Positions 1 to 64,000 of a stretch of 64,000 bases of DNA are shown here, one piece after another. The notes below the pieces were generated by a model. That model was not told where the DNA came from. It searched no databases and saw nothing but the letters and a program-made list of their open reading frames with translations. The number at the start of each line of letters is the position of its first letter. Positions within the stretch are counted from its first letter, which is position 1. The translations under genes and the position numbers were made by a program. Source of the stretch: a virus (lineage: Duplodnaviria > Caudoviricetes); the IMG/VR virus record IMGVR_UViG_3300044305_003112, positions 1-64,000 of that record. One strand, written 5' to 3'.

Positions 1-11
1 ATCCTAATACA

Positions 12-3000
12 ATGTTACGTATTAGTGAATTTGGAGGTAAAAATAAAAAACATAATAATGATTGGGATTTGTGGTATAATCGCTATAGTAAAGCATATAC
101 AACTTATGACCCTAATATAACAACAGTAGATGGAAAAGTAAAACCATCATCATCTGTAATAATACCTTGGAGACCCTTAACTGCAAATGTATATAGTAGT
201 GGGGGAACTGAATCCTCATCTTTAAATACAAATATAAGTGTTCCTGATTGTATACAATTTAGATTTAAAACAGATAGAAACATAGAACCAGATACTCATT
301 ACTCTGAATCTCTATTAATAAAAAAGTATAGAATCCAAAATATTGAAGATGAATGTGGTGGGTTTGCTATTAGGTTAGAAAGATCTATGTCTCAAACTGC
401 ATCTTATTCTGGTTCAATTAAAAGTACTACTGCTGATCCTTATTATGAATATGGTACTTTAAAATTATTAATTTCAGGTTCAACACAAGAAGGAGCAACC
501 CCAGAACACCTATACACATCATCAGGTATTTATTTACCTTTTTATAATAAAGATTGGTGGTCAGTTCAAGTACAAAGAAAAACAAATTTAAGTGCTAGTG
601 TAAATAATCAATTAAATGAATTTGAAATATTTGTAGGTCAAAAAGGATATGAAGGAAATGATGATAACAGAATAAAATGGTTAGGATCTTCTTCAATTAC
701 TATGCCTAACAATATTATATCAGCTTCAATGAATGCTGCGTGGAATAGAGTGAGAACAAATGATAATTTATTTCTTTATATTCCATATTATTCAAATGTT
801 ATATTAGGAGGTTTATATCAACCTGGTGGTTATAATATTATAGGGAATTGGTCTGAATCTTCTAACAACCCTACATACAATGCTAATATAATAGGAGATC
901 CTTTTTCAGGATCATTCCAAGAATTTAGATATTATAGAAGAGCTATAAGTCAATCTCAATTTTTTGATTATGTAATGAATCCAAGATCTATTGAAGGTTT
1001 AAGAGGAAACTTTACAGGATCTAATAGTTCATTTGATTTATTATCATTTAGAATACCATTAGGAAATGAATTAGAATACCAATCTCAAAAAATATTTACA
1101 CCCTCAGGTACTACATTTACAACAGGCTTTTCTTGGGGAATATTCGGGACTGATAGGCTTATTCCTTTTAACCAACCTACTCTCCCAAATGTAGGATATA
1201 ATAGTACAGCAGCTAGATATAAAGGATTTTTAGGATCAGTACATCCATCATCAGTAGGTTATGTAGGTCCTTTATATACTTCATCATTTTTATTTTATAG
1301 TAAAAACACACCAGAAGTTGGAGCAATAGGAACTGCATCTCTTACATCAAGTAATTATTGGGTTTTAACTAACTTTGGAGAAAAAATATCCACAAGTTAT
1401 CCAAATGCTTGGTCACATTTTACTTCATCACTTTTAAAACCTAATGATGAAGTTGTTTACTTAGACCAACCATCAGCAGGTATAAGAAATAGAAATTCTA
1501 ATAAAATAGCAGTTGCGGACAGTGAATCATATGGTGAAGTGCTTTCATCTATGAGATCTATATACCAAGATTATCCACAAAATAGACCATATAATGAAAA
1601 TACTAATAATTTAGAAGTTGGTTTTTCATTCCAAAATGAAATTAATGATGAAATTATATCAGCTATGGGTCATGGAGTTATTTCTGATATAGTAGGAGAT
1701 GCTGATGAAATTTATGGAACAGCAGCAACAGCATCGTATGATAGATATCCAAGATTAACTAGAATAGCTGAAGATTATTTTAAAAAATACTCAGGAACAG
1801 GTCAATATCAAGTTGGTACTTATAGTACAACAGATCCAAATAATCCTGGTAATCCTTGGTCTTATAGACCAAAACTTAGAGAGCAGGAAGTTGATTATAA
1901 TAGATTAATTCAATTTTATGAAACTTCATTATTTAAAGCAATTAAAAATTACGTACCAGCTAGAACTAGTTTAAGTACAGGTATTATAATTAAACCACAT
2001 TTATTAGAAAGAAATAGTGTTAAATTAGCATCACTTACTTCTAAAACAACAATGGCTATAACTCCTGAAACGGGTTCAATTGATGGTAGATTTGATGTAC
2101 CAGGTACCCCACAAGGATTTCAAAGTCCAATTATTAATCAAGATTTAACTATCACAAGTAGTATTAAAGTAGAAGAATTTAGTGGTGGTGTAAGTGATGA
2201 TATGTTTAATAAATTAGCTCAAAATAACTACATTGATGCTGATGAAATAGTTAATTTTAGTAAACCGGGGGTATATAGTGGTGAAGTATATCCAACTAGT
2301 AGTGTTCACCAAAACCCAACAGCATCAGTAAATATACCATCATTTTACACAGGAAGTAATAAAATATATTCAGGTAGTTTTCTATATTTACAAGGTTTAG
2401 ATAATAATTTAGTATATGAACCACAATTTTTTACATCATTTGATCACCCATTTGTACCAGGAGTGAATTGGCTTGCTCAATATTGGATACCTTTAGGGGG
2501 AAAAATGCTTGATCCATATAAATTCCCAGCAACCTCATCAGTTATAAATCAAAGTTTATATAGAATAACAGAAGTTGTTTATAATCAATTTGGAGAACCT
2601 AAATTATCTGGTTCAGGTACATTCCCAAATACTCCAGCAGGTTACGTAGGAAAACCTACACCTATAGCTTACACAAATGGACAAATATCTTCATCAACAG
2701 ATTTATATGATCTTTCAGCTGCATACACAGGATCTATAACTAATACTTCTAAACACCCATTAGCAACAAATTTCCATTTAAGATTTATGACAGCTTTTAG
2801 CACGGGTGGTACAATTACACAAGATATTTCAGCTTCAATATTACTCACTTCAAGTTTTAATAGAATTTTAGGTAGAGATAGTTATGTACTTCCATGTGCT
2901 GCAGGAGCATCTCCATACATTTATGAAAATACATTTGATGAATTTATATTATATCCAAATGAATCATTTATGGTGGTAGCAGCTGCATCTCAGTCAGTAC

Positions 3001-6000
3001 CATTTTCTGAAAATTTCTACACCAATTTTCTATTGATGAATAATTTTACGCACAGTATAAATTTTCCATTAGAAGACATAACAGATAGAAGTATAGTAGC
3101 ACATCCTATTAGTGCCTCGTGGTGGAGATCTCGATCTCTTGCTATAAAGAATTATCCTGAAAATTCCTTCCACCAAACATGGGTGGATAATATTGATACT
3201 ACTGAAGGAATAGTTCCAAGAATTCAAGAAGATGAAAAAGAATTTTATGATGGAGAGTATAGTGGATCTACTTTAGTAGCTGAAGATGGAGAAATGAATA
3301 ATGGATGTGAAATAAAAGTATATAAAGCAATGGATAGTAGGTATCACATTGAAGCTATTAATTATGTACCTAAAACATTATATTATGCTACTATGTCTTG
3401 GGTTGAAGGAACAAGAAGTGCGGGTTTAGAGCCAAATAATTATGCTCCTATTTCTAATCTTTATCCACCACATACTGCTAAATATGATTCATGGTCAAAA
3501 GCAACATCATCATATAATGTACCTTGGAGTGGAATGGATAGTGCATATCCAAATACTTTCGATAAAGGTGTTGTAATTTTCCACCATAGAGTTTCTTCAT
3601 CCTATGATGCAGGTGAAGGAAATAATGGTCAAATATTAGGACATAAAATTGACGCTATTCATTTCGATTGGAGTTTCTTTAGAAGTGAACCAGAATTATT
3701 TCCAATTAACACAGCAGATGGTAATGAATTAGACAATACAAAACCAACTACTATAACAAACTTTCCACAAAGTTCAACTGATCCAATGTCTTGGATTCAA
3801 TATTTAATTTATTTAAATGAAATTGAGGTAGAGAGTATAGTAGAATTTATGAGACTATGGGCAACATCAGGATTACAAGCTAAGTTTGGGTGTATGCCTG
3901 ATTTTGGTATACCTAATAATATAGATCCTTATCCATCAGAAAGTTGGTTTTATAATAACACAGGATCTTTAATTCCTGAAGGAGATAATGACACACTGCG
4001 TACTGCATTAAATTATGTAGGTGCTGAAGCATGGGATGTGCCATTTAATGTTATGAGAGAACTTAGATATGGAAGAAATGAACCTTATTTTAATATTTCT
4101 CTTAATGATAAAGATAATGTAATTCGAAATAACCCATCAGTAGATTCACAAAGTTATTATAACCCAAAATATAATGGCAATTATGATTGGGATGAATCAG
4201 GAGACGACCCAAATAGTATATCTGCTATATATCATGATGATCAACAAAAATTATATAACTATCAAATAACTAACACTACATTAAATGAATATAGTAGAGG
4301 AAGTATAATAGGTTTAAAAGGTTTAGCACGTTATGTGATGCTATTTGGTGAAAACAACCCAGAATTAGCAGGCATTGAAAGCCCTTCAATTGCTGAATAT
4401 GGTAGTAATTATTTAACAAAAACACCATATGAAGGTAATTTTGGAACATCTACAGCATGGCCTTTTTCTTCAACTGCTATGCCTGGATTTACCTGCCCTA
4501 TACCACCAGGAGGGTATAATACTCACAGTTTAGGTAGAGCTTTAATTTTCTCACAATCAGCAGGAGCTACTTGGTTTACTACTACTTTTGTATCTAAATC
4601 ACAAGATTTAAGAACATGGACAGCATCTGGAGCATCTACTCCTACGGTACCTAGGGGTTCAGCATCAGCAGATAGAACAAATACTATCCATATAAATTCA
4701 TTTGCAAGAGCATATAAATCATCATCACAATATCCTGTACCTGGGAAAGGAACAGCTTCGGTGTTTTTCTATCAACCTACTTTTACAGAAACTTCAAGTT
4801 TCCATAGAGCAATGCCATTTAGAATTAGAATATCATACCATTCATCTACAGGAGAAAATATGGCAGCTACTCTAAAACAAGATGGAAATTATGATGTTAA
4901 ATTTTTAATATCAATGAGTTATTATTTAACTGATGCTGGAGTAGGTGATAATCCTTTTCAATTTGGTTATGATCCTCTTAATAGTAAAAGAAGAAATATA
5001 TTTGACTCTTCAATAACAAGTATTTACCACTCAGAGACTAATCAAATAGAATTTAAACCATTAGCTGTAGTAGATCACACAACAGATGAATATTTAGAAT
5101 ATTTCTATGGAGATCCTGAATCACGAATATTTTTAGGAGCTGAACAATGGAAGTACGGAGAGAATTGGTCATCATCATTTTTATTTACAGGATCAGATGA
5201 AACAGCTATAGTGTTTGATCCATATTTTGAAGAGGCAGGATTTTACAACTCAGATTGTAATCCTACAATGAATAATGAAAATGAAAATAGATTAAATCCA
5301 CACTTATTTGATGTAGATTATAGTACAGATTTATCAGTTCCAGTTAATTTAGATTTAATAAATAAAAGATCAGCAATATTAGCTCAAGTACCAGCAAGTA
5401 ATTACACACAGCGAAGTTCTATAAATCCTAAATATAATGGTTGTAAATTATTAAGTGCAGATTATAATCACTTTACTTCAAAAACACAAGGAAAAAATGT
5501 TGTAACATTTTTAAATGGAGATACTGGATCGTGGGAAGGAGATAAATCATATGGTCCTTCAGCTGTTATAGATACTTCACCTATTTATATAGCTCATTTT
5601 AAACAAGCTATAGATAGTAGAGAAAGATTTGATACTATGACATTTAATATAGATTCTCTAATAGAAATCCCAGATACTGATATTATAGGAAAAAATCAAC
5701 AACCTTCTATTATAGGTGTTGATGGTAGTGGAGATAAATTATTTAATGTAAGTTCAACATTCCCAAAAGGAAGAGCACTAACTATAAACTTTAATGAACA
5801 AGAAAAAGAATTTTCTAGTCTTAATGGTCAAATAATAAACTATAGTTCATTACAAGTAGGAACAAATAAAATTTACAACCCAGCATCACAATTTCAAGTA
5901 ATAGCTTCAAATCAAATAAATCAATATGACACAACACCATCACAAGCTTTTAATGCACCACAGTGGATTACTTTAGAAGATCCTATATTAGAATTACCTC

Positions 6001-7523
6001 CTTCATCTCAATCATTAGATTCGGGTTACTCCAATTTAACTACAGGTAGTAATATGTTAATTTTAAAGGGATGTCCTATATATTTAAGAACAAGAGTTCC
6101 TGAGTATTTTGGACTATTAGGAGAAGTTGATATACATGGTCCTCATTTATCATTATTAAATACTTTAAATAAAAACATTAGAATGGGGGATATGTCGGGT
6201 TCATATAACAGAAATGTTACAGGATCTAGTTGGACTTACACAGGAAGTACTACATATCATAATACTGATTTAGGTTTTAGATCATCACAATTTCCACTTT
6301 ATACTACTGCTAATATAATATCAGGTAGTTATGGAAAAAATATAATGGGTTGGTATAATAAATGGTCTGTAGGTGAAACATTTGGAGCTTTCCAAGGATT
6401 TGTACTTTTTAGTAGATATTTTCAAAATACTTTTACATCTTTTGTTCCAACATATGAAAAAGAAAAAAAAGGAGTTACGTGGAGATTCAACCCAGCTTTA
6501 TCAGGTGTTCCAGAGTATGAAAACTTCCAACACGATATGTTAGTAGAAGAAGGTGATATAATAAGAGTTACATATGATTATTTACTAACAGCTAGTTCTG
6601 ATAATACTGTTGAAACTATTACACAAGATTTTGAAGTAATGGGTTATAATTTAGTACCACCTATATTATCAGGTTCTACTACAGTAAACCCAGGAGATGC
6701 TTTTACAAGTAATGTAGATTTTAGGTTAGAGCAAGGTTCACAACCTTGGACTAATCCAAATTCTGGATATAGAGGAAAAGGAACATACACAGGATATCAA
6801 TATGGTCAAGAATGTATGTTAACTTCTTTTGGAGGTCCGAATGCATCAGGAATATTATCACAATCATCAACATATAGAAGTGCTTCATTTACAGGTTATT
6901 ATCCTGATTTTTATGGACCAAGAGAAGATAAAATTACATTAGCTACATTTGGGGCATCTAAATTAGCAAGTGGTACTGTAATTAATGGAATAGGCCCATC
7001 AGATACTCCAGGACAGTATCAATGGTGTTTATCAACAAATCAAAGATTACTTGACTCAGGTTCAATATCTAAAGGAACAGCAGATCCTACAGTTTCAAGT
7101 GGAGCTGATTTTTCATCAATTTATGAAGCAACTGGATCAAATTATAATAGAGATTGTGCGGCATGGGCGTCAGGATCTATTGTAATGCATATGGGAAATG
7201 CATCAACTACATCTCTATTGAAAGAGCCAACACAAGTATGGATACCAGACCCAGGTTATATCTACGATAGATTAAGAGTAGTACCTGATCCAAAAACATT
7301 AAAAAAACCAATACCCGGTGGACATATTAAAAATTACACTATTTTTAGAAGAGTAAACGCAGATGATAGAGTAATAGTAGAAATTACCCCACCAACAGGT
7401 TCAAAAGGAATTGTAACTCCATCAGGAGATGGATTTTTAATACCTAATGATTTAACTGAAACACAGAAACGAAATGTTCAAACTGTTATAACATCATTAA
7501 AAGATAAAAATGCGTTTCAATAA
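12..7523 (+). CDS. Giant virion structural protein (baseplate wedge/fibre-like), probably 5'-truncated by the window edge
   Basis: 2503-aa ORF whose frame is open back to position 3 (CCT AAT ACA ATG). Ser/Thr/Gly-rich (TGS/SGS motifs), with a LamG-like segment (FSGSFQEFRYY). Lies directly upstream of baseplate-type genes. Confidence 0.6.
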   Translation: MLRISEFGGKNKKHNNDWDLWYNRYSKAYTTYDPNITTVDGKVKPSSSVIIPWRPLTANVYSSGGTESSSLNTNISVPDCIQFRFKTDRNIEPDTHYSESLLIKKYRIQNIEDECGGFAIRLERSMSQTASYSGSIKSTTADPYYEYGTLKLLISGSTQEGATPEHLYTSSGIYLPFYNKDWWSVQVQRKTNLSASVNNQLNEFEIFVGQKGYEGNDDNRIKWLGSSSITMPNNIISASMNAAWNRVRTNDNLFLYIPYYSNVILGGLYQPGGYNIIGNWSESSNNPTYNANIIGDPFSGSFQEFRYYRRAISQSQFFDYVMNPRSIEGLRGNFTGSNSSFDLLSFRIPLGNELEYQSQKIFTPSGTTFTTGFSWGIFGTDRLIPFNQPTLPNVGYNSTAARYKGFLGSVHPSSVGYVGPLYTSSFLFYSKNTPEVGAIGTASLTSSNYWVLTNFGEKISTSYPNAWSHFTSSLLKPNDEVVYLDQPSAGIRNRNSNKIAVADSESYGEVLSSMRSIYQDYPQNRPYNENTNNLEVGFSFQNEINDEIISAMGHGVISDIVGDADEIYGTAATASYDRYPRLTRIAEDYFKKYSGTGQYQVGTYSTTDPNNPGNPWSYRPKLREQEVDYNRLIQFYETSLFKAIKNYVPARTSLSTGIIIKPHLLERNSVKLASLTSKTTMAITPETGSIDGRFDVPGTPQGFQSPIINQDLTITSSIKVEEFSGGVSDDMFNKLAQNNYIDADEIVNFSKPGVYSGEVYPTSSVHQNPTASVNIPSFYTGSNKIYSGSFLYLQGLDNNLVYEPQFFTSFDHPFVPGVNWLAQYWIPLGGKMLDPYKFPATSSVINQSLYRITEVVYNQFGEPKLSGSGTFPNTPAGYVGKPTPIAYTNGQISSSTDLYDLSAAYTGSITNTSKHPLATNFHLRFMTAFSTGGTITQDISASILLTSSFNRILGRDSYVLPCAAGASPYIYENTFDEFILYPNESFMVVAAASQSVPFSENFYTNFLLMNNFTHSINFPLEDITDRSIVAHPISASWWRSRSLAIKNYPENSFHQTWVDNIDTTEGIVPRIQEDEKEFYDGEYSGSTLVAEDGEMNNGCEIKVYKAMDSRYHIEAINYVPKTLYYATMSWVEGTRSAGLEPNNYAPISNLYPPHTAKYDSWSKATSSYNVPWSGMDSAYPNTFDKGVVIFHHRVSSSYDAGEGNNGQILGHKIDAIHFDWSFFRSEPELFPINTADGNELDNTKPTTITNFPQSSTDPMSWIQYLIYLNEIEVESIVEFMRLWATSGLQAKFGCMPDFGIPNNIDPYPSESWFYNNTGSLIPEGDNDTLRTALNYVGAEAWDVPFNVMRELRYGRNEPYFNISLNDKDNVIRNNPSVDSQSYYNPKYNGNYDWDESGDDPNSISAIYHDDQQKLYNYQITNTTLNEYSRGSIIGLKGLARYVMLFGENNPELAGIESPSIAEYGSNYLTKTPYEGNFGTSTAWPFSSTAMPGFTCPIPPGGYNTHSLGRALIFSQSAGATWFTTTFVSKSQDLRTWTASGASTPTVPRGSASADRTNTIHINSFARAYKSSSQYPVPGKGTASVFFYQPTFTETSSFHRAMPFRIRISYHSSTGENMAATLKQDGNYDVKFLISMSYYLTDAGVGDNPFQFGYDPLNSKRRNIFDSSITSIYHSETNQIEFKPLAVVDHTTDEYLEYFYGDPESRIFLGAEQWKYGENWSSSFLFTGSDETAIVFDPYFEEAGFYNSDCNPTMNNENENRLNPHLFDVDYSTDLSVPVNLDLINKRSAILAQVPASNYTQRSSINPKYNGCKLLSADYNHFTSKTQGKNVVTFLNGDTGSWEGDKSYGPSAVIDTSPIYIAHFKQAIDSRERFDTMTFNIDSLIEIPDTDIIGKNQQPSIIGVDGSGDKLFNVSSTFPKGRALTINFNEQEKEFSSLNGQIINYSSLQVGTNKIYNPASQFQVIASNQINQYDTTPSQAFNAPQWITLEDPILELPPSSQSLDSGYSNLTTGSNMLILKGCPIYLRTRVPEYFGLLGEVDIHGPHLSLLNTLNKNIRMGDMSGSYNRNVTGSSWTYTGSTTYHNTDLGFRSSQFPLYTTANIISGSYGKNIMGWYNKWSVGETFGAFQGFVLFSRYFQNTFTSFVPTYEKEKKGVTWRFNPALSGVPEYENFQHDMLVEEGDIIRVTYDYLLTASSDNTVETITQDFEVMGYNLVPPILSGSTTVNPGDAFTSNVDFRLEQGSQPWTNPNSGYRGKGTYTGYQYGQECMLTSFGGPNASGILSQSSTYRSASFTGYYPDFYGPREDKITLATFGASKLASGTVINGIGPSDTPGQYQWCLSTNQRLLDSGSISKGTADPTVSSGADFSSIYEATGSNYNRDCAAWASGSIVMHMGNASTTSLLKEPTQVWIPDPGYIYDRLRVVPDPKTLKKPIPGGHIKNYTIFRRVNADDRVIVEITPPTGSKGIVTPSGDGFLIPNDLTETQKRNVQTVITSLKDKNAFQ

Positions 7524-7571
7524 AATTAAATAAATTAATAACTTAATTTGGAATAAAAATAAAATTTTTAT

Positions 7572-7584
7572 ATATTTATAAATA
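7572..7584 (+). promoter_or_regulatory. Late-promoter-like motif ATATTTATAAATA
   Basis: Intergenic, just upstream of ATG 7598; contains the T4 late consensus TATAAATA. Confidence 0.7.
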
Positions 7585-7597
7585 AAATCAATAAACA

Positions 7598-8257
7598 ATG
7601 GGATACTTAAATAATCAAGTAGTAACAGTCGATGCTATTTTAACTAAAAAAGGTAGAGAATTATTAGCAAAAGGAGAAGGAAATTTTAAAATAACTCAAT
7701 TTGCACTATCAGATGATGAAGTTGATTATACAATGTATAATCCAAACCATCCATCAGGTTCAGCATATTATGGTGAGGCTATAGAAAATATGCCTCTATT
7801 AGAAGCTATACCGGATGAAACACAAACTATGAAATATAAGTTAACTACTTTACCAAGAGGTACTTCTAAAATGCCAGTTTTATCAGTAGGTTATAATCAA
7901 ATAACATTACAACAAGGAGAAGCTTTATCATTATCTCCACAAACTTTAAATTATTTAGGAGCAACAACAGGCCAATCAGAAGGTGATGGATACACAGCTA
8001 CAATTTCAGATGTAAGAATATTTTCAGATTTTACAGGAACAGGAATAGCAACAGAGCAAGCCTCAAAATTAAATTCATCAGAAACTTTTGGAACTAATGT
8101 CTCAAAAACAGTTATAGGTACATCAGTTACTTTAACAGCAACTACTGTTAATGCTTTATATGGAAATAAAACAGCATTATATGCTACCCTTATAATAACT
8201 GGTAGAAATAGTGGGGCCAGAATACAAATCCCTGTAACAGTAACAAAAACATCATAA
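7598..8257 (+). CDS. Virion structural protein (putative baseplate wedge component)
   Basis: 219 aa. N-terminus VDAILTKKGRELLA...ITQFALSDDEVDY resembles phage baseplate/tail-fibre attachment domains. Late-promoter motif upstream. Confidence 0.55.
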   Translation: MGYLNNQVVTVDAILTKKGRELLAKGEGNFKITQFALSDDEVDYTMYNPNHPSGSAYYGEAIENMPLLEAIPDETQTMKYKLTTLPRGTSKMPVLSVGYNQITLQQGEALSLSPQTLNYLGATTGQSEGDGYTATISDVRIFSDFTGTGIATEQASKLNSSETFGTNVSKTVIGTSVTLTATTVNALYGNKTALYATLIITGRNSGARIQIPVTVTKTS

Positions 8258-8270
8258 ATCATTTTAAGAT

Positions 8271-9302
8271 ATGTTTAAAATAATAACACCAGAGGATCAA
8301 GTAATAAGTTCAGATTCGGTAACAGGAACAGTTTGGAGTAATAATGCTCCTATTTTAACTTCATTTTTCACATCTTCAATACAAGCAGCTAGTAATACCG
8401 GAAAATTTTATTATCACGTGTATCAAACATCATCAACAGATTCAACAGCAGCTGTACAATTTGATATGGCTTATGCTGATAAGATGGGTAGTGGAAGTAA
8501 TTTTTACAATGCGTTAGTAACAGGATCATCCCCAACTAGAACTATATATGGTCAATATCAAAATATAGTATTAGGAGATGACACATTACCTTTTTCATTT
8601 GGAGGAGTTACAAGTTCATATTTTTATGTAATAGCCCCAGAAAGAGCTAGATTTAAAGAAAAATTACTACCTGGAACAATGACATTAAAACTATCAGGTT
8701 CAGGACAACCTAGTAATAGTATAGAATTAACAGATAATAGTAAAGTTGTAACCTCAACAACATTTAATAACGCAGGTAGAGTATTCCAAGTAGTATCAGG
8801 TTCAGCAGGAAATGTTTATACATCAGTAAATGCAAATGGATATAGTGTAGCATCAGGATCTTATGGTTTGTTTTTACCAGACATTGCAACAATAATATTA
8901 AATGGTCAAGCATTAGATGATGGTAATATTAAAACTGGAGGAGGAATCAATTTATCGACACAGAGACAAATGGACGTTAACAATAATAATATGAATAGAT
9001 TGTTAAACGCCATGAAACGTAAAGGCTATTTTAAATTAAATTCAGAAGAAACACTAACATCTGACTTTTTATTTATTAGAGCTAAAAATCAAGAATTTAA
9101 TTTTTCTGAAAACCCTTCATTTATATCAGGTAGTACTGGAGCTGTATTATATGACTCATTTGTTAACAACCCACAAGTATACATTACTACAGTAGGGATG
9201 TATAATGAAGCTAATGAATTATTAGCTGTAGCTAAAATGAGTAGACCTTTATTAAAAGATTTTACTAAAGAAGTATTAGTTAGAGTAAAATTAGATTTTT
9301 AA
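8271..9302 (+). CDS. Baseplate/tail-collar-type structural protein
   Basis: 343 aa. C-terminal VYITTVGMYNEANELLAVAK resembles the tail-collar fibre domain (GL(Y/F)xxxGxLxAV). Confidence 0.55.
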   Translation: MFKIITPEDQVISSDSVTGTVWSNNAPILTSFFTSSIQAASNTGKFYYHVYQTSSTDSTAAVQFDMAYADKMGSGSNFYNALVTGSSPTRTIYGQYQNIVLGDDTLPFSFGGVTSSYFYVIAPERARFKEKLLPGTMTLKLSGSGQPSNSIELTDNSKVVTSTTFNNAGRVFQVVSGSAGNVYTSVNANGYSVASGSYGLFLPDIATIILNGQALDDGNIKTGGGINLSTQRQMDVNNNNMNRLLNAMKRKGYFKLNSEETLTSDFLFIRAKNQEFNFSENPSFISGSTGAVLYDSFVNNPQVYITTVGMYNEANELLAVAKMSRPLLKDFTKEVLVRVKLDF

Positions 9303-9307
9303 AATGA

Positions 9308-10633
9308 ATGGATGCTTACAAACAACTTACAACCAAAGATGTAGTAATAACCCCCTATGAAACTAATAGACATATAAAGTTTATTAGTGGTTCAATATCT
9401 CAATCTGGAATTGGATTATTTTATGGGTTAAAATCACCTAAAAACAAAGCAGATGTAACTCACACAGACACACAGTGGGATAACACATCCTATAGTACTG
9501 CACAAAAATGGCCAAGTCAATTAGCTTTTTATTATGGTACTGCATCAATTTCTCATGCATCATTTCCTTTAAATAATAAAACAGGTTTTTCATCACTTGA
9601 AGCCCAAAATATATACACTGTTTATAGTAATGTTAGACATCTATATTATACTAATTATGTTTCAAGAAGTTGGGGAGATAGAGCTTATACACAAAGTTTA
9701 ATACCAGGAGTAAATTCAGCAGGAAATCGTTTTTCAGCAAACCAAATTCATACATGGACAGGCTCATATAATGCTGCTATGTCTACAAGGTATGAAAATT
9801 ATAAAATGAATACTATACAACAAGAAAGACATTTTATAGAGCAATATAGATCAAGTTCATATGGTATTCCTCCTATGGGTTCAGTATCTACGGGTTATAC
9901 AACAAACCTACCGTATGAATGTGCTGTTTTTAGTATTCCTCGTAGATTATATGGTGAAGCAATACAACCAAAATCTTTTCAATATATAATTACAGGATCT
10001 TTTAAATCCCCAGCAGCCGGCGTTTCAAGTGCATATATGACAAAAATATATGATGATGGTGAGGGAAATTTATATATGGATACATCTGCATCATATGCAA
10101 CCGCCCCACAGCAACAGGGAGCTGCTAATAGATTATGGTGTGGTAATATTTTTTACCCCCATGGTATAGGTGTTGTATTTGACTCAATGATTTCTAATAA
10201 CTATGCTATGTATAATAATGCTACCCAATCAGCAGTAGCAGCCGTTGGTTTATACCCACATTTTTCCCAAAATACTACAATGAAACCTCATTCATATAAT
10301 GCAACTTACGCTAATTCTTTCATAAATAATGGCATAGCATCAGCTAGTATTGAATTTTCTTCATCAGTAAGATTATGGGAACATCAATATAAAGTCACAA
10401 TAAAAGATAGTGAATTTAATTACTCTTTAAACCACTCATTGTTAACAGGTAGTGCAGGAGTAAATAACCAAGTATATTTTGATTTTGCAACAGGCTCTTA
10501 TTTTTCACCCTATTTAACTACAGTAGGATTATACAATAATGAAAAACAATTAATAGCAGTAGGTAAATTATCAGTACCTACCAAAATCCCAATTAATTCA
10601 GATTTAACTATTATAGTTAATCTTACTATGTAA
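9308..10633 (+). CDS. Baseplate/tail-collar-type structural protein, paralogue of the upstream gene
   Basis: 441 aa. C-terminal PYLTTVGLYNNEKQLIAVGK matches the same motif in 8271..9302. Confidence 0.55.
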   Translation: MDAYKQLTTKDVVITPYETNRHIKFISGSISQSGIGLFYGLKSPKNKADVTHTDTQWDNTSYSTAQKWPSQLAFYYGTASISHASFPLNNKTGFSSLEAQNIYTVYSNVRHLYYTNYVSRSWGDRAYTQSLIPGVNSAGNRFSANQIHTWTGSYNAAMSTRYENYKMNTIQQERHFIEQYRSSSYGIPPMGSVSTGYTTNLPYECAVFSIPRRLYGEAIQPKSFQYIITGSFKSPAAGVSSAYMTKIYDDGEGNLYMDTSASYATAPQQQGAANRLWCGNIFYPHGIGVVFDSMISNNYAMYNNATQSAVAAVGLYPHFSQNTTMKPHSYNATYANSFINNGIASASIEFSSSVRLWEHQYKVTIKDSEFNYSLNHSLLTGSAGVNNQVYFDFATGSYFSPYLTTVGLYNNEKQLIAVGKLSVPTKIPINSDLTIIVNLTM

Positions 10634-10634
10634 T

Positions 10635-11090
10635 ATGAGTTGGACCTATAAAGGAAATAAAATTAAATCAATTAATGATTTCGGTAAAGATATTATGGGG
10701 TTTGTATACTGTACAACTCACATACCTTCCGGTAAAAGTTATATTGGTAAAAAATTTTTAGTACATACTCAAAAAAGAAAATTAGCTAAAAAAGATTTAA
10801 AAGTATATGAAGGAGCAAAAGGAAGACCACCTAAATATAAGTTAGTCTCAAAAGAATCAGATTGGAAAACATATTATGGTTCCAATAAATACCTTCTAGA
10901 ATTATTAAAAACAGAAGATAAAAGTAATTTCCAAAGAGAAATACTTCATTTATGTACAAGTAAAAAAAGATTAACTTATTATGAAATGAAATATCAATTT
11001 ATTCATGAAGTTTTAGAAAGACCAGATGAATTTTTTAATGATAACATATTAGGTAAGTTTTTTACACGTGACTTTGGAGATCCAAAATAA
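10635..11090 (+). CDS. GIY-YIG family nuclease
   Basis: GFVYCTTHIPSGKSYIGKK (GIY-YIG variant), YYGS, and downstream E and N residues (YYEMK, FFNDNI). Confidence 0.8.
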   Translation: MSWTYKGNKIKSINDFGKDIMGFVYCTTHIPSGKSYIGKKFLVHTQKRKLAKKDLKVYEGAKGRPPKYKLVSKESDWKTYYGSNKYLLELLKTEDKSNFQREILHLCTSKKRLTYYEMKYQFIHEVLERPDEFFNDNILGKFFTRDFGDPK

Positions 11091-12036
11091 TCTTCATACA
11101 TTAATATTTATGGTTAATGAACTACTTGCAAATTTAACAACATCTGTGTTAGGTACTGGAAAAAGAACAGCAAGAGGAAATCAAGCTTATAATTGTCCTT
11201 TTTGTAATCACCACAAACCTAAATTAGAAGTAAATTTTACTGAAAATAAAAAAGGATTAAATCCTTGGCATTGTTGGGTTTGTAATACTAAAGGCAATCG
11301 CCTTTCAACTTTATTTAAAAAAGTAGGAGCATCCCCAGAAAAATTTCAAGAATTAAAATCATTATCAAAAACTGATTATGAGGTTGAAAATATTGTAGTA
11401 AAAAAATCATTAAATTTACCAAAAGAATATAAATCATTATTAGAATCAAAAGACATTATTACTAAACATGCTTTGGTTTATTTAAAAAATAGAGGCATAA
11501 CTAAAGATGATATTGAAAAATATAATATAGGTTATTGTGAAAATGGAAGATATGCTAAAATGATTATAATACCATCTTATGACAGTAAAGGTAATTTAAA
11601 TTACTTTACAGGTCGTTCATTTGAAAAAGACCCATATGTAAAATACAGAAACCCAGAAGCAAGTAGAGATATTATACCTAATGAACATTTAATTAATTGG
11701 AATTTACCTTTAGTTATTTGTGAAGGAATGTTTGATGCCATTGCTATTAAACGTAATGCTATTCCCTTATTAGGTAAAAATATACAATCTACTTTAATGA
11801 AAAAAATAGTAACATCAACTATTAAAAAAATATATATTGCATTAGATAAAGATGCACAAAAACAATCGTTAGATTTTTGTAAAAAATTTATAGATGAAGG
11901 AAAAGAAGTTTATCTTGTTGAATTAAAAGATAAGGATCCCTCAGAAATGGGTTTTGAACAATTTACTAATTTAATTCAAAATACTCTTCCATTAACATAT
12001 TCAAATTTAATGGAAAAGAAAATAATGTTAGCATGA
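11068..12036 (+). CDS. DNA primase (zinc finger + TOPRIM); likely true start 11110
   Basis: CPFCNHH...HCWVC zinc ribbon, YFTGRSF, ICEGMFDAI and ALDKDA TOPRIM motifs, KDPSE. Confidence 0.9.
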   Translation: MTLEIQNNLHTLIFMVNELLANLTTSVLGTGKRTARGNQAYNCPFCNHHKPKLEVNFTENKKGLNPWHCWVCNTKGNRLSTLFKKVGASPEKFQELKSLSKTDYEVENIVVKKSLNLPKEYKSLLESKDIITKHALVYLKNRGITKDDIEKYNIGYCENGRYAKMIIIPSYDSKGNLNYFTGRSFEKDPYVKYRNPEASRDIIPNEHLINWNLPLVICEGMFDAIAIKRNAIPLLGKNIQSTLMKKIVTSTIKKIYIALDKDAQKQSLDFCKKFIDEGKEVYLVELKDKDPSEMGFEQFTNLIQNTLPLTYSNLMEKKIMLA

Positions 12037-12806
12037 AAAAACCCAATATAAAAAAATCTTACAATAGAATTTTAGAAATAAGTGAAGATTCAAAACAAAT
12101 AACGCTACCAGATTCTAGATATTATAGAAGAAATGGTAAATATTATCCATCTATAACTTATGTTTTAAGTTATTATCCTAAAGGAAAACATTTCCAAGAT
12201 TGGTTAAAAAAAGTAGGATACTCAGCCGATTGGATTGTTAAAAAAGCAGGAGAAGAAGGTACTTTAGTACATGAAATGTGTGAAGATTATTTAAATGGTA
12301 AAGAATTAAAGTTCCTAACAGAATCGGGTAATCCTCAATATAATCCTGATATTTGGCAAATGTTTTTAAGATTTGTTGACTTTTGGGAAACACATAACCC
12401 AACATTAATAGAAACAGAAGTACATATATTTTCAGATGAATTAAAAGTAGCAGGTACTTGTGATATGATATGTGAAATAGATGGTGAATTATGGATTATA
12501 GATTTTAAAACATCTAACCATTTACAAACAACATATGAATTACAAACAGCAGTTTATGGTAAATGTTATGAAGAATGTTATGGTAAAAAAGCAGATAGGT
12601 ATGGTATACTTTGGTTAAAATCTTCTAAAAGAAAACCCAAAGAAGGAATGATACAAGGTAAAGGATGGGAAGTATATGAATCAAAAAGAACACAAGAAGA
12701 AAATATTGATATTTTTAACACAGTTAAAAAATTATTTGATTTAGAAAATCCAAGACATTCTCCATCATTCACAGAGTTTAGAACGTCAGCTAAAAGAAAT
12801 TTATGA
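12033..12806 (+). CDS. PD-(D/E)XK exonuclease (phage exonuclease/Cas4-like fold)
   Basis: YPSITYVL, GTLVH, ETEV...VAGTCDMI...IIDFKTS, QTAVY motifs. Confidence 0.85.
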   Translation: MKKPNIKKSYNRILEISEDSKQITLPDSRYYRRNGKYYPSITYVLSYYPKGKHFQDWLKKVGYSADWIVKKAGEEGTLVHEMCEDYLNGKELKFLTESGNPQYNPDIWQMFLRFVDFWETHNPTLIETEVHIFSDELKVAGTCDMICEIDGELWIIDFKTSNHLQTTYELQTAVYGKCYEECYGKKADRYGILWLKSSKRKPKEGMIQGKGWEVYESKRTQEENIDIFNTVKKLFDLENPRHSPSFTEFRTSAKRNL

Positions 12807-12815
12807 TATTTATAA
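12806..12815 (+). promoter_or_regulatory. Late-promoter-like motif ATATTTATAA
   Basis: Upstream of the kinase gene at 12828. Confidence 0.65.
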
Positions 12816-12827
12816 CAAAATTGTATT

Positions 12828-13628
12828 ATGATAAGTTTAACCCAATTATTAAGTGAAGTAGAAAGTGGACCAAAAGCTATAATTTTAGCAGGAGCACCCG
12901 GTGCTGGTAAAGGTTATATTTTAAAAGGATTAGATTTAGGAGGATTAAAAATATTAAATATAGATGATATTTATATTCAAAATTTAAAAAATGCAAATGT
13001 ATCTTTAAATTTAAAAAAATCTTCACCTGAAGAAAGAAGTCTATCAGCCAAAGCAATGGCAGCAGCTAATAAAGAATTTAAAGGTAATGTTGCTTCTACA
13101 ATTGAAAATAAAGAATCATTCATATTAGATGGCACAGGCGCTTCATATAATCAAACTGTTAAATTAAAAAATGAATTAGAAGAAGCAGGATATAATGTAT
13201 TTATGCTTTATGTTTATACTGATTTAGAGCGTTCATTAAAACAAAATCAAGATAGATTTGAAAAATCAGGTGGTAAAGATAGAAGTTTAGCCCCAGCTAT
13301 AGTAATGCGTACATGGAATTCAGTAACTAAAAATCATAGTCCTTATAAAGAATTATTTGGTAATAATTTTGTTTCAGTTGCTAATACTTTAGAAGATGAA
13401 AAAATGGATAATTTAGAAGATATAATAAAAACCTATTTAGATCCTTTTAAACCTCAAAATACAAAACCTAAAGATGAAAAAGCTAAAGCAAGATCTGCTA
13501 AATCAAAAGCAGAATTAGAAGCAGATTTAAAATTATTATTATCTGACGAAGGGGTAAAAGATATTATAAACACATCAGTATCAAGGGAAGAAGCACAATC
13601 AAAAATAAAGACATTTTTAACTAGATGA
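12828..13628 (+). CDS. P-loop kinase (zeta-toxin/AAA_33-like)
   Basis: AIILAGAPGAGKG Walker A, NIDD, FILDGTG, and R...NQDR lid-like motif. Confidence 0.75.
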   Translation: MISLTQLLSEVESGPKAIILAGAPGAGKGYILKGLDLGGLKILNIDDIYIQNLKNANVSLNLKKSSPEERSLSAKAMAAANKEFKGNVASTIENKESFILDGTGASYNQTVKLKNELEEAGYNVFMLYVYTDLERSLKQNQDRFEKSGGKDRSLAPAIVMRTWNSVTKNHSPYKELFGNNFVSVANTLEDEKMDNLEDIIKTYLDPFKPQNTKPKDEKAKARSAKSKAELEADLKLLLSDEGVKDIINTSVSREEAQSKIKTFLTR

Positions 13629-15631
13629 ATGAACTAACAAAAGAATTAGTAAGAGGATTAATGGAAGTAGATGATACTAAAGTAGTTGCTCTTTATGGAG
13701 GTGGTTTTAAACCCCCCATAAGAGGACACTTTAATGTTGTTAAACAAGCTTTAGCTGAATACCCTGAAATTGATGAATTCCGAATTTTTGTTGGAGGATT
13801 AGAAAGAGATGGAATAGATCAAACAGAATCTTTATTAATTTGGGACATTTATAAAAATTATTTACCTCAAAAAGTAAAAATTATACCAGCTAAAAATCCA
13901 ATTGGAGATATTTATAGAGCTCCTAAAAATGATCCTGAATTAGAATTTTATTGGGTTATAGGAAAAAGAGAAGGAGAGGAAGATGATGAATATGATATAA
14001 AAACAAGATCAGCCCCATTAATAACAAACCCAGATAAATACCCAAATTTAAATTTAAAAACTATAACAACATCAGACTCAAATATGAGAGCTAGAAATGC
14101 TAGAAAAGCTTTAACATTAGATTCTGATGAGTTTAAAAATTTTTTACCTCATGAATTAAGTGATGAAGATAAAGAAGAAGTATATAATATAGCATCTACA
14201 AAATTAATAAATGAAAATATTACTAAAAATCAATTAGATTCAATTGAATCATATGCTGATGGTTTATTTAATAAATTAGGAATTGACATCGATTTTACAA
14301 AACATTTTTTTGATAGATTAAATGACATTAGAAATAAAAAACCAATATCAGTAGCTGAATTAATAGGTATATTTAAAAAATTATATAAAAAACACGGTAA
14401 ACCTTTATCAAAAACTGAAGATGATTTAGAAGCTGTTGTAAAAGATTTTAATAAAAATATTAATATTCCTTTTGTAATTGATGTAGATCAAAATGGAATA
14501 GATATGACTGCAAAAACTATAATGAGGAAACAAGATTTTCAAACATCTAATCCAGTTATCCCTTTAGAAGAAAATGCAACATATTCAGATTATATAGATT
14601 ATAAAGGAAAAATAAAAGATTTAACTAAACATATGATAAAAATGGGTTTAAATATTTTACCCCTACCTAAAGTAATATTTTATCATAGTGAAAAATCAAA
14701 TGCTAAAAATTTTTTCGGAAAAACTGCATATTATAACCCTGAAACTAAAACTATAGTATTATATACTGAAGGTAGACATCCAAAAGATATAGTAAGATCA
14801 TTTTCTCATGAAATGATTCATCACATACAAAATTTAGAAGATAGATTAGGTGATATAATGACTACAAATACTAATGAAGATGATGAATTAGATGCAATAG
14901 AAAGAGAAGCATATCAAGAAGGGAATATGATTTTTAGAAATTGGACAGATTCTATTGATGGTGAAATTACTACTGACATAGAAGAAGGAGGTTCATTAAT
15001 TCCTATTAAAGTCGAAAAAACAAAAAAGGATCCATTTGGACTAAATGCTTATGCTTTAGAATTAGCTAAAGGTTTAGAAGAAACTATTGATTTACCTAAC
15101 CATGATGGTAAAGCGGCTCCCTATGGATCAGGTTATAAACCTATAACAGAAGATGAAAAATATACTATATATTCTGATATGGATGGTGTAATAGCTGATT
15201 TTGATACTAGATTTAAACAATTCTCAGATGGAATACCACCATCAGATTATGTAGATAAATTTGGTTTAGAAAAATTTTGGGAATTAATTGATGACGAAGT
15301 AGGAGTTAGATTTTGGACAGGAATTGAATGGATGCCAGGAAGCCAAGAATATTGGGATTACATTAAAAAATACAATCCCATATTACTATCAGCTCCCTCA
15401 CGTAATAATGAATCTAGATTAGGAAAAAGAGTATGGGCAAAACGTAATTTACCGGGTGTTAAATTAATTTTAGCTTTTGCTAATAATAAAAAAAATTATG
15501 CTAATGAAAATTCAATATTAATTGATGATAGAGAAAAAAACATCAATCAATGGAAAGAAGCAGGTGGAATAGGAATTTTACATACTAGTGTAGCTTCAAC
15601 TATTGCTCAATTAAAAGAATTAGGTTTATGA
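13625..15631 (+). CDS. Multidomain fusion: HIGH-type nucleotidyltransferase + putative RNase-like domain + HEXXH metallopeptidase-like + HAD 5'-nucleotidase
   Basis: VALYGGGFKPPIRGH (HIGH-like), FTKHFFDRLND, FSHEMIHHIQ, and YSDMDGVIADF...LIDDREKN (HAD, NT5C-like). Confidence 0.75.
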   Translation: MNELTKELVRGLMEVDDTKVVALYGGGFKPPIRGHFNVVKQALAEYPEIDEFRIFVGGLERDGIDQTESLLIWDIYKNYLPQKVKIIPAKNPIGDIYRAPKNDPELEFYWVIGKREGEEDDEYDIKTRSAPLITNPDKYPNLNLKTITTSDSNMRARNARKALTLDSDEFKNFLPHELSDEDKEEVYNIASTKLINENITKNQLDSIESYADGLFNKLGIDIDFTKHFFDRLNDIRNKKPISVAELIGIFKKLYKKHGKPLSKTEDDLEAVVKDFNKNINIPFVIDVDQNGIDMTAKTIMRKQDFQTSNPVIPLEENATYSDYIDYKGKIKDLTKHMIKMGLNILPLPKVIFYHSEKSNAKNFFGKTAYYNPETKTIVLYTEGRHPKDIVRSFSHEMIHHIQNLEDRLGDIMTTNTNEDDELDAIEREAYQEGNMIFRNWTDSIDGEITTDIEEGGSLIPIKVEKTKKDPFGLNAYALELAKGLEETIDLPNHDGKAAPYGSGYKPITEDEKYTIYSDMDGVIADFDTRFKQFSDGIPPSDYVDKFGLEKFWELIDDEVGVRFWTGIEWMPGSQEYWDYIKKYNPILLSAPSRNNESRLGKRVWAKRNLPGVKLILAFANNKKNYANENSILIDDREKNINQWKEAGGIGILHTSVASTIAQLKELGL

Positions 15632-16203
15632 AAGAAAATATTTTAAAAAAAGAATGGTCAAAAAGAGATGTTAAACGTGCTCGTAATATTCTATCAGGAA
15701 AAACTAACGAACGTACTATTAAAGGAGTAGGTTATTCTAAAAAAAATGAATTCCACAAAGAAGGAGATATTTGGGAAGAAGATGGTAGAAAATGGACTAT
15801 TAAAAATGGATTAAAACAAAACATTACTAAATATGATAAAGTAAAAAAAATGGTAAGAACACCTTTATTTTGTCCTAGTTGTAATAAGTTAATGAAACAT
15901 AAATTTGATCCTGATTTTTTTAGAGTTCATAAAACATGTTATGAATGTTATTTATATTTTGAATCTGAATTAAAGCAAAGGGGCGTTTGGGAAGAATATG
16001 AAAAAAATATACATAATGGAGAATTAAATGCTTTTATAAATGAATTTAAAAATTGGTTTGAAGATCAATTAAATAATGAAACAAATAAATCATTTATTAC
16101 TGAACAAGGTGATGTAGAAAATTGGAAAGGTGGAATAAATAAATCTAGAGCTTTAGAAAGTTTAGAAAAAACAATAAAATATTTAGAAAATTTAAAGAAA
16201 TAA
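15628..16203 (+). CDS. Hypothetical protein with zinc-finger motif
   Basis: CPSC...CYEC, 191 aa. ATGA overlap with the upstream gene. Confidence 0.6.
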   Translation: MKENILKKEWSKRDVKRARNILSGKTNERTIKGVGYSKKNEFHKEGDIWEEDGRKWTIKNGLKQNITKYDKVKKMVRTPLFCPSCNKLMKHKFDPDFFRVHKTCYECYLYFESELKQRGVWEEYEKNIHNGELNAFINEFKNWFEDQLNNETNKSFITEQGDVENWKGGINKSRALESLEKTIKYLENLKK

Positions 16204-16213
16204 AGAAAAATAT

Positions 16214-16223
16214 ATATTTATAA
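16214..16223 (+). promoter_or_regulatory. Late-promoter-like motif ATATTTATAA
   Basis: Upstream of 16239. Confidence 0.65.
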
Positions 16224-16238
16224 AATATAACTATAATT

Positions 16239-16874
16239 ATGAGTGATTTTAATATACATAAATGGAATAAAAGTAGATATTTAAAAGAAGGAAATATCAA
16301 AGAAGATAATTATAAGTTAGTTAATAGTATCTCAAATATAGCAGATATGTATTCATATGGTGAAATATTAGATGCATTAGAGTCATTTTACATCAAAAAT
16401 GATGAACAAAAATCTGCTGAAATAGCAAGAAAACATGCTAAAGAATTTAGAGAATTTTTAGGCCCAGATGAAGAAGAAGATTTATATAATGAATTAAGTA
16501 ATATAGGCATAAATGAAAAAAAAAACTTAAATGAAAGTAGTAAACACCAATTAAATCAATTAAGTTGGGATTTTATATTAAGAGCACTGCCTGGATTTGG
16601 AGAAGAATGGGATGAACTTCATTTAGAAACACCAACTGACGCTGATAGAGTCGTCAGCAATGAGCGTAGCTTTGATATGTGGTTAGAAGATATGGTTAAA
16701 ATGGGATATGGAAAAGAAGAAGTAATTATAGACCCTGAAGGTAAAGATTGGATGGGTAGAGTTAATATACGAAGTGGAGGTGTTAAAATTGTAGGTGATA
16801 AATTTACTAAAGATAAACAAGAATATATTGATGGTAAAGCAGCTACATTAAAAAGTTGGGGTACTACTAATTAA
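16239..16874 (+). CDS. Putative internal head protein
   Basis: Late promoter upstream. YLKE, IKE, INE and LNE protease-type sites. Confidence 0.5.
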   Translation: MSDFNIHKWNKSRYLKEGNIKEDNYKLVNSISNIADMYSYGEILDALESFYIKNDEQKSAEIARKHAKEFREFLGPDEEEDLYNELSNIGINEKKNLNESSKHQLNQLSWDFILRALPGFGEEWDELHLETPTDADRVVSNERSFDMWLEDMVKMGYGKEEVIIDPEGKDWMGRVNIRSGGVKIVGDKFTKDKQEYIDGKAATLKSWGTTN

Positions 16875-16879
16875 AAAAT

Positions 16880-17527
16880 ATGAAATTTTCATCAACTAAA
16901 TTACTAAAAGAAAATAAAATAACTCCTAATCAAGAAGATGAGTTAATGGATATGATGTTATCATACATTAAAGATCCCGATGATGCTGAAAAAAAAATAG
17001 AAGATTACTTATATGGTAATTTAAGTAATGATTATACCCCATTTGATATAAGAACCTTTGGAAATATCCCCTCAGATTTTGAAGATGAAATTATTGCATG
17101 GACAAAAAAACATAATTTAAACGAAGCAGAAGAAGGAGAAAATGATAATAGAGTATCTCAAGCTGAATTAATTCTTCCTAGAGGTAAAAAAGTTGTTTTA
17201 CAAGCAGAAGAAAAAGATTATAAAAGAGGATTAATAGTAGAACTAACAGAAGAAGGAGGATATAAAATAAATTACTGGTATGGTGATGATGTTAAAGTAT
17301 ACCCCGCTGAAGTATTAGTTGATGGAGAATCTATTAAACCTGATGCCAATGAAGTTTATATAAAATTTCATCCTGAATTAGAAGAAGGTACTTGTGGGTA
17401 TGATAAAACAGGAAATATTGACCCAGAAAACACAACATTTAAAACCCCGGGTGGGTTAAAAAGCATACCTGGTGAAAAAAGAACAGAATTAATTAAAAAA
17501 ATAATGGAAAAACTTAAATCTAAATAG
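16880..17527 (+). CDS. Putative internal head protein
   Basis: LLKE, LNE and LEE sites separate small modules. Confidence 0.5.
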   Translation: MKFSSTKLLKENKITPNQEDELMDMMLSYIKDPDDAEKKIEDYLYGNLSNDYTPFDIRTFGNIPSDFEDEIIAWTKKHNLNEAEEGENDNRVSQAELILPRGKKVVLQAEEKDYKRGLIVELTEEGGYKINYWYGDDVKVYPAEVLVDGESIKPDANEVYIKFHPELEEGTCGYDKTGNIDPENTTFKTPGGLKSIPGEKRTELIKKIMEKLKSK

Positions 17528-17535
17528 ATTTTAAC

Positions 17536-17548
17536 ATATTTATAAATA
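17536..17548 (+). promoter_or_regulatory. Late-promoter-like motif ATATTTATAAATA
   Basis: Upstream of 17562. Confidence 0.7.
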
Positions 17549-17561
17549 AAAATATACAATC

Positions 17562-18419
17562 ATGAGTGAATTTAACTATAAAGATTATTTAAAAAACAAT
17601 CCTCTTTTAAAAAATGAAAAAGAGTCTTTAAAAGAAGAAGTTAAAAAGTCTTCATCTAAGATAACAATATCTGAATTAAAGAAAAAAATTAAAGAAAAAA
17701 TACTAAAAGAATCTGATGCTGTGTCTTGGAAATATAATAATAATCCAACAAAAGGAGGCACTTTAGATTTAGACCCTAAAAAAGTAGGAAAGTCAACAGT
17801 ACAAGAAGACGAAGAAGTAGAAGATACTGAAAATGTTGATGTTAAAGATACTGAAAACGTTGATGTTGACACAGAAACAGACATTGATGTAACAGATGAT
17901 GAATCTGTAGCAGTTGATGATGAATCATCAGAAGCAGAAACAAATATCGATGTTAAAATGCCTGGTGAAGTAAATAAAAATGTTGAATTAATTCAAGGTT
18001 TACTAACCAAAGCTCAACAAACAGCTGAAAAATTAGGTGATGCTAAATTATTAGATCAAATTGGAAATACTATTACTTATTTTACAAGAGCTCATGTTGT
18101 AAAATCTAATGTAGAAGAATCACTTGAAGAAGCAGTTGTTGACTTTGAATTACCCGCACCAATAGCAACTAAAGCAAATCAAATGGTTAAAGATGTTGGT
18201 GATATGGCTAGAATAATATTAGCATTAATAGATCAAATATCAGCAAAAGAACAAGTAAATTTTGATAAAAATGCATTCTTTAAAATAGCTATACAAAAAT
18301 TAACTGATTTAGAACAAAAAGACCAAACAAAATCAGGAGAAGAAGAAGAAGTTGAAACAAAAGAAACAGAAACAGAAGAAACAGAAACAGTAACGTCATC
18401 AGCAACAGAAAAGGTATAA
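17562..18419 (+). CDS. Acidic putative internal head protein
   Basis: Late promoter upstream. SLKE, ILKE, VQE and SLEE sites; D/E/T-rich linkers. Confidence 0.5.
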   Translation: MSEFNYKDYLKNNPLLKNEKESLKEEVKKSSSKITISELKKKIKEKILKESDAVSWKYNNNPTKGGTLDLDPKKVGKSTVQEDEEVEDTENVDVKDTENVDVDTETDIDVTDDESVAVDDESSEAETNIDVKMPGEVNKNVELIQGLLTKAQQTAEKLGDAKLLDQIGNTITYFTRAHVVKSNVEESLEEAVVDFELPAPIATKANQMVKDVGDMARIILALIDQISAKEQVNFDKNAFFKIAIQKLTDLEQKDQTKSGEEEEVETKETETEETETVTSSATEKV

Positions 18420-18420
18420 A

Positions 18421-19269
18421 ATGTTAAAAGAGCGTAAACTTACCAAAGCAGAACTTGATAAGCGTGAGGACATCATCATGAATATGAAGAAAAATAAACG
18501 CGATTTAGTTAAAAAATATGGTAAGGACGCTGAAGCAGTAATGTATGGTAGAGCTACTAATATAGCTAAAAAAACAACAGAATCAATGGCAATTAATAAT
18601 CGATTAAGAGAAATGGTCAAAACAGCTTTATCAACTCCTAAAGTAAAAGAAGCAATAGGTAAGGAAGATGGTGAAGTAGATGATGATCTATCAGTTGGGG
18701 TTTATACTGAAAACCCACCTAAAAAGAAAAAAACTAATGAAGATTTACAATTAGATGAAAATGAACAATTAGTTCAATCTTGTTATATATCAGAAACTAT
18801 AAATGAAGGCCATAAAGGAAAATTAGATTTAGAAGGAAAAATGGCTAGAAAGCAATTAGCAAAAATAGCTAAATATGCTCAACATTTATTTCATATGTTA
18901 GATAATAAATCTCAATTAGAAAGTTGGGTTCAAGCTAAATTAACAAAAGCATCAGATTATATGAGCTCTGTTAAGCATTATTTAGAAGGTGAAGCATTAA
19001 CATCAGCACCTCCTGTTATGAATGAAGATGAAGCTATTAAAGATATAGAAGGAAGAGCGCTAAACATTGGTGATGTAGTAAAATGCCCAGATAATAATGA
19101 GTACCAATGTATGTATTCATATTCTGAAAAATTACCATTTTTATCACCATATGATGGTAAAAAACCTGATTTAATGAATAAAATGTATTTTAAAGATAAA
19201 CCAGAATTTGCTAAAAGATTAGAAAAAGTAAAAGATTATTCTCAAACAAAAGGTGGATTTATTAAGTAA
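18421..19269 (+). CDS. Putative internal head protein, modular
   Basis: MLKE, VKE, ISE, INE and MNE sites flank modules such as EGKMARKQL...LESWVQAKLTKASDY. Confidence 0.5.
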   Translation: MLKERKLTKAELDKREDIIMNMKKNKRDLVKKYGKDAEAVMYGRATNIAKKTTESMAINNRLREMVKTALSTPKVKEAIGKEDGEVDDDLSVGVYTENPPKKKKTNEDLQLDENEQLVQSCYISETINEGHKGKLDLEGKMARKQLAKIAKYAQHLFHMLDNKSQLESWVQAKLTKASDYMSSVKHYLEGEALTSAPPVMNEDEAIKDIEGRALNIGDVVKCPDNNEYQCMYSYSEKLPFLSPYDGKKPDLMNKMYFKDKPEFAKRLEKVKDYSQTKGGFIK

Positions 19270-19271
19270 AT

Positions 19272-19742
19272 ATGACACGACAAGAGTTAAAAGACAAACT
19301 ACGCTTGTTAATAAAACAAGTTTACCCTGCTGTAATGCAATCCGAAACAGCAGTATTAGAGTATGATGAATTAACAAAATTCCCGGAACTTAAAGCAGTA
19401 ATTATCGATCTTTTAACTTATGAGTTCGATAATTTTTTAGCATCTATAGATTGGGTTGCACCTCGTCCTAGTACATTTAGAATTAATTTAAAAAATGGTG
19501 AACTTTTTTATCTAATTTATAATGGTAGAAGTTGGGTAGCTCAAGTAGAAGGGAAAAATTATTATTTATTAAATCTTCCTGAAGAAGAACAAGCAGCTAT
19601 GGCAATAGCTAGAATATTAAGATATGGCTCTCCTGATGCTGAAACTGAAGAAGTAGAGACTACAGAAACAGAAACTGAAGAAACAGAAACAGAAGAAACA
19701 ACTGAAGAACCAGCAGAAGAGCCAGCAGCAGAAGAAGCATAA
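19272..19742 (+). CDS. Hypothetical phage protein with acidic tail
   Basis: 156 aa. MTRQELKDKLRLLIK leader; C-terminal TE/EEPA repeats. Confidence 0.55.
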   Translation: MTRQELKDKLRLLIKQVYPAVMQSETAVLEYDELTKFPELKAVIIDLLTYEFDNFLASIDWVAPRPSTFRINLKNGELFYLIYNGRSWVAQVEGKNYYLLNLPEEEQAAMAIARILRYGSPDAETEEVETTETETEETETEETTEEPAEEPAAEEA

Positions 19743-20830
19743 TGGATTCAATAACTACATTTTTAAATAAAATATCTTATAAATTTCCAAAAGGTTACCC
19801 GGATATGAATAACCCAAAGGATAAAAATTTATTATTTGAAATAATAACAGGTGTTGTAAAAGAAAATGAAGAAATAGATATTGATGAAGTAAGAAGTGAA
19901 ATAGAAAGTTTAATAAAAAACATATCTGATCCTGAAGAATTAAAACAAATAGCTAAATATGCTAAAAACGTAGGTTTTGGGAATTCAATGAAGAAACATT
20001 TAGCTGATAAAAATTTAAGTTCAAAAGATATTTTATTTTTTCAATCACTTTTATCTGAATTAGGTAAGACAGGAGATTTTGCAAAATTATCTGAAAATCC
20101 ACCTACATTTGATTTAACTAAAAATAATTACTTTGACCAAATACCAGGATTTGACAATACAGATTTAAAATCTTTATATAGTGATATGAAAGATTCTATT
20201 CAAGGAACAGTTTCATTAGGACCTGGAGAAGCATTTTTATCTGTATTTTTTAATAATGTTAAAAAAGCAGAATCAAAGGGGGACTTAAATATAGGAGGTA
20301 AAGAAGTTGAATTAAAATCTAGAACAGGAGCATCAGGGGCAATGGTTGCTCCTAAATATGTTGTAAGAGGTAAAGCGGATGATATAATAAAAGAAATGGA
20401 AAAATTAATTAATACTTTTGATTTAGAAGATGTTCAAAAAGAAGAATTAAAAAATTTAATTAGACCTAAAGGAACCTCTTGGCCTTATAAAATTGATAAA
20501 TTATTTAAATCTGCTTTAGAATTAGGTATAGATAACAAAAAATTAACAAAAGATTTATCAGATGAAATTAGTTCTTGGTATAAAAATAAATTACCAATGA
20601 ATTTTGAGTCATATTTTACAGATAATGAATTTGAAGCTAAAAAGTTTATCGATAATTTAGCTACAACTTTAGCAAAAGATTATTTTGAAGAACATGGGTT
20701 TGATGGTTTTATGATATCTGATAATGTAGGAAATTTTAAATATTATGATGGAGGTGATTTTATAGATGCTATTGGTAATGATATAATAGTTTCTAACCCT
20801 TCTGACTTAGTTCCTAGAATAAAAGTATAA
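19742..20830 (+). CDS. Hypothetical protein with restriction-endonuclease-like motif
   Basis: GPGEAFL...GDLNIGGKEVELKS fits a PD-(D/E)XK core; leader ends in VVKE. Confidence 0.5.
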   Translation: MDSITTFLNKISYKFPKGYPDMNNPKDKNLLFEIITGVVKENEEIDIDEVRSEIESLIKNISDPEELKQIAKYAKNVGFGNSMKKHLADKNLSSKDILFFQSLLSELGKTGDFAKLSENPPTFDLTKNNYFDQIPGFDNTDLKSLYSDMKDSIQGTVSLGPGEAFLSVFFNNVKKAESKGDLNIGGKEVELKSRTGASGAMVAPKYVVRGKADDIIKEMEKLINTFDLEDVQKEELKNLIRPKGTSWPYKIDKLFKSALELGIDNKKLTKDLSDEISSWYKNKLPMNFESYFTDNEFEAKKFIDNLATTLAKDYFEEHGFDGFMISDNVGNFKYYDGGDFIDAIGNDIIVSNPSDLVPRIKV

Positions 20831-20836
20831 TTTTTA

Positions 20837-20846
20837 ATATGTATAA
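20837..20846 (+). promoter_or_regulatory. Late-promoter-like variant ATATGTATAA
   Basis: Upstream of 20849. Confidence 0.5.
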
Positions 20847-20848
20847 TC

Positions 20849-21946
20849 ATGAGCAAAAACACAGGTAAAAAAGATTGCAATTGTGGATGTGGTGGGTGTA
20901 AAACTAAATCTATAGGTCCTATATTGAGGGAAAATAAAGTATTTAGTACTCCATTGTCTAATGATTTAAAATTTCATATAGACAATAATATACCGTTAAA
21001 CGAAACAAAACATCGTGTGGGTTCTAAAAAATTTAAAAAATTAATTAATGAAGCTTCTGCATTATACTCACGTTTTATTTTAGATTTAAATAAAAAAGAT
21101 GAAAAGATAATAAAAGAAGGAGTTGGATTTGGAAATAAAATGGGGGGTAATAATTTTACACCACAAAAAGAAATACCTAGAGATAGATCTAGAAAAGATA
21201 ATATAGGCAGATTAAAACCAAATATGTCAACACCAGGAATAAAATCATTATCAGAAAATGAAAAATTAATTCAATCTTGTTATATAAAAGAAGATAAAGA
21301 TTATTATGAAAAAGCAAAAGATTTAGAGGGAAAAAAACAATCAATAATAGATCAACTAGAAAAATTATTAGACTCTTTAACACCCCCAACATCAGATAAT
21401 TTAGAAGCAAGACAAGGTTTAAAAGCAGCTTTAAAAAGTAATAATGTAGTAATGATGAAAAAAGCTTTAGATCATTGGAGAGAAAAATTAGATCCTAGAT
21501 CAAGTTTTACAGATGATGATTGGGAAAATTTTTATGCAGATTATGATTTACCTGAAGGTAAAATAAAAGAATCACAAGATTTAGAAACAGAAGCTAAACA
21601 ATATTTTTTAAAAAAGTTTATGGATGGTGAAATTAAAAAATTACCTGATCTTAAAGATGTTAAAGCAGCTTATATGAAATTAAAATTAAAAGGAGAGGTA
21701 AATGAAGCTGAAGAAGATGAAAAAGAAGGAAAAAAAGTTACTGTTGATGGTGAACCATTTAAAAAACATAACATAAAAAATCTTCAAGAAATGGACCCAG
21801 TAAAATGGGATTTACAAAATGGAATAGCAGCTCAATGGGTTCCTGACAAAGTAGGTCATACAGCTGATGGAGATATAACTGATGATCCTGGAGATGGATA
21901 TGATACTAACAATAAAGATACTATAAACGAAAAATTAATCAATTAA
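20849..21946 (+). CDS. Putative internal head protein, modular
   Basis: CNCGCGGC leader. ILRE, IIKE, LSE, IKE, VNE and LQE sites. Confidence 0.5.
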   Translation: MSKNTGKKDCNCGCGGCKTKSIGPILRENKVFSTPLSNDLKFHIDNNIPLNETKHRVGSKKFKKLINEASALYSRFILDLNKKDEKIIKEGVGFGNKMGGNNFTPQKEIPRDRSRKDNIGRLKPNMSTPGIKSLSENEKLIQSCYIKEDKDYYEKAKDLEGKKQSIIDQLEKLLDSLTPPTSDNLEARQGLKAALKSNNVVMMKKALDHWREKLDPRSSFTDDDWENFYADYDLPEGKIKESQDLETEAKQYFLKKFMDGEIKKLPDLKDVKAAYMKLKLKGEVNEAEEDEKEGKKVTVDGEPFKKHNIKNLQEMDPVKWDLQNGIAAQWVPDKVGHTADGDITDDPGDGYDTNNKDTINEKLIN

Positions 21947-21960
21947 TAAAAAATAAAAAA

Positions 21961-22047
21961 ATGAAAAAATTTATATGTAATTTAATCTGTATTTTAACTT
22001 TTAATAAAGTTTGTATAGGTTGGTGCAACCTAAAATGTTGCAAGTAA
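21961..22047 (+). CDS. Small Cys-rich peptide (28 aa), not in the ORF track
   Basis: ATG after an A-rich tract. Translates to MKKFICNLICILTFNKVCIGWCNLKCCK followed by TAA, then a terminator. Confidence 0.5.
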   Translation: MKKFICNLICILTFNKVCIGWCNLKCCK

Positions 22048-22092
22048 AAATCTGATTCATAGCCAGATACCCTTTATGGGTTTTTTATATAG

Positions 22093-22131
22093 AGAGCTGT
22101 GGCCTCATTTTGGAGCCACGGCTCTTTTTTT
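22093..22131 (+). terminator. Rho-independent terminator
   Basis: AGAGCTGTGGC...GCCACGGCTCT stem followed by a T tract. Confidence 0.85.
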
Positions 22132-22159
22132 GTATATTTAATTAATAAAAAATCTAAAG

Positions 22160-23446
22160 ATGAAACAAATAGTAATTATAGGAGCAGGAGTAGCAGGTGT
22201 TAATGCTGCTACAAAATTAGTTGATAACAATTATAAAGGTAAAATTACCATAATTGATATGGGTAATGATCCCTTTAAACGTAAACCTGAAGAAGTAATG
22301 ACGGGTTTTATGGGAGCCGGAGGTTGGTCAGATGGTAAATTGACATATCATACTTCTATTGGTGGTCATTTATCAAAATATTGTGGTGAAGATAAAGCTA
22401 TGGAGTTAATGGATCAAGTTATTAATAATTTTAGAAGATTTCACCCTAAACCTGAAGTAATACAATGTTCACATCCTGTAGAAGAACCAGAATTTATTAA
22501 ACCTTATTTTGGTTTGCGATTATTTCCTGTATGGCATATAGGAACTGATTATCTACATGAAATTGGTAAAAATTGGTATACATATTTAACTGATAACGGT
22601 GTAGAATTTTTATGGAATACTAAAGTAGATGATATTAATTTTGATACTAATTTAGTTTATGGAGAAAACATTCCATCAGGAAGAATATATTATGATAAAT
22701 TAATATTTGGAGTAGGTAAATCAGGGATTGATTTTGGAAAACAATTAGCTGAAAAATACGAATTACCAACAGAACCAAAACCAGTACAAATAGGAGTTAG
22801 ATTTGAAGCACCACAAAAACATTTTCAAAAATTAATTGACATATCATATGATTTTAAGTTATATAAAAAGTTTGATAATGTAAGTTTAAGAACATTTTGT
22901 ACAAACAATAATGCTGCTTATGTTGCTTTAGAAAAAACTTATGGTGATCATTCTTATAATGGACATGCTAAAAAAGATGAAGCATATAGAAATAACATGA
23001 CTAATTTTGGTATATTAATGGAAATTAGAGGTATAGATAAACCATTTGATTGGTCAAGAGAAGCAGTTAAAAAATTACAATGTAGTGGAACAGGCACATA
23101 TTATTCCCCAGGTAATAGATTACCATCTAAAACATCAGAAGGTGATTTTGTTAGATGTGTTGTAGTAGAAAATATGGAACCTTTATTTGAATCATTAGGA
23201 GAAGAAAATGCTCAATATATAGAAGATTTCATTACAGAAATGCAAATAGTATTCCCAACATTAAAAGATGATTGGGGTATTTATATGCCTGAAGTAAAAT
23301 ACCTATCACCTGAACCTTTAGTAAATTATGAAGATTTAAGTCTTACTAGATTTTCTGATGTCTATTTTGTAGGTGATGCGTTATCAGCAAGAGGTATAAC
23401 AGTATCTGGGGCACAAGGTACTTATGTAGCTGAAAGTATATTATGA
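22160..23446 (+). CDS. FAD-dependent oxidoreductase
   Basis: IIGAGVAG Rossmann motif, GAGGWSDGK, and YFVGD...GITVSGAQG C-terminal FAD motif. Confidence 0.85.
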   Translation: MKQIVIIGAGVAGVNAATKLVDNNYKGKITIIDMGNDPFKRKPEEVMTGFMGAGGWSDGKLTYHTSIGGHLSKYCGEDKAMELMDQVINNFRRFHPKPEVIQCSHPVEEPEFIKPYFGLRLFPVWHIGTDYLHEIGKNWYTYLTDNGVEFLWNTKVDDINFDTNLVYGENIPSGRIYYDKLIFGVGKSGIDFGKQLAEKYELPTEPKPVQIGVRFEAPQKHFQKLIDISYDFKLYKKFDNVSLRTFCTNNNAAYVALEKTYGDHSYNGHAKKDEAYRNNMTNFGILMEIRGIDKPFDWSREAVKKLQCSGTGTYYSPGNRLPSKTSEGDFVRCVVVENMEPLFESLGEENAQYIEDFITEMQIVFPTLKDDWGIYMPEVKYLSPEPLVNYEDLSLTRFSDVYFVGDALSARGITVSGAQGTYVAESIL

Positions 23447-23829
23447 AAAGTTTAATACTTAATAATAAAATAGAAGTTAGAAAAAGTAAAATTCATGGAT
23501 ATGGGGTTTTTGCTAAAGAAAAAATAAAAAAAGGTGAAATATTAGAAGAATGTCATATTATATCTTTTCCTAAAGAATATTATGATTTAGTACCTTTATA
23601 TAGAAATGCTTATGTTTTTCCTAGAAAGGATAATTATAAAGAAATTGTCTTACCTTTAGGATATGGGTGTATATATAATTCCTCATCTAATCCAAATGCG
23701 GATTGGACAACAGATGAAAAGAGAAGATTAATTATCTTTAAAAGTATAGAAGAAATAGAGAAAAATGAAGAAATATGTTGGGATTATGAAGTAAATATTG
23801 TATATTGTATAAAAAATAATTTAATATGA
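23443..23829 (+). CDS. SET-domain protein (putative lysine methyltransferase)
   Basis: KSKIHGYGVFAKEKIKKGE, YNSSSNPNA (NHS motif variant), EEICWDY. Confidence 0.8.
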   Translation: MKSLILNNKIEVRKSKIHGYGVFAKEKIKKGEILEECHIISFPKEYYDLVPLYRNAYVFPRKDNYKEIVLPLGYGCIYNSSSNPNADWTTDEKRRLIIFKSIEEIEKNEEICWDYEVNIVYCIKNNLI

Positions 23830-24356
23830 AAATAGGTTTTTGTGGAACAATGAGTGTAGGTAAAACTACATTAGTAAATGCATTAAAAAATGAACCAGAA
23901 TTTAAAGATTATAAATTTGCAACAGAACGTAGTAAATATTTAAGTTCATTAGGAATACCTTTAAACACAGATAGTACTTTAAAAGGCCAATTGGTATTCG
24001 CAGCTGAAAGAGCAGCAGAATTAATGCAAGAAAAAATGATAACAGATAGAACTATTATTGATGTAATGGCTTTTTGTGAATTATCTGATTCTATGAGTGA
24101 AGCTGAAAAACAACATATAAGTGGGGTTTTATGGCATCTTATAAAAGAATATGACATTATATTTCATATAGATGATCTTTCTGTTCCTATTGAAGACAAT
24201 GGAGTTAGAGAAACAAATAAAAATTACAGATTGGATATTCATAAAAAAATATCATCTATATTAGGAATGCATAGGTGGATGCCTGGTAAAGTAGTTAAAA
24301 TTTCCGGCACAACTGAAGAACGCATAAACCAGGTGAAAGCTTCACTTTCTTTATGA
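23826..24356 (+). CDS. P-loop kinase, AAA_28/NadR-kinase-like
   Basis: IGFCGTMSVGKTT Walker A, ATE, ITDRTIID, YDIIF. Confidence 0.75.
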   Translation: MKIGFCGTMSVGKTTLVNALKNEPEFKDYKFATERSKYLSSLGIPLNTDSTLKGQLVFAAERAAELMQEKMITDRTIIDVMAFCELSDSMSEAEKQHISGVLWHLIKEYDIIFHIDDLSVPIEDNGVRETNKNYRLDIHKKISSILGMHRWMPGKVVKISGTTEERINQVKASLSL

Positions 24357-24368
24357 TATTTATAAATA
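24356..24368 (+). promoter_or_regulatory. Late-promoter-like motif ATATTTATAAATA
   Basis: Upstream of 24379. Confidence 0.7.
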
Positions 24369-24378
24369 AAAATATCTC

Positions 24379-24894
24379 ATGAAAAAATCCCAACTTAAAG
24401 CAGCTATCAAAGAAGAAATTAAATTAGCTTTAAATGAAGCAGACCCCAAAGATATTCAAAATCAGGATGCTATTAATAAAGCATTAGAAACAACTAAAAA
24501 AATGATGGATGATATTAATGCAACAGAAGATTCAGTTAGTTTAGCAGAAGCAGATCCTGAAGATGTAAAAAGTCAAAAAGAACTTAATAAATCATTAGAA
24601 AAAACATTAGATGCTGCTAAAGAATTAAAATCAATAGAATTATCTGAATTTAAAAACAAAATAAGGGAAGAAATTATATCTGTTTTAAAAGAAGATGAAG
24701 AACCAACAGCATCCCAATTATCAGGAGATAGTGTAGCTGTTTTAGCTTCTAAACTTCAAGACACTACATCAGAAATGAAATCTACTGCTAATAAAATGAA
24801 AAAAACAGAAGATGTAACAGAAAAAGAAAAATTAATGGATAGATTAAAAACATTAAATAGAATAAAAAAAGAAATAGAATCAATGTTAGAATAA
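24379..24894 (+). CDS. Putative internal head protein with internal duplication
   Basis: MKKSQLKAAIKEEIKLALNE leader; repeated L(N/A)EADP(K/E)D unit; late promoter upstream. Confidence 0.5.
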   Translation: MKKSQLKAAIKEEIKLALNEADPKDIQNQDAINKALETTKKMMDDINATEDSVSLAEADPEDVKSQKELNKSLEKTLDAAKELKSIELSEFKNKIREEIISVLKEDEEPTASQLSGDSVAVLASKLQDTTSEMKSTANKMKKTEDVTEKEKLMDRLKTLNRIKKEIESMLE

Positions 24895-24895
24895 T

Positions 24896-25222
24896 ATGAA
24901 AAAATTTTGGAAAATAATTCTAGGTATCGGAGCAGTAATAGCAGGTATCCTAGCATTAACAGCAAATAAAGGTAGTAAAAAACAATTTAAAAAAGATCTT
25001 AAAGATAATAAAAAGAAACTAGATACTGTTAAAAAGAAACAAAAAGAATTAGATAAAAAAGAAAAAGAGATAAAAAATAAAATAGATTCAAAAGACAAAG
25101 ATATAAAAGCTAACAAGAAAAAAATAAAATCAACAAAATCAGCTAAAAAAACAATTTCTGATTTTGAGAAAAAATACAGAAAAAGTAAATTTAAAAAATC
25201 AGTAAAAAAAGCAAAAAAATAA
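24896..25222 (+). CDS. Membrane-anchored Lys-rich coiled-coil protein (i-spanin-like)
   Basis: N-terminal hydrophobic segment IILGIGAVIAGILALTA followed by a basic coiled coil. Confidence 0.45.
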   Translation: MKKFWKIILGIGAVIAGILALTANKGSKKQFKKDLKDNKKKLDTVKKKQKELDKKEKEIKNKIDSKDKDIKANKKKIKSTKSAKKTISDFEKKYRKSKFKKSVKKAKK

Positions 25223-25599
25223 TGAAAAAAATTTTATATATATTAATATTATTATTTACATTTAATGTTTTTAGTCAAGATAAAATAGTTAAAATACCAC
25301 AATCAGAACTTGATGCTTTCTTTTTAGCCATAGATACACTACAATATCAAGATTCTATTAAGTCAGTTTTAATAGCAGACTTACAATTACAAAACACTAA
25401 TTTTTTTAATTTACGTGTTAATGATATGGCTAAATTTGCAGCTAAAGATGAAGAAATTTTATTACTAAATAACCAAATTAAATTATATGAAGATAGATTA
25501 AAAATTACAGATAGGTGGTATAATAAAAGATGGTTTGGTGTAGTTGTAGGTGTTGTAGGAACATCAACGGCAATTTATTTAGCTGGACAAATTAAATAA
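25222..25599 (+). CDS. Secreted/membrane protein (spanin-like partner)
   Basis: Signal peptide MKKILYILILLFTFNVFS|Q, coiled coil, C-terminal TM WFGVVVGVVGTSTAIYLA. Confidence 0.45.
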   Translation: MKKILYILILLFTFNVFSQDKIVKIPQSELDAFFLAIDTLQYQDSIKSVLIADLQLQNTNFFNLRVNDMAKFAAKDEEILLLNNQIKLYEDRLKITDRWYNKRWFGVVVGVVGTSTAIYLAGQIK

Positions 25600-25600
25600 A

Positions 25601-27175
25601 ATGAGTCAGGATTTAAAAAAAATAATAAGACAAGAATACATAAGATGTGCAAAAGATCCTGTTCATTTTATGAAAAAGTATTGTTATATTCAACATCCTC
25701 AAAGAGGAAGAATACAATTTAGTTTATATCCTTTCCAAGAAAGAGTATTAGGTTTATTTAAAGATAATCCTTATTCAATAATTCTTAAATCTAGACAATT
25801 AGGTATTTCAACATTAACTGCTGCTTATTCTTTATGGATGATGTTATTTCATAAAGATAAAAATGTTCTTTGTATAGCAACTAAACAAGAAACAGCTAAA
25901 AATATGGTTACTAAGGTAAAATTTATGTATGAAAATTTACCTTCTTGGTTATCTATAGATTACATAGAAAATAATAAATTAACATTAAGATTAAATAATG
26001 GCTCACAAATTAAAGCAACGTCAGCTTCAAGTGATGCAGGTAGATCTGAAGCAGTTTCTTTATTATTAATTGATGAAGCTGCATTTATTGAAAATATAGC
26101 AGAAATATGGGCATCAGCTCAACAAACATTAGCAACTGGTGGGGGGTGTATTGCTTTAAGTACACCATATGGAACTGGAGGATGGTTTCATCAAACATGG
26201 GTTAAAGCTGAAGCAAAAGAAAATGAATTTTTACCAATTAAATTACCTTGGTTTGTACACCCTGAAAGAGATAAAGAATGGAGAGCAAGACAAGATGAAT
26301 TGTTAGGAGATCCTAGAATAGCAGCACAAGAATGTGATTGTGATTTTAGTACATCCGGAGATATAGTCTTCTACTCAGAATGGTTAGATTTTATTAAAGA
26401 AACAACAATAAAAGAACCATTAGAAAGAAGAGGAGTAGACCAAAATTTGTGGATTTGGGAACCAGCTGATTATTCAAGAGAATATATGATAACAGCAGAT
26501 GTAGCTAGAGGTGATAGTAAAGATTTCTCGGCTTGTCATGTTATTGACATTGAAACAAATGTTCAAGTAGCAGAATATAAAGGTCAAATGCCTCCAAAAG
26601 AATTTGGTTATTTTTTAGTAGGTTTAGCATCTGAATATAATAATGCTTTGTTAGTAGTTGAAAATGCTAATATAGGTTGGGCTACATTAGATGCTATTAT
26701 AGAAAGAGGTTATAGAAATTTATACCAATCACCAAAATCAGATCAACTTACTGCAGAATCATACTTAAGAGTATTTGAAGGAAACTCAGAAATGACTCCA
26801 GGATTTACAATGTCAATGAGAACTCGACCTTTAGTAATTAATAAATTTAGAGAATTTGTTGGTGATAGAAGTACAACAATCCAATCAAAACGTTTATTAG
26901 AAGAAATGAAAGTATTTATTTGGAAAAATGGAAGACCAGAAGCTCAAACAGGCTACAACGATGACTTGGTTATGTCATTTGGGATTGGTATGTTCCTACG
27001 TGATACTTCATTAAAGTTTCAACAACAGGGATTAGATAGTGCTAGAGCAGCACTAAAAAATGTAACAAGCACAAAACCTAACTTTAAAGGAGTATATACT
27101 AACAATGCAGTAGAAAATCCTTATAAAATGAAAATTAATGGAAAAGATGAAAGCATTGATTGGTTGTTAAGATAA
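25601..27175 (+). CDS. terL: Terminase large subunit (T4 gp17-like)
   Basis: LKSRQLGIS Walker A, LLLIDEAAF Walker B, LSTPYG, ITADVARG nuclease motif, NDDLVMS. Confidence 0.95.
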   Translation: MSQDLKKIIRQEYIRCAKDPVHFMKKYCYIQHPQRGRIQFSLYPFQERVLGLFKDNPYSIILKSRQLGISTLTAAYSLWMMLFHKDKNVLCIATKQETAKNMVTKVKFMYENLPSWLSIDYIENNKLTLRLNNGSQIKATSASSDAGRSEAVSLLLIDEAAFIENIAEIWASAQQTLATGGGCIALSTPYGTGGWFHQTWVKAEAKENEFLPIKLPWFVHPERDKEWRARQDELLGDPRIAAQECDCDFSTSGDIVFYSEWLDFIKETTIKEPLERRGVDQNLWIWEPADYSREYMITADVARGDSKDFSACHVIDIETNVQVAEYKGQMPPKEFGYFLVGLASEYNNALLVVENANIGWATLDAIIERGYRNLYQSPKSDQLTAESYLRVFEGNSEMTPGFTMSMRTRPLVINKFREFVGDRSTTIQSKRLLEEMKVFIWKNGRPEAQTGYNDDLVMSFGIGMFLRDTSLKFQQQGLDSARAALKNVTSTKPNFKGVYTNNAVENPYKMKINGKDESIDWLLR

Positions 27176-27176
27176 T

Positions 27177-27186
27177 ATATTTATAA
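27177..27186 (+). promoter_or_regulatory. Late-promoter-like motif ATATTTATAA
   Basis: Upstream of the portal gene. Confidence 0.65.
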
Positions 27187-27198
27187 AAATAAAACAAA

Positions 27199-29058
27199 AT
27201 GGCAGATAAAGGCTTATTTTCAAGATTAAGAAGATTATTCGGAACAGACGTATTAATTCGTAACGTAGGGGGTAATCAACTTAAGGTTATGGATGTCAAT
27301 CAGATACAAATGTCTGGTGATCTAGAAACTAACTCATTAATAGATAGATTTAATAGAGTTTATACAAACTCTCCAAATTCATTATATGGTCAACAAACAA
27401 ATTTTAACTATCAAACGTTAAGACCATATCTTTATTCAGAATATGACGCAATGGATACTGATGCTATAGTTGCATCAGCACTCGATATTTTAGCAGATGA
27501 ATCTACATTAAAAAATGATATGGGAGAAGTTCTTCATATTAAAAGTTCAGATGAAAATATTCAAAAAATATTATATAATTTATTTTATGATGTAATGAAT
27601 ATTGAATTTAATTTATGGCCTTGGATTAGAAATATGGCTAAATATGGAGATTTCTTTTTAAAATTAGAAATAGCAGAAAAGTTTGGGGTATATAATGTAA
27701 TTCCTTATACGGCGTTTCATATTGAAAGACAAGAAGGTTGGAATCAAGAAAACCCACAAGAAATAAGATTTAGATATGATCCTGACGGTATAGCAACATC
27801 TGATTATGGTTATTTTAATGTTCCTAATTCTGGTGAACAAGCAAATAATATATTTTTTGATAATTATGAAATGGCTCATTTTAGACTATTAACAGATATG
27901 AATTTTTTACCTTATGGAAGATCATATATAGAACCTGCTCGAAAATTATTTAAACAATATACTTTAATGGAAGATGCTATGTTAATTCATAGAGTTGTTA
28001 GAGCACCTGAAAAAAGAATATTTTACATGAATGTTGGTTCTATTCCTCCTAATGAAGTAGATGCATTTATGGAAAAAACCATAACAAAATTAAAGCGTAC
28101 TCCTCATATGGACGAAAATACAGGTGAGTATAATCTAAAATATAACCTTCAAAACTTATTAGAAGATTTTTATATACCAGTTAGGGGTAATGACACAGCT
28201 ACAAAAATAGAAAATTTAGGAGGACTACAATTTGATGGAATTCAAGATGTAGAGTATATGAGAGAAAAATTATTTGCAGCTTTAAAAGTTCCAAAAGCAT
28301 TTATGGGTTATGATGCTAATTTAGAAGGTAAAGCAACTTTAGCTGCCCAAGATATTAGATTTGCAAGAACTATAGAAAGAATCCAAAGAATATTTACATC
28401 AGAGTTATATAAAATAGCTTTAATTCATCTATACACTCAGGGCTATAGAGATGCGAGTTTAACTAATTTTGAAATATCGTTAACAACTCCATCAATAATA
28501 TATGATCAAGAAAGAATAGCATTAATGACTGAAAAAATGACATTAGCTCAATCAATGATAGATAGTAAATTAATTCCATCTGATTGGATTTATGAAAATA
28601 TATTCCACTTTAGTGAGGATGAATATGAAGAATACAGAGATTTAATTAAAAATGATGTTAAGCGTACATTTAGATTAACACAGATAGAAGGAGAAGGAAA
28701 TGACCCATTAGAAACAGGACAATCATATGGAACTCCACATGATTTAGCTGCATTATATGGTAAAGGAAGAATGTACTCAGATCCATCTAATATACCAGCA
28801 GGTTATGATGAAGGTACAACTAAAAAAGTACCATTAGGTCGTCCTAAAAAACAATTAACAAAACGTAATAAACAAGAAGATAATTTAGGAAAAGATAGAT
28901 TAGGAGTAAAAAGAATGAAAGATGATAAAAGTGTTAATGAAACAACTGCTAATCAAATAATGAATAAGTATGAAAGTATGTTGAAAAACATTCCTTATAG
29001 CGAGAAAAAAATTATAACTGAAAAAAAAGTTAAAAAAAGTAAAAAAACTAAAAAATAA
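27199..29058 (+). CDS. Portal protein (T4 gp20-like)
   Basis: YDAMDTDAIVASALDI, EDAMLIHRVVRAPEKRIFY, EDFYIPVRG. Follows the terminase. Confidence 0.93.
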   Translation: MADKGLFSRLRRLFGTDVLIRNVGGNQLKVMDVNQIQMSGDLETNSLIDRFNRVYTNSPNSLYGQQTNFNYQTLRPYLYSEYDAMDTDAIVASALDILADESTLKNDMGEVLHIKSSDENIQKILYNLFYDVMNIEFNLWPWIRNMAKYGDFFLKLEIAEKFGVYNVIPYTAFHIERQEGWNQENPQEIRFRYDPDGIATSDYGYFNVPNSGEQANNIFFDNYEMAHFRLLTDMNFLPYGRSYIEPARKLFKQYTLMEDAMLIHRVVRAPEKRIFYMNVGSIPPNEVDAFMEKTITKLKRTPHMDENTGEYNLKYNLQNLLEDFYIPVRGNDTATKIENLGGLQFDGIQDVEYMREKLFAALKVPKAFMGYDANLEGKATLAAQDIRFARTIERIQRIFTSELYKIALIHLYTQGYRDASLTNFEISLTTPSIIYDQERIALMTEKMTLAQSMIDSKLIPSDWIYENIFHFSEDEYEEYRDLIKNDVKRTFRLTQIEGEGNDPLETGQSYGTPHDLAALYGKGRMYSDPSNIPAGYDEGTTKKVPLGRPKKQLTKRNKQEDNLGKDRLGVKRMKDDKSVNETTANQIMNKYESMLKNIPYSEKKIITEKKVKKSKKTKK

Positions 29059-29082
29059 AATTAAAGGATGAAAAATCCTTAT

Positions 29083-29092
29083 ATATTTATAA
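29083..29092 (+). promoter_or_regulatory. Late-promoter-like motif ATATTTATAA
   Basis: Upstream of 29109. Confidence 0.65.
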
Positions 29093-29108
29093 AAAAATCA
29101 TATAATTA

Positions 29109-29969
29109 ATGCGTGTAAAACATTCAAAGTTCAAAAATACAGGTCTTTTATTTGAGCTTTTAGTAAGAAAGATTACGTCTGATACTTTAAATGGTAAAGA
29201 TTCACCAGCAGTAAATATTTTAAAAAAATATTTTGTTAATACTGAATTAGGTAAAGAATATAAACTATATGAAACAGTATTTAAAAAATCCGTGGTTGTA
29301 ACTGAAAGTAAAGCAAATATTGTATTAAATACAGTATTAGAAACATCAAGAAAATTAAATAGAAGTTCTTTAAAAAGAGAAAAATATAATATAATTAGAG
29401 AATTAAGGGAAAAATACAATATAGAGGATTTATTTAAGATGAATATAAGTAATTATAAACCTTTAGCAGCTCTATATACATTATTTGAAATTTACAACTC
29501 ACAAGATATAACAGACCCAAATCAAATAGTAGATAATAAAGTAACTCTTTTAGAACATTTAACATCTAAAGAAGTTAACAAATCAGAAGTTAAACACGAT
29601 ATTATAGAAGAATTTAAATCATATGATAAAGATTTAAGAATTCTTACTTACAGAGTATTATTAGAAAAATTTAATGATAAATATTCTGACTTAAATAAGT
29701 CCCAAAAATCAATTTTAAGAGAATTTATTAATAATGTAGATAATACTAATAAATTAAAAGAATTTTATAATAATAAAATAATTGAATTAAAAAGGAATAT
29801 TTTATTAGAAACTAAAAAAGTAAAAGATAGAGCTACAAAAATAAAATTATTAGAAGTTAACAAATACATTGTTGAAATTGATAAAAGAAAAAAAATCAAT
29901 AATAATAATTTAGTAGATTTATTACAATATTATAGTCTTTTTGAAGAATTACAAAAGTCAAATGGGTAA
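29109..29969 (+). CDS. Hypothetical head-assembly-region protein
   Basis: 286-aa helical protein between portal and protease, with a late promoter. Confidence 0.55.
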   Translation: MRVKHSKFKNTGLLFELLVRKITSDTLNGKDSPAVNILKKYFVNTELGKEYKLYETVFKKSVVVTESKANIVLNTVLETSRKLNRSSLKREKYNIIRELREKYNIEDLFKMNISNYKPLAALYTLFEIYNSQDITDPNQIVDNKVTLLEHLTSKEVNKSEVKHDIIEEFKSYDKDLRILTYRVLLEKFNDKYSDLNKSQKSILREFINNVDNTNKLKEFYNNKIIELKRNILLETKKVKDRATKIKLLEVNKYIVEIDKRKKINNNNLVDLLQYYSLFEELQKSNG

Positions 29970-31242
29970 ATTTAAATTTAAATTAAAAGAAGCCGAACCA
30001 GGAGATGAAATAATTTTCATTGAACCTAGACCTGAAGCCGAAAGAGGTGTTGATGATGAACCTGGAGGTAAAATAATTTATGTTGATGATGAAAGAGTTC
30101 CTAAAGAATTATTATTAAAAATCCAAGAAAAATATGGTCCAATTCCTAAAGGAAGTTATTTCACAGATAATTTTTCAATGTATTGGGAAAAATACGAACC
30201 AGATTATGGGGGTGAAGTAAATACAGGAACTAGATTAGTAACTAAACAATACAGATTACCTAATATTAATAATGTATTTAAATCATTTGTAAAACTTAAT
30301 AATGAAATTGAATGGTTAGAAAAAAATGAAGATATTAAAAAAGATGAGAGACTAACTGAAATTTTACAACAAATAAGAAAAGCATTTAACGCTTATCGTA
30401 CCCATATCAGGAAAGAATACCCAGAATTATATAAAGGTTTAAGGAATATAAGTGAAGATGAAATAGAAGAAATTTCAACAACAGGAGGAGGTGCAGGGGC
30501 AGCTTCATTTACACCTGGTACCGGGGGACAATATGCAACCCCAAATGCTTTTAGAAAAAATAAAAAGGCAAAAGGTACTGATGATGATATATTAACTAAA
30601 AAATTTGGTTATAAGTTAGCAGAAAATAAAAAAGAAGAAGAAAAAGATTCTAAAGATAAAGAAACCAAAGATTCTAAAGATTCCAAAGATAAAGAAGAAA
30701 AAAACGAAAAAAGAGAAAAACTTTTAAAACAAAAAGAAGAAATTGAAAAATTACTTAAAAAAGATCCAAAAGATTTAGATGATAAAGAAATAAAAAGTTT
30801 TGATGACATGTATAAAGCAGCCCCATCATATGAAGAACTAGGACAGTTTTGGGAAAGTTTAAATGAAGGAGTAGGAGCTATATTAGGACCAGGCCCTAAA
30901 GCAGGTCCTGATGGGGTAAAAGATAATTACTATGTAAGTAATTTTAAATATAAATTAGTTCCAAAAAAAATTAAAGGATCTGGAATATATAATGATGGGA
31001 GTGTAAAGCAATTATGGGAGGATGAAGATAATGATTCCAAAAAAAACTTTCAAAAAACAAGAATAGACGCATTTAATTCAATTGAGAAAGATCTTAACCA
31101 TATTTATAAGGCGATATCGAATGCTAAAAATGAGACAATAAAACATTATAAAAATAATCCTGATTCATATAAAGTTTTAAAACCAACAGATTTAATTAGT
31201 GATTATTTAAAAGATATAAAAAATTTAATAGGACAAGAATGA
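29941..31242 (+). CDS. Putative prohead core/internal protein; likely start 29962
   Basis: LKE, IEE, LAE, LNE and LWE sites; contains a segment resembling the mature capsid N-terminus. Confidence 0.55.
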   Translation: MKNYKSQMGKFKFKLKEAEPGDEIIFIEPRPEAERGVDDEPGGKIIYVDDERVPKELLLKIQEKYGPIPKGSYFTDNFSMYWEKYEPDYGGEVNTGTRLVTKQYRLPNINNVFKSFVKLNNEIEWLEKNEDIKKDERLTEILQQIRKAFNAYRTHIRKEYPELYKGLRNISEDEIEEISTTGGGAGAASFTPGTGGQYATPNAFRKNKKAKGTDDDILTKKFGYKLAENKKEEEKDSKDKETKDSKDSKDKEEKNEKREKLLKQKEEIEKLLKKDPKDLDDKEIKSFDDMYKAAPSYEELGQFWESLNEGVGAILGPGPKAGPDGVKDNYYVSNFKYKLVPKKIKGSGIYNDGSVKQLWEDEDNDSKKNFQKTRIDAFNSIEKDLNHIYKAISNAKNETIKHYKNNPDSYKVLKPTDLISDYLKDIKNLIGQE

Positions 31243-31835
31243 AATCATTACAAGAACAATACAACCAAATAAAAAAAGGTAAAGGCCATAAAGATGTTTT
31301 TTTGAAAGAAGCAAAACGTCTTTTTCCTAATATGATAAGTAATCTAAATACTTTTGATCAAGCAACAACTATTTTAAAACAACGTAATGTTATACAAGAA
31401 AACATTGCAGGATTAGGTATAGTAACTGATGCTAAATCAAATTCTCCTGATTGGCATAAAATTTTTGAAGATAATCTTAATAAAAATAATTATGATTACA
31501 CAGATCAAAAAGCAATAGATAATCAAAATTGGGCAGAAAGAGAAAAAGGTGTATATTTTGAAATGGAAAAAGTAAGAGATCTTATAACTGATCAAAATAT
31601 AGGAGATTTATTAGCAAAAGCAAAAAACACAGTTACTAAAAATTTAGCAAAAGATCCCTTATATTACATAAAAAATGCAGCATTTTCAGTAGATAAATTA
31701 GGATATTCAGCTGATAGACCTGGATTAAAACCTACACAAATAAAAGGAAAACATGTTGGTAGTGGTTATGGTAATCCTTCAAAGTCAAAAATCAAACCAG
31801 GAGAACCTGGAACCGGATATACACCTGTTAAATAA
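31239..31835 (+). CDS. Hypothetical head-region protein
   Basis: 198 aa; LQE, LKE and IQE sites; directly upstream of the protease. Confidence 0.5.
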   Translation: MKSLQEQYNQIKKGKGHKDVFLKEAKRLFPNMISNLNTFDQATTILKQRNVIQENIAGLGIVTDAKSNSPDWHKIFEDNLNKNNYDYTDQKAIDNQNWAEREKGVYFEMEKVRDLITDQNIGDLLAKAKNTVTKNLAKDPLYYIKNAAFSVDKLGYSADRPGLKPTQIKGKHVGSGYGNPSKSKIKPGEPGTGYTPVK

Positions 31836-31838
31836 GAT

Positions 31839-32444
31839 ATGAAAAAAATTTTAATAGAAACATTACCATTTGTACCTTCTAAAATTTCATTAACAGAAGG
31901 TAAAAAATCAGAAAGAGGAAATCCTATAGTTGAGGGTATTTTAGCTACTTGTGAAGTTAAAAATGGAAATGGAAGATATTATTCAAAAGATCTTTGGCAA
32001 AGAGAAATGGATAAATATCAAGAAGTAATAAATGATAATAGAGCAGTAGGAGAATTAGATCATCCTGAATCATCTGTTGTTAATTTAAAAAATGTTTCAC
32101 ATAACATTACTGATACTTGGTGGGATGGAGACAATGTAATGGGTAAAATAGAAATACTTCCTACTCCATCAGGTAATATTTTAAAATCACTTATTGATAG
32201 TGGTATAACAGTGGGTGTTTCTTCAAGAGGAATGGGTTCATTAAAACCAATGGGGGAAGTTCAAGAAGTACAAGATGATTTTGAATTATTATGTTGGGAT
32301 TTTGTTTCAACTCCTTCAAACCCAGGTTCATATATGCAATTAGTAAAAGAAGGTCTTGATTTTTCTTCAAAAAACCAATATGAAAAATTAAATTCTATTA
32401 TTTATGAAATCCTTTGCTCAAAAGGAAGTTGTCCAATTTCATAA
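31839..32444 (+). CDS. Prohead protease (T4 gp21-like)
   Basis: NGNGRYYS, GELDHPE (catalytic His), VGVSSRGMGS (catalytic Ser), WDFVSTPS. Confidence 0.93.
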   Translation: MKKILIETLPFVPSKISLTEGKKSERGNPIVEGILATCEVKNGNGRYYSKDLWQREMDKYQEVINDNRAVGELDHPESSVVNLKNVSHNITDTWWDGDNVMGKIEILPTPSGNILKSLIDSGITVGVSSRGMGSLKPMGEVQEVQDDFELLCWDFVSTPSNPGSYMQLVKEGLDFSSKNQYEKLNSIIYEILCSKGSCPIS

Positions 32445-32461
32445 TTTGTAATAATCCTCAT

Positions 32462-32471
32462 ATACGTATAA
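32462..32471 (+). promoter_or_regulatory. Late-promoter-like variant ATACGTATAA
   Basis: Upstream of the scaffold/capsid operon. Confidence 0.5.
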
Positions 32472-32569
32472 TCGTAAATATGTTATTTTCTGATATAACA
32501 TTAATTTAAGTATTAATTCCGATTACGTTTTCTAATAAGCGTACTTTCCAAACAAAAATTTTAGGAAAA

Positions 32570-34051
32570 ATGAATAGAGATTTTTTAAAAGAGGCTATTG
32601 CCGACGCTAAAGCTGTAAAGGAATCAGCTATCGCGAATGCTAAAGCTGCTTTGGAGGAATCATTTACACCACATCTGAAAAACATGTTATCTATGAAATT
32701 ACAAGAAATGGATAAAGAAGATGATGTCAAAGAAATGATGTCAAAATCATATGAAGAAGATGATGTAAATGAAGCCAAAGAAGAAGAAGAAGCAAAAAAA
32801 GCTAAAAATGAAGCTAAAATGTCAAATCCAGTAATGAGAAAAGGTTTAAAGGGAGACGATCCTGCAGAACTTGAAACCGAAAAAGATCGTTTAAAAAAGG
32901 AAGACATGAATTTAGATGAAATTTTAGCAGAATTAGAATCTGACACAGTCAATGAAGACGCTAGAACAGATGCTGAAGAAGAAGGATACAAAGATGGTAT
33001 CAAAGACGCTAAAGCAGATATTAAAAAAGCTGTCGACGATGTTAAATTACAAGAAGACGAACGTACAGACGCTGAAGAAGAGGGATATGAAGATGGGATG
33101 AAAGATGAAAAAGAAGACCTTGAAGGTGATGTAGGTGAGGAAGAAGTAATAGATATCGAAGATATGACTGATGAAGATTTAAAAGGATTTATCGAAGACG
33201 TTATTGAAGACATGGTTACTGCTGGTGAATTAGAAGCTGGTGGTGATACTGTTGAAATGTCCGATGAAGAAGAAGAAGTTGACGTAGACGTAGATGTTGA
33301 TGTTGATACTGAAGAAACAGAAGAAACAGAAACTGAAGTTGAAGTCACTGAAGAAATGAAAAGTAAAGAAGAAGTTAAAGAAATAGTTGGAGTAGCTGCT
33401 GGTTTTGCAGGTTTATTTGCTGCCGCAGGCGGTATGGCTGCACTACAAATGGCTATGGAAAACCCAGAAACTGCTGCTAAATATCCAAAAGTTTCGGCTT
33501 TATTGGATATATTAAGTGATGTAGGTGCAGAAGCATCTAAAGCAAAATTTTCAGAAGCAACAGGAGAAGAAGTAGCTTCCGAAGAACACTTAAGTGCAAT
33601 TGAGGATAAGCTTGGCGGTATATTTGAAAACGCTAGAACAGATGCTGAAGAAGAAGGATACAAAGATGGTATGAAAGACGCTAAAGCAGATATGAAAGAA
33701 GCTTATTCAACAATTAAAACATTAAAAAGTGAACTTAATGAAATTAACTTACTGAATGCTAAATTGTTGTATACCAATAAGATTTTTAAATCAAAAACAT
33801 TAAATGAGAATCAAAAGGTTAAAGTATTAACTGCTTTTGACAAAGCTGAAACTGTAAAAGAAGCAAAATTAGTTTATGAAACTTTACAAGATGGATTAAA
33901 AGCTAAATTAAAAGCTAAAGGTTCAATCAAAGAAAGTAGAATAGGCAGAGCTTCAAAAACTCTTCATGCTCCTAAAAAAGCAAATAAAAAACCTATCGTT
34001 GAATCAAATCAAATGGTTGATAGATTTAAAAAACTAGCAGGAATAATTTAA
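32570..34051 (+). CDS. Prohead scaffold/core protein (gp22-like)
   Basis: Highly acidic coiled coil between protease and capsid; C-terminal LNEINLLNAKLLY...RFKKLAGI. Confidence 0.8.
   Translation: MNRDFLKEAIADAKAVKESAIANAKAALEESFTPHLKNMLSMKLQEMDKEDDVKEMMSKSYEEDDVNEAKEEEEAKKAKNEAKMSNPVMRKGLKGDDPAELETEKDRLKKEDMNLDEILAELESDTVNEDARTDAEEEGYKDGIKDAKADIKKAVDDVKLQEDERTDAEEEGYEDGMKDEKEDLEGDVGEEEVIDIEDMTDEDLKGFIEDVIEDMVTAGELEAGGDTVEMSDEEEEVDVDVDVDVDTEETEETETEVEVTEEMKSKEEVKEIVGVAAGFAGLFAAAGGMAALQMAMENPETAAKYPKVSALLDILSDVGAEASKAKFSEATGEEVASEEHLSAIEDKLGGIFENARTDAEEEGYKDGMKDAKADMKEAYSTIKTLKSELNEINLLNAKLLYTNKIFKSKTLNENQKVKVLTAFDKAETVKEAKLVYETLQDGLKAKLKAKGSIKESRIGRASKTLHAPKKANKKPIVESNQMVDRFKKLAGII
32959..33021 (+). 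repeat. 63-nt direct repeat, copy 1 (copy 2 at 33631..33693, degenerate copy near 33060)
   Basis: 62/63 identical; encodes ARTDAEEEGYKDG(I/M)KDAKAD. Confidence 0.9.
33631..33693 (+). repeat. 63-nt direct repeat, copy 2
   Basis: Matches 32959..33021 with one mismatch. Confidence 0.9.
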
Positions 34052-34084
34052 CAATAATTTTATAATTTTAAAAACCGATTAGAC

Positions 34085-35755
34085 ATGAGTCAATTAAATC
34101 AATTATTAGAAAGCGCTAATCCGTATAAATCACTACAAAGTGATGCGGCTAGATTAGCAAACAAGTGGGCTAAGACAGGCTTACTTGAAGGCTTGGATAA
34201 TGAAACATCGAAAAATAATATGTCGATGTTATTAGAAAACCAAGCAAAACAATTGGTGACGGAAGCTTCTAATACTGGAGGAGGATCAGGTGCTGGTACA
34301 TTTACTGCTGGTACAGGTGCTCAATGGGCAGGTGTTGCTTTACCATTGGTAAGAAAAGTATTTGGACAAATCGCAGCGAAGGAATTCGTTTCGGTTCAAC
34401 CAATGAACTTACCTTCTGGTCTAGTATTTTACCTAGACTTCCAGTATGGAACTAACCACTCACCATTTACAAGCGGAAATTCACTTTATGGTGATACTTC
34501 AGCAAACTTTGGAAATACTAACACAGGTGGTCTTTATGGAGCTGGTAGATTTAACTATTCTACAAACCAAACAAGCTCTATACAAGTAGCAGCTGCAAGT
34601 GTATATTCAGCTTCATGGTCAGACTTAAATTTTGATGGACAGTATTCAGCTTCAGCTGTTGCTGATGAATTTGACATAGTTCAATTCCCAGTCGCTAATT
34701 TAACTAGCTATGATGAAGAAGCAGTTAGAGCATTCCAATTATTTTCACAATCAGGTGATGGTAATACAAATATTACAGCTTACCCACAATTTACAAGAAT
34801 TAGTGGTACTAACTTACTATTTGTTATAACATCATCTCATGCTACAACAGAAACAGGCGGAAACGCTACATTAGCTTGTAATGTTTCTTACTCTTTAGCA
34901 CCAACTATGGCAGATATTGGTGATTTTGAAGAAGGTAACACTAATTTAAATGGTGATAATAATCCAATTACTATCCCTCAAATTAATGTTCAGTTGAGAA
35001 GTGAAGCAATTGTTGCTAAAACTAAAAAGTTAAAAGCTGTTTGGACTCCTGAGTTCGCTCAAGATTTAAATGCTTACCATTCATTAGATGCAGAAGCTGA
35101 ATTAACTTCTATTATGAGTGAGTATATTTCATTAGAAATAGACTTAGAAATTTTAGATATGTTGATTGAATCAGCAGCTGCTGGAACAGAAATATGGTCA
35201 GCTAAAAATAATAGAGCGATCACAGCAGGTGGTACAACAGATGCACAACATATATCAGCTAATGGTGTATTCTCTGATCTTGGATTCTATAATTCACAAG
35301 GACAATGGTTCCAAACTTTAGGAACTAAAATCCAAAAGTTGAGTAATATTATTCATCAGAAAACACTTAGAGGTGGTGCTAATTTCTTAGTATGTTCTCC
35401 ATCAGTAGGTACAATCTTAGAATCAATTCCAGGATTTGCTGCTAATACAGATGGTGATGCTGCTAAAATGAATTATGCATTTGGTGTGCAAAAAGTTGGA
35501 CAATTAAATGGTAGATATCAAGTTTACAAGAACCCATATATGACTGAAAACCAAATTTTACTTGGATTCAGAGGTTCTCAATTCTTGGAAGCAGGTGCAG
35601 TATTCTCACCTTACGTACCATTAATTATGACTCCAATGGTGTACGATCCAAATACTTTCGTACCAAGAAAAGGTCTATTAACTCGTTATGCGAAGAAAAT
35701 GCTAAGACCTGAATTCTACGGTATAATTAAAGTAGCTGATTTAGATACTATATAA
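34085..35755 (+). CDS. Major capsid protein (T4 gp23-like)
   Basis: LLENQ, VSVQPMNLPSGLVFYLDF, KLKAVWTPEFAQDLNAYH, YVPL...TRYA motifs. Strong terminator downstream. Confidence 0.95.
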   Translation: MSQLNQLLESANPYKSLQSDAARLANKWAKTGLLEGLDNETSKNNMSMLLENQAKQLVTEASNTGGGSGAGTFTAGTGAQWAGVALPLVRKVFGQIAAKEFVSVQPMNLPSGLVFYLDFQYGTNHSPFTSGNSLYGDTSANFGNTNTGGLYGAGRFNYSTNQTSSIQVAAASVYSASWSDLNFDGQYSASAVADEFDIVQFPVANLTSYDEEAVRAFQLFSQSGDGNTNITAYPQFTRISGTNLLFVITSSHATTETGGNATLACNVSYSLAPTMADIGDFEEGNTNLNGDNNPITIPQINVQLRSEAIVAKTKKLKAVWTPEFAQDLNAYHSLDAEAELTSIMSEYISLEIDLEILDMLIESAAAGTEIWSAKNNRAITAGGTTDAQHISANGVFSDLGFYNSQGQWFQTLGTKIQKLSNIIHQKTLRGGANFLVCSPSVGTILESIPGFAANTDGDAAKMNYAFGVQKVGQLNGRYQVYKNPYMTENQILLGFRGSQFLEAGAVFSPYVPLIMTPMVYDPNTFVPRKGLLTRYAKKMLRPEFYGIIKVADLDTI

Positions 35756-35785
35756 TTTTTATTAATTAGTATTTAGTCTTTTAAG

Positions 35786-35813
35786 AGCCCCGCAATAGCG
35801 GGGCTTTTTTTTT
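35786..35813 (+). terminator. Rho-independent terminator after the major capsid gene
   Basis: AGCCCCGC-AATA-GCGGGGCT followed by a T tract. Confidence 0.9.
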
Positions 35814-35844
35814 ACTTAACTTGTATATTTAGTAGGTAGTTAGT

Positions 35845-35854
35845 ATATGTATAA
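35845..35854 (+). promoter_or_regulatory. Late-promoter-like variant ATATGTATAA
   Basis: Upstream of the amidinotransferase gene. Confidence 0.5.
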
Positions 35855-35875
35855 GCATAATATAAAAGTTAAAAT

Positions 35876-36793
35876 ATGAAAGAGACACCTTCTCAGTTGC
35901 CTTTTCCAAGTTTTGTTATGAATTTTCCGTTTTCGTTTTCCACAGAAAATCCAAATAACATATGGATGCAAGAAATGTCCTCTGAAGAATTAGAAGTAAA
36001 CAGAGGAAAAGCTTACAAACAATTTATGGACTTATACAATTTTGTATCAGGTGCAGGATTTGTATGTAATTTACCAAGCCATGGTAATAAATTTCAAGAT
36101 TTAGTATATGTTGCTAATATGGGGATTTATCTACCACATATAAAAGATAGTAATAATATTATTATGTCTAATTTTACTTCCCCTCCTAGACAGGGTGAAG
36201 AATTAGTAGGAAAACCATTTTTTGAATTAATGAATTATAATACTTATGATTGTCCTTATAAATTTGAAGGAGAAGCTGATTTAAAGTATTTATATGGTAA
36301 TAATTTTATAGGAGGATATGGCATAAGATCAGAAAAAGAAGCTTTTGAATGGATGGAAGAAAAATTTAATATGAATATTATTAAATTAGAAATGGTAGAT
36401 GAATATCTTTATCATTTAGATTGTAATATTTTTCCATTAACAAAAGAAAAAACATTAGTATGCCCTGAATTTCACCTCCCAGAAGAAATTAAAGAAATAG
36501 AAAAATATACTGAAATAGTAGAAGTAAGTTCTAATGCGGTTTATAATGGAATTTGCAATTCAGCACGTGTAGGAAATATGATTTTATGTGCTTCAAATAT
36601 ATCTGAATTATCTATAAATGATGAAACATATGACGCTGAAAAACATAAAATACACGCGTTAGAAAAAATATGTTACAATGAAGGATTAGAACCTATTATA
36701 TTTAATATATCAGAGTTTATGAAATCAGGTGCAATGTTATCTTGTATGATTATGCATTTGAATTATGTTGATTATGAAAGAAGTTTATTATAA
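35876..36793 (+). CDS. Amidinotransferase/pentein superfamily enzyme (DDAH/ADI-like)
   Basis: QDLVYVAN, GEAD, YHLDC and SGAMLSCM give the Asp/His/Cys catalytic pattern of penteins. Confidence 0.8.
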   Translation: MKETPSQLPFPSFVMNFPFSFSTENPNNIWMQEMSSEELEVNRGKAYKQFMDLYNFVSGAGFVCNLPSHGNKFQDLVYVANMGIYLPHIKDSNNIIMSNFTSPPRQGEELVGKPFFELMNYNTYDCPYKFEGEADLKYLYGNNFIGGYGIRSEKEAFEWMEEKFNMNIIKLEMVDEYLYHLDCNIFPLTKEKTLVCPEFHLPEEIKEIEKYTEIVEVSSNAVYNGICNSARVGNMILCASNISELSINDETYDAEKHKIHALEKICYNEGLEPIIFNISEFMKSGAMLSCMIMHLNYVDYERSLL

Positions 36794-37528
36794 ATGGCAC
36801 AAAAATTAGAAGACTGGTTAAATACAGAAGTTGAAGAGTTATCAAAATTACCTGTTGGTGATTTATCAAATACATTCTTTTTTAGGGACCCTATGCGTCC
36901 TAATTATATAGATTATAAACATTTTTACTCACCAGCAGATGGAGTAATTTTATATCAAAAAATAATAGAAGATGTAAACGATCCTGTTGTTGAAATTAAA
37001 GGAAGAAATTATACTTTACCAGATGTAATGGGTGATAAAAACTATAATAAACCTTCTTTAGTTATAGGAATTTTTATGACATTTTATGATGTTCATATAA
37101 ATAGAATACCATATCCTGGAGTTTTAAATTTTAAACCTTTAGATCCTATTGAGTCTGTAAATAAACCTATGTTAGCTGTTGAAAAAGATATTTTAGAAAT
37201 GGCTATAAACCCAAATAGTATGGGTTATTTACATTATAATCAAAGGATGTGGAATAAAATATATTGTCCTAGTATAAATTATACTTATTATTTAATACAA
37301 ATAGCAGATGAAGATGTAAATGTAATAGCTCCTTTTGTAAATCATCAATATGAAATGATGGAACAAAATTCAAGATTTTCTCTTATACGATGGGGTTCAC
37401 AAGTAGATTTAGTATTACCATTAGATGAGAGATTTAATTTTGAATTATTGTTAGAAAATGAAATGCATGTAAATGCAGGTTTAGACAAGTTAATCAAAAT
37501 AAATTTCACAAATAATGACAAAATCTAA
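36794..37528 (+). CDS. psd: Phosphatidylserine decarboxylase-like pyruvoyl proenzyme
   Basis: SPADG, IFMTFYDVHINRIP and WGSQVDLVLP (GS autocleavage site). No obvious membrane anchor. Confidence 0.8.
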   Translation: MAQKLEDWLNTEVEELSKLPVGDLSNTFFFRDPMRPNYIDYKHFYSPADGVILYQKIIEDVNDPVVEIKGRNYTLPDVMGDKNYNKPSLVIGIFMTFYDVHINRIPYPGVLNFKPLDPIESVNKPMLAVEKDILEMAINPNSMGYLHYNQRMWNKIYCPSINYTYYLIQIADEDVNVIAPFVNHQYEMMEQNSRFSLIRWGSQVDLVLPLDERFNFELLLENEMHVNAGLDKLIKINFTNNDKI

Positions 37529-38180
37529 TATGGAAAAATCCCCACCTAAAGGATCAGTAAGATTCTCTCTATCTTTATCTCCTGAACAAAAAAAAGCAAA
37601 AACTGAAATATTAAAACATCCTTTTAATTTTATTGTAGGAAAAGCTGGAAGTGGAAAAACATTACTAGCAGTTCAAGTTGCATTAGATCAATTTTTTAAA
37701 AGAGAATTTAATAAAATTATTATAACAAGACCTACTATTTCAACAGAAGATAATGGATTTCTACCAGGTTCAGAAAGAGAAAAAATGGAACCATGGTTAG
37801 TTCCTATTAGAAGTAATATGAGAAAAGTTTATAATAAACCTAACATATTACAAAAAATGGAATCTAATGAACAAATTGAATTAGTCTCATTAGCTCACTT
37901 TAGGGGTAGAACATTTGATAACTCAATAGTAATAGTGGATGAATTTCAAAATTTAACAAGATCACAATTAGCAATGGCTGTTGGAAGATTAGGTAAAGAT
38001 TCAAAAATGTTATTTTGTGGAGATTCATACCAAATTGATTTAAAAGATAAAAATTATTCAGCATATCATGACATGGCTAAATTAGTAAATTCAGATTATG
38101 TTTTTAAATGTGTGTTAAATGATTCTCATAGACATGATGCTATAGATAATTTATTAGAATTATTAAATGGATATCATTAA
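37515..38180 (+). CDS. phoH: PhoH family ATPase
   Basis: GKAGSGKT, IITRP, GFLPG, RGRTF, IVDEFQN, GDSYQID, RH motifs. Confidence 0.92.
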   Translation: MTKSNMEKSPPKGSVRFSLSLSPEQKKAKTEILKHPFNFIVGKAGSGKTLLAVQVALDQFFKREFNKIIITRPTISTEDNGFLPGSEREKMEPWLVPIRSNMRKVYNKPNILQKMESNEQIELVSLAHFRGRTFDNSIVIVDEFQNLTRSQLAMAVGRLGKDSKMLFCGDSYQIDLKDKNYSAYHDMAKLVNSDYVFKCVLNDSHRHDAIDNLLELLNGYH

Positions 38181-38197
38181 TTTCCCAATACTTTTTT

Positions 38198-38210
38198 ATA
38201 TTTATAAATA
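38198..38210 (+). promoter_or_regulatory. Late-promoter-like motif ATATTTATAAATA
   Basis: Upstream of the fibre cluster. Confidence 0.7.
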
Positions 38211-38216
38211 AAACTT

Positions 38217-38624
38217 ATGGCAGCAGGAAAATATAATTTTGTAATAGAACAAGGATCTACAGTAGATTTTGAAATCCAATATAAGGATTCAGCATCAGTT
38301 CCCGTAGATTTATACAGTCATCATGCTAAAATGCAATTAAGATCGGGTTATGGTAGTGATGCTAAATTATATTTAACTCTTAGTAGTAGTTTAGACACTT
38401 GTGGTGGAGGATTAAATTTAAGTGGATCAAAAAGTGATTCAACTTATCCTAAACCTCTAGCATCAGGAGCTATTGGGATATATATTACTGGATACTCATC
38501 TTCATTTTTAGATTTTAATGAAGCATATTATGATTTAGAATTATATTCTGGTAGTGGAACATGTCAAACTGTTACTAGAGTGCTCGAAGGTAAAATAAAA
38601 TTATCTAAAGAAGTAACAGTATAA
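38217..38624 (+). CDS. Virion protein, Ig/BppU-N-like adaptor
   Basis: YNFVIEQGSTVD...AKMQLR...YYDLEL...RVLEGKI pattern; precedes the fibre gene. Confidence 0.55.
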   Translation: MAAGKYNFVIEQGSTVDFEIQYKDSASVPVDLYSHHAKMQLRSGYGSDAKLYLTLSSSLDTCGGGLNLSGSKSDSTYPKPLASGAIGIYITGYSSSFLDFNEAYYDLELYSGSGTCQTVTRVLEGKIKLSKEVTV

Positions 38625-38627
38625 ATA

Positions 38628-41600
38628 ATGGCTGTAAATATAAATCCAAAAAATACTAATGTACAGGTAAATTCTGCTAAAAATGTAATCACTATTACTA
38701 ACAAAACTAGTAATAAAAGTGTTTTAGTCCAACCAGAAACAACCAAAATAGTCCAAGTAAATACTCCTGGACCAATGGGTCCATCATTTGGAGGTACCTT
38801 AACAGGTTCTTTAAACATATCAGGTTCATCTGATTTTTCTGGTGATGTTTTAATAGAAGGAAATTTAAAAGTAGAGGGTTCATCTTCATTTGAAGGAAAT
38901 ATATCTTCATCAGGAGGAACTATAAGTGGAAGTAAATATTTAGTTTCAACTAATATAACAGGAAGTAGTGCAAGTTTTGATGGATATTATTTTAATAATC
39001 AATGGGGTAAAAGAAATGCATCAATATTTGTAACTGATCGGTTTGGAAATACAGGTGGAACCTATCCATCTTCATCTAATTCTAGTAGTAATTACATTAA
39101 TATAGGTCAAAAAGATAGTCTTTCTAGTGGTATAGTACTTAATGCAAAGTACTTTAGTATAACATCTTCGGGTATATTTTCTTCAAGTGATTATTTTGTA
39201 GCACCTAAATATTTTGTCCAACAAAGTACTGGAATAGGTCTTTCTAATTTTACTGCTGGTGGGGGTTCTGCTGGTGATTATTTACAATTAAGAAATACAA
39301 CTCATTCGAATGACCAAATAGAATTTATCTCTGCACCAGCAGGACAAATGATTCGTAATAGATCAAGATCTTTTAATATTGTATTGGATTCTCAAAACGC
39401 AACAACTTCTTCTCGTTTTAATATATTTAGAGATTTTCAACAACCAAGTGTCATTTTCCCAGGCCTTGGAGCAGATTTAATGTTTTCTGTAGATAATTGG
39501 GGTAATGTAACTGCAAGTCGAGGAGGAAAAGGAAGTGGAGGTAGTGCTACTGATTTACAAAATAGTGGTAATATTAGTGCAAGTGGATTTATGTATGCTT
39601 CAAAATATTTTGGGGATGATGATAGTAATATAGGTACTTATAGTAGGGTTTCTACTCAAACAACATATGGAAATACAAATAAACCAACAATAATCCAAGG
39701 TGAAGTAACAATGTCTGAACCGGGAGGTTTACTAGTAAACAGTAATATAAGTGCAAGTGGTGATGTAATTACATCTAATATAAGTGCAAGCGGTTATGTA
39801 AGTGCATCTCAATTTATAGGTTCTTTTTCGGGAAGTATAAATAATGCTGTTACAGCTTCATATTCAATATCTTCATCATATGCAGAATCATCAGATCATT
39901 TTACAGCATCATTTATTAGTTCAAGCGGTTATGTTTCTGCATCTCAATTTATAGGCTCTCTTACGGGATCAATTACTCCATCATCATTACCAAGTGGTAT
40001 AATTTCAGGATCTTCTCAATTACCAAGCGGTATAATATCTAGTTCAACCCAATTACCAAGTGGAATAATATCAAGCTCTCTTCAATTACCTTCTGGCATA
40101 ATATCTGGTTCTGATCATATATTTACAGCAATAACATCATCAGGTAATATTAGTGCAAGTGGTTATATAAGTGCAAGTGAGTTTAGTGGTTTATTTACTG
40201 GATCTTTATTTGGATCTTCATCATATGCTACAACTTCATCTTTCGCAATGACTGCATCTTACGCACACTCTGCATCAATTGAAATTACTCATGAAGTATC
40301 TTCATCATATGCAGAATCAGCATCATTTGCCCAACATTCTGACATCTTTACAGCATCTATTGTAAGCGCAAGTGGTACAGTAATAGGTAATACAATGGTT
40401 GTTAATACTGACACACCAGCTGAAGATATGGAATTTACTGTTGTAGGTGATATGAGTGCAAGTGGATATAATTATACTAATCTTGGATTATTTGTAAACC
40501 AAACCCAATCTGTTGTAAGTGTGGGATTGGTTCTTCCTCATTTAGGGTTAGCATTTGGAAATAGCAACCATGCATCATCTTTAATAGGAAATATAATTAA
40601 TTTAGGTAGTAATGATGACCAACACACAACAGCATCAGGTAATATAAGTGCAAGTGGTAATATATTTGGGAATGTTGGAACATTTAATGATTTAGGAAAT
40701 ATAACAGCATCAGGCAATATAAGTTCAAGCGGCTATGTTTCTGCATCTCAATTTATAGGCTCTTTTACAGGATCATTTTTTGGAACAATAGAATCATCAT
40801 CATATGCTACAACAGCATCATTTGCTCAACATTCTGATAATTTTACAGCATCTATAGTAAGTGCAAGTGCTCAAATGTTTTCACCTAAATATTCAATAGA
40901 TAATCAAAATTATTTTGATAAAACACAAATAGCCTTTACAAACACAGGAGATAATCTTGCTCTTAGAGCAGGTTTATCAGGTGTAGATCAAGGACAACCT
41001 TTAATGGATTCTGTTGGTGGTTTTTCTTTTATGTTAGATAGTAATGGTGCAGGTAATGATGCATTTTTTAATTTATATAAAGGGGGCACTATTCCAGCAT
41101 TAGGAACTCAAATATTTCATATAGATAATAGTGGTAATATAACAGCATCAAGTAATATGAGTGCAAGTGGTTATATTTCTGCATCTCAATTTATAGGTTC
41201 TTTTACAGGATCAATTTCAGGAGTAGAATCATCATCATATGCTACAACTGCATCTTTTGCCCAACATTCTGATAATTTTACAGCATCTATTGTAACAGCA
41301 TCTCTATTTGTAGGGGCAGAGTCTTATTATGCAGTAGGTCAACAAATTTTAGCTTATATACCAGCATATTCTACATTTTATTTTGGTAATAATTCATTTA
41401 AAACTCAAGTCCAAGGTACAAACATATTATTAAATGCACCCGTAACAGCATCAGGTAATGTAAGTTCAAGTGGCACAATACGAAGTCAAGATTTAATAGT
41501 AGATAGAAATATAACAACAAATATAAGTTTAAATGTAAATGGATTAACAACATTTAGTGGATCATATGGAAATTATAATACCCCTGCACTTGGAAGTGGA

Positions 41601-43358
41601 CAATTAACAGCAGCTGTAGTAACAGGATCAATAATTCCACAAGTTGATGTACCTTATAATGGTACACATGAATTAGGAAGTAAATCAAATCCATGGAGAA
41701 AAGTATGGGTTGCAGGAGCATCATTAGAATTTGTTAGTGCTTCTTCAGAAGGTACCAATGTTGTATCTGAATCTTTTACATATGCTAATATTAATAGATT
41801 ACAAGAAGGAAAAACACTTGCTACACAATCTATAGGTTCATTGGGAACAGATTATGCAAAATACGCAGCATGGATTCATCCCCAAACTGATACTTCATAT
41901 CAAAAATTAGATTCAGATAGATATCAATTTGTAATATTAGGTTCAGAAGTATTTGATCTTCAAGCAGGAACTACAACCGTATCTACTAATAATTTTGTAG
42001 CTAAATCTATAAGTGCAAGTGGTCATATAACATCATCAAATGTAAGTGCAAGTGGAAATATCTTTGGTAAAGATGCACAATTTGGGAGTAATACTGTGAT
42101 TATAGATGGTGATGGTGGTCATATAACAGCCTCAGGTAATATAAGTGCAAGTAATAATGTATATGGTAAAGAAATATGGTTTAAAGATAAACTTCAACCT
42201 ACAGCAGGAAATGATTTAGATGATCGCATATTATATAATCCTGAACCAAATAGATATTTAGCTTTTTCTCTTGATGGTGCTGATTATTTTAGAGTTTATA
42301 ATGGAACAATGACTTTTGGTGACATTGATAATGTTACTGGTGCTGACTTTGCTATGAATGGAAATTTCAGTGCTAGTGGTACTGTATATACTAATAAAAT
42401 TCGTACTAAAAGAGTAGGTGCTTCTGATGTTAGCAACAATTTAGAATTATTTGCATTAACATCTCAAGGATATATAGGTTATACAATATCAAGTTCAGGT
42501 AATGCTCTTGTTCCTCAAAATTCCACTACAAGATTAGGATTAGGATCAACTAAACTACCAGCAGTAGGTTCAAGATTAGACCTAACTGGAGATATGATAA
42601 TAACAGGAAGTATAACATCTTCAGGTGGTGATATAAGTGCAAGTAGTCACATACATGGACTTACACATTATGGCTCTACATTTCAACCACTACCAGGAAA
42701 TACATCAGTAGGTATTGGTTCAATAAGCACAACTTCTCAAAACTTTACTATAACTATAGGCCATCATACAAATCCTGCACCACTTACAATAAATTCAGAT
42801 ATAACAGCATCAGGTAACATAAGTGGTAGTGCAACTACATCTAATTTTATAGCAGCAACAGGTTCATTCCAAAAATTAACAGGAGATACAACCCAAGCAA
42901 CAGCATTAGAAGTTGAAGGATATGTAAGTGCAAGTTACTTTACAGGTAATATATTATACCAAACAGGCTCTGTATCATCAGGTGCAATACAAGGAGAAGG
43001 AGAGATAATTTATTTTGGTAATACTAATGTAACAGCTGGAGAAATATATACTATTAATCCTGCAGGAGGATGGACGCAAGCTACTTACCAAACTGCAGCA
43101 GCAGCAACCGGATCTTTAGCATTAGCATTAGGAACAAATTCAACAACCCATGGGATGTTATTAAAAGGTACAGCAAAAGTAGCAAGCAACCCCGGTAGTG
43201 TAAGTGTAGGAGCACCATTATATTTATTTTCAGCTGGGAGAGCAAATAAAGAATTTGCATATTCCTCAGGAGAAATAGCTAGAATAGTAGGATACTATTT
43301 AAAATCAGATGGAACAATTTTATTTGATCCTGACAAAACATGGGTAGTTGTAAGTTAA
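38628..43358 (+). CDS. Long repeat-rich fibre protein
   Basis: 1576 aa. Many GNISASG, SASQFIGSFTGS and SSYATTASFAQHSD repeats; four LPSGIISxS tandem units. Confidence 0.65.
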   Translation: MAVNINPKNTNVQVNSAKNVITITNKTSNKSVLVQPETTKIVQVNTPGPMGPSFGGTLTGSLNISGSSDFSGDVLIEGNLKVEGSSSFEGNISSSGGTISGSKYLVSTNITGSSASFDGYYFNNQWGKRNASIFVTDRFGNTGGTYPSSSNSSSNYINIGQKDSLSSGIVLNAKYFSITSSGIFSSSDYFVAPKYFVQQSTGIGLSNFTAGGGSAGDYLQLRNTTHSNDQIEFISAPAGQMIRNRSRSFNIVLDSQNATTSSRFNIFRDFQQPSVIFPGLGADLMFSVDNWGNVTASRGGKGSGGSATDLQNSGNISASGFMYASKYFGDDDSNIGTYSRVSTQTTYGNTNKPTIIQGEVTMSEPGGLLVNSNISASGDVITSNISASGYVSASQFIGSFSGSINNAVTASYSISSSYAESSDHFTASFISSSGYVSASQFIGSLTGSITPSSLPSGIISGSSQLPSGIISSSTQLPSGIISSSLQLPSGIISGSDHIFTAITSSGNISASGYISASEFSGLFTGSLFGSSSYATTSSFAMTASYAHSASIEITHEVSSSYAESASFAQHSDIFTASIVSASGTVIGNTMVVNTDTPAEDMEFTVVGDMSASGYNYTNLGLFVNQTQSVVSVGLVLPHLGLAFGNSNHASSLIGNIINLGSNDDQHTTASGNISASGNIFGNVGTFNDLGNITASGNISSSGYVSASQFIGSFTGSFFGTIESSSYATTASFAQHSDNFTASIVSASAQMFSPKYSIDNQNYFDKTQIAFTNTGDNLALRAGLSGVDQGQPLMDSVGGFSFMLDSNGAGNDAFFNLYKGGTIPALGTQIFHIDNSGNITASSNMSASGYISASQFIGSFTGSISGVESSSYATTASFAQHSDNFTASIVTASLFVGAESYYAVGQQILAYIPAYSTFYFGNNSFKTQVQGTNILLNAPVTASGNVSSSGTIRSQDLIVDRNITTNISLNVNGLTTFSGSYGNYNTPALGSGQLTAAVVTGSIIPQVDVPYNGTHELGSKSNPWRKVWVAGASLEFVSASSEGTNVVSESFTYANINRLQEGKTLATQSIGSLGTDYAKYAAWIHPQTDTSYQKLDSDRYQFVILGSEVFDLQAGTTTVSTNNFVAKSISASGHITSSNVSASGNIFGKDAQFGSNTVIIDGDGGHITASGNISASNNVYGKEIWFKDKLQPTAGNDLDDRILYNPEPNRYLAFSLDGADYFRVYNGTMTFGDIDNVTGADFAMNGNFSASGTVYTNKIRTKRVGASDVSNNLELFALTSQGYIGYTISSSGNALVPQNSTTRLGLGSTKLPAVGSRLDLTGDMIITGSITSSGGDISASSHIHGLTHYGSTFQPLPGNTSVGIGSISTTSQNFTITIGHHTNPAPLTINSDITASGNISGSATTSNFIAATGSFQKLTGDTTQATALEVEGYVSASYFTGNILYQTGSVSSGAIQGEGEIIYFGNTNVTAGEIYTINPAGGWTQATYQTAAAATGSLALALGTNSTTHGMLLKGTAKVASNPGSVSVGAPLYLFSAGRANKEFAYSSGEIARIVGYYLKSDGTILFDPDKTWVVVS

Positions 43359-43373
43359 TAAAAAATTAAGATT

Positions 43374-43751
43374 ATGGCAGATTATACACTTGAAGAATTA
43401 CAACAAATGCTTGCTGAAAAGCAAGAAGAAGAAGCAATAGCTAATGATACACCAACTGCTTTTGAAATATATGAAAGAAGTATTGTAGAAGCTAGTGATT
43501 ATGAAGAAATCTACATTTATTATACAGGTTCTTTTAATACTAAATTAGGTTATATTGCAAAATCTCAAACAGAAGATAAAAAAATAGTATGGCAAACTTA
43601 CTATATAAATGAAATGAGAAATGGAAAGTTAGTAGGAAGAAGTCCTCAAAATAGAGTTTCAACAACTGGCTCTTATAATAGTGTTATACCTAATCCTACT
43701 CTACAAATTATAGGTTCACGTGAAGTTGACACAACAGTAATGAAAGGATAA
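43374..43751 (+). CDS. Hypothetical protein in the fibre cluster
   Basis: 125-aa ORF tightly packed in the operon. Confidence 0.5.
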   Translation: MADYTLEELQQMLAEKQEEEAIANDTPTAFEIYERSIVEASDYEEIYIYYTGSFNTKLGYIAKSQTEDKKIVWQTYYINEMRNGKLVGRSPQNRVSTTGSYNSVIPNPTLQIIGSREVDTTVMKG

Positions 43752-43753
43752 TT

Positions 43754-45412
43754 ATGGCAGTATATTATGTAAGTAAATATGGAGATGATAATAATAATGG
43801 AAGTTTAAACCTACCATTTTTAACTATAGATTATGCAGATACTCAAATATCAGCTGGTGATACAATTTATATAGCTCCAGGAATATATAGAGAAAAAGTT
43901 CAATTCTCAGTAGGAGGTGCAGCAGGTAATCATGTTAGATGGATAGGAGACCCAGATTTAAATCAATTTTCACAAGCCAACCTACCAGCAGGTTCTGCAT
44001 CTTATGAAAAAGGTGTAATTAGAGTTACGTCAGCTAATGAAAATGAACAATATGATGGTGATGCTAATTGCTATGCTCTTTATACTTATACTAAAACTTA
44101 CATAGAATTTCACAACATTCATGCTGATGGTGGAGGATCAAAAACAGGAACAAATTCAGCAAGAAACTCTTATTCTTTTAGAGGATATAATGACGTATAT
44201 GATATATATGCTTTTAATTGTTTAGCTCAAGGATCATCACATGGTTTTTATAGAATATCTACGGCTAATTGTTTGGCTATATCTTGTGGAGCGTATGGTT
44301 TTTATCAAGGTGAAAAACAGGTAAATTCAATAGCAATAGGAGGATATTCTGGTTTTTACCAAAGTGATCTTTGTGTAGATTGTATAGCTATTGGTGGAGG
44401 AGTAGGAGGTTTTTGGAATGTAGATAAAATGGTTAATTGTGCAACAATTGGAGGAGCTGTAGGTTTTAGATGTTATGATCAAAATGATTATGTCTACGAT
44501 AGTATAGCAATAGGGGCATCAACAGGATTCCAATCTTCATTTAATACACAAGCTCAAGGAACAGTAATAAGTGGAAGTTTTGCCCAAGGGAATTATGGTA
44601 TAACATATAGAGGAAATATATCAAATTTTAGATGGGGAGCAGGAAATTATAGATTTGTATCTAACACTAATGGTTATCCTTATGGTTGGGATGGTAGTGC
44701 TCCTGGTTTTCAAAATATATCAACTGGAGATGTAGGGTTATTATGGTCTTATAATAAATTAATTGATATAGCAGAAGTATTAAAACCTACACTTTTAAAT
44801 AAAATGGTACGAGGAGCATCAGATTCTAACCATGATAGTGATAGAGCACAGCAAGATTCTTCACTTGAAGGACCCTATACTGATTATGAATTACAAGATA
44901 TAGCAAATTCCCCAAGATTATTAGGTGAAAGAACAGCAAGTTTTCATTTAAATGATAATGGATTATCTAAAAGAGACTTAGGTCCTTGGGAATTTTCAAC
45001 TACAGAAATAACTAGTTCTATTAATTTTTCAGCTGTTTCTCAAAGCACACCAGGATTTAGAATTTTAGGAGAAGGAATAAAATATTTTAAAATAGGTCAA
45101 CCTTCAGGAAGTGCTATAACAGCAAGCGTTAATGTTTATTATACTTCAAGTGCAACAATGAAACCATCAATTTCATTTAAGTATTTTAAGACAATGCCAT
45201 CTTCATCAACATATAATGGTAATCTTTTTGCATATTCAACAGGTTCCCAATTAGATATACAAACAACAATAGCAACAGCTAATCAAAATACGTGGACTAA
45301 TGTAGCAGTTTCTGCAAGTCCATCATCAAATGATCAAGTTTTACAACTTCAATTATATGCTAGATCAACAGGTTCAGCAACAGCTTCATTTAGTGATATA
45401 TTAATACAATGA
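43754..45412 (+). CDS. Right-handed beta-helix protein (DUF1565-like N-terminus), possible spike/depolymerase
   Basis: YYVSKYGDDNNNGS..PFLTI..A, TIYIAPGIYRE, and NC(L/I)A-type repeats. Confidence 0.65.
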   Translation: MAVYYVSKYGDDNNNGSLNLPFLTIDYADTQISAGDTIYIAPGIYREKVQFSVGGAAGNHVRWIGDPDLNQFSQANLPAGSASYEKGVIRVTSANENEQYDGDANCYALYTYTKTYIEFHNIHADGGGSKTGTNSARNSYSFRGYNDVYDIYAFNCLAQGSSHGFYRISTANCLAISCGAYGFYQGEKQVNSIAIGGYSGFYQSDLCVDCIAIGGGVGGFWNVDKMVNCATIGGAVGFRCYDQNDYVYDSIAIGASTGFQSSFNTQAQGTVISGSFAQGNYGITYRGNISNFRWGAGNYRFVSNTNGYPYGWDGSAPGFQNISTGDVGLLWSYNKLIDIAEVLKPTLLNKMVRGASDSNHDSDRAQQDSSLEGPYTDYELQDIANSPRLLGERTASFHLNDNGLSKRDLGPWEFSTTEITSSINFSAVSQSTPGFRILGEGIKYFKIGQPSGSAITASVNVYYTSSATMKPSISFKYFKTMPSSSTYNGNLFAYSTGSQLDIQTTIATANQNTWTNVAVSASPSSNDQVLQLQLYARSTGSATASFSDILIQ

Positions 45413-45630
45413 TAATAAAAAACGGCGAAATATTTGGTATAAGTATTAAAAAAAATACTAATAGACAATCTAAAATAATTGTTAAAAATGGTGATATAAC
45501 AGGGTTAATAGGATTTGAAAAAACACCAGTTATAGCTCCATCAGGATATGCAAATACAATAATAGGGGTTAATATAAGTAGTATTATAAATGTAGCAACA
45601 GCAAATGTTTCTAACGTTATAGGAGTTTAA
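45409..45630 (+). CDS. Small virion-associated protein
   Basis: 73 aa; IxNG repeats; ATGA overlap with the upstream gene. Confidence 0.45.
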   Translation: MIIKNGEIFGISIKKNTNRQSKIIVKNGDITGLIGFEKTPVIAPSGYANTIIGVNISSIINVATANVSNVIGV

Positions 45631-45640
45631 AAATTAAAAT

Positions 45641-46174
45641 ATGGCACAAGTAGATTTACTAATAAGTGGTGTAATTTCTGAAAATACGGCAACTCCTGCT
45701 TCTAATATGGAAAGTGATGATGGTAATACATGTAATTTTTTAAATACACAAATAGCACTAGTAAGTTTAGATGATATGCCTTCAAATGTAGATGCAATAA
45801 CATCAGCAACAATACATATTCAAGGTAATATATCACCTACTAAAACAATTGCAAATGTAGATTTAAAATTACTAACCTCGGGTGGTACAATGTTACGAGA
45901 AGATGCATTTAATGTTGATGCACCAACTGCTGTTAATTATACATCTGATACATGGACTACTTATATAGATGGTGGAGCAACTTCAACATGGGATACCACA
46001 GTTGTAAATGATATGAGATTGCAAGTTAAACACGCTGGTAATATATCAGGAACACCTACTTTTTTAGCTGATTTTGCATTTGTAAGAATTGTTTATACTG
46101 AAACAGCTATCCCACCTACTGTAAAATTAACATCAGGTAAGGTTATTATAACAAATGGTAAAGTATCTGTATAA
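45641..46174 (+). CDS. Beta-rich hypothetical virion protein
   Basis: 177 aa, last gene of the fibre cluster. Confidence 0.45.
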   Translation: MAQVDLLISGVISENTATPASNMESDDGNTCNFLNTQIALVSLDDMPSNVDAITSATIHIQGNISPTKTIANVDLKLLTSGGTMLREDAFNVDAPTAVNYTSDTWTTYIDGGATSTWDTTVVNDMRLQVKHAGNISGTPTFLADFAFVRIVYTETAIPPTVKLTSGKVIITNGKVSV

Positions 46175-46200
46175 TAAAGGCATCTAAAATCTTTTTTTTC

Positions 46201-46210
46201 ATATTTATAA
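46201..46210 (+). promoter_or_regulatory. Late-promoter-like motif ATATTTATAA
   Basis: Upstream of the neck genes. Confidence 0.65.
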
Positions 46211-46225
46211 TAAAATAATTGACTT

Positions 46226-47395
46226 ATGGCTAAAATCCCAATTTTTCCTGGATCATCATCATTCTTTCCTGGGGATACTCCTTTTGGTTTTTATGATAAT
46301 GAAGTAGAATTTCAAAAAGATGCTGATAAAATAACTGTTTTTTGTGCTAGAAGATTAGGATATCCTATTATGGATGTTGAATTGCAAGATTTAAATTTCT
46401 ACACAGCATTTGAAGAAGCAGTAACAACATATGGTAATGAATTATATGCTTATAAAGTAAGAGAAGATTATTTATCTTTGGAGGGTTCAACAACAGGTTC
46501 AACTAATAAATTTGGAGAAAAAACAAATATAAATCATTCTTTAATAAGACCTAATTTTGGTCCTATTGTAAGATATAGTGAACAATATGGAGAAGAAGCA
46601 GGAACAGGAGGAAACACAACATGGCATACAGGATCTATTGGTTTAATTAAAAATAAACAAGTTTATGATTTAACTGAATGGGCTGTTAGTCAATCAATAA
46701 ATGAAGGTGATCTTGAAATTAAAAGAATATTTTATGAAACTCCTCCTGCAATAGTAAAATATTTTGACCCATATGCAGGAACAGGAACAGGAATGATTAA
46801 TTTAATGGACACTTTTGGTTGGGGTAATTACTCACCTGCAATTAATTTCTTATTAATGCCTGTTAGTTTTGATATGCAAAAAATCCAAGCTATTGAATTT
46901 AATGACCAAGTTAGAAAATCACAATATTCATTTGAATTAGTAAATAATCAGTTAAGGATATTTCCAATACCACAATCATCTACAACATTATATTTTCAAT
47001 ATATTAAAAAATCAGAAAGAAATAATCCTACATCAATATCAAGTTCAGGAGTAATTACTAATGTATCAAATGTTCCTTATGATAATCCAACATATACTCA
47101 AATTAATTCTATAGGAAGACAATGGATTTTTGAATATACGTTAGCATTAGCAAAAGAAATGTTAGGGTATGTAAGAGGAAAATACTCACAAGTCCCAATA
47201 CCAGGAGCAGAAGTAACCTTAAATCAAGGTGACTTAGTATCAGCAGGAACAGCAGAAAAAACAGCATTAATTGAAAGATTAAGAGCTTATTTTGATGAAA
47301 CTTCTCGTGATAAATTAATGGAAAGAAGAGCATTAGAAACAGAAAATAGAATAAAAGAATTAAACGCGGTACCATACCCAATTTATATAGGATAA
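46226..47395 (+). CDS. Neck/head-completion protein (gp13-like)
   Basis: RRLGYPIMDVEL, YTLALAKEMLGYVRGKY...GAEVTLN. First gene of the neck-tail operon. Confidence 0.75.
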   Translation: MAKIPIFPGSSSFFPGDTPFGFYDNEVEFQKDADKITVFCARRLGYPIMDVELQDLNFYTAFEEAVTTYGNELYAYKVREDYLSLEGSTTGSTNKFGEKTNINHSLIRPNFGPIVRYSEQYGEEAGTGGNTTWHTGSIGLIKNKQVYDLTEWAVSQSINEGDLEIKRIFYETPPAIVKYFDPYAGTGTGMINLMDTFGWGNYSPAINFLLMPVSFDMQKIQAIEFNDQVRKSQYSFELVNNQLRIFPIPQSSTTLYFQYIKKSERNNPTSISSSGVITNVSNVPYDNPTYTQINSIGRQWIFEYTLALAKEMLGYVRGKYSQVPIPGAEVTLNQGDLVSAGTAEKTALIERLRAYFDETSRDKLMERRALETENRIKELNAVPYPIYIG

Positions 47396-47396
47396 T

Positions 47397-47909
47397 ATGG
47401 CTTTATTTGGAGGTGAAAGAGATATAAGTTTATTTAGAAGTATAAACAGAGAATTAATGGGTGATATTATTACCCAACAATGTGCTCTTTATAAATTTAA
47501 AATAGAAGAAACTAAAGTAAATATTTATGGTGAAGCAGCTGAAGAAAAATATTATATGGGTCCTGTCTTATTTAATGTATTAATAGAAAGATCAGACCAA
47601 GATTTCCCAGACTCAGATCAAGGAGTTGAATTTGCACAAGGTATTACATTTAAATTTTTAAGGGATGATCTAGTTGACGCAAATACAGTACCTGAAGTAG
47701 GTGATATTATTTTATATGAAGAAGGATACCATGAAGTAGATTCAATTGTAAGTAATCAATTATTTGTAGGTAAAGATCCAAGATATCCTAATAAACCAAA
47801 TCCATATGAAAATGATTTAGATAAATATGGGTATGATGTTTCAATTATTTGTAAAACACATTCAGTACCATCAGATAAAGTAGGTATAACTAGAGAAAGA
47901 TTAGCATAA
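47397..47909 (+). CDS. Neck/head-closure protein (gp14-like)
   Basis: NIYGEA, PEVGDII motifs; position after the gp13-like gene. Confidence 0.65.
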   Translation: MALFGGERDISLFRSINRELMGDIITQQCALYKFKIEETKVNIYGEAAEEKYYMGPVLFNVLIERSDQDFPDSDQGVEFAQGITFKFLRDDLVDANTVPEVGDIILYEEGYHEVDSIVSNQLFVGKDPRYPNKPNPYENDLDKYGYDVSIICKTHSVPSDKVGITRERLA

Positions 47910-48883
47910 TGGCACCAGAATCATCAAGAGGAAGAAAAGTAACACCAAAATCACAAAGAAAAATAAGTGAAGGATTACAAACTCCTAAATCCAACCCAAG
48001 AACGGGAATTCAAGGATCAAATCCAAATAACGCAGTACAAGACATTTCAAGCAGAAGCAATCAAATTTCATTTAAAGGAGACTCAGTAAAACCATTTAGT
48101 ATTGGTTTACAAGATATAGATGGTTCTATATTTTATTATTTTGAAAATGTTATAAAACCATCAGTAATGCAGAATGGTCAAAGAATAAATGTACCTGTAG
48201 TTTATGGTAATGCTGAAAGATGGAAACAAATGCAGAAAGATGGATATTATAGAGATAAAAAAGGGCAAATAATGATGCCTTTAATTACTTTTAAAAGAAA
48301 TAGTATTGAAAAAATTAGAAATTTAGCTAATAAATTAGATGCTAACTTCCCAAATAATTATAATGTTTTTACAAAAAAATATAGTAAAAATAATGTTTAT
48401 GATAAATTTAATATTTTAAATAATAGAAGACCAACAGAAGAAAAATATGCAGTAGTAGTACCTGATTATGTTACTTTATCATATGATGTTATAATTTCTA
48501 CATATTATGTAGAACAAATGAATGGTATAGTAGAAGCTATTAATTATGCATCAGATTCATATTGGGGGGATCCTGAAAGATTTAAATTTAGAGCAAGAAT
48601 AGATTCATTTACTACAAATGTAGAATTACCAGCGGGGGCAGAAAGAGTAGTAAAAAGTACTTTTAGTATAAAAATGTATGGATATATAGTACCTAACATA
48701 CTTCAAAAAGATTTAAATTCTATTAATAAGTTTAATACTAAAGCTAGATTAATTTTTAATCCTGAAGTAACAGAAAATTTATCAGAAACATTACCCCCAA
48801 AAATAGATAGATTTAAAATTAACCATGGTGGATTTACCTCTTTTACAGACCCACCAACAACTCGAAAACCAAGAGGGTTATAA
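47909..48883 (+). CDS. Tail terminator/completion protein (gp15-like)
   Basis: VPVVYGNAERW, PDYVTLSY, QMNGIVEAI; immediately before the sheath gene. Confidence 0.65.
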   Translation: MAPESSRGRKVTPKSQRKISEGLQTPKSNPRTGIQGSNPNNAVQDISSRSNQISFKGDSVKPFSIGLQDIDGSIFYYFENVIKPSVMQNGQRINVPVVYGNAERWKQMQKDGYYRDKKGQIMMPLITFKRNSIEKIRNLANKLDANFPNNYNVFTKKYSKNNVYDKFNILNNRRPTEEKYAVVVPDYVTLSYDVIISTYYVEQMNGIVEAINYASDSYWGDPERFKFRARIDSFTTNVELPAGAERVVKSTFSIKMYGYIVPNILQKDLNSINKFNTKARLIFNPEVTENLSETLPPKIDRFKINHGGFTSFTDPPTTRKPRGL

Positions 48884-48905
48884 AACATTTTTAATAAAAG
48901 TATGT

Positions 48906-48915
48906 ATATTTATAA
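48906..48915 (+). promoter_or_regulatory. Late-promoter-like motif ATATTTATAA
   Basis: Upstream of sheath 1. Confidence 0.65.
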
Positions 48916-48948
48916 TAGTATTTCACAAATAAATTAGAATAAAATAAA

Positions 48949-51144
48949 ATGGCAGATATTTTACTTTCTCCCGGAGTCGCAACAAGAGAATTCGATAAAT
49001 CACAATTAACAAAACAACCAATTCAATATGGTGGTGCTATAATAGGTCCTACAGTAAAAGGTATAAAAAATATACCTAAATTAGTAACCAATTATTCTGA
49101 GTATCAAGCTCATTTTGGTGGTGCCTTTACAAGTGGATCTTTTGATTACACATATTTTACATCAATTTCAGCATATAACTACTTCCAAAATGGAGGAAGA
49201 TCTTTGTTAGTAACAAGGGTCTCAGATAAAGCATTTTCAGAAGCAACATCAACACGAATTCAAAGTGGAGATAAGTCATTATTATCAACAGCATCATTAT
49301 ATTCAGGGGGTTTAGACATTCAACCTTTCTTTACAGAAGCAACAACACATACATCAGCTTCATTTACATTAAATGGAATAGAATTTAAATTAACTAGTAG
49401 TACAACAGCTCAGGATTGGGCTACAGAAAACACATCTACACAAATAATAGTTCCAATAAAATCAACAGTTCCTTTAACAGCTTATGAATTTTCAACTTTT
49501 TTAAATGCAAGTCAATCTGTTTCTACTTACTCAATTTTAAATGGATTAACAGCTAGTCAAGCTGGTGATTGGTTAAATATAACGTCTACATTAACAGGAA
49601 GTAATTATGGTTTTTATGGTAATTCAAGCTATATTACATCTCAAAGCGCAACACAATATTTTATATCTGGTTCAAGTAGAGCTTCTTTTGAATTAGAAAC
49701 ATTAGGCCAAGGAGAAATAATGAATAATGATAATACTACTTTAGGTAATTATCCTGATGGTACTTATTTTGCTAATACCATAGGCATCACAACACCATCA
49801 GCTCAAAATCCTTTAGGTGCCCAAAATTCTTTAGTAAGTGGCTCAAAAGATAATTTAAGATGGGAAATTACAAATCCTGATGTTAAAAAAGGAGTATTTA
49901 GTGTTGTTATTAGACAAGGTAATGATAAACAAAAAGCAAAAACAATATTAGAAACATTTGCTAATGTTTCATTAGATCCTAAAGCTTCAAATTACATTGA
50001 AAGAATAATAGGTAATCAAAAACATACTTTGATGGGATCTGGGGCAAATGTTTATTTACAAGTAACGGGTAGTTACAAAAATGCATCAGATTATGTAAGA
50101 GTTAAAAAAGTATACATGAAAACTCCTGACTATCTTGATAGTGATGGGGTAGCAAAAACAAAATACACAGCATCCATACCAATAGCTCAAAGTGGGGCAT
50201 TTGGGGGTGCAACAGGACGTTTATTTACAGAAGGAGCAACAGCTAAATATTATAATAACATTACTAATACTAACACTCAAGGTATAACAGCAGCTAGTTA
50301 CACAGATGCTATAAATTTATTAGCTAACCAAGATGACTATAAGTATAATCTAATAACAACACCTGGTTTAATTAAATCAGAAACAGCTCACTCTACAGTA
50401 TTAAATACTTTACTTTCAAATACAAAAGAAAGAGGAGATACAATGGCTTTAATAGACCCTGTATTATACAACTCAACAATGGCATCAGCAATTACACAAG
50501 CTGAAAGTGTAAATTCATCATACGCTGCTATGTATTGGCCTTGGTTACAAGTAACAGATCCTGACACAGGACAATTAGTTTGGGTACCAGCATCAGTAAT
50601 GGTTCCTGGAGCTTATGCTTATAATGATAAAATAGGTCAACCTTGGACAGCACCAGCAGGTAAAAAAAGAGGAAAATTAGGATCTGTTAGACAAACAGAA
50701 AGAAAGTTAACTAATGCTAATAGAGATACTTTGTATGTAGGTAAAGTTAATCCAATAGCAACATTCCCCGCAGCAGGGGTAGTTGTGTTTGGACAAAAAA
50801 CATTACAAACTAAATCATCAGCACTTGATAGAATAAATGTTAGAAGATTATTAATTGCACTTAAAAGTTTTATATCTCAAGTAGCGGATACATTAGTATT
50901 TGAACAGAATTCAATCCCAACTAGAAATTCATTTTTATCAAAAGTAAATCCATATTTAGAATTTGTAAAGCAAAAACAGGGATTATATTCATATAAGTTA
51001 GTGATGGATGAAAGTAATAATACAGCAGATGTGATTGATAGAAATCAGATGGTAGGACAAATATTTATTCAACCAACAAAAACAGCAGAATTTATTTATT
51101 TAGATTTTAATATATTACCAACGGGAGCAACATTCCCATCATAA
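48949..51144 (+). CDS. Tail sheath protein 1 (gp18-like, with insertion)
   Basis: SPGVATRE, YWPWLQ, VNPIATFP..GVVVFGQKTLQ, DRINVRRLLI, PTKTAEFI. Confidence 0.92.
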   Translation: MADILLSPGVATREFDKSQLTKQPIQYGGAIIGPTVKGIKNIPKLVTNYSEYQAHFGGAFTSGSFDYTYFTSISAYNYFQNGGRSLLVTRVSDKAFSEATSTRIQSGDKSLLSTASLYSGGLDIQPFFTEATTHTSASFTLNGIEFKLTSSTTAQDWATENTSTQIIVPIKSTVPLTAYEFSTFLNASQSVSTYSILNGLTASQAGDWLNITSTLTGSNYGFYGNSSYITSQSATQYFISGSSRASFELETLGQGEIMNNDNTTLGNYPDGTYFANTIGITTPSAQNPLGAQNSLVSGSKDNLRWEITNPDVKKGVFSVVIRQGNDKQKAKTILETFANVSLDPKASNYIERIIGNQKHTLMGSGANVYLQVTGSYKNASDYVRVKKVYMKTPDYLDSDGVAKTKYTASIPIAQSGAFGGATGRLFTEGATAKYYNNITNTNTQGITAASYTDAINLLANQDDYKYNLITTPGLIKSETAHSTVLNTLLSNTKERGDTMALIDPVLYNSTMASAITQAESVNSSYAAMYWPWLQVTDPDTGQLVWVPASVMVPGAYAYNDKIGQPWTAPAGKKRGKLGSVRQTERKLTNANRDTLYVGKVNPIATFPAAGVVVFGQKTLQTKSSALDRINVRRLLIALKSFISQVADTLVFEQNSIPTRNSFLSKVNPYLEFVKQKQGLYSYKLVMDESNNTADVIDRNQMVGQIFIQPTKTAEFIYLDFNILPTGATFPS
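49946..50021 (+). repeat. 76-nt block identical between the two sheath genes (other copy 52024..52099)
   Basis: TATTAGAAACATTTGCTAATG...GGTAATCAAAA identical in both genes. Confidence 0.9.
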
Positions 51145-51154
51145 AAATAAAAAA

Positions 51155-51406
51155 ATGGAAACAAAAGTTTTAACAAAAGAAGAATTAAAAGAATTAAAAG
51201 AATTAAAAACAAAATTTATAGAGTTAACAAATTCAATTGGAGAAATAGAAATTCACATAATGAGTTTAAAAAATAGAAAAAAAACATTAAGTGATGAAAT
51301 TGAAAAATTAAATGAAGGAGAAACAGCTTTAGCTAAAAGATTACAAGATAAATATGGTCAGGGTACTATTTCTCTAGAAACAGGTGAAATTTCCTTAACT
51401 AATTAA
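51155..51406 (+). CDS. Small coiled-coil protein between the sheath genes
   Basis: 83 aa, heptad-rich, ends KYGQGTISLETGEI. Confidence 0.6.
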   Translation: METKVLTKEELKELKELKTKFIELTNSIGEIEIHIMSLKNRKKTLSDEIEKLNEGETALAKRLQDKYGQGTISLETGEISLTN

Positions 51407-51425
51407 ATTTTTAGAAAAAAATAAT

Positions 51426-51435
51426 ATATTTATCA
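51426..51435 (+). promoter_or_regulatory. Late-promoter-like variant ATATTTATCA
   Basis: Upstream of sheath 2. Confidence 0.5.
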
Positions 51436-51452
51436 TAAAAACATAACATAAA

Positions 51453-53243
51453 ATGGCAGAAACTTTAATATCACCGGGTGTATTAGCAAGAGAAAATGAT
51501 CAATCCCAAATAACGGCTCAACCAGTTCAAGCAGGTGCTGCTATAATAGGTCCTACAGTAAAAGGCCAAAAATATATTCCAAAATTAGTAACTAGTTATT
51601 CTGAATATTTAGCAAATTTTGGAAGTACTTTTATTAGTGGATCAGATCAATTTTCTTTCTTTACATCAATATCAGCATATAATTACTTCCAAAATGGAGG
51701 AGCTTCATTATTAGTAACAAGAGTTAATTCAGGTTCATTTACAGCTGCTACTAGTTCGTTTATTAGTGGTAGTTCAGGAAGTCAAAATATATTTCTACTA
51801 GAAACTCTAGGTCAAGGAACATTATTAAATAATGATGATGGTACTTATGTATCTTCAACAGCGGGAACAGTTAATGGTTCTCCTACAACAACAGGTTCAA
51901 ATAATACACTATCAAGTGGATCAGCAGACAATGTAAGATGGGAAATAGCTAATCCAAGTATTAATAATGGAGTATTTAGTGTTATTATTAGACGAGGTGA
52001 TGATACTAAAGAATCTCCTACAGTATTAGAAACATTTGCTAATGTTTCATTAGATCCTAAAGCTTCAAATTACATTGAAAGAATAATAGGTAATCAAAAG
52101 AAAGAAAAAAGAGGAAGTGGAACTGATATATATCTTCAAACAACAGGTAGTTATAGAAATGCTTCAAATTATGTAAGAGTTAAGGAGGTAAAAGTTAAAA
52201 CACCTGATTATTTTAATAATGCAGGAACTCCAAAAGCAAAATATACAGCATCAATACCATTAGCTCAAAGTGGAGCGTTTGGTGCAGCATCAGGAGATAT
52301 ATTTTATGCTGGGGTACAAGCTAGATTTTATGATCAAATAACAGCAACAAATACACAAGGACAAAATGCAACAGATTATTATGATGCTGTTAATTTGTTA
52401 GCAAATAGAGATGACTTTAGATATAATTTAATATCAGCACCTGGATTAGTACATTCCTTCTCAACAGTACCAGCAGGAGGATATAGCCATGCTACTATTT
52501 TAAATACTTTAATTTCAAATACAGAAAATAGAGGAGATAATATAGTAGTACTTGATGTTTCAGGTTATAATTCATCAGTAGCAGCTACAGTAACAAATGC
52601 TTCATCTATTGATTCTTCATATGCTGCAACATATTGGCCTTGGTTACAAATAAGTGAACCAGATACAGGACAATTAGTTTGGGTACCAGCTTCAACAATG
52701 ATACCAGGAGTTTATGCTTACAATGATAATGCTGGAGAAGCTTGGTTTGCACCCGCAGGTATCAATAGAGGTGGATTAGGAACAGTCCAAATGGCAGAAA
52801 GAAAATTAACTCAGAAAAATAGAGATAGTTTATATGTAGGTAAAGTTAATCCAATAGCAACATTCCCAGGAAGTGGTGTTGTAGTATTTGGACAGAAAAC
52901 TTTACAAACAAAAGCAAGTGCTTTAGATAGAGTAAATGTTAGAAGATTATTAATAACATTAAAGAATTTTATTTCGCAAATAGCTGACACATTAGTATTT
53001 GAACAAAATACATCAGCAACAAGAAATCAATTTTTATCACAGGTAAATCCATATTTAGAAAGTGTACAACAAAGACAAGGATTGTATGCATTTAAAGTAG
53101 TAATGGATGAAAGTAATAATACAGCAGATGTAATAGATAGAAACCAATTAATAGGTGCTATTTATTTACAACCTACTAAAACAGCTGAATTTATTTACTT
53201 AGATTTCAATATTTTACCAACAGGAGCAACATTCCCGGCATAA
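51453..53243 (+). CDS. Tail sheath protein 2 (gp18-like)
   Basis: SPGVLARE, WFAPAGINRG, VFGQKTLQ, DRVNVRRLLI, PTKTAEFI. Confidence 0.93.
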   Translation: MAETLISPGVLARENDQSQITAQPVQAGAAIIGPTVKGQKYIPKLVTSYSEYLANFGSTFISGSDQFSFFTSISAYNYFQNGGASLLVTRVNSGSFTAATSSFISGSSGSQNIFLLETLGQGTLLNNDDGTYVSSTAGTVNGSPTTTGSNNTLSSGSADNVRWEIANPSINNGVFSVIIRRGDDTKESPTVLETFANVSLDPKASNYIERIIGNQKKEKRGSGTDIYLQTTGSYRNASNYVRVKEVKVKTPDYFNNAGTPKAKYTASIPLAQSGAFGAASGDIFYAGVQARFYDQITATNTQGQNATDYYDAVNLLANRDDFRYNLISAPGLVHSFSTVPAGGYSHATILNTLISNTENRGDNIVVLDVSGYNSSVAATVTNASSIDSSYAATYWPWLQISEPDTGQLVWVPASTMIPGVYAYNDNAGEAWFAPAGINRGGLGTVQMAERKLTQKNRDSLYVGKVNPIATFPGSGVVVFGQKTLQTKASALDRVNVRRLLITLKNFISQIADTLVFEQNTSATRNQFLSQVNPYLESVQQRQGLYAFKVVMDESNNTADVIDRNQLIGAIYLQPTKTAEFIYLDFNILPTGATFPA

Positions 53244-53258
53244 AAGTTGAAAAGATTA

Positions 53259-53270
53259 ATATTTATAAAT
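53259..53270 (+). promoter_or_regulatory. Late-promoter-like motif ATATTTATAAAT
   Basis: Upstream of the tail tube gene. Confidence 0.7.
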
Positions 53271-53296
53271 GATAACAAAATAAAAATAAAATAAAA

Positions 53297-53785
53297 ATGG
53301 CAGTATTAGACCCAAATGAAATATTTTTTACGGCGTTTGAACCCAAACAAGCAAATAGATTTATTCTATATGTAGATGGAATACCTTCTTATGTTATTAA
53401 AGGTGTAAGTGGTATGGGTTTTTCTCAAGAAGAAATCGTATTAAATCATATCAATGTTTATAGAAAAATAAAAGGTAAATTAAGATGGAATGATTTAACC
53501 TTAACATTATTTGATCCAATTACACCATCAGGTGCACAAGCTGTAATGGAATGGACAAGATTACACCATGAATCTGTTACAGGTAGAGATGGTTACTCAG
53601 ATTTTTACAAGAAAGATTTAACTATTGATGTTTTAGGACCAGTAGGAGATATCGTATCTGAGTGGATTGTTAAAGGGGCATTCATAAAATCATCAACATT
53701 TGGCGATTACAATTGGGATGAAGATACAACTGCCATAAATTTATCTATTGTAATTGGAATGGATTACTGTATATTAAATTTCTAA
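53297..53785 (+). CDS. Tail tube protein (gp19-like)
   Basis: FEPKQANRF, WNDLTLTLFDPI, follows the sheath genes, terminator downstream. Confidence 0.85.
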   Translation: MAVLDPNEIFFTAFEPKQANRFILYVDGIPSYVIKGVSGMGFSQEEIVLNHINVYRKIKGKLRWNDLTLTLFDPITPSGAQAVMEWTRLHHESVTGRDGYSDFYKKDLTIDVLGPVGDIVSEWIVKGAFIKSSTFGDYNWDEDTTAINLSIVIGMDYCILNF

Positions 53786-53812
53786 ATATACTTTTTTATA
53801 TTATTTTTAAAT

Positions 53813-53839
53813 AGAGCTTGGCTTTCGTCAAGCTCTTTT
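53813..53839 (+). terminator. Rho-independent terminator after the tail tube gene
   Basis: AGAGCTTGGC-TTTC-GTCAAGCTCT followed by TTT. Confidence 0.8.
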
Positions 53840-53848
53840 GTATTATAT

Positions 53849-53858
53849 ATATTTATAC
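53849..53858 (+). promoter_or_regulatory. Late-promoter-like variant ATATTTATAC
   Basis: Upstream of the gp26-like gene. Confidence 0.5.
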
Positions 53859-53890
53859 ACATAAAATAAAGTTATTAACAAATAAAAACT

Positions 53891-54631
53891 ATGGATACAG
53901 CTAAATTTAAATTCCCTACAGAAATAGTAGAATTACCCAGTAAAGGATTAATATATCCTGAAGAAAATCCTCTTTCAAAAGGAGAAGTAGAAATGAAATA
54001 TATGACTGCTAAAGAAGAAGATATTTTAACTAATCAAAATTACATTAAAGACGGAAGTGTTTTAGATAGATTATTACAAGCACTTATAGTTACACCTGGT
54101 GTTAATTATGATGACTTAATAGTAGGAGATAAAAATGCAATTATGGTCGCAGCAAGAATATTAGGTTATGGAAAAGATTATAATTTTAAATATGGTGATA
54201 AAGAAGTAACAGTTGATTTATCAAAAATTGAATCTAGATACTTAAATGAAGAACATTTAGAACAAAAAGGTGTAAATAATTTTTCATTTAAATTACCTAC
54301 AACTGAAGCTAAAGTTACATATAAACTTTTAACAGGTAAAGATGATAAAGCAATTAAACAAGAAATTAAAGGTTTACAAAAAATAAACAAAAATGCATCC
54401 CCAGAATTATCAACAAGATGGAAATATATGCTTACATCAATTGATGGTAATGGAGATAAAAAAGCAATTAGAGAATTTGTAGATACTTATTTTTTAGCTC
54501 GAGATTCTAAAGCCCTTAGAGATCATTTAACTGCAACTCAACCTAACATAGACTTAACATTTACTCCTGAAGATTCAGAAAAAGAAGTAAGCATCCCAAT
54601 TGGAGCAAATTTTTTCTGGCCCGACATTTAG
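53891..54631 (+). CDS. Baseplate hub assembly / tail chaperone protein (gp26-like)
   Basis: FPTEIVELPSKG, MKYMTAKEEDIL, GDKNAIMVAARILGYG; ends FFWPDI. Confidence 0.75.
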   Translation: MDTAKFKFPTEIVELPSKGLIYPEENPLSKGEVEMKYMTAKEEDILTNQNYIKDGSVLDRLLQALIVTPGVNYDDLIVGDKNAIMVAARILGYGKDYNFKYGDKEVTVDLSKIESRYLNEEHLEQKGVNNFSFKLPTTEAKVTYKLLTGKDDKAIKQEIKGLQKINKNASPELSTRWKYMLTSIDGNGDKKAIREFVDTYFLARDSKALRDHLTATQPNIDLTFTPEDSEKEVSIPIGANFFWPDI

Positions 54632-54639
54632 TTGGGCAG
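54607..54639 (+). other. Putative -1 programmed ribosomal frameshift signal (slippery heptamer + hairpin)
   Basis: A AAT TTT (overlapping T TTT TTC) in frame, then a 5-nt spacer and the hairpin GCCCGAC-ATTTA-GTTGGGC. The -1 frame is open to 54930. Confidence 0.65.
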
Positions 54640-54930
54640 TATCGAAAACAATTATTTGAATCTATCCACGATATAGTTTACCATGGAGGTGGTGGATTTA
54701 CTTGGTATGATGTATATTCAATGCCTATATGGTTAAGAAAATTAACATATACTCGGATAAGAGATGCTAAAGAAGAAGAAGCAGAAGCTTACAAAAATGC
54801 AGGTAATAAGTCAAAAGGAAAAGGTAGAAATAAAAGTACTACTAATATAGACTTGGCTAATATGGCAGATAAAAAGAAAATGCCAAAAAGACCACATTAT
54901 GTATCTAAATCTTCGATGAAAAAACGTTAA
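54613..54930 (+). CDS. -1 frame extension (gp51/GT-like); the track lists only 54721..54930
   Basis: Open frame FLARHLVGQYRKQLFESIHDIVYHGGGGFTWYDVYSMPIWLRK with no ATG before 54721. Confidence 0.65.
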   Translation, partial: FLARHLVGQYRKQLFESIHDIVYHGGGGFTWYDVYSMPIWLRKLTYTRIRDAKEEEAEAYKNAGNKSKGKGRNKSTTNIDLANMADKKKMPKRPHYVSKSSMKKR

Positions 54931-54936
54931 TATTTA

Positions 54937-54946
54937 ATATTTATAA
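54937..54946 (+). promoter_or_regulatory. Late-promoter-like motif ATATTTATAA
   Basis: Upstream of the tape measure gene. Confidence 0.65.
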
Positions 54947-54958
54947 CCAAAACATTAA

Positions 54959-57490
54959 ATGTTAGATCCTAAAAAAGCAAAACAATACGCAGATAATATG
55001 GAGAGAGCGGCAAAAGCCGCAAAACAACTCCAAGGAACATTTGGTTCAACAAAATCTGATGTTGACGATATGTTTAGTGGCCTACAGTCTATAACAGATG
55101 AAATAACAGGTCAAGCTCAGGGATATAGTTTAGCAAAAAAAGCAGTAACTAATTTATCTGGAATTTTAGGAAAAGTTAAAGATGCTACAGATGATATTTC
55201 TCAAACTAGTTCTAAAGATCTAAAGACACTTCTTCAAAAAGCACAAGCTGAAAAGAAAAATTTAATAGAATCTCAAAGATTACTTTCTTCAAAAGCAGAT
55301 ATGGGAAAAGCTTCCCAAAAAGAATTAATTACATTAGAAAATATAACAGGTATTTTAGGTAAAACTGATGGATTATTTGGCCAGATAACAGCTTCTATAG
55401 GTAAAGCTGCAAAGAATGAAAAAATGCTAGAACAATCAACAGGGTTGTTAGGTGATGCCGCAGGTGCAGTTGATGGTATTTTTAGAAAAATGGGTGGTGG
55501 GAAATTAGCAGATAGAATGGGTATGAAAGATGCGTTAAAAAGTACCCAAGATATGGTAAAAGGCGCAGGTGGAGGTGTTAGTAAATTTAAGTCTATGTCT
55601 CACTTTGCTAAAGGATTAGGTAAAAACCTACTTAAATCATTTGGTTGGGTAGGAGCGATACTGGCTTTAGTTCAAAAATTAGTAGAAGCATTTAAATTCC
55701 TTGATGGAGCAGGAGCAGAAATAGCTAAAAACTTTGGTATATCAGCAGCAGAAGGTAGAGAAGTTGCTAAACAAGCAAGACTACAAGCAGTAGAATATGG
55801 TAATGTTTTAGTAACTCAAAAAGACTTTATAAAGGGACAAACATCCCTTAATTCACTTTTAGGAACATCAGTTAACTTTACATCACAAATGGCAGGAGAA
55901 ACTGCTGAAATAGCAAAATACTCAGGTCTTAGTGCTGATGCTCAAAAGTTTTTTGCTCAACAAATGATTATAACGGGTAAATCTCAAAAATCTCTACTTA
56001 ATGATATTTCTCTCCAAACAATGGAGTTAAACCATCAAACAGGATTAAATTTAAGTTTTAAAGAAGTCCAAGAAGGAATAGCAAGTTCATCAAAAGCTAC
56101 TTTATTAACTATGAAAGCCCAAGGCCAATCAATGGCTAATATGGTATTTCAACAAAAAATGTTAGGAGCTTCTCAACAACAATTAGAAAGTATAGGAGGA
56201 AATTTACTTGATTTTCAATCATCTATAGAAGCAGAAATGAAAGCTGAGTTATTAACAGGAAAACAACTTAATTTAGAAAAAGCAAGACAATATGCTTTAG
56301 AAGGAAAGATAGGAAAATTAGCAGAAGAAATAAGAAAAGAAATAGGGACAGCTGCTGAATTTGGTGAAATGAATGTTATTCAACAACAAGCATTAGCAGC
56401 ATCATTAGGTATGTCACGTGAAGAAATGTCAGAAATGTTGTATGCTCAAGAACAAGCAGAAGCATTAGCAGAAGCTTTTAAGGGACACACAGATGAAAAT
56501 GGTGAGGCAATTACTACAATGTCTCAAGCTCAAGCAAAATATAATGCTTTAAGAGCAGAGGGACTATCAGCTGAAGCAGCAGCAAAAGAATTGGGGGATG
56601 AAGCATTAGCAAATCAATTAGAATCAGCAAGTATACAAGATAGAATGGCAGCTATAACAGAGCAAATGCAGTCATTATTTGTAGCTATGGTAGAACCTTT
56701 AATGCCAGCTTTTGAATATATAGCTAATTTATTGGGAGAAACTATAATGCCTATGATAAGAGAAATGCAACCAATTTTTGATGCTGTTGGACAAGTTTTA
56801 TCAGGTATTATGAGACCCATATTTGCAGTAATAGGAGAAATAATAGATGCTTGGAATCAAGTATTTCAATCAATAAGTGATACTTTTAATGAAATATTTG
56901 GAACAGCAGAAGGCACAGCAGACGTATTTGGAACTATTGGTGAAATTATTGGGTGGGCTATTAAACGACCATTAGAATTTGTTTTAAATAATGTCTTAAA
57001 TTATATACTACCAGTAGTAGAATCTATTGGAAAAATGTTTAAAGGAGTTGGAAAAATTTTAAATGGTGATATATTAGAAGGATTACAAATGATTGGAGAA
57101 GGTATTTTAGGATATATGATAGCACCTTTTAATGCAGTTATAAATGGTATTATAACAGGTATAAACTGGTTAATTGAAGGAATTAATTTCTTCTTAGATC
57201 CTTTAGGATGGGGAATTGGATTAATTCCAAGTGTTGATTTAGCAGGAATGGTTGGATTAGCTGAGGGTGGTATAGTTGATACACCTACAACAGCCTTAAT
57301 TGGTGAAGGAGGAGAACCTGAAGCTGTTATACCATTAAGTAAAGCAGGAGAAATGGGATTTGGGGGAGACCCAAAATTTATGGCGGCAATAATAGGATTA
57401 TTAAAAAAGATAGCTGGAAAAGATACAAGCATTAGTATGAATGGAAGTAAAGTGGGAAAAATGCTATCTTTAGTAACTTCTAGAATGTAA
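54959..57490 (+). CDS. Tape measure protein
   Basis: 843 aa, helical A/G/Q/L-rich, with C-terminal LAEGGIV...ALIGEGGEPEAVIPL motif. Follows the tube and chaperone genes. Confidence 0.85.
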   Translation: MLDPKKAKQYADNMERAAKAAKQLQGTFGSTKSDVDDMFSGLQSITDEITGQAQGYSLAKKAVTNLSGILGKVKDATDDISQTSSKDLKTLLQKAQAEKKNLIESQRLLSSKADMGKASQKELITLENITGILGKTDGLFGQITASIGKAAKNEKMLEQSTGLLGDAAGAVDGIFRKMGGGKLADRMGMKDALKSTQDMVKGAGGGVSKFKSMSHFAKGLGKNLLKSFGWVGAILALVQKLVEAFKFLDGAGAEIAKNFGISAAEGREVAKQARLQAVEYGNVLVTQKDFIKGQTSLNSLLGTSVNFTSQMAGETAEIAKYSGLSADAQKFFAQQMIITGKSQKSLLNDISLQTMELNHQTGLNLSFKEVQEGIASSSKATLLTMKAQGQSMANMVFQQKMLGASQQQLESIGGNLLDFQSSIEAEMKAELLTGKQLNLEKARQYALEGKIGKLAEEIRKEIGTAAEFGEMNVIQQQALAASLGMSREEMSEMLYAQEQAEALAEAFKGHTDENGEAITTMSQAQAKYNALRAEGLSAEAAAKELGDEALANQLESASIQDRMAAITEQMQSLFVAMVEPLMPAFEYIANLLGETIMPMIREMQPIFDAVGQVLSGIMRPIFAVIGEIIDAWNQVFQSISDTFNEIFGTAEGTADVFGTIGEIIGWAIKRPLEFVLNNVLNYILPVVESIGKMFKGVGKILNGDILEGLQMIGEGILGYMIAPFNAVINGIITGINWLIEGINFFLDPLGWGIGLIPSVDLAGMVGLAEGGIVDTPTTALIGEGGEPEAVIPLSKAGEMGFGGDPKFMAAIIGLLKKIAGKDTSISMNGSKVGKMLSLVTSRM

Positions 57491-57492
57491 CA

Positions 57493-57505
57493 ATATTTAT
57501 AAATA
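57493..57505 (+). promoter_or_regulatory. Late-promoter-like motif ATATTTATAAATA
   Basis: Upstream of 57523. Confidence 0.7.
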
Positions 57506-57522
57506 AAATAAAAAATAAAATT

Positions 57523-57882
57523 ATGTCAACATTATTACAAAAATTACAAACAGATGGATCTGGATTGTCATTTAATGGAAATGAACCAGACATTCCAAAT
57601 TTTGAAGGATCAAAATTACATGATACATATTCTATTACAGGTGAACCTGAAGTATTAGGAATGCCTGAACCATCATTTTTAGATATGGATAATACTAGTG
57701 TAAGTCCTAATGGAGCAATGGGTTTTTTACCTTTAACTTTATCGTTAATGCAAGGCCCTAACACAGCACCCTCAAATGTAGAAGGTATAACAGGTTTATC
57801 TTACACACCAGGCACATTTATATCGGGTCTTTCATTTGATAATACTGAAGAATTAGGTACTTTTGATTTAGGAGAACAATAA
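57523..57882 (+). CDS. Small acidic hypothetical tail/baseplate-region protein
   Basis: 119 aa; late promoter upstream. Confidence 0.5.
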   Translation: MSTLLQKLQTDGSGLSFNGNEPDIPNFEGSKLHDTYSITGEPEVLGMPEPSFLDMDNTSVSPNGAMGFLPLTLSLMQGPNTAPSNVEGITGLSYTPGTFISGLSFDNTEELGTFDLGEQ

Positions 57883-57894
57883 AATTAATATATT

Positions 57895-58362
57895 ATGCCA
57901 GACCCACAATTTGGAACATTATATCAAATACTAGAAGGTGATGGTTCTCAATATAGTACTTTATTAGAACCTGTAGGAATAGCTTTACCTATTCTAGAAA
58001 TGCTTTATGTAAATCAAGGTGGATTACCAGCAATGCCAACAGATCTTAATTTAGATTCGATTGAGATAAGTAATCATGGTAATTGGAATGGACAAATAAA
58101 ATTTACGGGAACACCCTTACCATATACAGAACATGTAGAAGTAGAAGCAGCTAGTCCTGTTTCTAGATTAGAAGATATGATGTTAAATGATTCAACAACA
58201 TCAAATCTTGGTATGATTTCACCTACGGAAGGTAGTTATATTGGGGGAGTAACGTTTGCAACACCTATATCAGGACAATATGAAGGAGGAGCATCTAGAT
58301 TAGATGATTTAACACCTCCAATGCCTTGGACTGATTGGATAGCTAATAATCAACCTTTATAA
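57895..58362 (+). CDS. Small acidic hypothetical tail/baseplate-region protein
   Basis: 155 aa; N-terminus resembles that of the upstream gene. Confidence 0.5.
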   Translation: MPDPQFGTLYQILEGDGSQYSTLLEPVGIALPILEMLYVNQGGLPAMPTDLNLDSIEISNHGNWNGQIKFTGTPLPYTEHVEVEAASPVSRLEDMMLNDSTTSNLGMISPTEGSYIGGVTFATPISGQYEGGASRLDDLTPPMPWTDWIANNQPL

Positions 58363-58373
58363 AATTTTAGCGT

Positions 58374-60296
58374 ATGCCTTTAATAGATTTTCAAACAAAT
58401 TTAAAAGGATTAGGATTTGGAAGAGATATGCCTTATGGAGGTAGTAGTAAAGAACCTTTTATAAGAAAAGAAATCCCAAATCAAAGACCAGTAAAGTCAG
58501 GTCCTGATTTTATATTAAGAAATGGTTTTTTAGCACCTGTATCAGCTTTTACTGACGTAAAAAGATTAGCTAAATTTTTTGGAACAATGAGAGGAATACT
58601 TTTTGCTGTCAAGCAAAATGTATTATCTAGAACATCAGTACAAACACAAACATCTTGGGGTGCTGGAACTGTAGGAGGTCTTATAAATCAAGGAGTTTAT
58701 ACACCTCTAAGTACTTTAATGCAAGCAGGAACAGGATGGGCAGGCATACATTTAAATGAAAAAGGATTAGACCCTACAGGATTAATAAAAAAAATAGCAT
58801 TAAAAGAATATTCACAAGTTATTAATCCTATAAATGAACAAAAAGCATGGAATAGATTAACTAGATTACAATTAAATTCATATAATGGTAGAGGATTAGG
58901 AGTAACAAATAAAGAATATTGGAACGGTAGAAAAGGCTTCCCAGTATCTGATGGTGCTTCTGAAGGAATATATAGAATTAAATATGGTGTTGATTTAGCT
59001 AGTCAATTATTATTTAAATATTCAGGAGGTCCTGGTGCTATTTTAGGAATTGGAAATACTAAAATTTTTAGATACAATGATTATTTTAATGCCATTAGGT
59101 CTACAATGGGTCATGGGGTTATACCTAAAAACTTAATGGATCAATATGTTTTGAATTGGCATGCTACTTATTTTTGGAAAAGAGGAATAAGTGGTCATGA
59201 TTTTCCTACAGATTTTAGAAAAAATATATTAAAACAACGTAATTTAGATAAATATGAACATGGAGATGCAACAGATGATGTAGTTGTTACTAACGATCAA
59301 GTAATATCAAAATCCCCAGGTTATAGAACTAAAAACAGACATGTTCGTACAAATTTAGGGGATCCAGGAAGTAAAAATAATATAACTTATGGATTAACAA
59401 AGAATGTATATGATTATGGTTATACAGCTTCTTTGATGAACGCCTTAGATAAAATAACAGCACAACCCATGTATACAGGTTCTGCTGTTGATAATACAAA
59501 AGCAGTTAATGATTTAGTACAATTTAGAATAGCTGCTATATTTAATGATGAAACAGATACAACGGGGAAAAATGCGGTTTATATGCATTTTAGAGCGTAT
59601 TTAGATGATTTTTCAGATAATTACACAGCTACGTGGAATCCTATAACTTATGTTGGTAGAGCAGAGCAATTGTATAATTATAGTGCATTTGAAAGAACAA
59701 TGGATATCGGATTTACAGTGCATGCAACTTCAAAAGCAGAATTAGTTCCAATGTATAGAAAATTAAATTATTTAGCTTCAACTTTAGCACCAGATTATGG
59801 AGATAATGGATTTATGAAAGGTAATATGCATAGAATAACAGTTGGAGGTTATTTATATGAAGTTCCTGGTATTATACAAAATTTATCATATAACATTAGT
59901 ATGGAGAGTGGGTGGGAAATAGCTATAGATGCTGATGGAAATAAAGACTCATCTGTAGCAGAACTTCCTCATGGTATAGTAGTAAAAATGCAATTTACCC
60001 CAGTTCATGAATTCTTAGTAGAAAGAAATAAAAACTTCCAAAAACCATCAGCAAGATTTATTAGCTTACAAAGTGGAGATGGTGGATTAAAAGATTCATT
60101 ATATGCTAAATTTGGAAGTTATAAACAATATGCAGCTCAACAAGAGTTTGCTGAAGATGATTTAAATGAAGAAGAAATAGTAGATAATAACCCAGTAGAA
60201 CCTGTAACACCAGAAGAAGAAGAGTGGGATGACTTTAATGATTGGGATGATGGAGAATTTGAAGAAGAATGGGAGGACATACCACCAATTGATTAA
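58374..60296 (+). CDS. Baseplate/tail-tube initiator-like protein
   Basis: C-terminal FRAYLDDFSDNYTATW...YVGRAE..YNYSAFER...KLNYLAS resembles tube-initiator folds; sits before the LysM-like gene. Confidence 0.6.
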   Translation: MPLIDFQTNLKGLGFGRDMPYGGSSKEPFIRKEIPNQRPVKSGPDFILRNGFLAPVSAFTDVKRLAKFFGTMRGILFAVKQNVLSRTSVQTQTSWGAGTVGGLINQGVYTPLSTLMQAGTGWAGIHLNEKGLDPTGLIKKIALKEYSQVINPINEQKAWNRLTRLQLNSYNGRGLGVTNKEYWNGRKGFPVSDGASEGIYRIKYGVDLASQLLFKYSGGPGAILGIGNTKIFRYNDYFNAIRSTMGHGVIPKNLMDQYVLNWHATYFWKRGISGHDFPTDFRKNILKQRNLDKYEHGDATDDVVVTNDQVISKSPGYRTKNRHVRTNLGDPGSKNNITYGLTKNVYDYGYTASLMNALDKITAQPMYTGSAVDNTKAVNDLVQFRIAAIFNDETDTTGKNAVYMHFRAYLDDFSDNYTATWNPITYVGRAEQLYNYSAFERTMDIGFTVHATSKAELVPMYRKLNYLASTLAPDYGDNGFMKGNMHRITVGGYLYEVPGIIQNLSYNISMESGWEIAIDADGNKDSSVAELPHGIVVKMQFTPVHEFLVERNKNFQKPSARFISLQSGDGGLKDSLYAKFGSYKQYAAQQEFAEDDLNEEEIVDNNPVEPVTPEEEEWDDFNDWDDGEFEEEWEDIPPID

Positions 60297-60307
60297 AATA
60301 AAATAAT

Positions 60308-60643
60308 ATGCCAACAAATAGTAGATATTCAGATTTAACTCCTTTAACAACTCTAACAGATCAGTTTAGAAATAAAGGAACTAATTATCTTCCTGTAGTT
60401 AAATATCCTGAAATTCAAAAAAAAGATACTGATGTGTATATAATAACAGAATGGGGAGATCGACTTGATAATTTAGCTCATCAATTTTATAATGACATTA
60501 AATTGTATTGGATAATTGTAGCAGCTAATCCAAATAAATTAAATTTTGGTTCATATTTTCCACCTGTAGGGGCTCAACTTAGATTACCCCAAGACATTAC
60601 AGATATAAAAGATTCATACAATGAATTAAATCAAATAATATAA
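60308..60643 (+). CDS. LysM-like baseplate protein (gp53/tail X-like)
   Basis: GDRLDNLAHQFYNDIKLYWIIVAAN...GAQLRLP. Confidence 0.8.
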   Translation: MPTNSRYSDLTPLTTLTDQFRNKGTNYLPVVKYPEIQKKDTDVYIITEWGDRLDNLAHQFYNDIKLYWIIVAANPNKLNFGSYFPPVGAQLRLPQDITDIKDSYNELNQII

Positions 60644-60652
60644 AATAAAGTT

Positions 60653-63600
60653 ATGAGTAATATAATAGGAGAAGCTTTTAGTGAGTATGTAACAAAACAG
60701 ATTCAAGCAAGACAAAAATCTTTATCTAAAATACAACCTACACAAGCTGATTTAAAATATAGAACAACTAAAGCTCCATGGATTCGATTAGCTAGTGCTG
60801 TGGATTTAGTAGGAACAAGAAAAGGAACAGCGTATAATAAGTTAAGAGCAATACTACCTGAAGAAACATTAAAATCTGATTTTGCAGGTTCTAGTTTAGC
60901 AAGAAATTTTGTTCTTCAAGGAACTCCTTTACAATATTTTAAAAAAGGTGATCCTGTTCCTGGAAGTCCTTCAGAAACATTTGAAAAAAATACTTGGCAA
61001 AAACCTGCTGGTGGGCTAGTTCAGGGAAATAATATATTTAATGGAACTTATGGTTGGGGAGGAATAAAAGAAAGAGGTTATGTACCTCCACCAGGCATTA
61101 CTAATGCTTCTATAGATTATTTTAGTGATGGTGCTTTAACAAAAACAACAGTAAATATAAAATGTTATTCAACTTTACAATTTTCAATAATTGATATATT
61201 ATTTTTAAGACCTGGTTATACATCTTTGTTAGAATGGGGATGGTCATCTTATTTAAATAATGATGGGGGATTTGAAACAAAAGATATGATTAACACTAAA
61301 GCTTTTAATTATTTATTTAACCCCAAAACAACATCAGGACAATATGGTCAATATGCTATAGGAGCTAAAATTGAAGCAAGTAGAAAATTAATGTATGGTA
61401 ATTATGATGCTGTATATGGAAAAGTATCTAAATTTAGTTGGACATTTAACCCTGATGGAAGTTATGATATTATAATGGAAATGATTGGAATGGGTAGTGT
61501 AATTCAAGGTTTAAAGATGAATGTAGCTGCTCCAACTGAAGAAAATGAACAAGAAGAGGATAAAGAAAATCCTGCAACACCCTTAATGACCTCTAAAAAT
61601 TTAACATTTCTTAATAAATATATTTATGATTTAGCAGCATCATTACATAAACATGCTATTAAAGAAGCTAAAGATGGAAAAGATTCGGAGGGTTATGCAT
61701 GGTCATCATCTTGGGATTTATATCTTAATGATTGTTACTATGATGGAAATCCTAAAGGTACAAAACTTAGGGTACCTAATGGGGCAGGAATAGTATCATG
61801 CACTCATCCTAATAATGGAGTTAATAATGTAACAGAAGCAGGAAAGATATCAGGATTTCAATATTTTATGAAATTAGGAGCTTTATTAGCTTTTATAGAA
61901 GGTAAATGTGGTGCGTTTACTACTACATCAAAAGGAAAAGTACCTTTAATAGCATTTGACTTTAAATATGAGGGAATGCATTGTGCCTCAAAAGATGATG
62001 AAGAAGATGGAATACCTAAAAAAGTAGGAGGAAATACCAAAGAAGGTAGTAGAAAAGGAAGAGGTAAAAATAAATTAATGAGAAGAGATAGAAATTATAT
62101 GCTTTATATTCCTAATAATTTATCAGCAGATCCTAATGTTTGTATGGTAGATTGGAAAGCTATGAATATAGGAGGAATGGGTAAAGTTAAGTATCCATTT
62201 TCAGATGGTTATACTATTCAAAAAACATTCCTTAGTAAAACAAATTTTCTTATTAGCTCAGAACCATATTTAGGAAGAATGGCAAATGTAATGGTTAATT
62301 TAAATTATATATCTGAAAAATTAACTAATATGGATAGAAATGATGATGGTTCTATATCTATATTTGATTTTATTCAAGAAATATTAGATGGAATTTCAGA
62401 AGCAATGGGGAGTATAAATAGTTTTACAATGATGTATGATGAAGGTACAGGTAAAATTAAAATATATGATGATATACCCCCTACATATAAAACTAATATT
62501 GGAAAATTAGGAGATGAAATTTGCAAAATAAATACTTTTGGGTTAAAACCTGGAGTAGAAGGAAGTTTTGTTAAAGCAGTAAATTTAAATGCTGAATTAA
62601 GTGATGAATTTGCATCTATGATAGCTATTGGTGCCCAAGCTTCTGGTAATCAACTAAATGGTAATGCTACTTCTTTTTCAATGTATAATAAAGGATTAGA
62701 AGATAGAATGCTTCCCGATAAACTAGATTACCACACAGCAAATAAAGATGCAGATGATCCTGAAAAATCCCATGAAGAATTATTAGTTGAAAATTGGGAT
62801 AATAATATAAATTTAGGTGCTGTCAATAATCAGATTAAAAATGGGACAAAAGCATTATTATCAAGAGTTTATGGTAGAGGTGGAGATGGTTATCAGTGGA
62901 CTGATGATTATATAAAAGATTTTGTAAATCATATGACAACTCATGTTCAATTATTGCAAGGAATAATGACAGAAAATAAAAAGAAACTAGCAGCTCCTTT
63001 CTTTATACCTTTTAACTTACAATTAGATTTAGATGGAATATCTGGAATAAGAATGTATGAAAAATTTAAGATGAATGATAATATACTCCCTCCTTCATAC
63101 ACAAAAGGTGGAGTTGATATTATTGTAAAAGCAATAAATCATGCAATTGACCCTACAGGATGGACAACTAAATTAGAAACAATTTCTGTACCATCTCATG
63201 ATGTTGAAGATGTAAAAAAACAAGAAGAAGAAGATAAAAAAGAAACTGAAAAAGAAAGAGAAAAAGTAGAAGAATTATATGAAGAAGAAGAATTAGAAAC
63301 TTCAGAAGTCCCAACAGAAGGATCTGTTGAAGATGCTAAATTAAGAATGAGAGTAACACGGGTTATGGATGATGGAAGGCAAACATTGGGAGTAATGGAA
63401 CTTATTGCTGAAGATGAAAAAACAACAGTCTTTCGTTTAGCTACTAATGAATTGCCTTGGTTAAATAATAAAAATGATGTAAGTTGTGTTCCACCTGGAA
63501 GATATTGGGTTAGAACTAGATATCATAGTAGTAATAAAAAACACGGTAAATGTTTTATTTTAATGGGAAGAGAATCAGATAATTGGGGTAAAAAAGATTC

Positions 63601-64000
63601 TACATGGAAAAATACTGGGGGTCTGTCTTCACCAGCAGCCGGAGATATACGATATGGTGGTTATAAAAGAAAATATATATTAATCCATAGATGTTTTTAT
63701 GCTGTAGATTGGTTAAAAGGATGTATAGGTATGGGATTTGCTTTTAACACTCATCAACTAACAAGGGATAACCCAAAAGGAACAGCAACCCCAGAAGCAA
63801 TTAACAATAGAGGACCAGATCAAGGTAAAATGCCTTCTAAATATTTAGAAAAAGGATATACAAAATCAGCAATGAAAGAGTCTCTTCAAGCTATGAGTAT
63901 GATAAGAAGATTTTTTAATTGGGATGAAATACATGAAAAAAATAGTATTGGTTTCTTTTTAGATATAAGATTAGAAACATCTCCAGGAGTTTATTCAGAT
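60653..64000 (+). CDS. Baseplate hub-like protein with DUF5675-like domain, 3'-truncated (absent from the ORF track)
   Basis: ATG at 60653 (MSNIIGEAFSEYVTKQIQARQ...). Reads open in the stretches I translated, the track lists no closed ORF in this frame, and it is open at the window end. Around 63340-63750: ELPWLNNKNDVSCVPPGRY...ILIH...WLKGCIG. Confidence 0.75.
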   Translation, partial: MSNIIGEAFSEYVTKQIQARQKSLSKIQPTQADLKYRTTKAPWIRLASAVDLVGTRKGTAYNKLRAILPEETLKSDFAGSSLARNFVLQGTPLQYFKKGDPVPGSPSETFEKNTWQKPAGGLVQGNNIFNGTYGWGGIKERGYVPPPGITNASIDYFSDGALTKTTVNIKCYSTLQFSIIDILFLRPGYTSLLEWGWSSYLNNDGGFETKDMINTKAFNYLFNPKTTSGQYGQYAIGAKIEASRKLMYGNYDAVYGKVSKFSWTFNPDGSYDIIMEMIGMGSVIQGLKMNVAAPTEENEQEEDKENPATPLMTSKNLTFLNKYIYDLAASLHKHAIKEAKDGKDSEGYAWSSSWDLYLNDCYYDGNPKGTKLRVPNGAGIVSCTHPNNGVNNVTEAGKISGFQYFMKLGALLAFIEGKCGAFTTTSKGKVPLIAFDFKYEGMHCASKDDEEDGIPKKVGGNTKEGSRKGRGKNKLMRRDRNYMLYIPNNLSADPNVCMVDWKAMNIGGMGKVKYPFSDGYTIQKTFLSKTNFLISSEPYLGRMANVMVNLNYISEKLTNMDRNDDGSISIFDFIQEILDGISEAMGSINSFTMMYDEGTGKIKIYDDIPPTYKTNIGKLGDEICKINTFGLKPGVEGSFVKAVNLNAELSDEFASMIAIGAQASGNQLNGNATSFSMYNKGLEDRMLPDKLDYHTANKDADDPEKSHEELLVENWDNNINLGAVNNQIKNGTKALLSRVYGRGGDGYQWTDDYIKDFVNHMTTHVQLLQGIMTENKKKLAAPFFIPFNLQLDLDGISGIRMYEKFKMNDNILPPSYTKGGVDIIVKAINHAIDPTGWTTKLETISVPSHDVEDVKKQEEEDKKETEKEREKVEELYEEEELETSEVPTEGSVEDAKLRMRVTRVMDDGRQTLGVMELIAEDEKTTVFRLATNELPWLNNKNDVSCVPPGRYWVRTRYHSSNKKHGKCFILMGRESDNWGKKDSTWKNTGGLSSPAAGDIRYGGYKRKYILIHRCFYAVDWLKGCIGMGFAFNTHQLTRDNPKGTATPEAINNRGPDQGKMPSKYLEKGYTKSAMKESLQAMSMIRRFFNWDEIHEKNSIGFFLDIRLETSPGVYSD

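What the first reader, a model, noticed from the sequence alone, without database searches (positions are those of the whole stretch)
12828..31835. Large family of proteins built from modules separated by prohead-protease-type (I/L/V)-X-E sites: a candidate capsid cargo system
Seen: at least 11 non-core genes (12828, 13625, 16239, 16880, 17562, 18421, 19742, 20849, 24379, 29941, 31239) have an (I/L/V)-X-E within a short N-terminal leader (LLSE, LME, YLKE, LLKE, SLKE, MLKE, VVKE, ILRE, IKEE/LNE, LKE, LQE), and most have more at module boundaries. The same motif recurs in the scaffold (LQE, VNE, IFE, IKE), capsid leader (LLE, VTE), protease and portal tail. Several leaders share L(K/R)xxI(K/R)ExI. 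Established: T4 gp21 cleaves after Glu in (I/L)-X-E, and T4 internal proteins carry cleavable capsid-targeting leaders and are injected. Inference: this phage packages and processes a large payload of small modules and enzymes (kinase, nucleotidyltransferase, nucleotidase, nuclease-like) for delivery at infection, possibly for host takeover or anti-defence.
Basis: partly seen in the sequence, partly recalled or inferred. Interest (0 to 1): 0.82.

Follow-up and report, generated by a model that had tools for sequence, protein, structure and literature searches.

The report
Shared capsid-loading leaders on phage proteins
This uncultured T4-like flavobacterial phage and its many marine relatives put a few short interchangeable N-terminal tags, each ending in the cut site of the head protease, on dozens of unrelated late proteins. 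This is most likely an enlarged version of phage T4's signal for loading proteins into the capsid, but no packaging or cutting has been measured.

Summary
Partly confirmed. The bulk [ILV]-x-E count is NOT enriched: 71 observed against 64.8±6.9 in composition shuffles. The 11 genes are not a sequence family. A narrower signal is real. In the window and about 160 related IMG/VR loci, three leaders recur at the N-termini of at least 55 unrelated protein families. They are T1 (18 aa, contains NFDLKKYL, ends LLKE), T2 (20 aa, starts MKKSELK) and T3 (10 aa, like MIKLxDLLKE). Conservation stops right after a hydrophobic-x-Glu. In the window they head genes 12828, 16239, 17562 and 24379. Genes 13625, 29941 and 31239 carry lineage-conserved leaders of their own. 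All four HMM-positive genes sit directly behind the T4-late-like motif ATATTTATAA, which also precedes the portal, sheath and tube genes. Gene 29941 copies the predicted capsid-protein cleavage site, and modules are exchanged with the scaffold. The phage encodes a gp21-type protease with an intact triad. Best reading (about 0.55): T4-CTS-like targeting to the prohead followed by clipping; delivery into the host is unproven. The leaders on 18421, 19742 and 20849 are unsupported, and 16880 has only two-sequence support. Earlier notes of this scan report the same kind of leader, including an MIKLKDLLKE tag, on other DNA. Those notes are unchecked.

The parts
12806..12815 (+). late-promoter-like motif ATATTTATAA upstream of 12828
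   Evidence: 14 exact copies, all on the + strand, 3.3 expected by chance. One search shows its position relative to the gene start.
12828..13628 (+). Zeta/AAA_33-type P-loop kinase with a 10-residue T3 leader (aa 1-10, ends L-S-E)
   Evidence: Pfam Zeta_toxin E = 1.9e-15. T3 HMM E = 4e-4. E10 is invariant in 31 homologs. The leader has pLDDT < 50 while the core folds well. The fold matches adenylate kinase, PezT/zeta and AvrRxo1.
13625..15631 (+). Multidomain enzyme: optional 15-aa leader, HIGH-type nucleotidyltransferase (annotated NMNAT/NadR-like in immuto), an unknown domain, an HExxH domain and an NT5C nucleotidase. Relatives carry it as 800-1325 aa polyproteins.
   Evidence: The leader is present in 28 and absent in 23 homologs.
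16214..16223 (+). late-promoter-like motif upstream of 16239
16239..16874 (+). acidic ORFan with a T1 leader
   Evidence: T1 HMM E = 7.6e-9 at the start codon. No Pfam or PHROG match.
16880..17527 (+). ORFan whose central domain is fused into the NMNAT polyproteins of relatives; a possible short leader of its own
17536..17545 (+). late-promoter-like motif upstream of 17562
17562..18419 (+). very acidic, scaffold-like protein with a T1 leader at the N-terminus and an internal T2 leader (nt 17670-17717). Relatives carry scaffold repeats or a T2 leader instead.
18421..19269 (+). ORFan whose aa 120-195 module also sits inside 29941-family proteins (between portal and protease) of at least 12 relatives
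19272..21946 (+). three further ORFans (19272, 19742, 20849) in the same late operon. They are mosaic with 18421 in relatives. No leader is supported in this window.
   Evidence: For 19742 there is only a weak restriction-endonuclease-like lead.
24356..24365 (+). late-promoter-like motif upstream of 24379
24379..24894 (+). two-module acidic protein. A T2 leader is at aa 1-20 and a second T2 copy at aa 88-107 (nt 24640-24699). An invariant Glu lies just before the conserved C-terminal domain.
27199..29058 (+). T4 gp20-type portal, with a late motif at 27177-27186
   Evidence: Pfam Portal_T4 E = 1.6e-67
29109..29969 (+). conserved basic all-helical protein of unknown fold, strongly enriched in conserved [ILV]-x-E (18 against 7 expected); a candidate prohead core protein. 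A late motif lies at 29083-29092.
29962..31242 (+). modular head-module protein. It has a conserved 10-aa leader ending L-K-E and variable modules. Nt 30439-30537 copy the predicted capsid-protein cleavage site and the new N-terminus.
31239..31835 (+). basic protein (pI 9.5) whose family N-terminus resembles the T4 capsid targeting sequence
31839..32444 (+). gp21-type prohead protease (S77) with the His-Ser-Asp triad conserved
   Evidence: Pfam E = 2.5e-31. Alignment to 5JBL. H75, S128/S129 and D154 are invariant.
32570..34051 (+). acidic scaffold with three copies of a repeat that also occurs in 17562-family proteins of relatives
34085..35755 (+). gp23-type major capsid protein. The predicted propeptide is aa 1-60, with four fully conserved hydrophobic-x-E sites, the last being V-T-E60.

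Best explanation
The phage is a distant T4-like myovirus of Flavobacteriia. A subset of the flagged genes (12828, 13625, 16239, 17562, 24379, 29941, 31239, perhaps 16880) encode late proteins that begin with a short detachable leader. These leaders come in at least three interchangeable classes shared by dozens of unrelated proteins across the lineage.

I propose that the leader works like the T4 capsid targeting sequence. It docks the protein onto the scaffold core while the prohead assembles. The gp21-type protease (31839) then cuts after the terminal hydrophobic-x-Glu, and also at similar sites between modules in 24379, 17562 and 29941.

Shown by sequence analysis:
- the leaders are shared
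- they are N-terminal
- they end in L-x-E
- they are selected at protein level
- their genes carry a structural-gene promoter motif
- their genes cluster by the head module

Inferred: binding to the core, cleavage, and presence in virions.

More weakly inferred: the enzymes (kinase, NMNAT/nucleotidase polyprotein; a superoxide dismutase in a relative) stay in the head and are injected. The acidic scaffold-like cargoes may instead be degraded and expelled.
For: (1) Leader HMM hits fall in the first 10 residues of an ORF in 118/127 (T1), 80/85 (T3) and 61/85 (T2) cases. Those positions make up 4.3% of all residues.

(2) After removing the leader, the cargoes form 55 single-linkage families: T1 35, T2 10, T3 16. 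Information content drops from 2-4 bits to about 1 bit right after the leader, and the Glu at T3 position 10 is invariant.

(3) [LIVMF]-x-E closes the leader in 31/35, 7/10 and 16/16 family representatives. In other ORFs the same positions carry it in 13-24% of cases.

(4) 29-41% of identical leader residues use different codons, so selection acts on the peptide.

(5) Natural swaps occur. Five cargo families carry different leader types. One kinase homolog has T1 in place of T3, joined exactly at LLKE. The 13625 leader is present in 28 homologs and absent in 23. A Fe/Mn superoxide dismutase carries T3 plus a linker.

(6) ATATTTATAA occurs 14 times against 3.3 expected, always on the + strand. 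Thirteen copies lie just upstream of starts, including portal, sheath, tube and all four HMM-positive leader genes. Across loci 57% of leader ORFs have it against 14% of others; the others with it are mainly portal and 29109 homologs.

(7) In two complete genomes, 6 of 8 leader ORFs lie within 20 kb upstream of the portal. Genes inserted between protease and scaffold are mostly T1 genes.

(8) The S77 protease has an intact triad. The capsid protein has conserved sites at the T4-equivalent cleavage position. Gene 29941 copies that site.

(9) Modules are shared with the scaffold and with 29941-family proteins.

(10) AF2 gives pLDDT < 50 for the invariant leader of 12828 while the kinase core folds well.

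(11) For T4, the 10-20 aa CTS, its removal by gp21, and Alt processing at I-T-E and L-T-E are documented (PMC8442874; PMC5694885).
Against: No proteomic or biochemical data exist for this lineage.

The protease's specificity is inferred only from alignment with T4.

T1 and T2 cargoes in the window are acidic (pI 4.5-5.0), unlike the basic T4 internal proteins.

Only the 31239 family resembles the T4 CTS in sequence.

The capsid and scaffold genes themselves lack the promoter motif directly upstream.

Related loci are not independent samples, so the P-values are inflated.

Whole-protein motif counts carry no signal.

Confidence: 0.55

Rival explanations
1. The leaders are address or recognition tags for a different partner: a modifying enzyme (RiPP-like), a chaperone, the membrane, or a tail or baseplate assembly site. 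They would not be for the prohead core, and the terminal L-x-E would be part of a binding helix, not a cleavage site.
For: Short amphipathic N-terminal helices serve many targeting roles. An earlier scan note (e1-127136) reports such a tag linked to a radical-SAM enzyme. Late co-expression fits any virion part. The cargoes are acidic.
Against: No candidate partner enzyme is adjacent. The single radical-SAM gene in each complete relative lies 70-90 kb from the leader cluster. It is probably QueE of the deazaguanine pathway; that is my inference and was not tested.

The SET-domain gene next to the cluster is not conserved with the leaders.

Leader genes cluster beside or inside the head module, not the tail module.

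The leader end matches the class of site conserved in the capsid propeptide.
Confidence: 0.2
2. The promoter plus the first codons form a mobile expression or recombination cassette, like the regulatory cassettes that shuffle genes in T4-type genomes. The peptide itself would have no function.
For: Promoter motif and leader travel together. Gene content behind them is hypervariable.
Against: Conservation is at the amino-acid level with abundant synonymous change. 43% of leader ORFs lack the motif within 50 nt. Leaders persist internally after gene fusions. The Glu at T3 position 10 is invariant. A cassette role can coexist with a peptide function.
Confidence: 0.08
3. Nothing special is present. 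The motifs are chance products of Lys/Glu-rich composition, and the genes are ordinary cytoplasmic metabolic or unknown proteins.
For: Whole-protein [ILV]-x-E counts equal shuffles. 13625 and 12828 have plausible metabolic roles in NAD or nucleotide metabolism. The leaders claimed for 18421, 19742 and 20849 have no support.
Against: This cannot explain identical leaders on 55 unrelated families, their strict N-terminal position, the conservation cliff, the swaps or the promoter association.
Confidence: 0.04

Closest known systems
Phage T4 capsid targeting sequence on internal proteins IPI, IPII, IPIII and Alt, removed by the gp21 prohead protease
   Same: A short (10-20 aa) N-terminal propeptide is shared by otherwise unrelated proteins. 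It ends in hydrophobic-x-Glu. A gp21-family protease, a gp20 portal, a gp23 capsid protein and an acidic scaffold are encoded. Expression appears to be late. The cargo repertoire is hypervariable between relatives. The 31239-family N-terminus even resembles the T4 CTS.
   Different: At least three distinct, interchangeable leader classes exist instead of one. At least 55 cargo families are seen in about 160 loci, against a handful in T-even phages. Many cargoes are acidic rather than basic. Enzymes and polyproteins of 800-1325 aa are included. Some proteins have internal leader copies between modules. Nothing has been verified experimentally.
Processed inner-body and ejection proteins of giant phages phiKZ, 201phi2-1 and SPN3US
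   Same: Many head-internal proteins, some paralogous and mosaic, are processed by a gp21-related protease at x-x-Glu motifs. Conserved N-termini have been suggested to act as CTS (PMC5694885).
   Different: Those propeptides are mostly longer than 100 residues, the motif is S/A/G-x-E, and the proteins were found by virion mass spectrometry. Here the leaders are 10-20 residues and ILVMF-x-E, and the evidence is purely genomic.
Polyvalent proteins of phages and conjugative elements (Iyer et al. 2017, PMC5512222)
   Same: Large multidomain proteins combine unrelated enzymatic domains with an HExxH peptidase-like domain. They are encoded near head genes and predicted to be packaged and delivered. 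The 13625 family fits this pattern.
   Different: There is no MuF or portal fusion. The domains found here (HIGH nucleotidyltransferase, NT5C, zeta-like kinase) are not the typical set. Targeting would be through a short cleavable leader, not a structural head domain.

Membership tests
T4-type CTS / internal-protein system | Short N-terminal propeptide shared by otherwise unrelated proteins | tested here: met
   Three leader HMMs on 55 cargo families, almost all at ORF starts
T4-type CTS / internal-protein system | Propeptide ends in the prohead-protease site (L/I-x-E in T4) | tested here: met
   [LIVMF]-x-E at the leader end in 31/35, 7/10 and 16/16 families, against 13-24% in controls. This is a sequence match only; cleavage was not shown.
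T4-type CTS / internal-protein system | A gp21-family protease with a catalytic triad encoded in the head module | tested here: met
   PF03420 E = 2.5e-31. His, Ser and Asp are aligned to 5JBL and invariant in 25 homologs.
T4-type CTS / internal-protein system | Late expression together with structural genes | tested here: met
   The ATATTTATAA motif is shared with portal, sheath and tube genes. This is promoter-motif evidence only; no transcript data exist.
T4-type CTS / internal-protein system | Sequence similarity of the leader to the T4 CTS | tested here: inconclusive
   Only the 31239 family shares the first six positions (5 of 6) with the CTS quoted in PMC8442874. T1-T3 do not.
T4-type CTS / internal-protein system | Protein present in proheads or virions with the leader removed | not testable with these tools
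T4 internal proteins (IPI-III) | Small, highly basic, DNA-associated proteins | tested here: not met
   The T1 and T2 cargoes 16239, 17562 and 24379 have pI 4.5-5.0. Only 31239 and 29109 are basic.
Polyvalent proteins | Two to 15 unrelated effector-type domains in one polypeptide, often with a zincin-like peptidase domain, in a virion-gene context | tested here: inconclusive
   13625 has four regions including an HExxH motif. Relatives reach 1325 aa with extra inserted domains and a fused kinase. The HExxH domain was not matched to a peptidase family.
Zeta toxin / AAA_33 P-loop kinases (gene 12828) | Pfam match over the gathering cut-off and a P-loop kinase fold | tested here: met
   PF06414, 57.3 bits against a cut-off of 22.3. 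Foldseek hits to adenylate kinase, PezT, zeta and AvrRxo1 at E about 1e-5 to 1e-6. The substrate is unknown.
Leader-guided modification systems (RiPP-like / radical-SAM tags) | A modifying enzyme encoded next to the tagged genes | tested here: not met
   The one radical-SAM gene per complete genome lies far from the leader cluster.

The most novel reading that the evidence does not exclude
A widespread marine flavophage lineage uses a plug-and-play 'capsid loading code' of at least three interchangeable cleavable leaders. With it the phages pack more than 50 unrelated protein families into the virion, including enzymes: a zeta/AvrRxo1-like kinase, NMNAT-nucleotidase polyproteins and a superoxide dismutase. 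These are injected with the DNA, for example to restore or manipulate NAD and nucleotides against NAD-depleting defences.
Probability: 0.3. Interest if true: 0.85.

Novelty: new variant of a known kind. Interest (0 to 1): 0.68.

Why it matters
If the leaders do load proteins into the head, they would be a simple sequence rule for reading the injected proteome of an abundant group of uncultured marine phages straight from metagenomes. That proteome would likely be rich in takeover and anti-defence functions. It would also show that the T4 internal-protein principle can grow into a large exchangeable cargo system with several address tags. The tags could be useful for packaging foreign proteins in phages of Bacteroidota. 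A cultured relative, Flavobacterium phage immuto, carries the same leaders, so the idea can be tested directly.

Tried and rejected
- Whole-protein [ILV]-x-E enrichment: no signal.
- Paralogy among the 11 genes: none.
- Pfam and PHROG on the ORFans: almost nothing.
- Megablast of the head module against isolate phages: no match.
- tblastn of a 25-aa leader against isolate phages: no match, because the query is too short.
- phmmer of 13625 against PDB: nothing.
- Foldseek of the 29109 model: no fold match.
- RNA fold of the conserved 125-nt protease-scaffold gap: z = -0.97, not significant.
- ESM Atlas for 19742: only weak restriction-endonuclease-like leads at 0.78-0.79.
- Literature search for the leader strings: no relevant paper.
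- Resemblance of T3 to the capsid protein N-terminus, and of T1 to the scaffold N-terminus: seen by eye, but neither reached E < 10 with the leader HMMs, so neither is used as evidence.
Full report
WHAT THE WINDOW IS. The window is the first 64 kb of a 73-kb IMG/VR contig, estimated about 45% complete. GC is about 29% and almost all genes are on the + strand.

It carries a T4-type head module:
- large terminase at 25601
- gp20-type portal at 27199
- three unknown genes at 29109, 29941 and 31239
- S77 prohead protease at 31839
- a very acidic scaffold at 32570
- gp23-type capsid protein at 34085

The closest isolate is Flavobacterium phage immuto (160 kb), with 57% capsid-protein identity and the same gene order. 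Hundreds of related contigs exist in IMG/VR: 598 or more by portal and 240 by gene 13625.

CHECK OF THE OBSERVATION. The argument from motif frequency does not survive.
- Per gene, [ILV]-x-E counts match within-protein shuffles. The only exceptions are 20849 (z = 2.9), 31239 (z = 2.2) and the unlisted 29109 (z = 5.3).
- Pooled over the 11 genes, the count is 71 against 64.8 +/- 6.9 (P = 0.2). Tail genes also match their own shuffles, so the twofold density difference is a matter of Glu content.
- Ten of 11 genes have a motif in the first 30 residues against 4.6 expected, but that is how they were chosen. The other 43 genes show 16 against 13.8.
- All-vs-all BLASTP finds no family. There is one 30-aa match between 18421 and 20849, and one 33-aa match between 29941 and the capsid protein.

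WHAT IS REALLY THERE: SHARED LEADERS. Comparing each gene with its homologs in 160 related loci showed that unrelated proteins start with the same few peptides. I built HMMs for three of them.
- T1 is 18 residues, contains NFDLKKYL and ends in LLKE.
- T2 is about 20 residues, starts with MKKSELK and ends in L-S/N-E.
- T3 is 10 residues, like MIKLxDLLKE.

Searched against 2,712 ORFs, hits fall in the first ten residues of an ORF in 118 of 127 (T1), 80 of 85 (T3) and 61 of 85 (T2) cases. Those positions make up 4.3% of all residues. The internal T2 copies mostly follow a Met, as if left behind by gene fusion.

I cut off the leader plus six residues and linked any two cargoes with a local BLAST hit at E < 1e-3. 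This still left 55 families: T1 35, T2 10, T3 16. They range from 76 to 1222 residues. Only a few cargoes have a Pfam domain: a zeta-like kinase, two DUFs, and an Fe/Mn superoxide dismutase whose normal N-terminus is preceded by T3 and a 20-residue linker.

Across one representative per family, information content is 2-4 bits through the leader and falls to about 1 bit immediately after it. The Glu at T3 position 10 is invariant. A [LIVMF]-x-E closes the leader in 31/35, 7/10 and 16/16 families, against 13-24% at the same positions in other ORFs. Between 29% and 41% of identical leader residues are encoded by different codons, so the peptide is what is conserved, not the DNA.

The leaders are interchangeable.
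- Five cargo families carry more than one leader type.
- One kinase homolog has T1 in place of T3, joined exactly at LLKE.
- The 13625 family is bimodal: 28 members have a 15-residue leader ending L-x-E and 23 start directly at the nucleotidyltransferase motif.

A global protein search with the first 40 residues of a T1 protein found 122 metagenomic proteins of varied length. None had a Pfam domain or a name. A full-text search for the leader strings found no relevant paper.

IN THE WINDOW. A six-frame HMM scan of all 64 kb gives significant hits only at real gene starts:
- 16239 (7.6e-9) and 17562 (5.5e-7) for T1
- 24379 (5.9e-9), a second copy inside 24379 (6.4e-7) and an internal copy in 17562 (8e-4) for T2
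- 12828 (4e-4) for T3

The last 9 kb of the contig adds none. In 12828 the leader Glu is invariant in 31 homologs, yet AlphaFold gives residues 1-11 pLDDT < 50 while the kinase core is confident. This is what a conserved but detachable peptide would look like.

Genes 29941 and 31239 have family-specific leaders. The 29941 leader is 10 residues ending L-K/N-E, counted from the ATG at 29962. The 31239 leader shares 5 of its first 6 residues with the T4 CTS quoted in PMC8442874. 16880 shares its first 11 residues with a 59-aa ORF of a relative that keeps only its C-terminal piece, which is thin support. 18421, 19742 and 20849 have no supported leader here.

LATE PROMOTER. ATATTTATAA occurs 14 times against 3.3 expected, with 0 of 100 shuffles reaching 14. 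All copies are on the coding strand. The motif contains a near match to the T4 late promoter TATAAATA, which I cite from established knowledge. Thirteen copies lie 10-45 nt upstream of a start codon. Those genes are 7598, the portal, 29109, 38217, 46226, a sheath gene, the tube gene, 54959, 57523, and all four HMM-positive leader genes.

Over all loci, 149 of 260 leader ORFs have the motif within 50 nt, against 254 of 1795 other ORFs (odds ratio 8). The other ORFs with it are mainly portal (59/72), 29109 (68/69) and 7598 homologs. Replication genes have none. The loci are related to each other, so this P-value overstates independence.

In two complete genomes (a 164-kb IMG/VR genome and immuto), each has 8 leader ORFs, and 6 of the 8 lie within 20 kb upstream of the portal. 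In the few relatives with genes inserted between protease and scaffold, five of the inserted ORFs carry T1.

HEAD-MODULE LINKS.
- The protease aligns to T4 gp21 (5JBL), and His75, Ser128/129 and Asp154 are invariant.
- The capsid protein's N-terminal 60 residues hold four fully conserved hydrophobic-x-E sites. The last, V-T-E60, lies within about five residues of the position equivalent to the T4 gp23 cleavage site, by alignment to mature gp23.
- Residues 167-199 of 29941 (numbered from the TTG at 29941) copy this site and the Gly-rich new N-terminus: 17 of 33 identical, E = 3e-7.
- That block is conserved in many 29941 homologs while its surroundings vary. In some relatives it follows directly after a 17-23-residue leader.
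- Residues 120-195 of 18421 occur inside 29941-family proteins of at least 12 relatives. A relative's 17562 homolog carries the scaffold's repeat. 18421 and 20849 are recombined into one protein in the closest relative.
- The domains of 12828, 13625 and 16880 are fused in relatives into polyproteins of 800-1325 residues with extra inserted domains. This resembles the 'polyvalent proteins' predicted to be packaged in capsids (PMC5512222).
- 29109 is a conserved, basic, all-helical protein with no fold match. It has 18 mostly conserved [ILV]-x-E sites and could be a core protein.

MECHANISM.
- Most likely (0.55): the leaders act as capsid-targeting propeptides and the S77 protease removes them, as in T4 (PMC5694885). 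Module-internal sites are cut as well.
- Every step after 'a shared late N-terminal peptide ending in L-x-E' is inference.
- The fate of the cargo is open. The enzymes may be delivered. The acidic, scaffold-like proteins (pI 4.5-5) may simply be accessory core proteins that are expelled.

RIVALS.
- A tag for another partner (0.2).
- A pure promoter-plus-codons recombination cassette (0.08).
- Chance (0.04, which holds only for the three unsupported genes).

For the first rival, the one radical-SAM gene per complete genome lies far from the cluster. I infer it is QueE from the deazaguanine work on immuto, without testing.

COMPARISON AND NOVELTY. The system works like the T4 CTS and internal-protein system and meets all its sequence-level criteria. 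It differs in four ways:
- several leader classes instead of one
- a far larger and partly enzymatic cargo set
- acidic cargoes
- internal leader copies

I file it as a new variant of a known kind. Earlier notes of this same scan report similar leaders, including an MIKLKDLLKE tag, in other uncultured T4-like phages. These are unchecked AI notes, not independent evidence. I derived T3 here independently before seeing them.

LIMITS. ORF starts were called mechanically. Family counts depend on BLAST sensitivity. The loci are phylogenetically related.

Noticed in passing
window 29109-29969: Conserved, basic, all-helical protein (14 helices, pLDDT 81) right after the portal gene. It has no fold match in PDB and 18 mostly conserved [ILV]-x-E sites (z = 5.3).
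   Followed up: partly
window 31100-31109: The one ATATTTATAA copy that lies inside a gene (29941), about 130 nt upstream of the 31239 start. It could be an internal promoter for 31239, protease, scaffold and capsid, or it could be chance.
   Followed up: no
window 48949-51144 and 51453-53243: Two tail-sheath paralogs, 65-68% identical, separated by an 83-aa coiled-coil-like ORF. Each has its own late-promoter-like motif.
   Followed up: no
L098:1129-4776 (relative), residues about 317-430 and 700-900: The 1215-aa polyprotein homolog of 13625 in the closest relative carries extra inserted domains. One has an H...Y...E pattern that looked ADP-ribosyltransferase-like by eye. There is also a second HExxH region. 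Neither was tested.
   Followed up: no
window 23443-23829: SET-domain (protein lysine methyltransferase-type) gene in a phage (Pfam E = 2.9e-11), between an FAD-oxidoreductase-like gene and an AAA_28 kinase-like gene. It is almost absent from related loci.
   Followed up: no
window 12-7523: A single 2503-aa ORF at the start of the window, of unknown role (possibly a virion or fibre protein). Homologs are 31-70% identical in relatives.
   Followed up: no
L144:18948-19646 (relative): An Fe/Mn superoxide dismutase carries the 10-residue T3 leader plus a 20-residue linker ahead of its normal N-terminus.
   Followed up: partly
window 32445-32569: The 125-134-nt gap between the protease and scaffold genes is kept at nearly constant length in most relatives. 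Its RNA fold is not better than shuffles (z = -0.97).
   Followed up: partly

Follow-up and report, generated by a model that had tools for sequence, protein, structure and literature searches.

Our analysis indicates that a single open reading frame of a distant T4-like marine myovirus (668 aa; 13625..15631) probably encodes a capsid-targeted polyvalent cargo protein that is cut by the head protease and injected with the DNA. This reading is well supported by comparison with related sequences, although it falls short of proof. The window analyzed comprises 64,000 nucleotides, positions 1 to 64,000 of the record IMGVR_UViG_3300044305_003112 (Duplodnaviria; Caudoviricetes), and the polyprotein gene with its parts, the upstream gene and promoter-like motif and the protease gene described below lie on its plus strand.

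The first-pass annotation had listed a series of enzyme and linker motifs, and all of them are indeed present in the translation: GLME (residues 11-14), GGGFKPPIRGH (25-35), KLINE (193-197), FTKHFFDRLND (224-234), PLEE (313-316), SHEMIHH (394-400), DIEE (451-454), GLEE (483-486) and PITE (506-509). Its expectation of four independent domains separated by disordered linkers is likewise borne out by the AlphaFold model (pTM 0.39). The only segments with pLDDT below 50 (13-15, 303-320 and 446-510) bear L/I-x-E motifs, and the block 191-200, in the KLINE region, has a mean pLDDT of 59. The N-terminal leader, residues 1-14 (MNELTKELVRGLME; 13625..13666), ends in L-M-E, is modeled as a low-confidence helix (2-12) running into the first of these segments, and is a predicted capsid-targeting propeptide. 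It is followed by domains D1, D2 and D3, then by two short cassettes and D4. Mini-module 1, residues 455-486 (…KDPFGLNAYALELAKGLEE; 14987..15082; pLDDT 27-40), is a recurring cassette of about 20 residues which, in relatives, occurs at various positions across the family with L-x-E on both flanks; [LIV]xE is found within 18 residues downstream in 79 of 87 copies. Mini-module 2, residues 487-509 (TIDLPNHDGKAAPYGSGYKPITE; 15083..15151), is a second recurring cassette; it ends in I-T-E, and [LIV]xE then follows in 25/25 copies. In T4, gp21 cuts Alt at ITE-6 and LTE-619 (PMC5694885).

The polyprotein has nine [LI]xE motifs in all, as many as chance would give (9.6 +/- 2.7 in shuffled sequences). 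Their placement, unlike the total, is not a matter of chance: six of the nine mark a domain boundary or the end of the leader and fall in, or border on, linkers modeled with low confidence. The family comprises 8,492 representatives at 50% identity, and among representatives at this level the linker Glu, supposed earlier to be conserved in homologues, is indeed kept far above background. [LIV]xE is retained in 21 of 24 cases after D2 and in 88 of 115 after D3, compared with 11-23% of random windows. Within domain cores the same motif is depleted (0.63x expected, z -11.6, a value inflated, like all z-values from related sequences, by shared ancestry), outside them it is enriched (1.31x), and the control motifs [LIV]xD, xK and xQ occur inside cores at 1.21-1.52x the expected frequency. 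As a point against the main reading, the motif is not depleted in the major capsid protein (MCP) of the phage (6 observed vs 4.8 expected). Another check proposed earlier, whether homologues rearrange or split these domains yet retain the linker motif, also came out positive: modules, D2 and D4 among them, are exchanged, dropped or added precisely at L/I/V-x-E junctions, and the 271 family members show at least 38 architectures. Other modules present in relatives are ART-PolyVal, Tox-ART-HYD1, ParB_N, Zeta_toxin, Maf, plastocyanin, DUF6934 and DUF5661; the first three, with one match each among 50 diverse family members, belong to relatives and not to this copy. In an all-vs-all BLAST comparison of 151 representatives, 44-48% of homology breakpoints fall within six residues of an [LIV]xE Glu (19% for random positions, 10-33% for control motifs), and the ends of homology blocks peak exactly at the Glu.

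The junction motif also links the polyprotein to known head proteins. T4 propeptides are 10-19 residues long, act as capsid-targeting sequences (CTS) and carry processing determinants at CTS residues 8 and 10 (PMC9026906); the polyprotein leader, of suitable length and with an L/I-x-E end, fits this definition. Near-identical patterns are seen in the T4 CTS itself (MKTYQEFIAE; PMC8442874), in gp42 of phage GD1 (MKSFEQYIEE) and in ORF91 of cyanophage S-SCSM1 (MKSFLQFLKE). A leader of about 14-20 residues is present in 96 of the 127 representatives with an N-terminal D1, and 95 of these 96 leaders contain [LIV]xE. Domains found as separate genes have gained leaders of their own. Solo D2 proteins, for example, have one that ends in an L-x-E-type motif immediately ahead of the domain, and in Flavobacterium phage immuto D4 is a separate gene (gp087) with the leader MKKVMGNLADLLLE. 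However, the leader is not obligatory, since the remaining 31 of the 127 representatives truly lack it. A role as an obligatory signal is ruled out by one of them, P0123 from a syntenic phage, which has in-frame stops upstream and begins at the first strand. Internal mini-modules are no commoner in leaderless members (58%) than in leader-bearing ones (64%).

The proposed processing enzyme is a T4 gp21-type prohead protease (Peptidase_S77; 31839..32444), identified by Pfam (PF03420, 109 bits, above the cut-off) and by phrog_207 (E 7e-60). It is encoded in the head module together with the portal (27199-29058) and the MCP (34085-35755), and its own N-terminus reads MKKILIE. A gp21-type protease is also present in the cultured phages immuto, GD1 and phiM12, as well as in 7/7 informative long contigs of relatives; three of the ten long contigs lack it and end 0-5 kb past the gene, which makes them uninformative. 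In the phiM12 record it is the neighbor gp157, not gp159, that is annotated as a virion structural protein, which speaks neither for nor against packaging. We infer packaging, the cuts, injection and the host role of each enzyme, and the course of events would be as follows. The polyprotein would be made alongside virion genes and steered by its leader into the assembling prohead core. There the gp21-type serine protease would cut after the Glu of L/I-x-E motifs exposed in disordered linkers, removing the leader and freeing four globular proteins (D1, D2, the zincin and the deoxyribonucleotidase) along with two peptides of about 20-30 residues. The products would remain in the head, enter the host with the DNA and act before any phage gene is expressed.

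A packaged and injected polyvalent protein might instead be cut by its own D3, residues 317-454 (14573..14986; ends DIEE), a putative minimal zincin metallopeptidase (HEMIHH...E). The best 50 matches of D3 in the VIA search are all zincins, led by SPRTN (Z 7.9), Wss1 (7.6), ArdC (6.4) and lethal factor (6.4); because Z values below 8 are moderate, the assignment depends on the consistency of this list and on the conserved motif. H395, E396, H399, E426 and E428 are invariant or almost so. Following the proposal of Iyer et al. for polyvalent proteins with a metallopeptidase (MPTase), D3 could cut ahead of packaging, within the head or once the protein has been injected. Several observations favor such autoprocessing. 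D3 retains an intact HExxH...E in about 148 of 151 representatives (HExxH in 148/151), D1 and D3 together form the near-universal core of the family, and the structural neighbors of D3 (SPRTN, Wss1, ArdC-C and lethal factor) are the same as those of the polyvalent-protein MPTase, for which autoprocessing was proposed in the precedent of P1 DdrB (PMC5512222). Moreover, the near-universal presence of the zincin has no special explanation if gp21 makes all the cuts, and this counts against a gp21-only view. Nevertheless, we consider cutting by D3 in place of the prohead protease unlikely. T4-type head proteases are known to be specific for the junction motif, which is also found at the end of the N-terminal stretches of the MCP, protease and scaffold-like proteins of the same phage. 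Solo cargo proteins without D3 have L-x-E leaders; phage GD1 encodes such a protein and no detectable D3 homolog, so its leader cannot depend on D3. Finally, the D3-less family members P0204 and P0265 retain L-x-E junctions.

Could the protein be an ordinary NadR-like enzyme with several domains that is expressed alongside the replication genes, serves nucleotide or NAD metabolism in the cytoplasm and undergoes neither packaging nor cleavage? The L-x-E motifs would then be common linker residues of an AT-rich, Glu/Leu/Ile-rich proteome, in line with their chance-level total. The gene does adjoin primase, exonuclease and P-loop kinase genes, about 16 kb upstream of the protease and outside the head module, with a block of unknown genes upstream of the terminase on its other flank. 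The immuto homologs are labeled NMNAT and 5'-3' deoxyribonucleotidase in RefSeq, and phage NAD salvage enzymes of the NadR/NadM type are known (PMC9503650). Judging by its motifs (DMDGV, motif I, 518-522; IDD, motif IV, 633-635), modeled fold (Foldseek TM 0.62-0.65 to cdN/mdN, 2i7d/4yih) and phrog match (phrog_2643, E 3.7e-26), D4, residues 510-668 plus the stop codon (15152..15631), is an NT5C-type 5'(3')-deoxyribonucleotidase of the HAD superfamily; the Pfam NT5C score is 17.9 bits, under the 24.8-bit cut-off, and a Pfam search with the whole 668-aa protein gave sub-threshold matches only.

D1, residues 15-197 (13667..14215; ends KLINE), has a predicted HIGH-superfamily (PPAT/NMNAT-like) nucleotidyltransferase fold. 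Foldseek matches this Rossmann-like domain to PPAT (including 1b6t/8i8i) with TM 0.76-0.79 and probability 1.0 and to NaMNAT/NMNAT with TM 0.57-0.63, and hmmsearch against PDB gives E 2e-4. Its signatures, however, are degenerate. The first, PPIRGH, keeps the final Gly-His and has Ile at the first position of (T/H)xGH, where TxGH is found in 113, HxGH in 9 and IxGH in 4 of 131 representatives. The second reads RARNAR vs SGTNAR in relatives and departs from the ISxTxxR-type signature. With the Ser and Thr of SGTxAR lost, the activity of D1 in this copy is doubtful or altered, and the absence of the conserved Thr and of the SGT phosphate-binding motif argues against a metabolic enzyme. The same domain has a homolog in the cyanophage 'cytidylyltransferase/NMNAT' (hhalign 89.6%, E 1.9e-6; profile match E 8e-9), the matched gene being S-SCSM1 ORF91 (QFG06348.1), whose product was found by mass spectrometry in CsCl-purified virions by authors who warn that non-structural proteins could be carry-over (PMC9602691). 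By analogy, it is this homolog in another phage that would tie the polyprotein family to the virion. In addition, the cargo found in relatives (ARTs, ParB, Zeta toxin, plastocyanin and others) would be metabolically meaningless in a single enzyme, avoidance in cores with enrichment at junctions is specific to the motif and not shared by xD, xK and xQ, breakpoints peak at the Glu, and split-off domains gain leaders. The reading as a cytoplasmic enzyme is distinctly unlikely.

D2, residues 198-316 (14216..14572; ends PLEE), is an alpha/beta domain of about 100 residues related to phrog_23027/14518 (function unknown), and in many phages it is a stand-alone protein with its own leader. H227, R231, D234, R236, K297, T298 and R301 are invariant. 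The idea that it may be an RNase is only a lead: Pfam REGB_T4 matches 3 of 13 solo D2 homologs, with a best E of 3.3e-4, under the cut-off, and has no match in the polyprotein's own genome, and an hhalign comparison with T4 RegB aligned only the HxxDR motif (RegB residues 42-55; E 0.23, not significant). A sequence profile search of PDB with D2 returned only noise, the ESM Atlas places it in unnamed viral clusters, BFVD returned only its own relatives, and the Foldseek and VIA lists for a D2-D3 model were taken up by D3 matches.

It is very improbable that the junction peptides are mainly recombination linkers for module exchange between genomes, with the likeness to protease sites being secondary and the protein packaged whole or not at all: modules and both ~20-residue cassettes do recur at many positions with near-identical sequence, neighboring genes (12828 and 16880) appear elsewhere as fused modules and homology breakpoints coincide with linkers, but this leaves unexplained why core depletion is specific to [LIV]xE and not xD or xQ, why solo-gene leaders end in the same motif and why the family is restricted to phages with a gp21-type protease. 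Recombination at linkers is in any case compatible with, not exclusive of, processing of the cargo by the head protease.

The earlier interpretation is supported in part, and the effects it suggested on NAD or signal pools or on host defence are possible roles of the enzymes. Its statement that no system with this architecture had been described proved too strong, as both polyvalent proteins (PMC5512222) and the CTS-bearing, gp21-processed internal proteins of T4 are close precedents. In this architecture, the features of polyvalent proteins as defined by Iyer et al. (2017) are joined to the targeting of T4 internal proteins and to processing by gp21. Like the T4 internal head proteins (IPI, IPII, IPIII and Alt), the family has a short N-terminal propeptide ending in L/I-x-E, a gp21-type protease and hypervariable cargo behind a conserved leader; the cargo of Alt, moreover, is enzymatic, Alt being an ART, and ART modules occur in the family. 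The T4 internal proteins, however, are single small proteins with one cut, and Alt is trimmed at both ends. In the polyprotein family, unrelated enzyme domains and peptide cassettes are chained with a site at every junction, which would make the head protease a maturase of polyproteins. The N-terminal leader is missing from about one member in four. With polyvalent proteins the family shares at least two disparate domains per polypeptide, a zincin MPTase hub, extreme mosaicism among close relatives, part of the repertoire (ART-PolyVal, ParB_N and possibly a BECR-type RNase) and predicted packaging and injection. The polyprotein itself joins four unrelated folds and mosaicism to a HEXXH zincin hub, the overlap in repertoire coming through its relatives. 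Polyvalent proteins differ in being mostly over 2,000 aa, often MuF- or portal-linked, and in their proposed MPTase autoprocessing (PMC5512222); a term search of the text of that study found no HIGH-type nucleotidyltransferase hub, HAD nucleotidase, T4-type leaders or L-x-E at every junction. Proteins of the S-SCSM1 ORF91 type (a class including Syn9 gp184) share homology over the whole of D1, the signature F-(K/N)-P-P-T-x-G-H and a CTS-like leader, but they are about 410-430 aa long, with a long low-complexity spacer and another C-terminal domain, lack zincin, D2 and HAD modules, and are about 20-25% identical to D1. In the heads of phiKZ, 201phi2-1 and SPN3US, a gp21-related protease similarly cuts many head proteins after Glu, often at several sites each (PMC5694885, PMC9026906). 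Those cuts, however, strip propeptides off single proteins at A/S-x-E rather than L/I-x-E, and there is no description of one chain giving rise to several independent enzymes.

The polyprotein strategy is known from RNA viruses. A broader idea, which might equally well prove right or wrong, is that the prohead protease serves as a polyprotein maturase across a very large group of uncultured T4-like marine phages. Enzymes, effectors and peptides of about 20 residues would be L-x-E-bounded cassettes that move between polyproteins and solo leader-bearing genes, making up a combinatorial injected 'first-minute' toolkit, and the motif would be purged from domain interiors much as restriction sites are from phage genomes. 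If so, tailed phages fill their capsids with enzyme sets by a polyprotein strategy, and the cutting rule would allow the proteins injected by thousands of uncultured marine phages to be read off from their sequences alone. [quoted passage not shown] Because Flavobacterium phage immuto (gp087/gp088) is a carrier in culture, the idea is directly testable.

The polyprotein gene is part of a tightly coupled operon (12828-16203), and its start ATG shares bases with the stop of the preceding gene (ATGA). A promoter-like motif, A-TATTTATA-A (12807..12814), lies 14 nt upstream of the ATG at 12828. In the 64-kb window, TATTTATA occurs in short gaps between genes, 12-35 nt ahead of 13 gene starts that include the portal (27199), 29109, sheath (48949) and tube (53297), as well as ahead of the 7598 operon (primase and exonuclease). 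Matches to the canonical T4 late promoter TATAAATA show no enrichment across the window (31 vs 24 +/- 5.6 expected); TATTTATA, complement-like to it, is the informative element in intergenic gaps, without separating late from other operons. The operon may be expressed late, but the motif is common to structural genes and the primase-holding operon. The first gene of the operon (12828..13628) encodes a putative P-loop (Zeta-toxin/AAA_33-like) kinase-type protein (phrog_12810, ATPase-type matches; its syntenic homolog is matched by Pfam Zeta_toxin). By sequence comparison this gene is part of the polyprotein's module pool: its product has a leader of its own, MISLTQLLSE, and the same kinase type is fused as the N-terminal module in family member P0261.

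The 668-residue product of the plus-strand ORF at 13625-15631 has the makings of a protein that would be packed into the phage head and then cut by a gp21-type prohead protease at its L/I-x-E linkers. This reading has strong comparative support, and we consider it rather more probable than its negation; the first-pass interpretation is supported in part. The source is a distant T4-like myovirus with a low-GC genome (about 30%); the viral record, of which the window is part, spans 73 kb and is about 45% complete. The window encodes a terminase, a portal, a gp21-type prohead protease and an MCP, and the N-termini of ORFs at 48949 and 51453 and of another at 53297 suggest putative sheaths and a putative tube, respectively. 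The nearest cultured relative is Flavobacterium phage immuto (57.5% MCP identity). The polyprotein gene itself adjoins those of primase and exonuclease, outside the head module.

All the sequence motifs quoted in the first-pass annotation are present, in the order and places it gave, and its expectation of four independent domains joined by disordered linkers was borne out by an AlphaFold2 model based on an alignment of 37 family sequences. The model contains four confident domains (residues 20-191, 201-300, 326-444 and 512-668). Its pTM is 0.39, and the domains therefore lack fixed packing against one another. pLDDT falls below 50 only at residues 13-15, 303-320 and 446-510, and these stretches hold the Glu of the leader motif LME (12-14) as well as PLEE (313-316), DIEE (451-454), GLEE (483-486) and PITE (506-509); KLINE (193-197) lies in the low-confidence connection between the first and second domains (D1 and D2). 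D1 does have the proposed nucleotidyltransferase fold, of PPAT/NMNAT type (Foldseek TM 0.76-0.79; PDB profile E 2e-4), while its HIGH-type signatures are degraded: TxGH has Ile in place of its conserved Thr, and the second signature has RAR in place of SGT. Because of these losses, D1 may be inactive or altered in the window copy. For D2 no fold or family could be assigned; its invariant residues are H-x-x-D-R and a K/T/R cluster, and its resemblance to T4 RegB is weak, below significance. The third domain, D3, with the annotated HEXXH, is a minimal zincin. Zincin peptidases fill all 50 of its 50 best VIA matches (SPRTN, Z 7.9; Wss1, 7.6; ArdC, 6.4; lethal factor, 6.4), and conservation is complete or almost so at H395, E396, H399, E426 and E428. 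The fourth, D4, annotated as a HAD nucleotidase, is an NT5C-type HAD 5'(3')-deoxyribonucleotidase (phrog_2643, E 3.7e-26; TM 0.62-0.65) with DMDGV and IDD intact.

What distinguishes the motif is its placement and its behaviour across relatives, not its count within a single protein, as the window polyprotein has nine [LI]xE against a shuffled expectation of 9.6. The family is very large, with 8,492 representatives (50% identity, E <= 1e-3). When the four segments were mapped to 271 members, D1 and D3 emerged as a near-constant core; D2 and D4 are optional, and further modules, from about 70 to over 900 aa long, enter at these same junctions. In the comparison that the annotation proposed, homologues shuffle and split the domains while keeping L/I/V-x-E junctions. 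In a subset of 151 representatives, [LIV]xE stands behind D2 in 21 of 24 cases and behind D3 in 88 of 115. It also stands behind the two recurring cassettes, each about 20 aa long, in 79 of 87 and in 25 of 25 copies, whereas random windows give 11-23%; conservation of the linker Glu, on which the annotation had staked its interpretation, is therefore confirmed. In an unbiased all-against-all BLAST of the same subset, 44-48% of the points where homology breaks off have an [LIV]xE Glu no more than 6 aa away, against 19% for random positions and 10-33% for seven control motifs, and the peak of homology-block ends falls exactly on this Glu. Within the four domain cores of these 151 proteins [LIV]xE occurs at 0.63 times the composition-based expectation (z -11.6, a value inflated through shared ancestry, as the contrast of Glu with Asp or Gln is not), whereas [LIV]xD, xK and xQ reach 1.21-1.52 times; outside the cores [LIV]xE stands at 1.31 times. 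Such a pattern is expected if exposed motif copies were cut and hence excluded from folded domains.

The same motif ends the leaders. Among 127 representatives whose D1 is N-terminal, 96 have a leader, roughly 14-20 aa long (consensus M-N-x-L-T-K-x-L-x-x-G-L-L-x-E), and 95 of the 96 leaders carry the motif; a leader is truly absent in a quarter of members, including the syntenic P0123. Domains found on their own follow the same rule. Solo D2 proteins have a short leader with the motif directly before the domain; one of them, gp42 of Paraglaciecola phage GD1, starts with MKSFEQYIEE, similar in pattern to the T4 capsid targeting sequence MKTYQEFIAE (PMC8442874). The immuto nucleotidase is a separate gene (gp087) with its own leader MKKVMGNLADLLLE right before the HAD core, and two-module proteins of DUF5661 and D2 have the motif behind the leader, between the modules and behind D2. 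In the window, the stretch 12828-24894 between exonuclease and terminase consists of genes without known function, several with short leaders ending in [LIV]xE. Among them are a P-loop gene upstream of the polyprotein (12828; MISLTQLLSE), which is a fused module in the family member P0261, a downstream gene (16880; MKFSSTKLLKE), whose domain recurs as a module in P0123, P0221 and other members, and a gene of the short-leader type at 24379 (MKKSQLKAAIKE..LNE). From these sequences, the block resembles a pool of cargo genes that stand alone, at least two of which (12828 and 16880) are fused in polyproteins of other phages.

The protease candidate is a Peptidase_S77 homolog of T4 gp21 at 31839-32444 (109 bits; phrog_207, E 7e-60). 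This family is found in immuto, GD1 and phiM12 and in seven of ten long IMG/VR contigs with the polyprotein, where it invariably lies about 18-25 kb downstream; the other three contigs stop 0-5 kb beyond the polyprotein gene. T4 gp21 cuts after the Glu of L/I-x-E, for example in Alt at ITE-6 and LTE-619, and the 10-19-aa propeptides of T4 internal proteins serve as capsid targeting sequences (CTS), with determinants of processing at residues 8 and 10 (PMC9026906, PMC5694885); Asp at residue 10 blocks processing in T4 (PMC9026906). The window protease begins with MKKILIE (31839-31859), echoing LIE-9 near the N-terminus of T4 gp21, a motif that may be a site of autocleavage according to PMC9026906. 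Two head-module proteins are also very rich in [LIV]xE (29109-29969, 18 against 6.9 expected; 32570-34051, 21 against 14.8). PHROG assigns a function to neither; by analogy with T4 gp22, both probably serve as scaffold or core proteins and are degraded by the protease. The 2,503-aa ORF at the window start (12-7523) has 28 against 20.5 expected.

Evidence from virions comes from T4-like cyanophages, in which a conserved 'cytidylyltransferase/NMNAT-like' protein is homologous to D1 over its full length (tblastn S-SKS1, E 4e-5; hhalign 89.6%, E 1.9e-6, 167 columns) and shares with the D1 family the unusual signature F-(K/N)-P-P-T-x-G-H. In cyanophage S-SCSM1 the family profile matches a single place (E 8e-9), ORF91 (QFG06348.1). 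Mass spectrometry of virions purified on CsCl identified this protein, and NMNAT-like virion proteins are cited for two more cyanophages (PMC9602691). ORF91 sits inside a run of further MS-detected virion proteins and begins with MKSFLQFLKE, which has the T4 CTS pattern. This shows that D1-type proteins with CTS-like leaders can be virion proteins, the demonstration applying to ORF91 and not to the window polyprotein.

Against the reading stand the place of the gene outside the head module, the leaderless quarter of members and the zincin, whose near-constant occurrence cutting by gp21 would not account for. D3 may be an effector or may participate in processing. No D3 homolog is detectable in the complete GD1 genome, and the L-x-E leader of GD1 is therefore independent of the zincin. 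The first-pass annotation knew of no described system with this architecture, which overstates the case. The concept of polyvalent proteins (PMC5512222) takes in the family because of its domain repertoire and zincin hub, targeting and cutting are proposed here along the lines of T4 internal proteins and Alt, and several cuts within one protein are known in giant phages (PMC5694885). Given these parallels, we rate the architecture as a variant on known kinds. Term searches in PMC5512222 returned no HIGH-type transferase hub, HAD nucleotidase or inter-domain prohead-protease sites, and our literature search found no paper that speaks of a polyprotein in connection with a prohead protease, ejection proteins or a propeptide.

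Among the modules of the family are ART-PolyVal, Tox-ART-HYD1, ParB_N, Zeta_toxin, Maf, NTP_transf_2 and plastocyanin; NTP_transf_2 (Pol-beta-type nucleotidyltransferase) is matched by one of 50 diverse members. The plastocyanin/azurin-type copper-binding module of P0014 (1159 aa; PF00127, E 3.6e-16) is odd for injected cargo. A frequent inserted module, seen in P0273 and in the C-terminal part of immuto gp088 (L001:5134-7857), starts with GRYD directly after an L-Q-E or similar site, contains a second HExxH (RHEIEH or RHELEH) and ends in ALSLP-LFE, so that many polyproteins have two different zincin-like modules. Immuto gp088 also has about 300 additional N-terminal residues ahead of D1.

A conserved A-TATTTATA-A element occurs at 13 intergenic sites in the window (7573, 12807, 16215, 17537, 24357, 27178, 29084, 38199, 46202, 48907, 53260, 53850 and 54938), 12-35 nt upstream of gene starts, several copies reading TATTTATAAATA. 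Besides the polyprotein operon, it precedes 12 other genes, those for the portal and the putative sheath and tube among them. It is probably a promoter of the phage, akin to the T4 late TATAAATA but distinct from it. Since the primase-containing operon is likewise preceded by the element, it does not fix the timing of the operon. Between structural-like genes and primase, a 151-aa ORF (10635-11090) has as its best match phrog_447, labelled 'NAD synthetase'. Homing-endonuclease PHROGs are among its other matches, and Pfam SegE_GIY-YIG is found in the syntenic homolog; the label is thus probably misleading, and the ORF probably encodes a GIY-YIG homing endonuclease.

What the first reader, a model, noticed from the sequence alone, without database searches (positions are those of the whole stretch)
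30469..30537. Minor head protein contains a copy of the mature major-capsid N-terminus
Seen: EISTTGGGAGAASFTPGTGGQYA (gene 29941) aligns without gaps to EASNTGGGSGAGTFTAGTGAQWA in the capsid protein (34262..34330), 15/23 identical. In both, the segment starts at a protease-type Glu (IEE, VTE). Established: T4 gp23 is cleaved after its N-terminal delta region and the new N-arm contacts neighbouring subunits. Inference: after cleavage this protein exposes a capsid N-arm mimic that docks in the same groove, for example at the portal vertex or to tether cargo to the inner shell.
Basis: partly seen in the sequence, partly recalled or inferred. Interest (0 to 1): 0.72.

Follow-up and report, generated by a model that had tools for sequence, protein, structure and literature searches.

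The report
Core protein copies capsid N-terminus
In a large group of uncultured marine T4-like phages, a head-interior protein carries, right after a conserved protease cut site, a 22-residue copy of the new N-terminus of the major capsid protein, and the two copies change together from genome to genome, which suggests that both are read by the same partner during head assembly.

Summary
ORF433 (29941/29962-31242) and the gp23-type capsid protein (34085-35755) share an ungapped 23-residue stretch with 15 identities (BLASTP E 3e-7). No same-composition shuffle exceeded 13/23, and the next best 23-mer in the window scores 9.

The capsid copy is the first 22 residues of the mature protein. Its VTE60|A61 aligns with T4 gp23 LTE65|A66, so it corresponds to the T4 'N-fist'.

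ORF433 belongs to an unnamed family (363 representative clusters) encoded between the portal and the gp21-type protease.
- The Glu before the copy is invariant.
- P3 is L/I/V/M in 138 of 142 unique motifs.
- A second site usually follows the basic tail.

The window protein would therefore release a 51-residue basic peptide that begins with the N-fist copy.

Long-form copies and capsid N-fists keep the same positions invariant. They also share rare residues within genomes: 19 observed against 3.3 expected. This includes three contigs tested as blind predictions. Codon usage gives no sign of recent gene conversion.

About a third of the family carries only a short form. T4 and HTVC008M have no such copy.

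My reading is same-partner mimicry coupled to cleavage. Where the peptide binds is untested.

The parts
29941..31242 (+). ORF433. Probable true start is ATG 29962, giving 426 aa. Unnamed prohead-core-type protein with a folded N-domain, a disordered motif region, a K/E-rich spacer and a helical C-domain.
   Evidence: start; no Pfam or PHROG hit; 363 clusters, all 'hypothetical'; AF2 with alignment: residues 45-170 and 363-431 confident, 178-245 disordered
30463..30471 (+). IEE. Predicted gp21-type cleavage site, P3-P1, with the cut after E177.
   Evidence: E177 is the only invariant column in 62 homologues. P3 is L/I/V/M in 138/142 unique motifs. The T4 gp21 rule L/I-X-E is from PMC9026906.
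30472..30537 (+). N-fist copy ISTTGGGAGAASFTPGTGGQYA, residues 178-199. The finding's coordinates also include the Glu at 30469.
30532..30624 (+). Family core YATPNAF, then the polybasic tract, then FGYKLAE, ending at the second predicted site LAE228|. Residues 178-228 form a predicted 51-aa peptide with pI 9.7.
   Evidence: Y198, A203 and F204 are nearly invariant. A downstream [LIVM]xE is present in 128/143 motifs; median peptide length is 49 aa. Sites are listed.
30859..30867 (+). LNE309|, a predicted site in front of GVGAILGPGPKA, where the conserved C-terminal part begins.
34085..35755 (+). Major capsid protein, Gp23 family.
   Evidence: PF07068 E 7e-76, phrog_138; T4 gp23 structures matched
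34256..34264 (+). VTE, the capsid maturation cleavage site. E60 aligns with T4 gp23 E65.
   Evidence: E60 invariant in 46 relatives
34265..34330 (+). N-fist equivalent of the mature capsid protein, ASNTGGGSGAGTFTAGTGAQWA, residues 61-82.
   Evidence: T4 N-fist = residues 66-91 (PMC7136217)
31839..32444 (+). Prohead protease (gp21 type, Peptidase_S77), the presumed enzyme for both cuts.
   Evidence: PF03420 E 2.5e-31, phrog_207
32570..34051 (+). Acidic scaffold (gp22-like), a candidate shared partner in the prohead.
   Evidence: Position and composition. Homologous N- and C-termini in phages immuto, Mel-JY01 and RM378.
27199..29058 (+). Portal protein (gp20 type). Marks the head module in which ORF433 lies.
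   Evidence: PF07230 E 1.6e-67

Best explanation
ORF433 is a prohead-core protein of a T4-like phage. It is built into the head precursor. The gp21-type protease then cuts it after the invariant Glu177, in the same register as the capsid protein is cut after Glu60, and again after the basic tail (LAE228). This releases a basic peptide of about 50 residues whose first 22 residues copy the capsid protein's mature N-terminus, the N-fist. The copy is kept in step with the capsid protein of the same genome by selection on the protein, so it most likely occupies the same binding site as the capsid N-fist. My preferred version is a site on the capsid shell that capsid subunits cannot fill themselves, or an inner site used before expansion, with the basic tail free to hold DNA or the acidic scaffold.

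Status of each step:
- Shown: the similarity, its conservation, the cleavage-type context, and the co-variation.
- Inferred: incorporation into the prohead, the cleavage itself, any binding, and its place.
For: 1. The similarity is far beyond chance.
2. The capsid segment is the N-fist equivalent (PMC7136217, PMC9958956).
3. The gene lies between portal and protease, as the T4 core genes 67 and 68 do.
4. E177 is invariant. P3 is L/I/V/M in 138/142 motifs, P2 is mostly D/E and P1' is mostly M/I. A second site follows in 128/143 motifs. T4 gp21 cuts after L/I-X-E and chops core proteins into fragments (PMC9026906).
5. 87 unique long-form copies and 14 unique 22-residue capsid N-fists keep the same positions fixed (S2, T4, G5-7, F13, G16, G18, Q20, aromatic 21, A22) and vary at the same positions.
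6. Own-genome pairs are more alike than shuffled pairs. Rare residues shared within a genome number 19, against a permuted mean of 3.3 and a maximum of 14.
7. Three contigs were fetched to test the prediction. L088 has an ASQ insert and GIGGQ in both copies. L096 has TGAG in both. L090 has Q at P1' in both.
8. The same codon is used at 101/211 identical residues, near the value expected from codon usage. In L088 a shared Ser is AGT in one copy and TCA in the other. The likeness is therefore held at protein level and is not a fresh DNA copy.
9. The motif region is predicted disordered and sits next to a folded helix, as expected for a protease-accessible linker.
Against: - There is no experimental evidence that the protein enters the head or is cut.
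- In T4 the N-fist sockets are on the outside of the expanded shell and are formed by four subunits (PMC9958956), whereas a core peptide is made inside.
- About one third of the family has a short form (MSTSGGAGAY...) that keeps only the first 7-9 residues and the aromatic end. A profile comparison of the whole family with the capsid N-terminus aligns only 9 columns, V.E.S.TGG. The full copy is therefore not needed for the family's basic role.
- Some differences are fixed: Tyr versus Trp at position 21, a hydrophobic versus a polar P1', and A versus G at position 11. The two segments are not interchangeable.
- The clade whose capsid reads GGPLPGAG has not dragged the copy along.
- The co-variation tests are not corrected for phylogeny.
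- Old gene conversion followed by synonymous drift cannot be excluded as the source of shared states.
Confidence: 0.45

Rival explanations
1. The shared partner is the scaffold core, not the shell. Before cleavage, the junction of propeptide and N-fist in the capsid protein contacts the gp22-like scaffold. ORF433 shows the same junction, so it is co-assembled into the core or competes with capsid subunits there, and may influence head size as T4 core genes 67 and 68 do. After the cut the peptide is only debris.
For: In T4 the N-terminal region of gp23 lies inside the unexpanded head. Length mutants A66D, A94V and G97S point to contact with the core (PMC9546572). The peptide is produced inside the head. 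The cleavage register is identical in both proteins. The basic tail would suit an acidic scaffold.
Against: No contact between the N-fist and the scaffold is known structurally. The fixed positions of the copy match those of the capsid N-fist, and the only documented constraints on that N-fist are the mature shell contacts. Nothing was tested here.
Confidence: 0.25
2. The shared stretch is an extended recognition or timing module for the prohead protease, acting as an exosite on the P' side. It marks these two substrates for cutting at a given stage and has no role after cleavage.
For: The part common to the whole family and the capsid protein hugs the scissile bond: [LIV]-x-E|x-S-x-T-G-G. The Glu is invariant and P3 is hydrophobic. 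The motif is disordered.
Against: T4 gp21 is described as needing only L/I-X-E (PMC9026906). The scaffold and other predicted substrates in the window lack the motif. Co-varying positions reach P6' to P19', far beyond usual subsites. The short form drops the middle part without losing the site.
Confidence: 0.2
3. The likeness is a by-product of repeated gene conversion or recombination between the two nearby genes and has no function of its own.
For: The long form looks like a short form plus about 11 residues that match the capsid sequence. Its distribution on the capsid tree is patchy: L048/49/55 and L066 are nested among short forms, and L033 is a short form among long forms. This fits DNA exchange. 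Identical rare residues in both copies are what conversion would give.
Against: Synonymous sites are as different as codon usage predicts, 101/211. In L088 a shared Ser uses AGT in one copy and TCA in the other. 87 unique long forms keep the same invariant positions over deep divergence, and fixed differences (Y/W) persist. Both point to selection.
Confidence: 0.07

Closest known systems
T4 prohead core proteins gp67 and gp68, and the peptides made from them by gp21
   Same: The gene lies between portal (gp20) and protease (gp21). The protein has several L/I/V-x-E sites. It is expected to be built into the core and chopped into fragments, and it has a basic tail like the C-terminus of gp68 (PMC9026906, PMC9958956).
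   Different: No detectable sequence relationship: hhalign probability is below 1% and there is no Pfam or PHROG hit. T4-type gp67 and gp68, and the HTVC008M genes in the same interval, carry no copy of their capsid N-terminus.
T4 gp23 N-fist (residues 66-91 of the mature major capsid protein)
   Same: The capsid-side segment is its positional equivalent. It starts at the residue after the maturation Glu and ends before the conserved WAGVALPLVRK / IGPAVMGMVRR N-arm.
   Different: The sequence itself is not conserved between T4 and this clade. The ORF433 segment is a copy in a different protein with no HK97 fold.
T4 capsid targeting sequences of internal proteins (IPI-III, Alt)
   Same: A short peptide signal next to a gp21 site is thought to bring a non-shell protein into the prohead. 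ORF433 also has a 10-residue N-terminal leader ending LKE (PMC9026906).
   Different: The targeting sequence lies upstream of the cut, is removed, and does not resemble the capsid protein. Here the likeness lies downstream of the cut and stays on the product.
SaPI1 CpmB and other scaffold mimics (recalled from memory, not checked here)
   Same: One assembly protein copies the binding peptide of another in order to use the same site.
   Different: There a scaffold C-terminus is copied by a mobile-element protein to redirect capsid size. Here the phage's own core protein copies the capsid protein's N-terminus.

Membership tests
Substrates of the T4-type prohead protease (gp21, Peptidase S77) / prohead core proteins | Encoded in the head module together with a gp21-type protease | tested here: met
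   ORF433 lies between the portal (PF07230) and the protease (PF03420). The order is the same in 50+ related loci and in phages immuto and Mel-JY01.
Substrates of the T4-type prohead protease (gp21, Peptidase S77) / prohead core proteins | Conserved L/I(/V)-X-E cleavage motif | tested here: met
   E177 is invariant in 62 sequences. P3 is L/I/V/M in 138/142 unique motifs. A second site follows in 128/143.
Substrates of the T4-type prohead protease (gp21, Peptidase S77) / prohead core proteins | Shown to be present in proheads and cleaved during maturation | not testable with these tools
   No proteomic or structural data were found for this clade. This needs mass spectrometry of proheads and virions.
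T4 gp68 / gp67 families | Sequence homology to gp68 or gp67 | tested here: not met
   hhalign of the family alignments A1 and A3 against a T4-type gp68 gives probability 0.15% and 0.07%. There are no Pfam or PHROG hits. gp67 was compared by eye only.
Gp23 major capsid family (a gp24-like paralogue) | HK97-type capsid fold / PF07068 match over the body of the protein | tested here: not met
   No PF07068 hit. The likeness to the capsid protein is limited to 33 residues. The AF2 model is helical plus disordered. There is only one Gp23-family gene in the record and in the immuto and Mel-JY01 genomes.
T4 internal proteins with a capsid targeting sequence | N-terminal leader of about 10 residues ending in L/I-X-E | tested here: inconclusive
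   From ATG 29962 the protein starts MGKFKFKLKE|A, and the family consensus is M..KYKL.E. Such tripeptides are common in this Lys/Glu-rich proteome, and function cannot be tested here.

The most novel reading that the evidence does not exclude
The excised basic peptide is a true structural stand-in for a capsid N-fist. It fills the N-fist sockets left empty where hexamers face the portal (in T4 the five portal-facing N-fists are disordered), or it competes with capsid N-fists to time shell expansion. Its basic tail grips DNA. This would be a peptide 'adaptor' that co-evolves with the capsid protein to solve the symmetry mismatch or to control maturation.
Probability: 0.15. Interest if true: 0.8.

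Novelty: new variant of a known kind. Interest (0 to 1): 0.62.

Why it matters
Prohead core proteins of T4-like phages are poorly understood. How they recognise the shell, and how they influence head size and maturation, is still open even in T4.

This family offers a defined peptide of 22 residues, bracketed by cleavage sites, that tracks the capsid protein's N-terminus across hundreds of marine phage lineages. That is a natural co-variation experiment pointing to a specific contact, and it can be tested directly by mass spectrometry, peptide binding and cryo-EM.

If the copy docks on the shell, it would be a new way for phages to attach internal material to the capsid. It could also serve as a handle for loading cargo into T4-like heads.

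The family is abundant in ocean metagenomes and has no name or Pfam model.

Tried and rejected
- Complex prediction with two copies of capsid residues 82-556 plus ORF433 residues 178-227 gave no verdict. It is neither support nor evidence against. The real socket needs four subunits, which exceeds the size limit.
- AF2 on the single sequence was uninformative, with mean pLDDT 39. With the alignment the domains fold, but the motif stays disordered.
- Foldseek against PDB and BFVD found nothing at E <= 0.001.
- Pfam and PHROGs gave no hit for ORF433, ORF286 or ORF198.
- tblastn of ORF433 against 50,697 phage records found no match at E 1e-3. The immuto and Mel-JY01 homologues were found only by reading the syntenic genes.
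- The profile comparison of the family motif region with the capsid N-terminus gave only 9 aligned columns, because short forms dominate the profile.
- Homology to T4 gp68 is rejected. A shared 'NAF plus basic tail' seen by eye in gp68 is treated as chance.
- I looked for a third copy of the motif in the window and in the record and found none.
- Recent gene conversion is rejected on codon identity. Ancient conversion is not excluded.
- A literature search for a described capsid-N-terminus mimic or for N-fist partners found nothing relevant.

Full report
**Setting.** The window is part of a 73-kb IMG/VR virus record, about 45% complete. Its head module reads as follows:
- large terminase, 25601-27175
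- gp20-type portal, 27199-29058
- ORF286, 29109-29969
- ORF433, 29941-31242
- ORF198, 31239-31835
- gp21-type protease, 31839-32444
- acidic scaffold, 32570-34051
- Gp23-family capsid protein, 34085-35755

The nearest cultured relatives by capsid protein are Flavobacterium phage immuto (57% identity), Microcystis phage Mel-JY01 (49%) and Rhodothermus phage RM378 (38%). T4 proper is about 28% identical.

**Observation.** The two peptides are as quoted.
- BLASTP of the whole proteins finds a single significant segment: 17/33 identities, E 3e-7 with composition correction.
- In 200,000 shuffles of the 23-mer, identity never exceeded 13/23.
- In the six-frame translation of the window, the next best 23-mer has 9/23.
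- No third copy exists in the window or the record.

The Gly-rich composition therefore does not explain the match.

**What the capsid segment is.**
- BLASTP of the first 140 residues against a T4-type gp23 aligns VTE60|A61 with LTE65|A66, the known maturation cut.
- phmmer against solved structures aligns residues 73-124 with positions 18-69 of mature gp23.
- Residues 61-82 are therefore the counterpart of the T4 N-fist, residues 66-91.
- According to the T4 structures, this stretch is disordered and inside the unexpanded head. On expansion it moves to the outer surface and there contacts two subunits of its own capsomer and two of the next.
- It is disordered in the five subunits that face the portal (PMC9546572, PMC9958956, PMC7136217).

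**What ORF433 is.**
- It has no Pfam or PHROG match and no tblastn match in 50,697 phage records.
- HMMER against 1.8 billion representatives finds 363 clusters at E <= 0.001.
- A word-indexed search finds 821 proteins. All are unnamed and many come from Tara and other marine samples.
- In 80 IMG/VR loci fetched through the capsid protein, most that reach far enough upstream hold a homologue in the same place.
- Architectures vary from 73 to more than 600 residues.
- The constant element is [L/I/V]-x-E | x-S-T-(T/S)-G ... Y-x-T-P-x-A-F followed by a Lys-rich tract.
- In phage immuto it is a stand-alone 73-residue gene. In Mel-JY01 it is a 178-residue gene.
- With an alignment, AlphaFold2 gives a confident N-domain (45-170) and C-terminal helices (363-431). 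Residues 178-245, which hold the motif, are disordered.
- Foldseek finds no relative.

**Cleavage context.**
- E177 is the only invariant column among 62 homologues.
- Anchored on the conserved Ser, P3 is L/I/V/M in 138 of 142 unique motifs. P2 is mostly D or E, and P1' is mostly M or I.
- T4 gp21 cuts after L/I-X-E and breaks core proteins gp22, gp67 and gp68 into fragments (PMC9026906, PMC9958956).
- A further [LIVM]-x-E follows the basic tract in 128 of 143 motifs, giving a median fragment of 49 residues.
- In the window these sites are IEE177| and LAE228|, giving a 51-residue fragment with pI 9.7. LNE309| then precedes the conserved GVGAILGPGPKA.
- From the likely start at ATG 29962 the protein opens with MGKFKFKLKE|, a 10-residue leader of T4 targeting-sequence style. 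I treat this only as a hint.

**Two forms.**
- The long form has the consensus MSTTGGGAGAASFTPGTGMQYA, drawn from 87 unique sequences. It aligns without gaps to the 22-residue capsid N-fist consensus TSNTGGGAGAGTFTPGTGAQWA.
- Both keep S2, T4, G5-7, F13, G16, G18, Q20, an aromatic at 21 and A22, and both vary at positions 8-12, 14-15, 17 and 19.
- Fixed differences are Tyr versus Trp at 21, T versus N at 3, A versus G at 11, and a hydrophobic versus a polar P1'.
- A random long form and a random capsid N-fist share 13.1 of 22 residues, so the window's 14 of 22 is typical of the family.
- The short form (MSTSGGAGAY-) lacks the middle 11 residues. It makes up roughly a third of motifs, including the outgroups immuto and Mel-JY01.
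- Because short forms dominate, a profile-profile comparison of the family with the capsid N-terminus aligns only V.E.S.TGG.
- On a capsid tree the long form is not one clade. L048/49/55 and L066 sit among short forms, and L033 is a short form among long forms.

**Co-variation.**
- Among 20 unique genome pairs, own-genome identity exceeds shuffled pairing in all 20,000 permutations.
- Shared rare residues appear in several separate lineages:
  - L060: SS, V8, A9, GVGGQ in both copies.
  - L066: T-S in place of T-G in both.
  - L018/26/28: GEQ in both.
- As a test, I fetched contigs for divergent family members chosen only by their motif.
  - L088 has GGGAASQATF...GIGGQY beside a capsid GGGVASQGNF...GIGGQW.
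  - L096 has TGAG in both.
  - L090 has Gln at P1' in both.
- Counting residues that are rare (<25%) in both families and shared within a genome gives 19, against a permuted mean of 3.3 and a maximum of 14.
- These tests are not corrected for phylogeny, but at least five lineages contribute.

**DNA copy or protein selection?**
- At residues identical between the two segments, the same codon is used in 101 of 211 cases overall and in 6 of 14 in the window. Expectations from codon usage are about 0.25-0.5 for Gly, Thr, Ala, Ser, Phe and Pro, and 0.8 for Gln.
- In L088 a shared Ser is AGT in one copy and TCA in the other.
- There is thus no sign of recent gene conversion.
- Old conversion events may have seeded the long form and some shared states, but the parallel conservation pattern over deep divergence needs selection on the peptide.

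**Interpretation.**
- The simplest account of identical rare states in two unrelated proteins, held at protein level, is that both segments must fit the same partner.
- Both are generated, or predicted to be generated, by the same protease in the same register.
- Which partner is involved is open. Candidates are the shell (N-fist sockets, or an inner site used before expansion), the scaffold core, and the protease itself.
- I favour the shell, because the only documented constraints on an N-fist are its shell contacts and the copy mirrors exactly those conserved positions.
- Against the shell: in T4 the sockets are external and are filled by capsid subunits everywhere except around the portal.
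- The scaffold alternative fits the inside location and the T4 length mutants at A66, A94 and G97 (PMC9546572).
- The protease-exosite alternative fits the universally shared V.E.S.TGG. It does not fit co-variation out to P19', or the absence of the motif from other predicted substrates.
- One complex prediction gave no verdict and is not used as evidence.

**Comparison with known systems.**
- The protein behaves like a T4 prohead core protein in gene position, cleavage-site grammar and basic tail. It is not detectably related to gp67 or gp68.
- It is not a gp24-like capsid paralogue. The clade seems to lack gp24 altogether.
- T4-type phages and pelagiphage HTVC008M have no capsid-N-terminus copy in this gene interval.
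- I found no paper that describes such a copy.
- I class it as a new variant of a known kind: a protease-processed core protein with a novel feature, a co-evolving copy of the capsid N-terminus.

Noticed in passing
window 29941-29969: ORF433 more likely starts at ATG 29962, which overlaps the TAA stop of ORF286 (AATGGGTAA), than at the TTG at 29941. The family consensus N-terminus M..KYKL.E matches MGKFKFKLKE.
   Followed up: partly
window 12828, 16880, 24379, 29962 (gene starts): Several non-core genes open with a 10-12 residue leader ending in L-x-E (MISLTQLLSE, MKFSSTKLLKE, MKKSQLKAAIKE, MGKFKFKLKE). This resembles T4 capsid targeting sequences. Such tripeptides are frequent in this Lys/Glu-rich proteome, so chance is not excluded.
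   Followed up: partly
window 32570-34051: The scaffold protein holds three copies of ARTDAEEEGY(K/E)DG(I/M)KD.K.D. Its C-terminal ...F/W/M-K/Q-K-L-A-G-I-I is shared with immuto, Mel-JY01 and RM378 and is probably the capsid-binding end.
   Followed up: no
window 29109-29969 and 31239-31835: ORF286 and ORF198 flank ORF433. They have clear homologues in the same positions in phages immuto and Mel-JY01, yet no Pfam or PHROG family. They are likely further unnamed core or portal-associated proteins.
   Followed up: no
own record, NC_055915.1, PP395634.1: Only one Gp23-family gene was found in the 73-kb record and in the complete genomes of immuto and Mel-JY01. This clade appears to lack a gp24-type vertex paralogue.
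   Followed up: partly
window 30625-30867: ORF433 carries a lineage-specific Lys/Glu/Asp-rich insert (residues 229-309) between two copies of an F-(G/K)-Y-K-L element. Most homologues go straight from the basic tract to GVGATLGPGPKA.
   Followed up: no
L098 7040-7170 and L096 6768-6940: In a divergent branch, the end of the motif reads G-E-S-P-N-Y in the core protein of one contig and G-Q-S-E-N-W in the capsid protein of another, in place of G-x-G-x-Q-Y/W. The capsid gene of L098 lies beyond the contig end, so the pair could not be checked.
   Followed up: partly
L002 6185-6412 (Mel-JY01): A ribosomal protein S21 (RpsU) gene is annotated inside the head module between protease and scaffold.
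   Followed up: no
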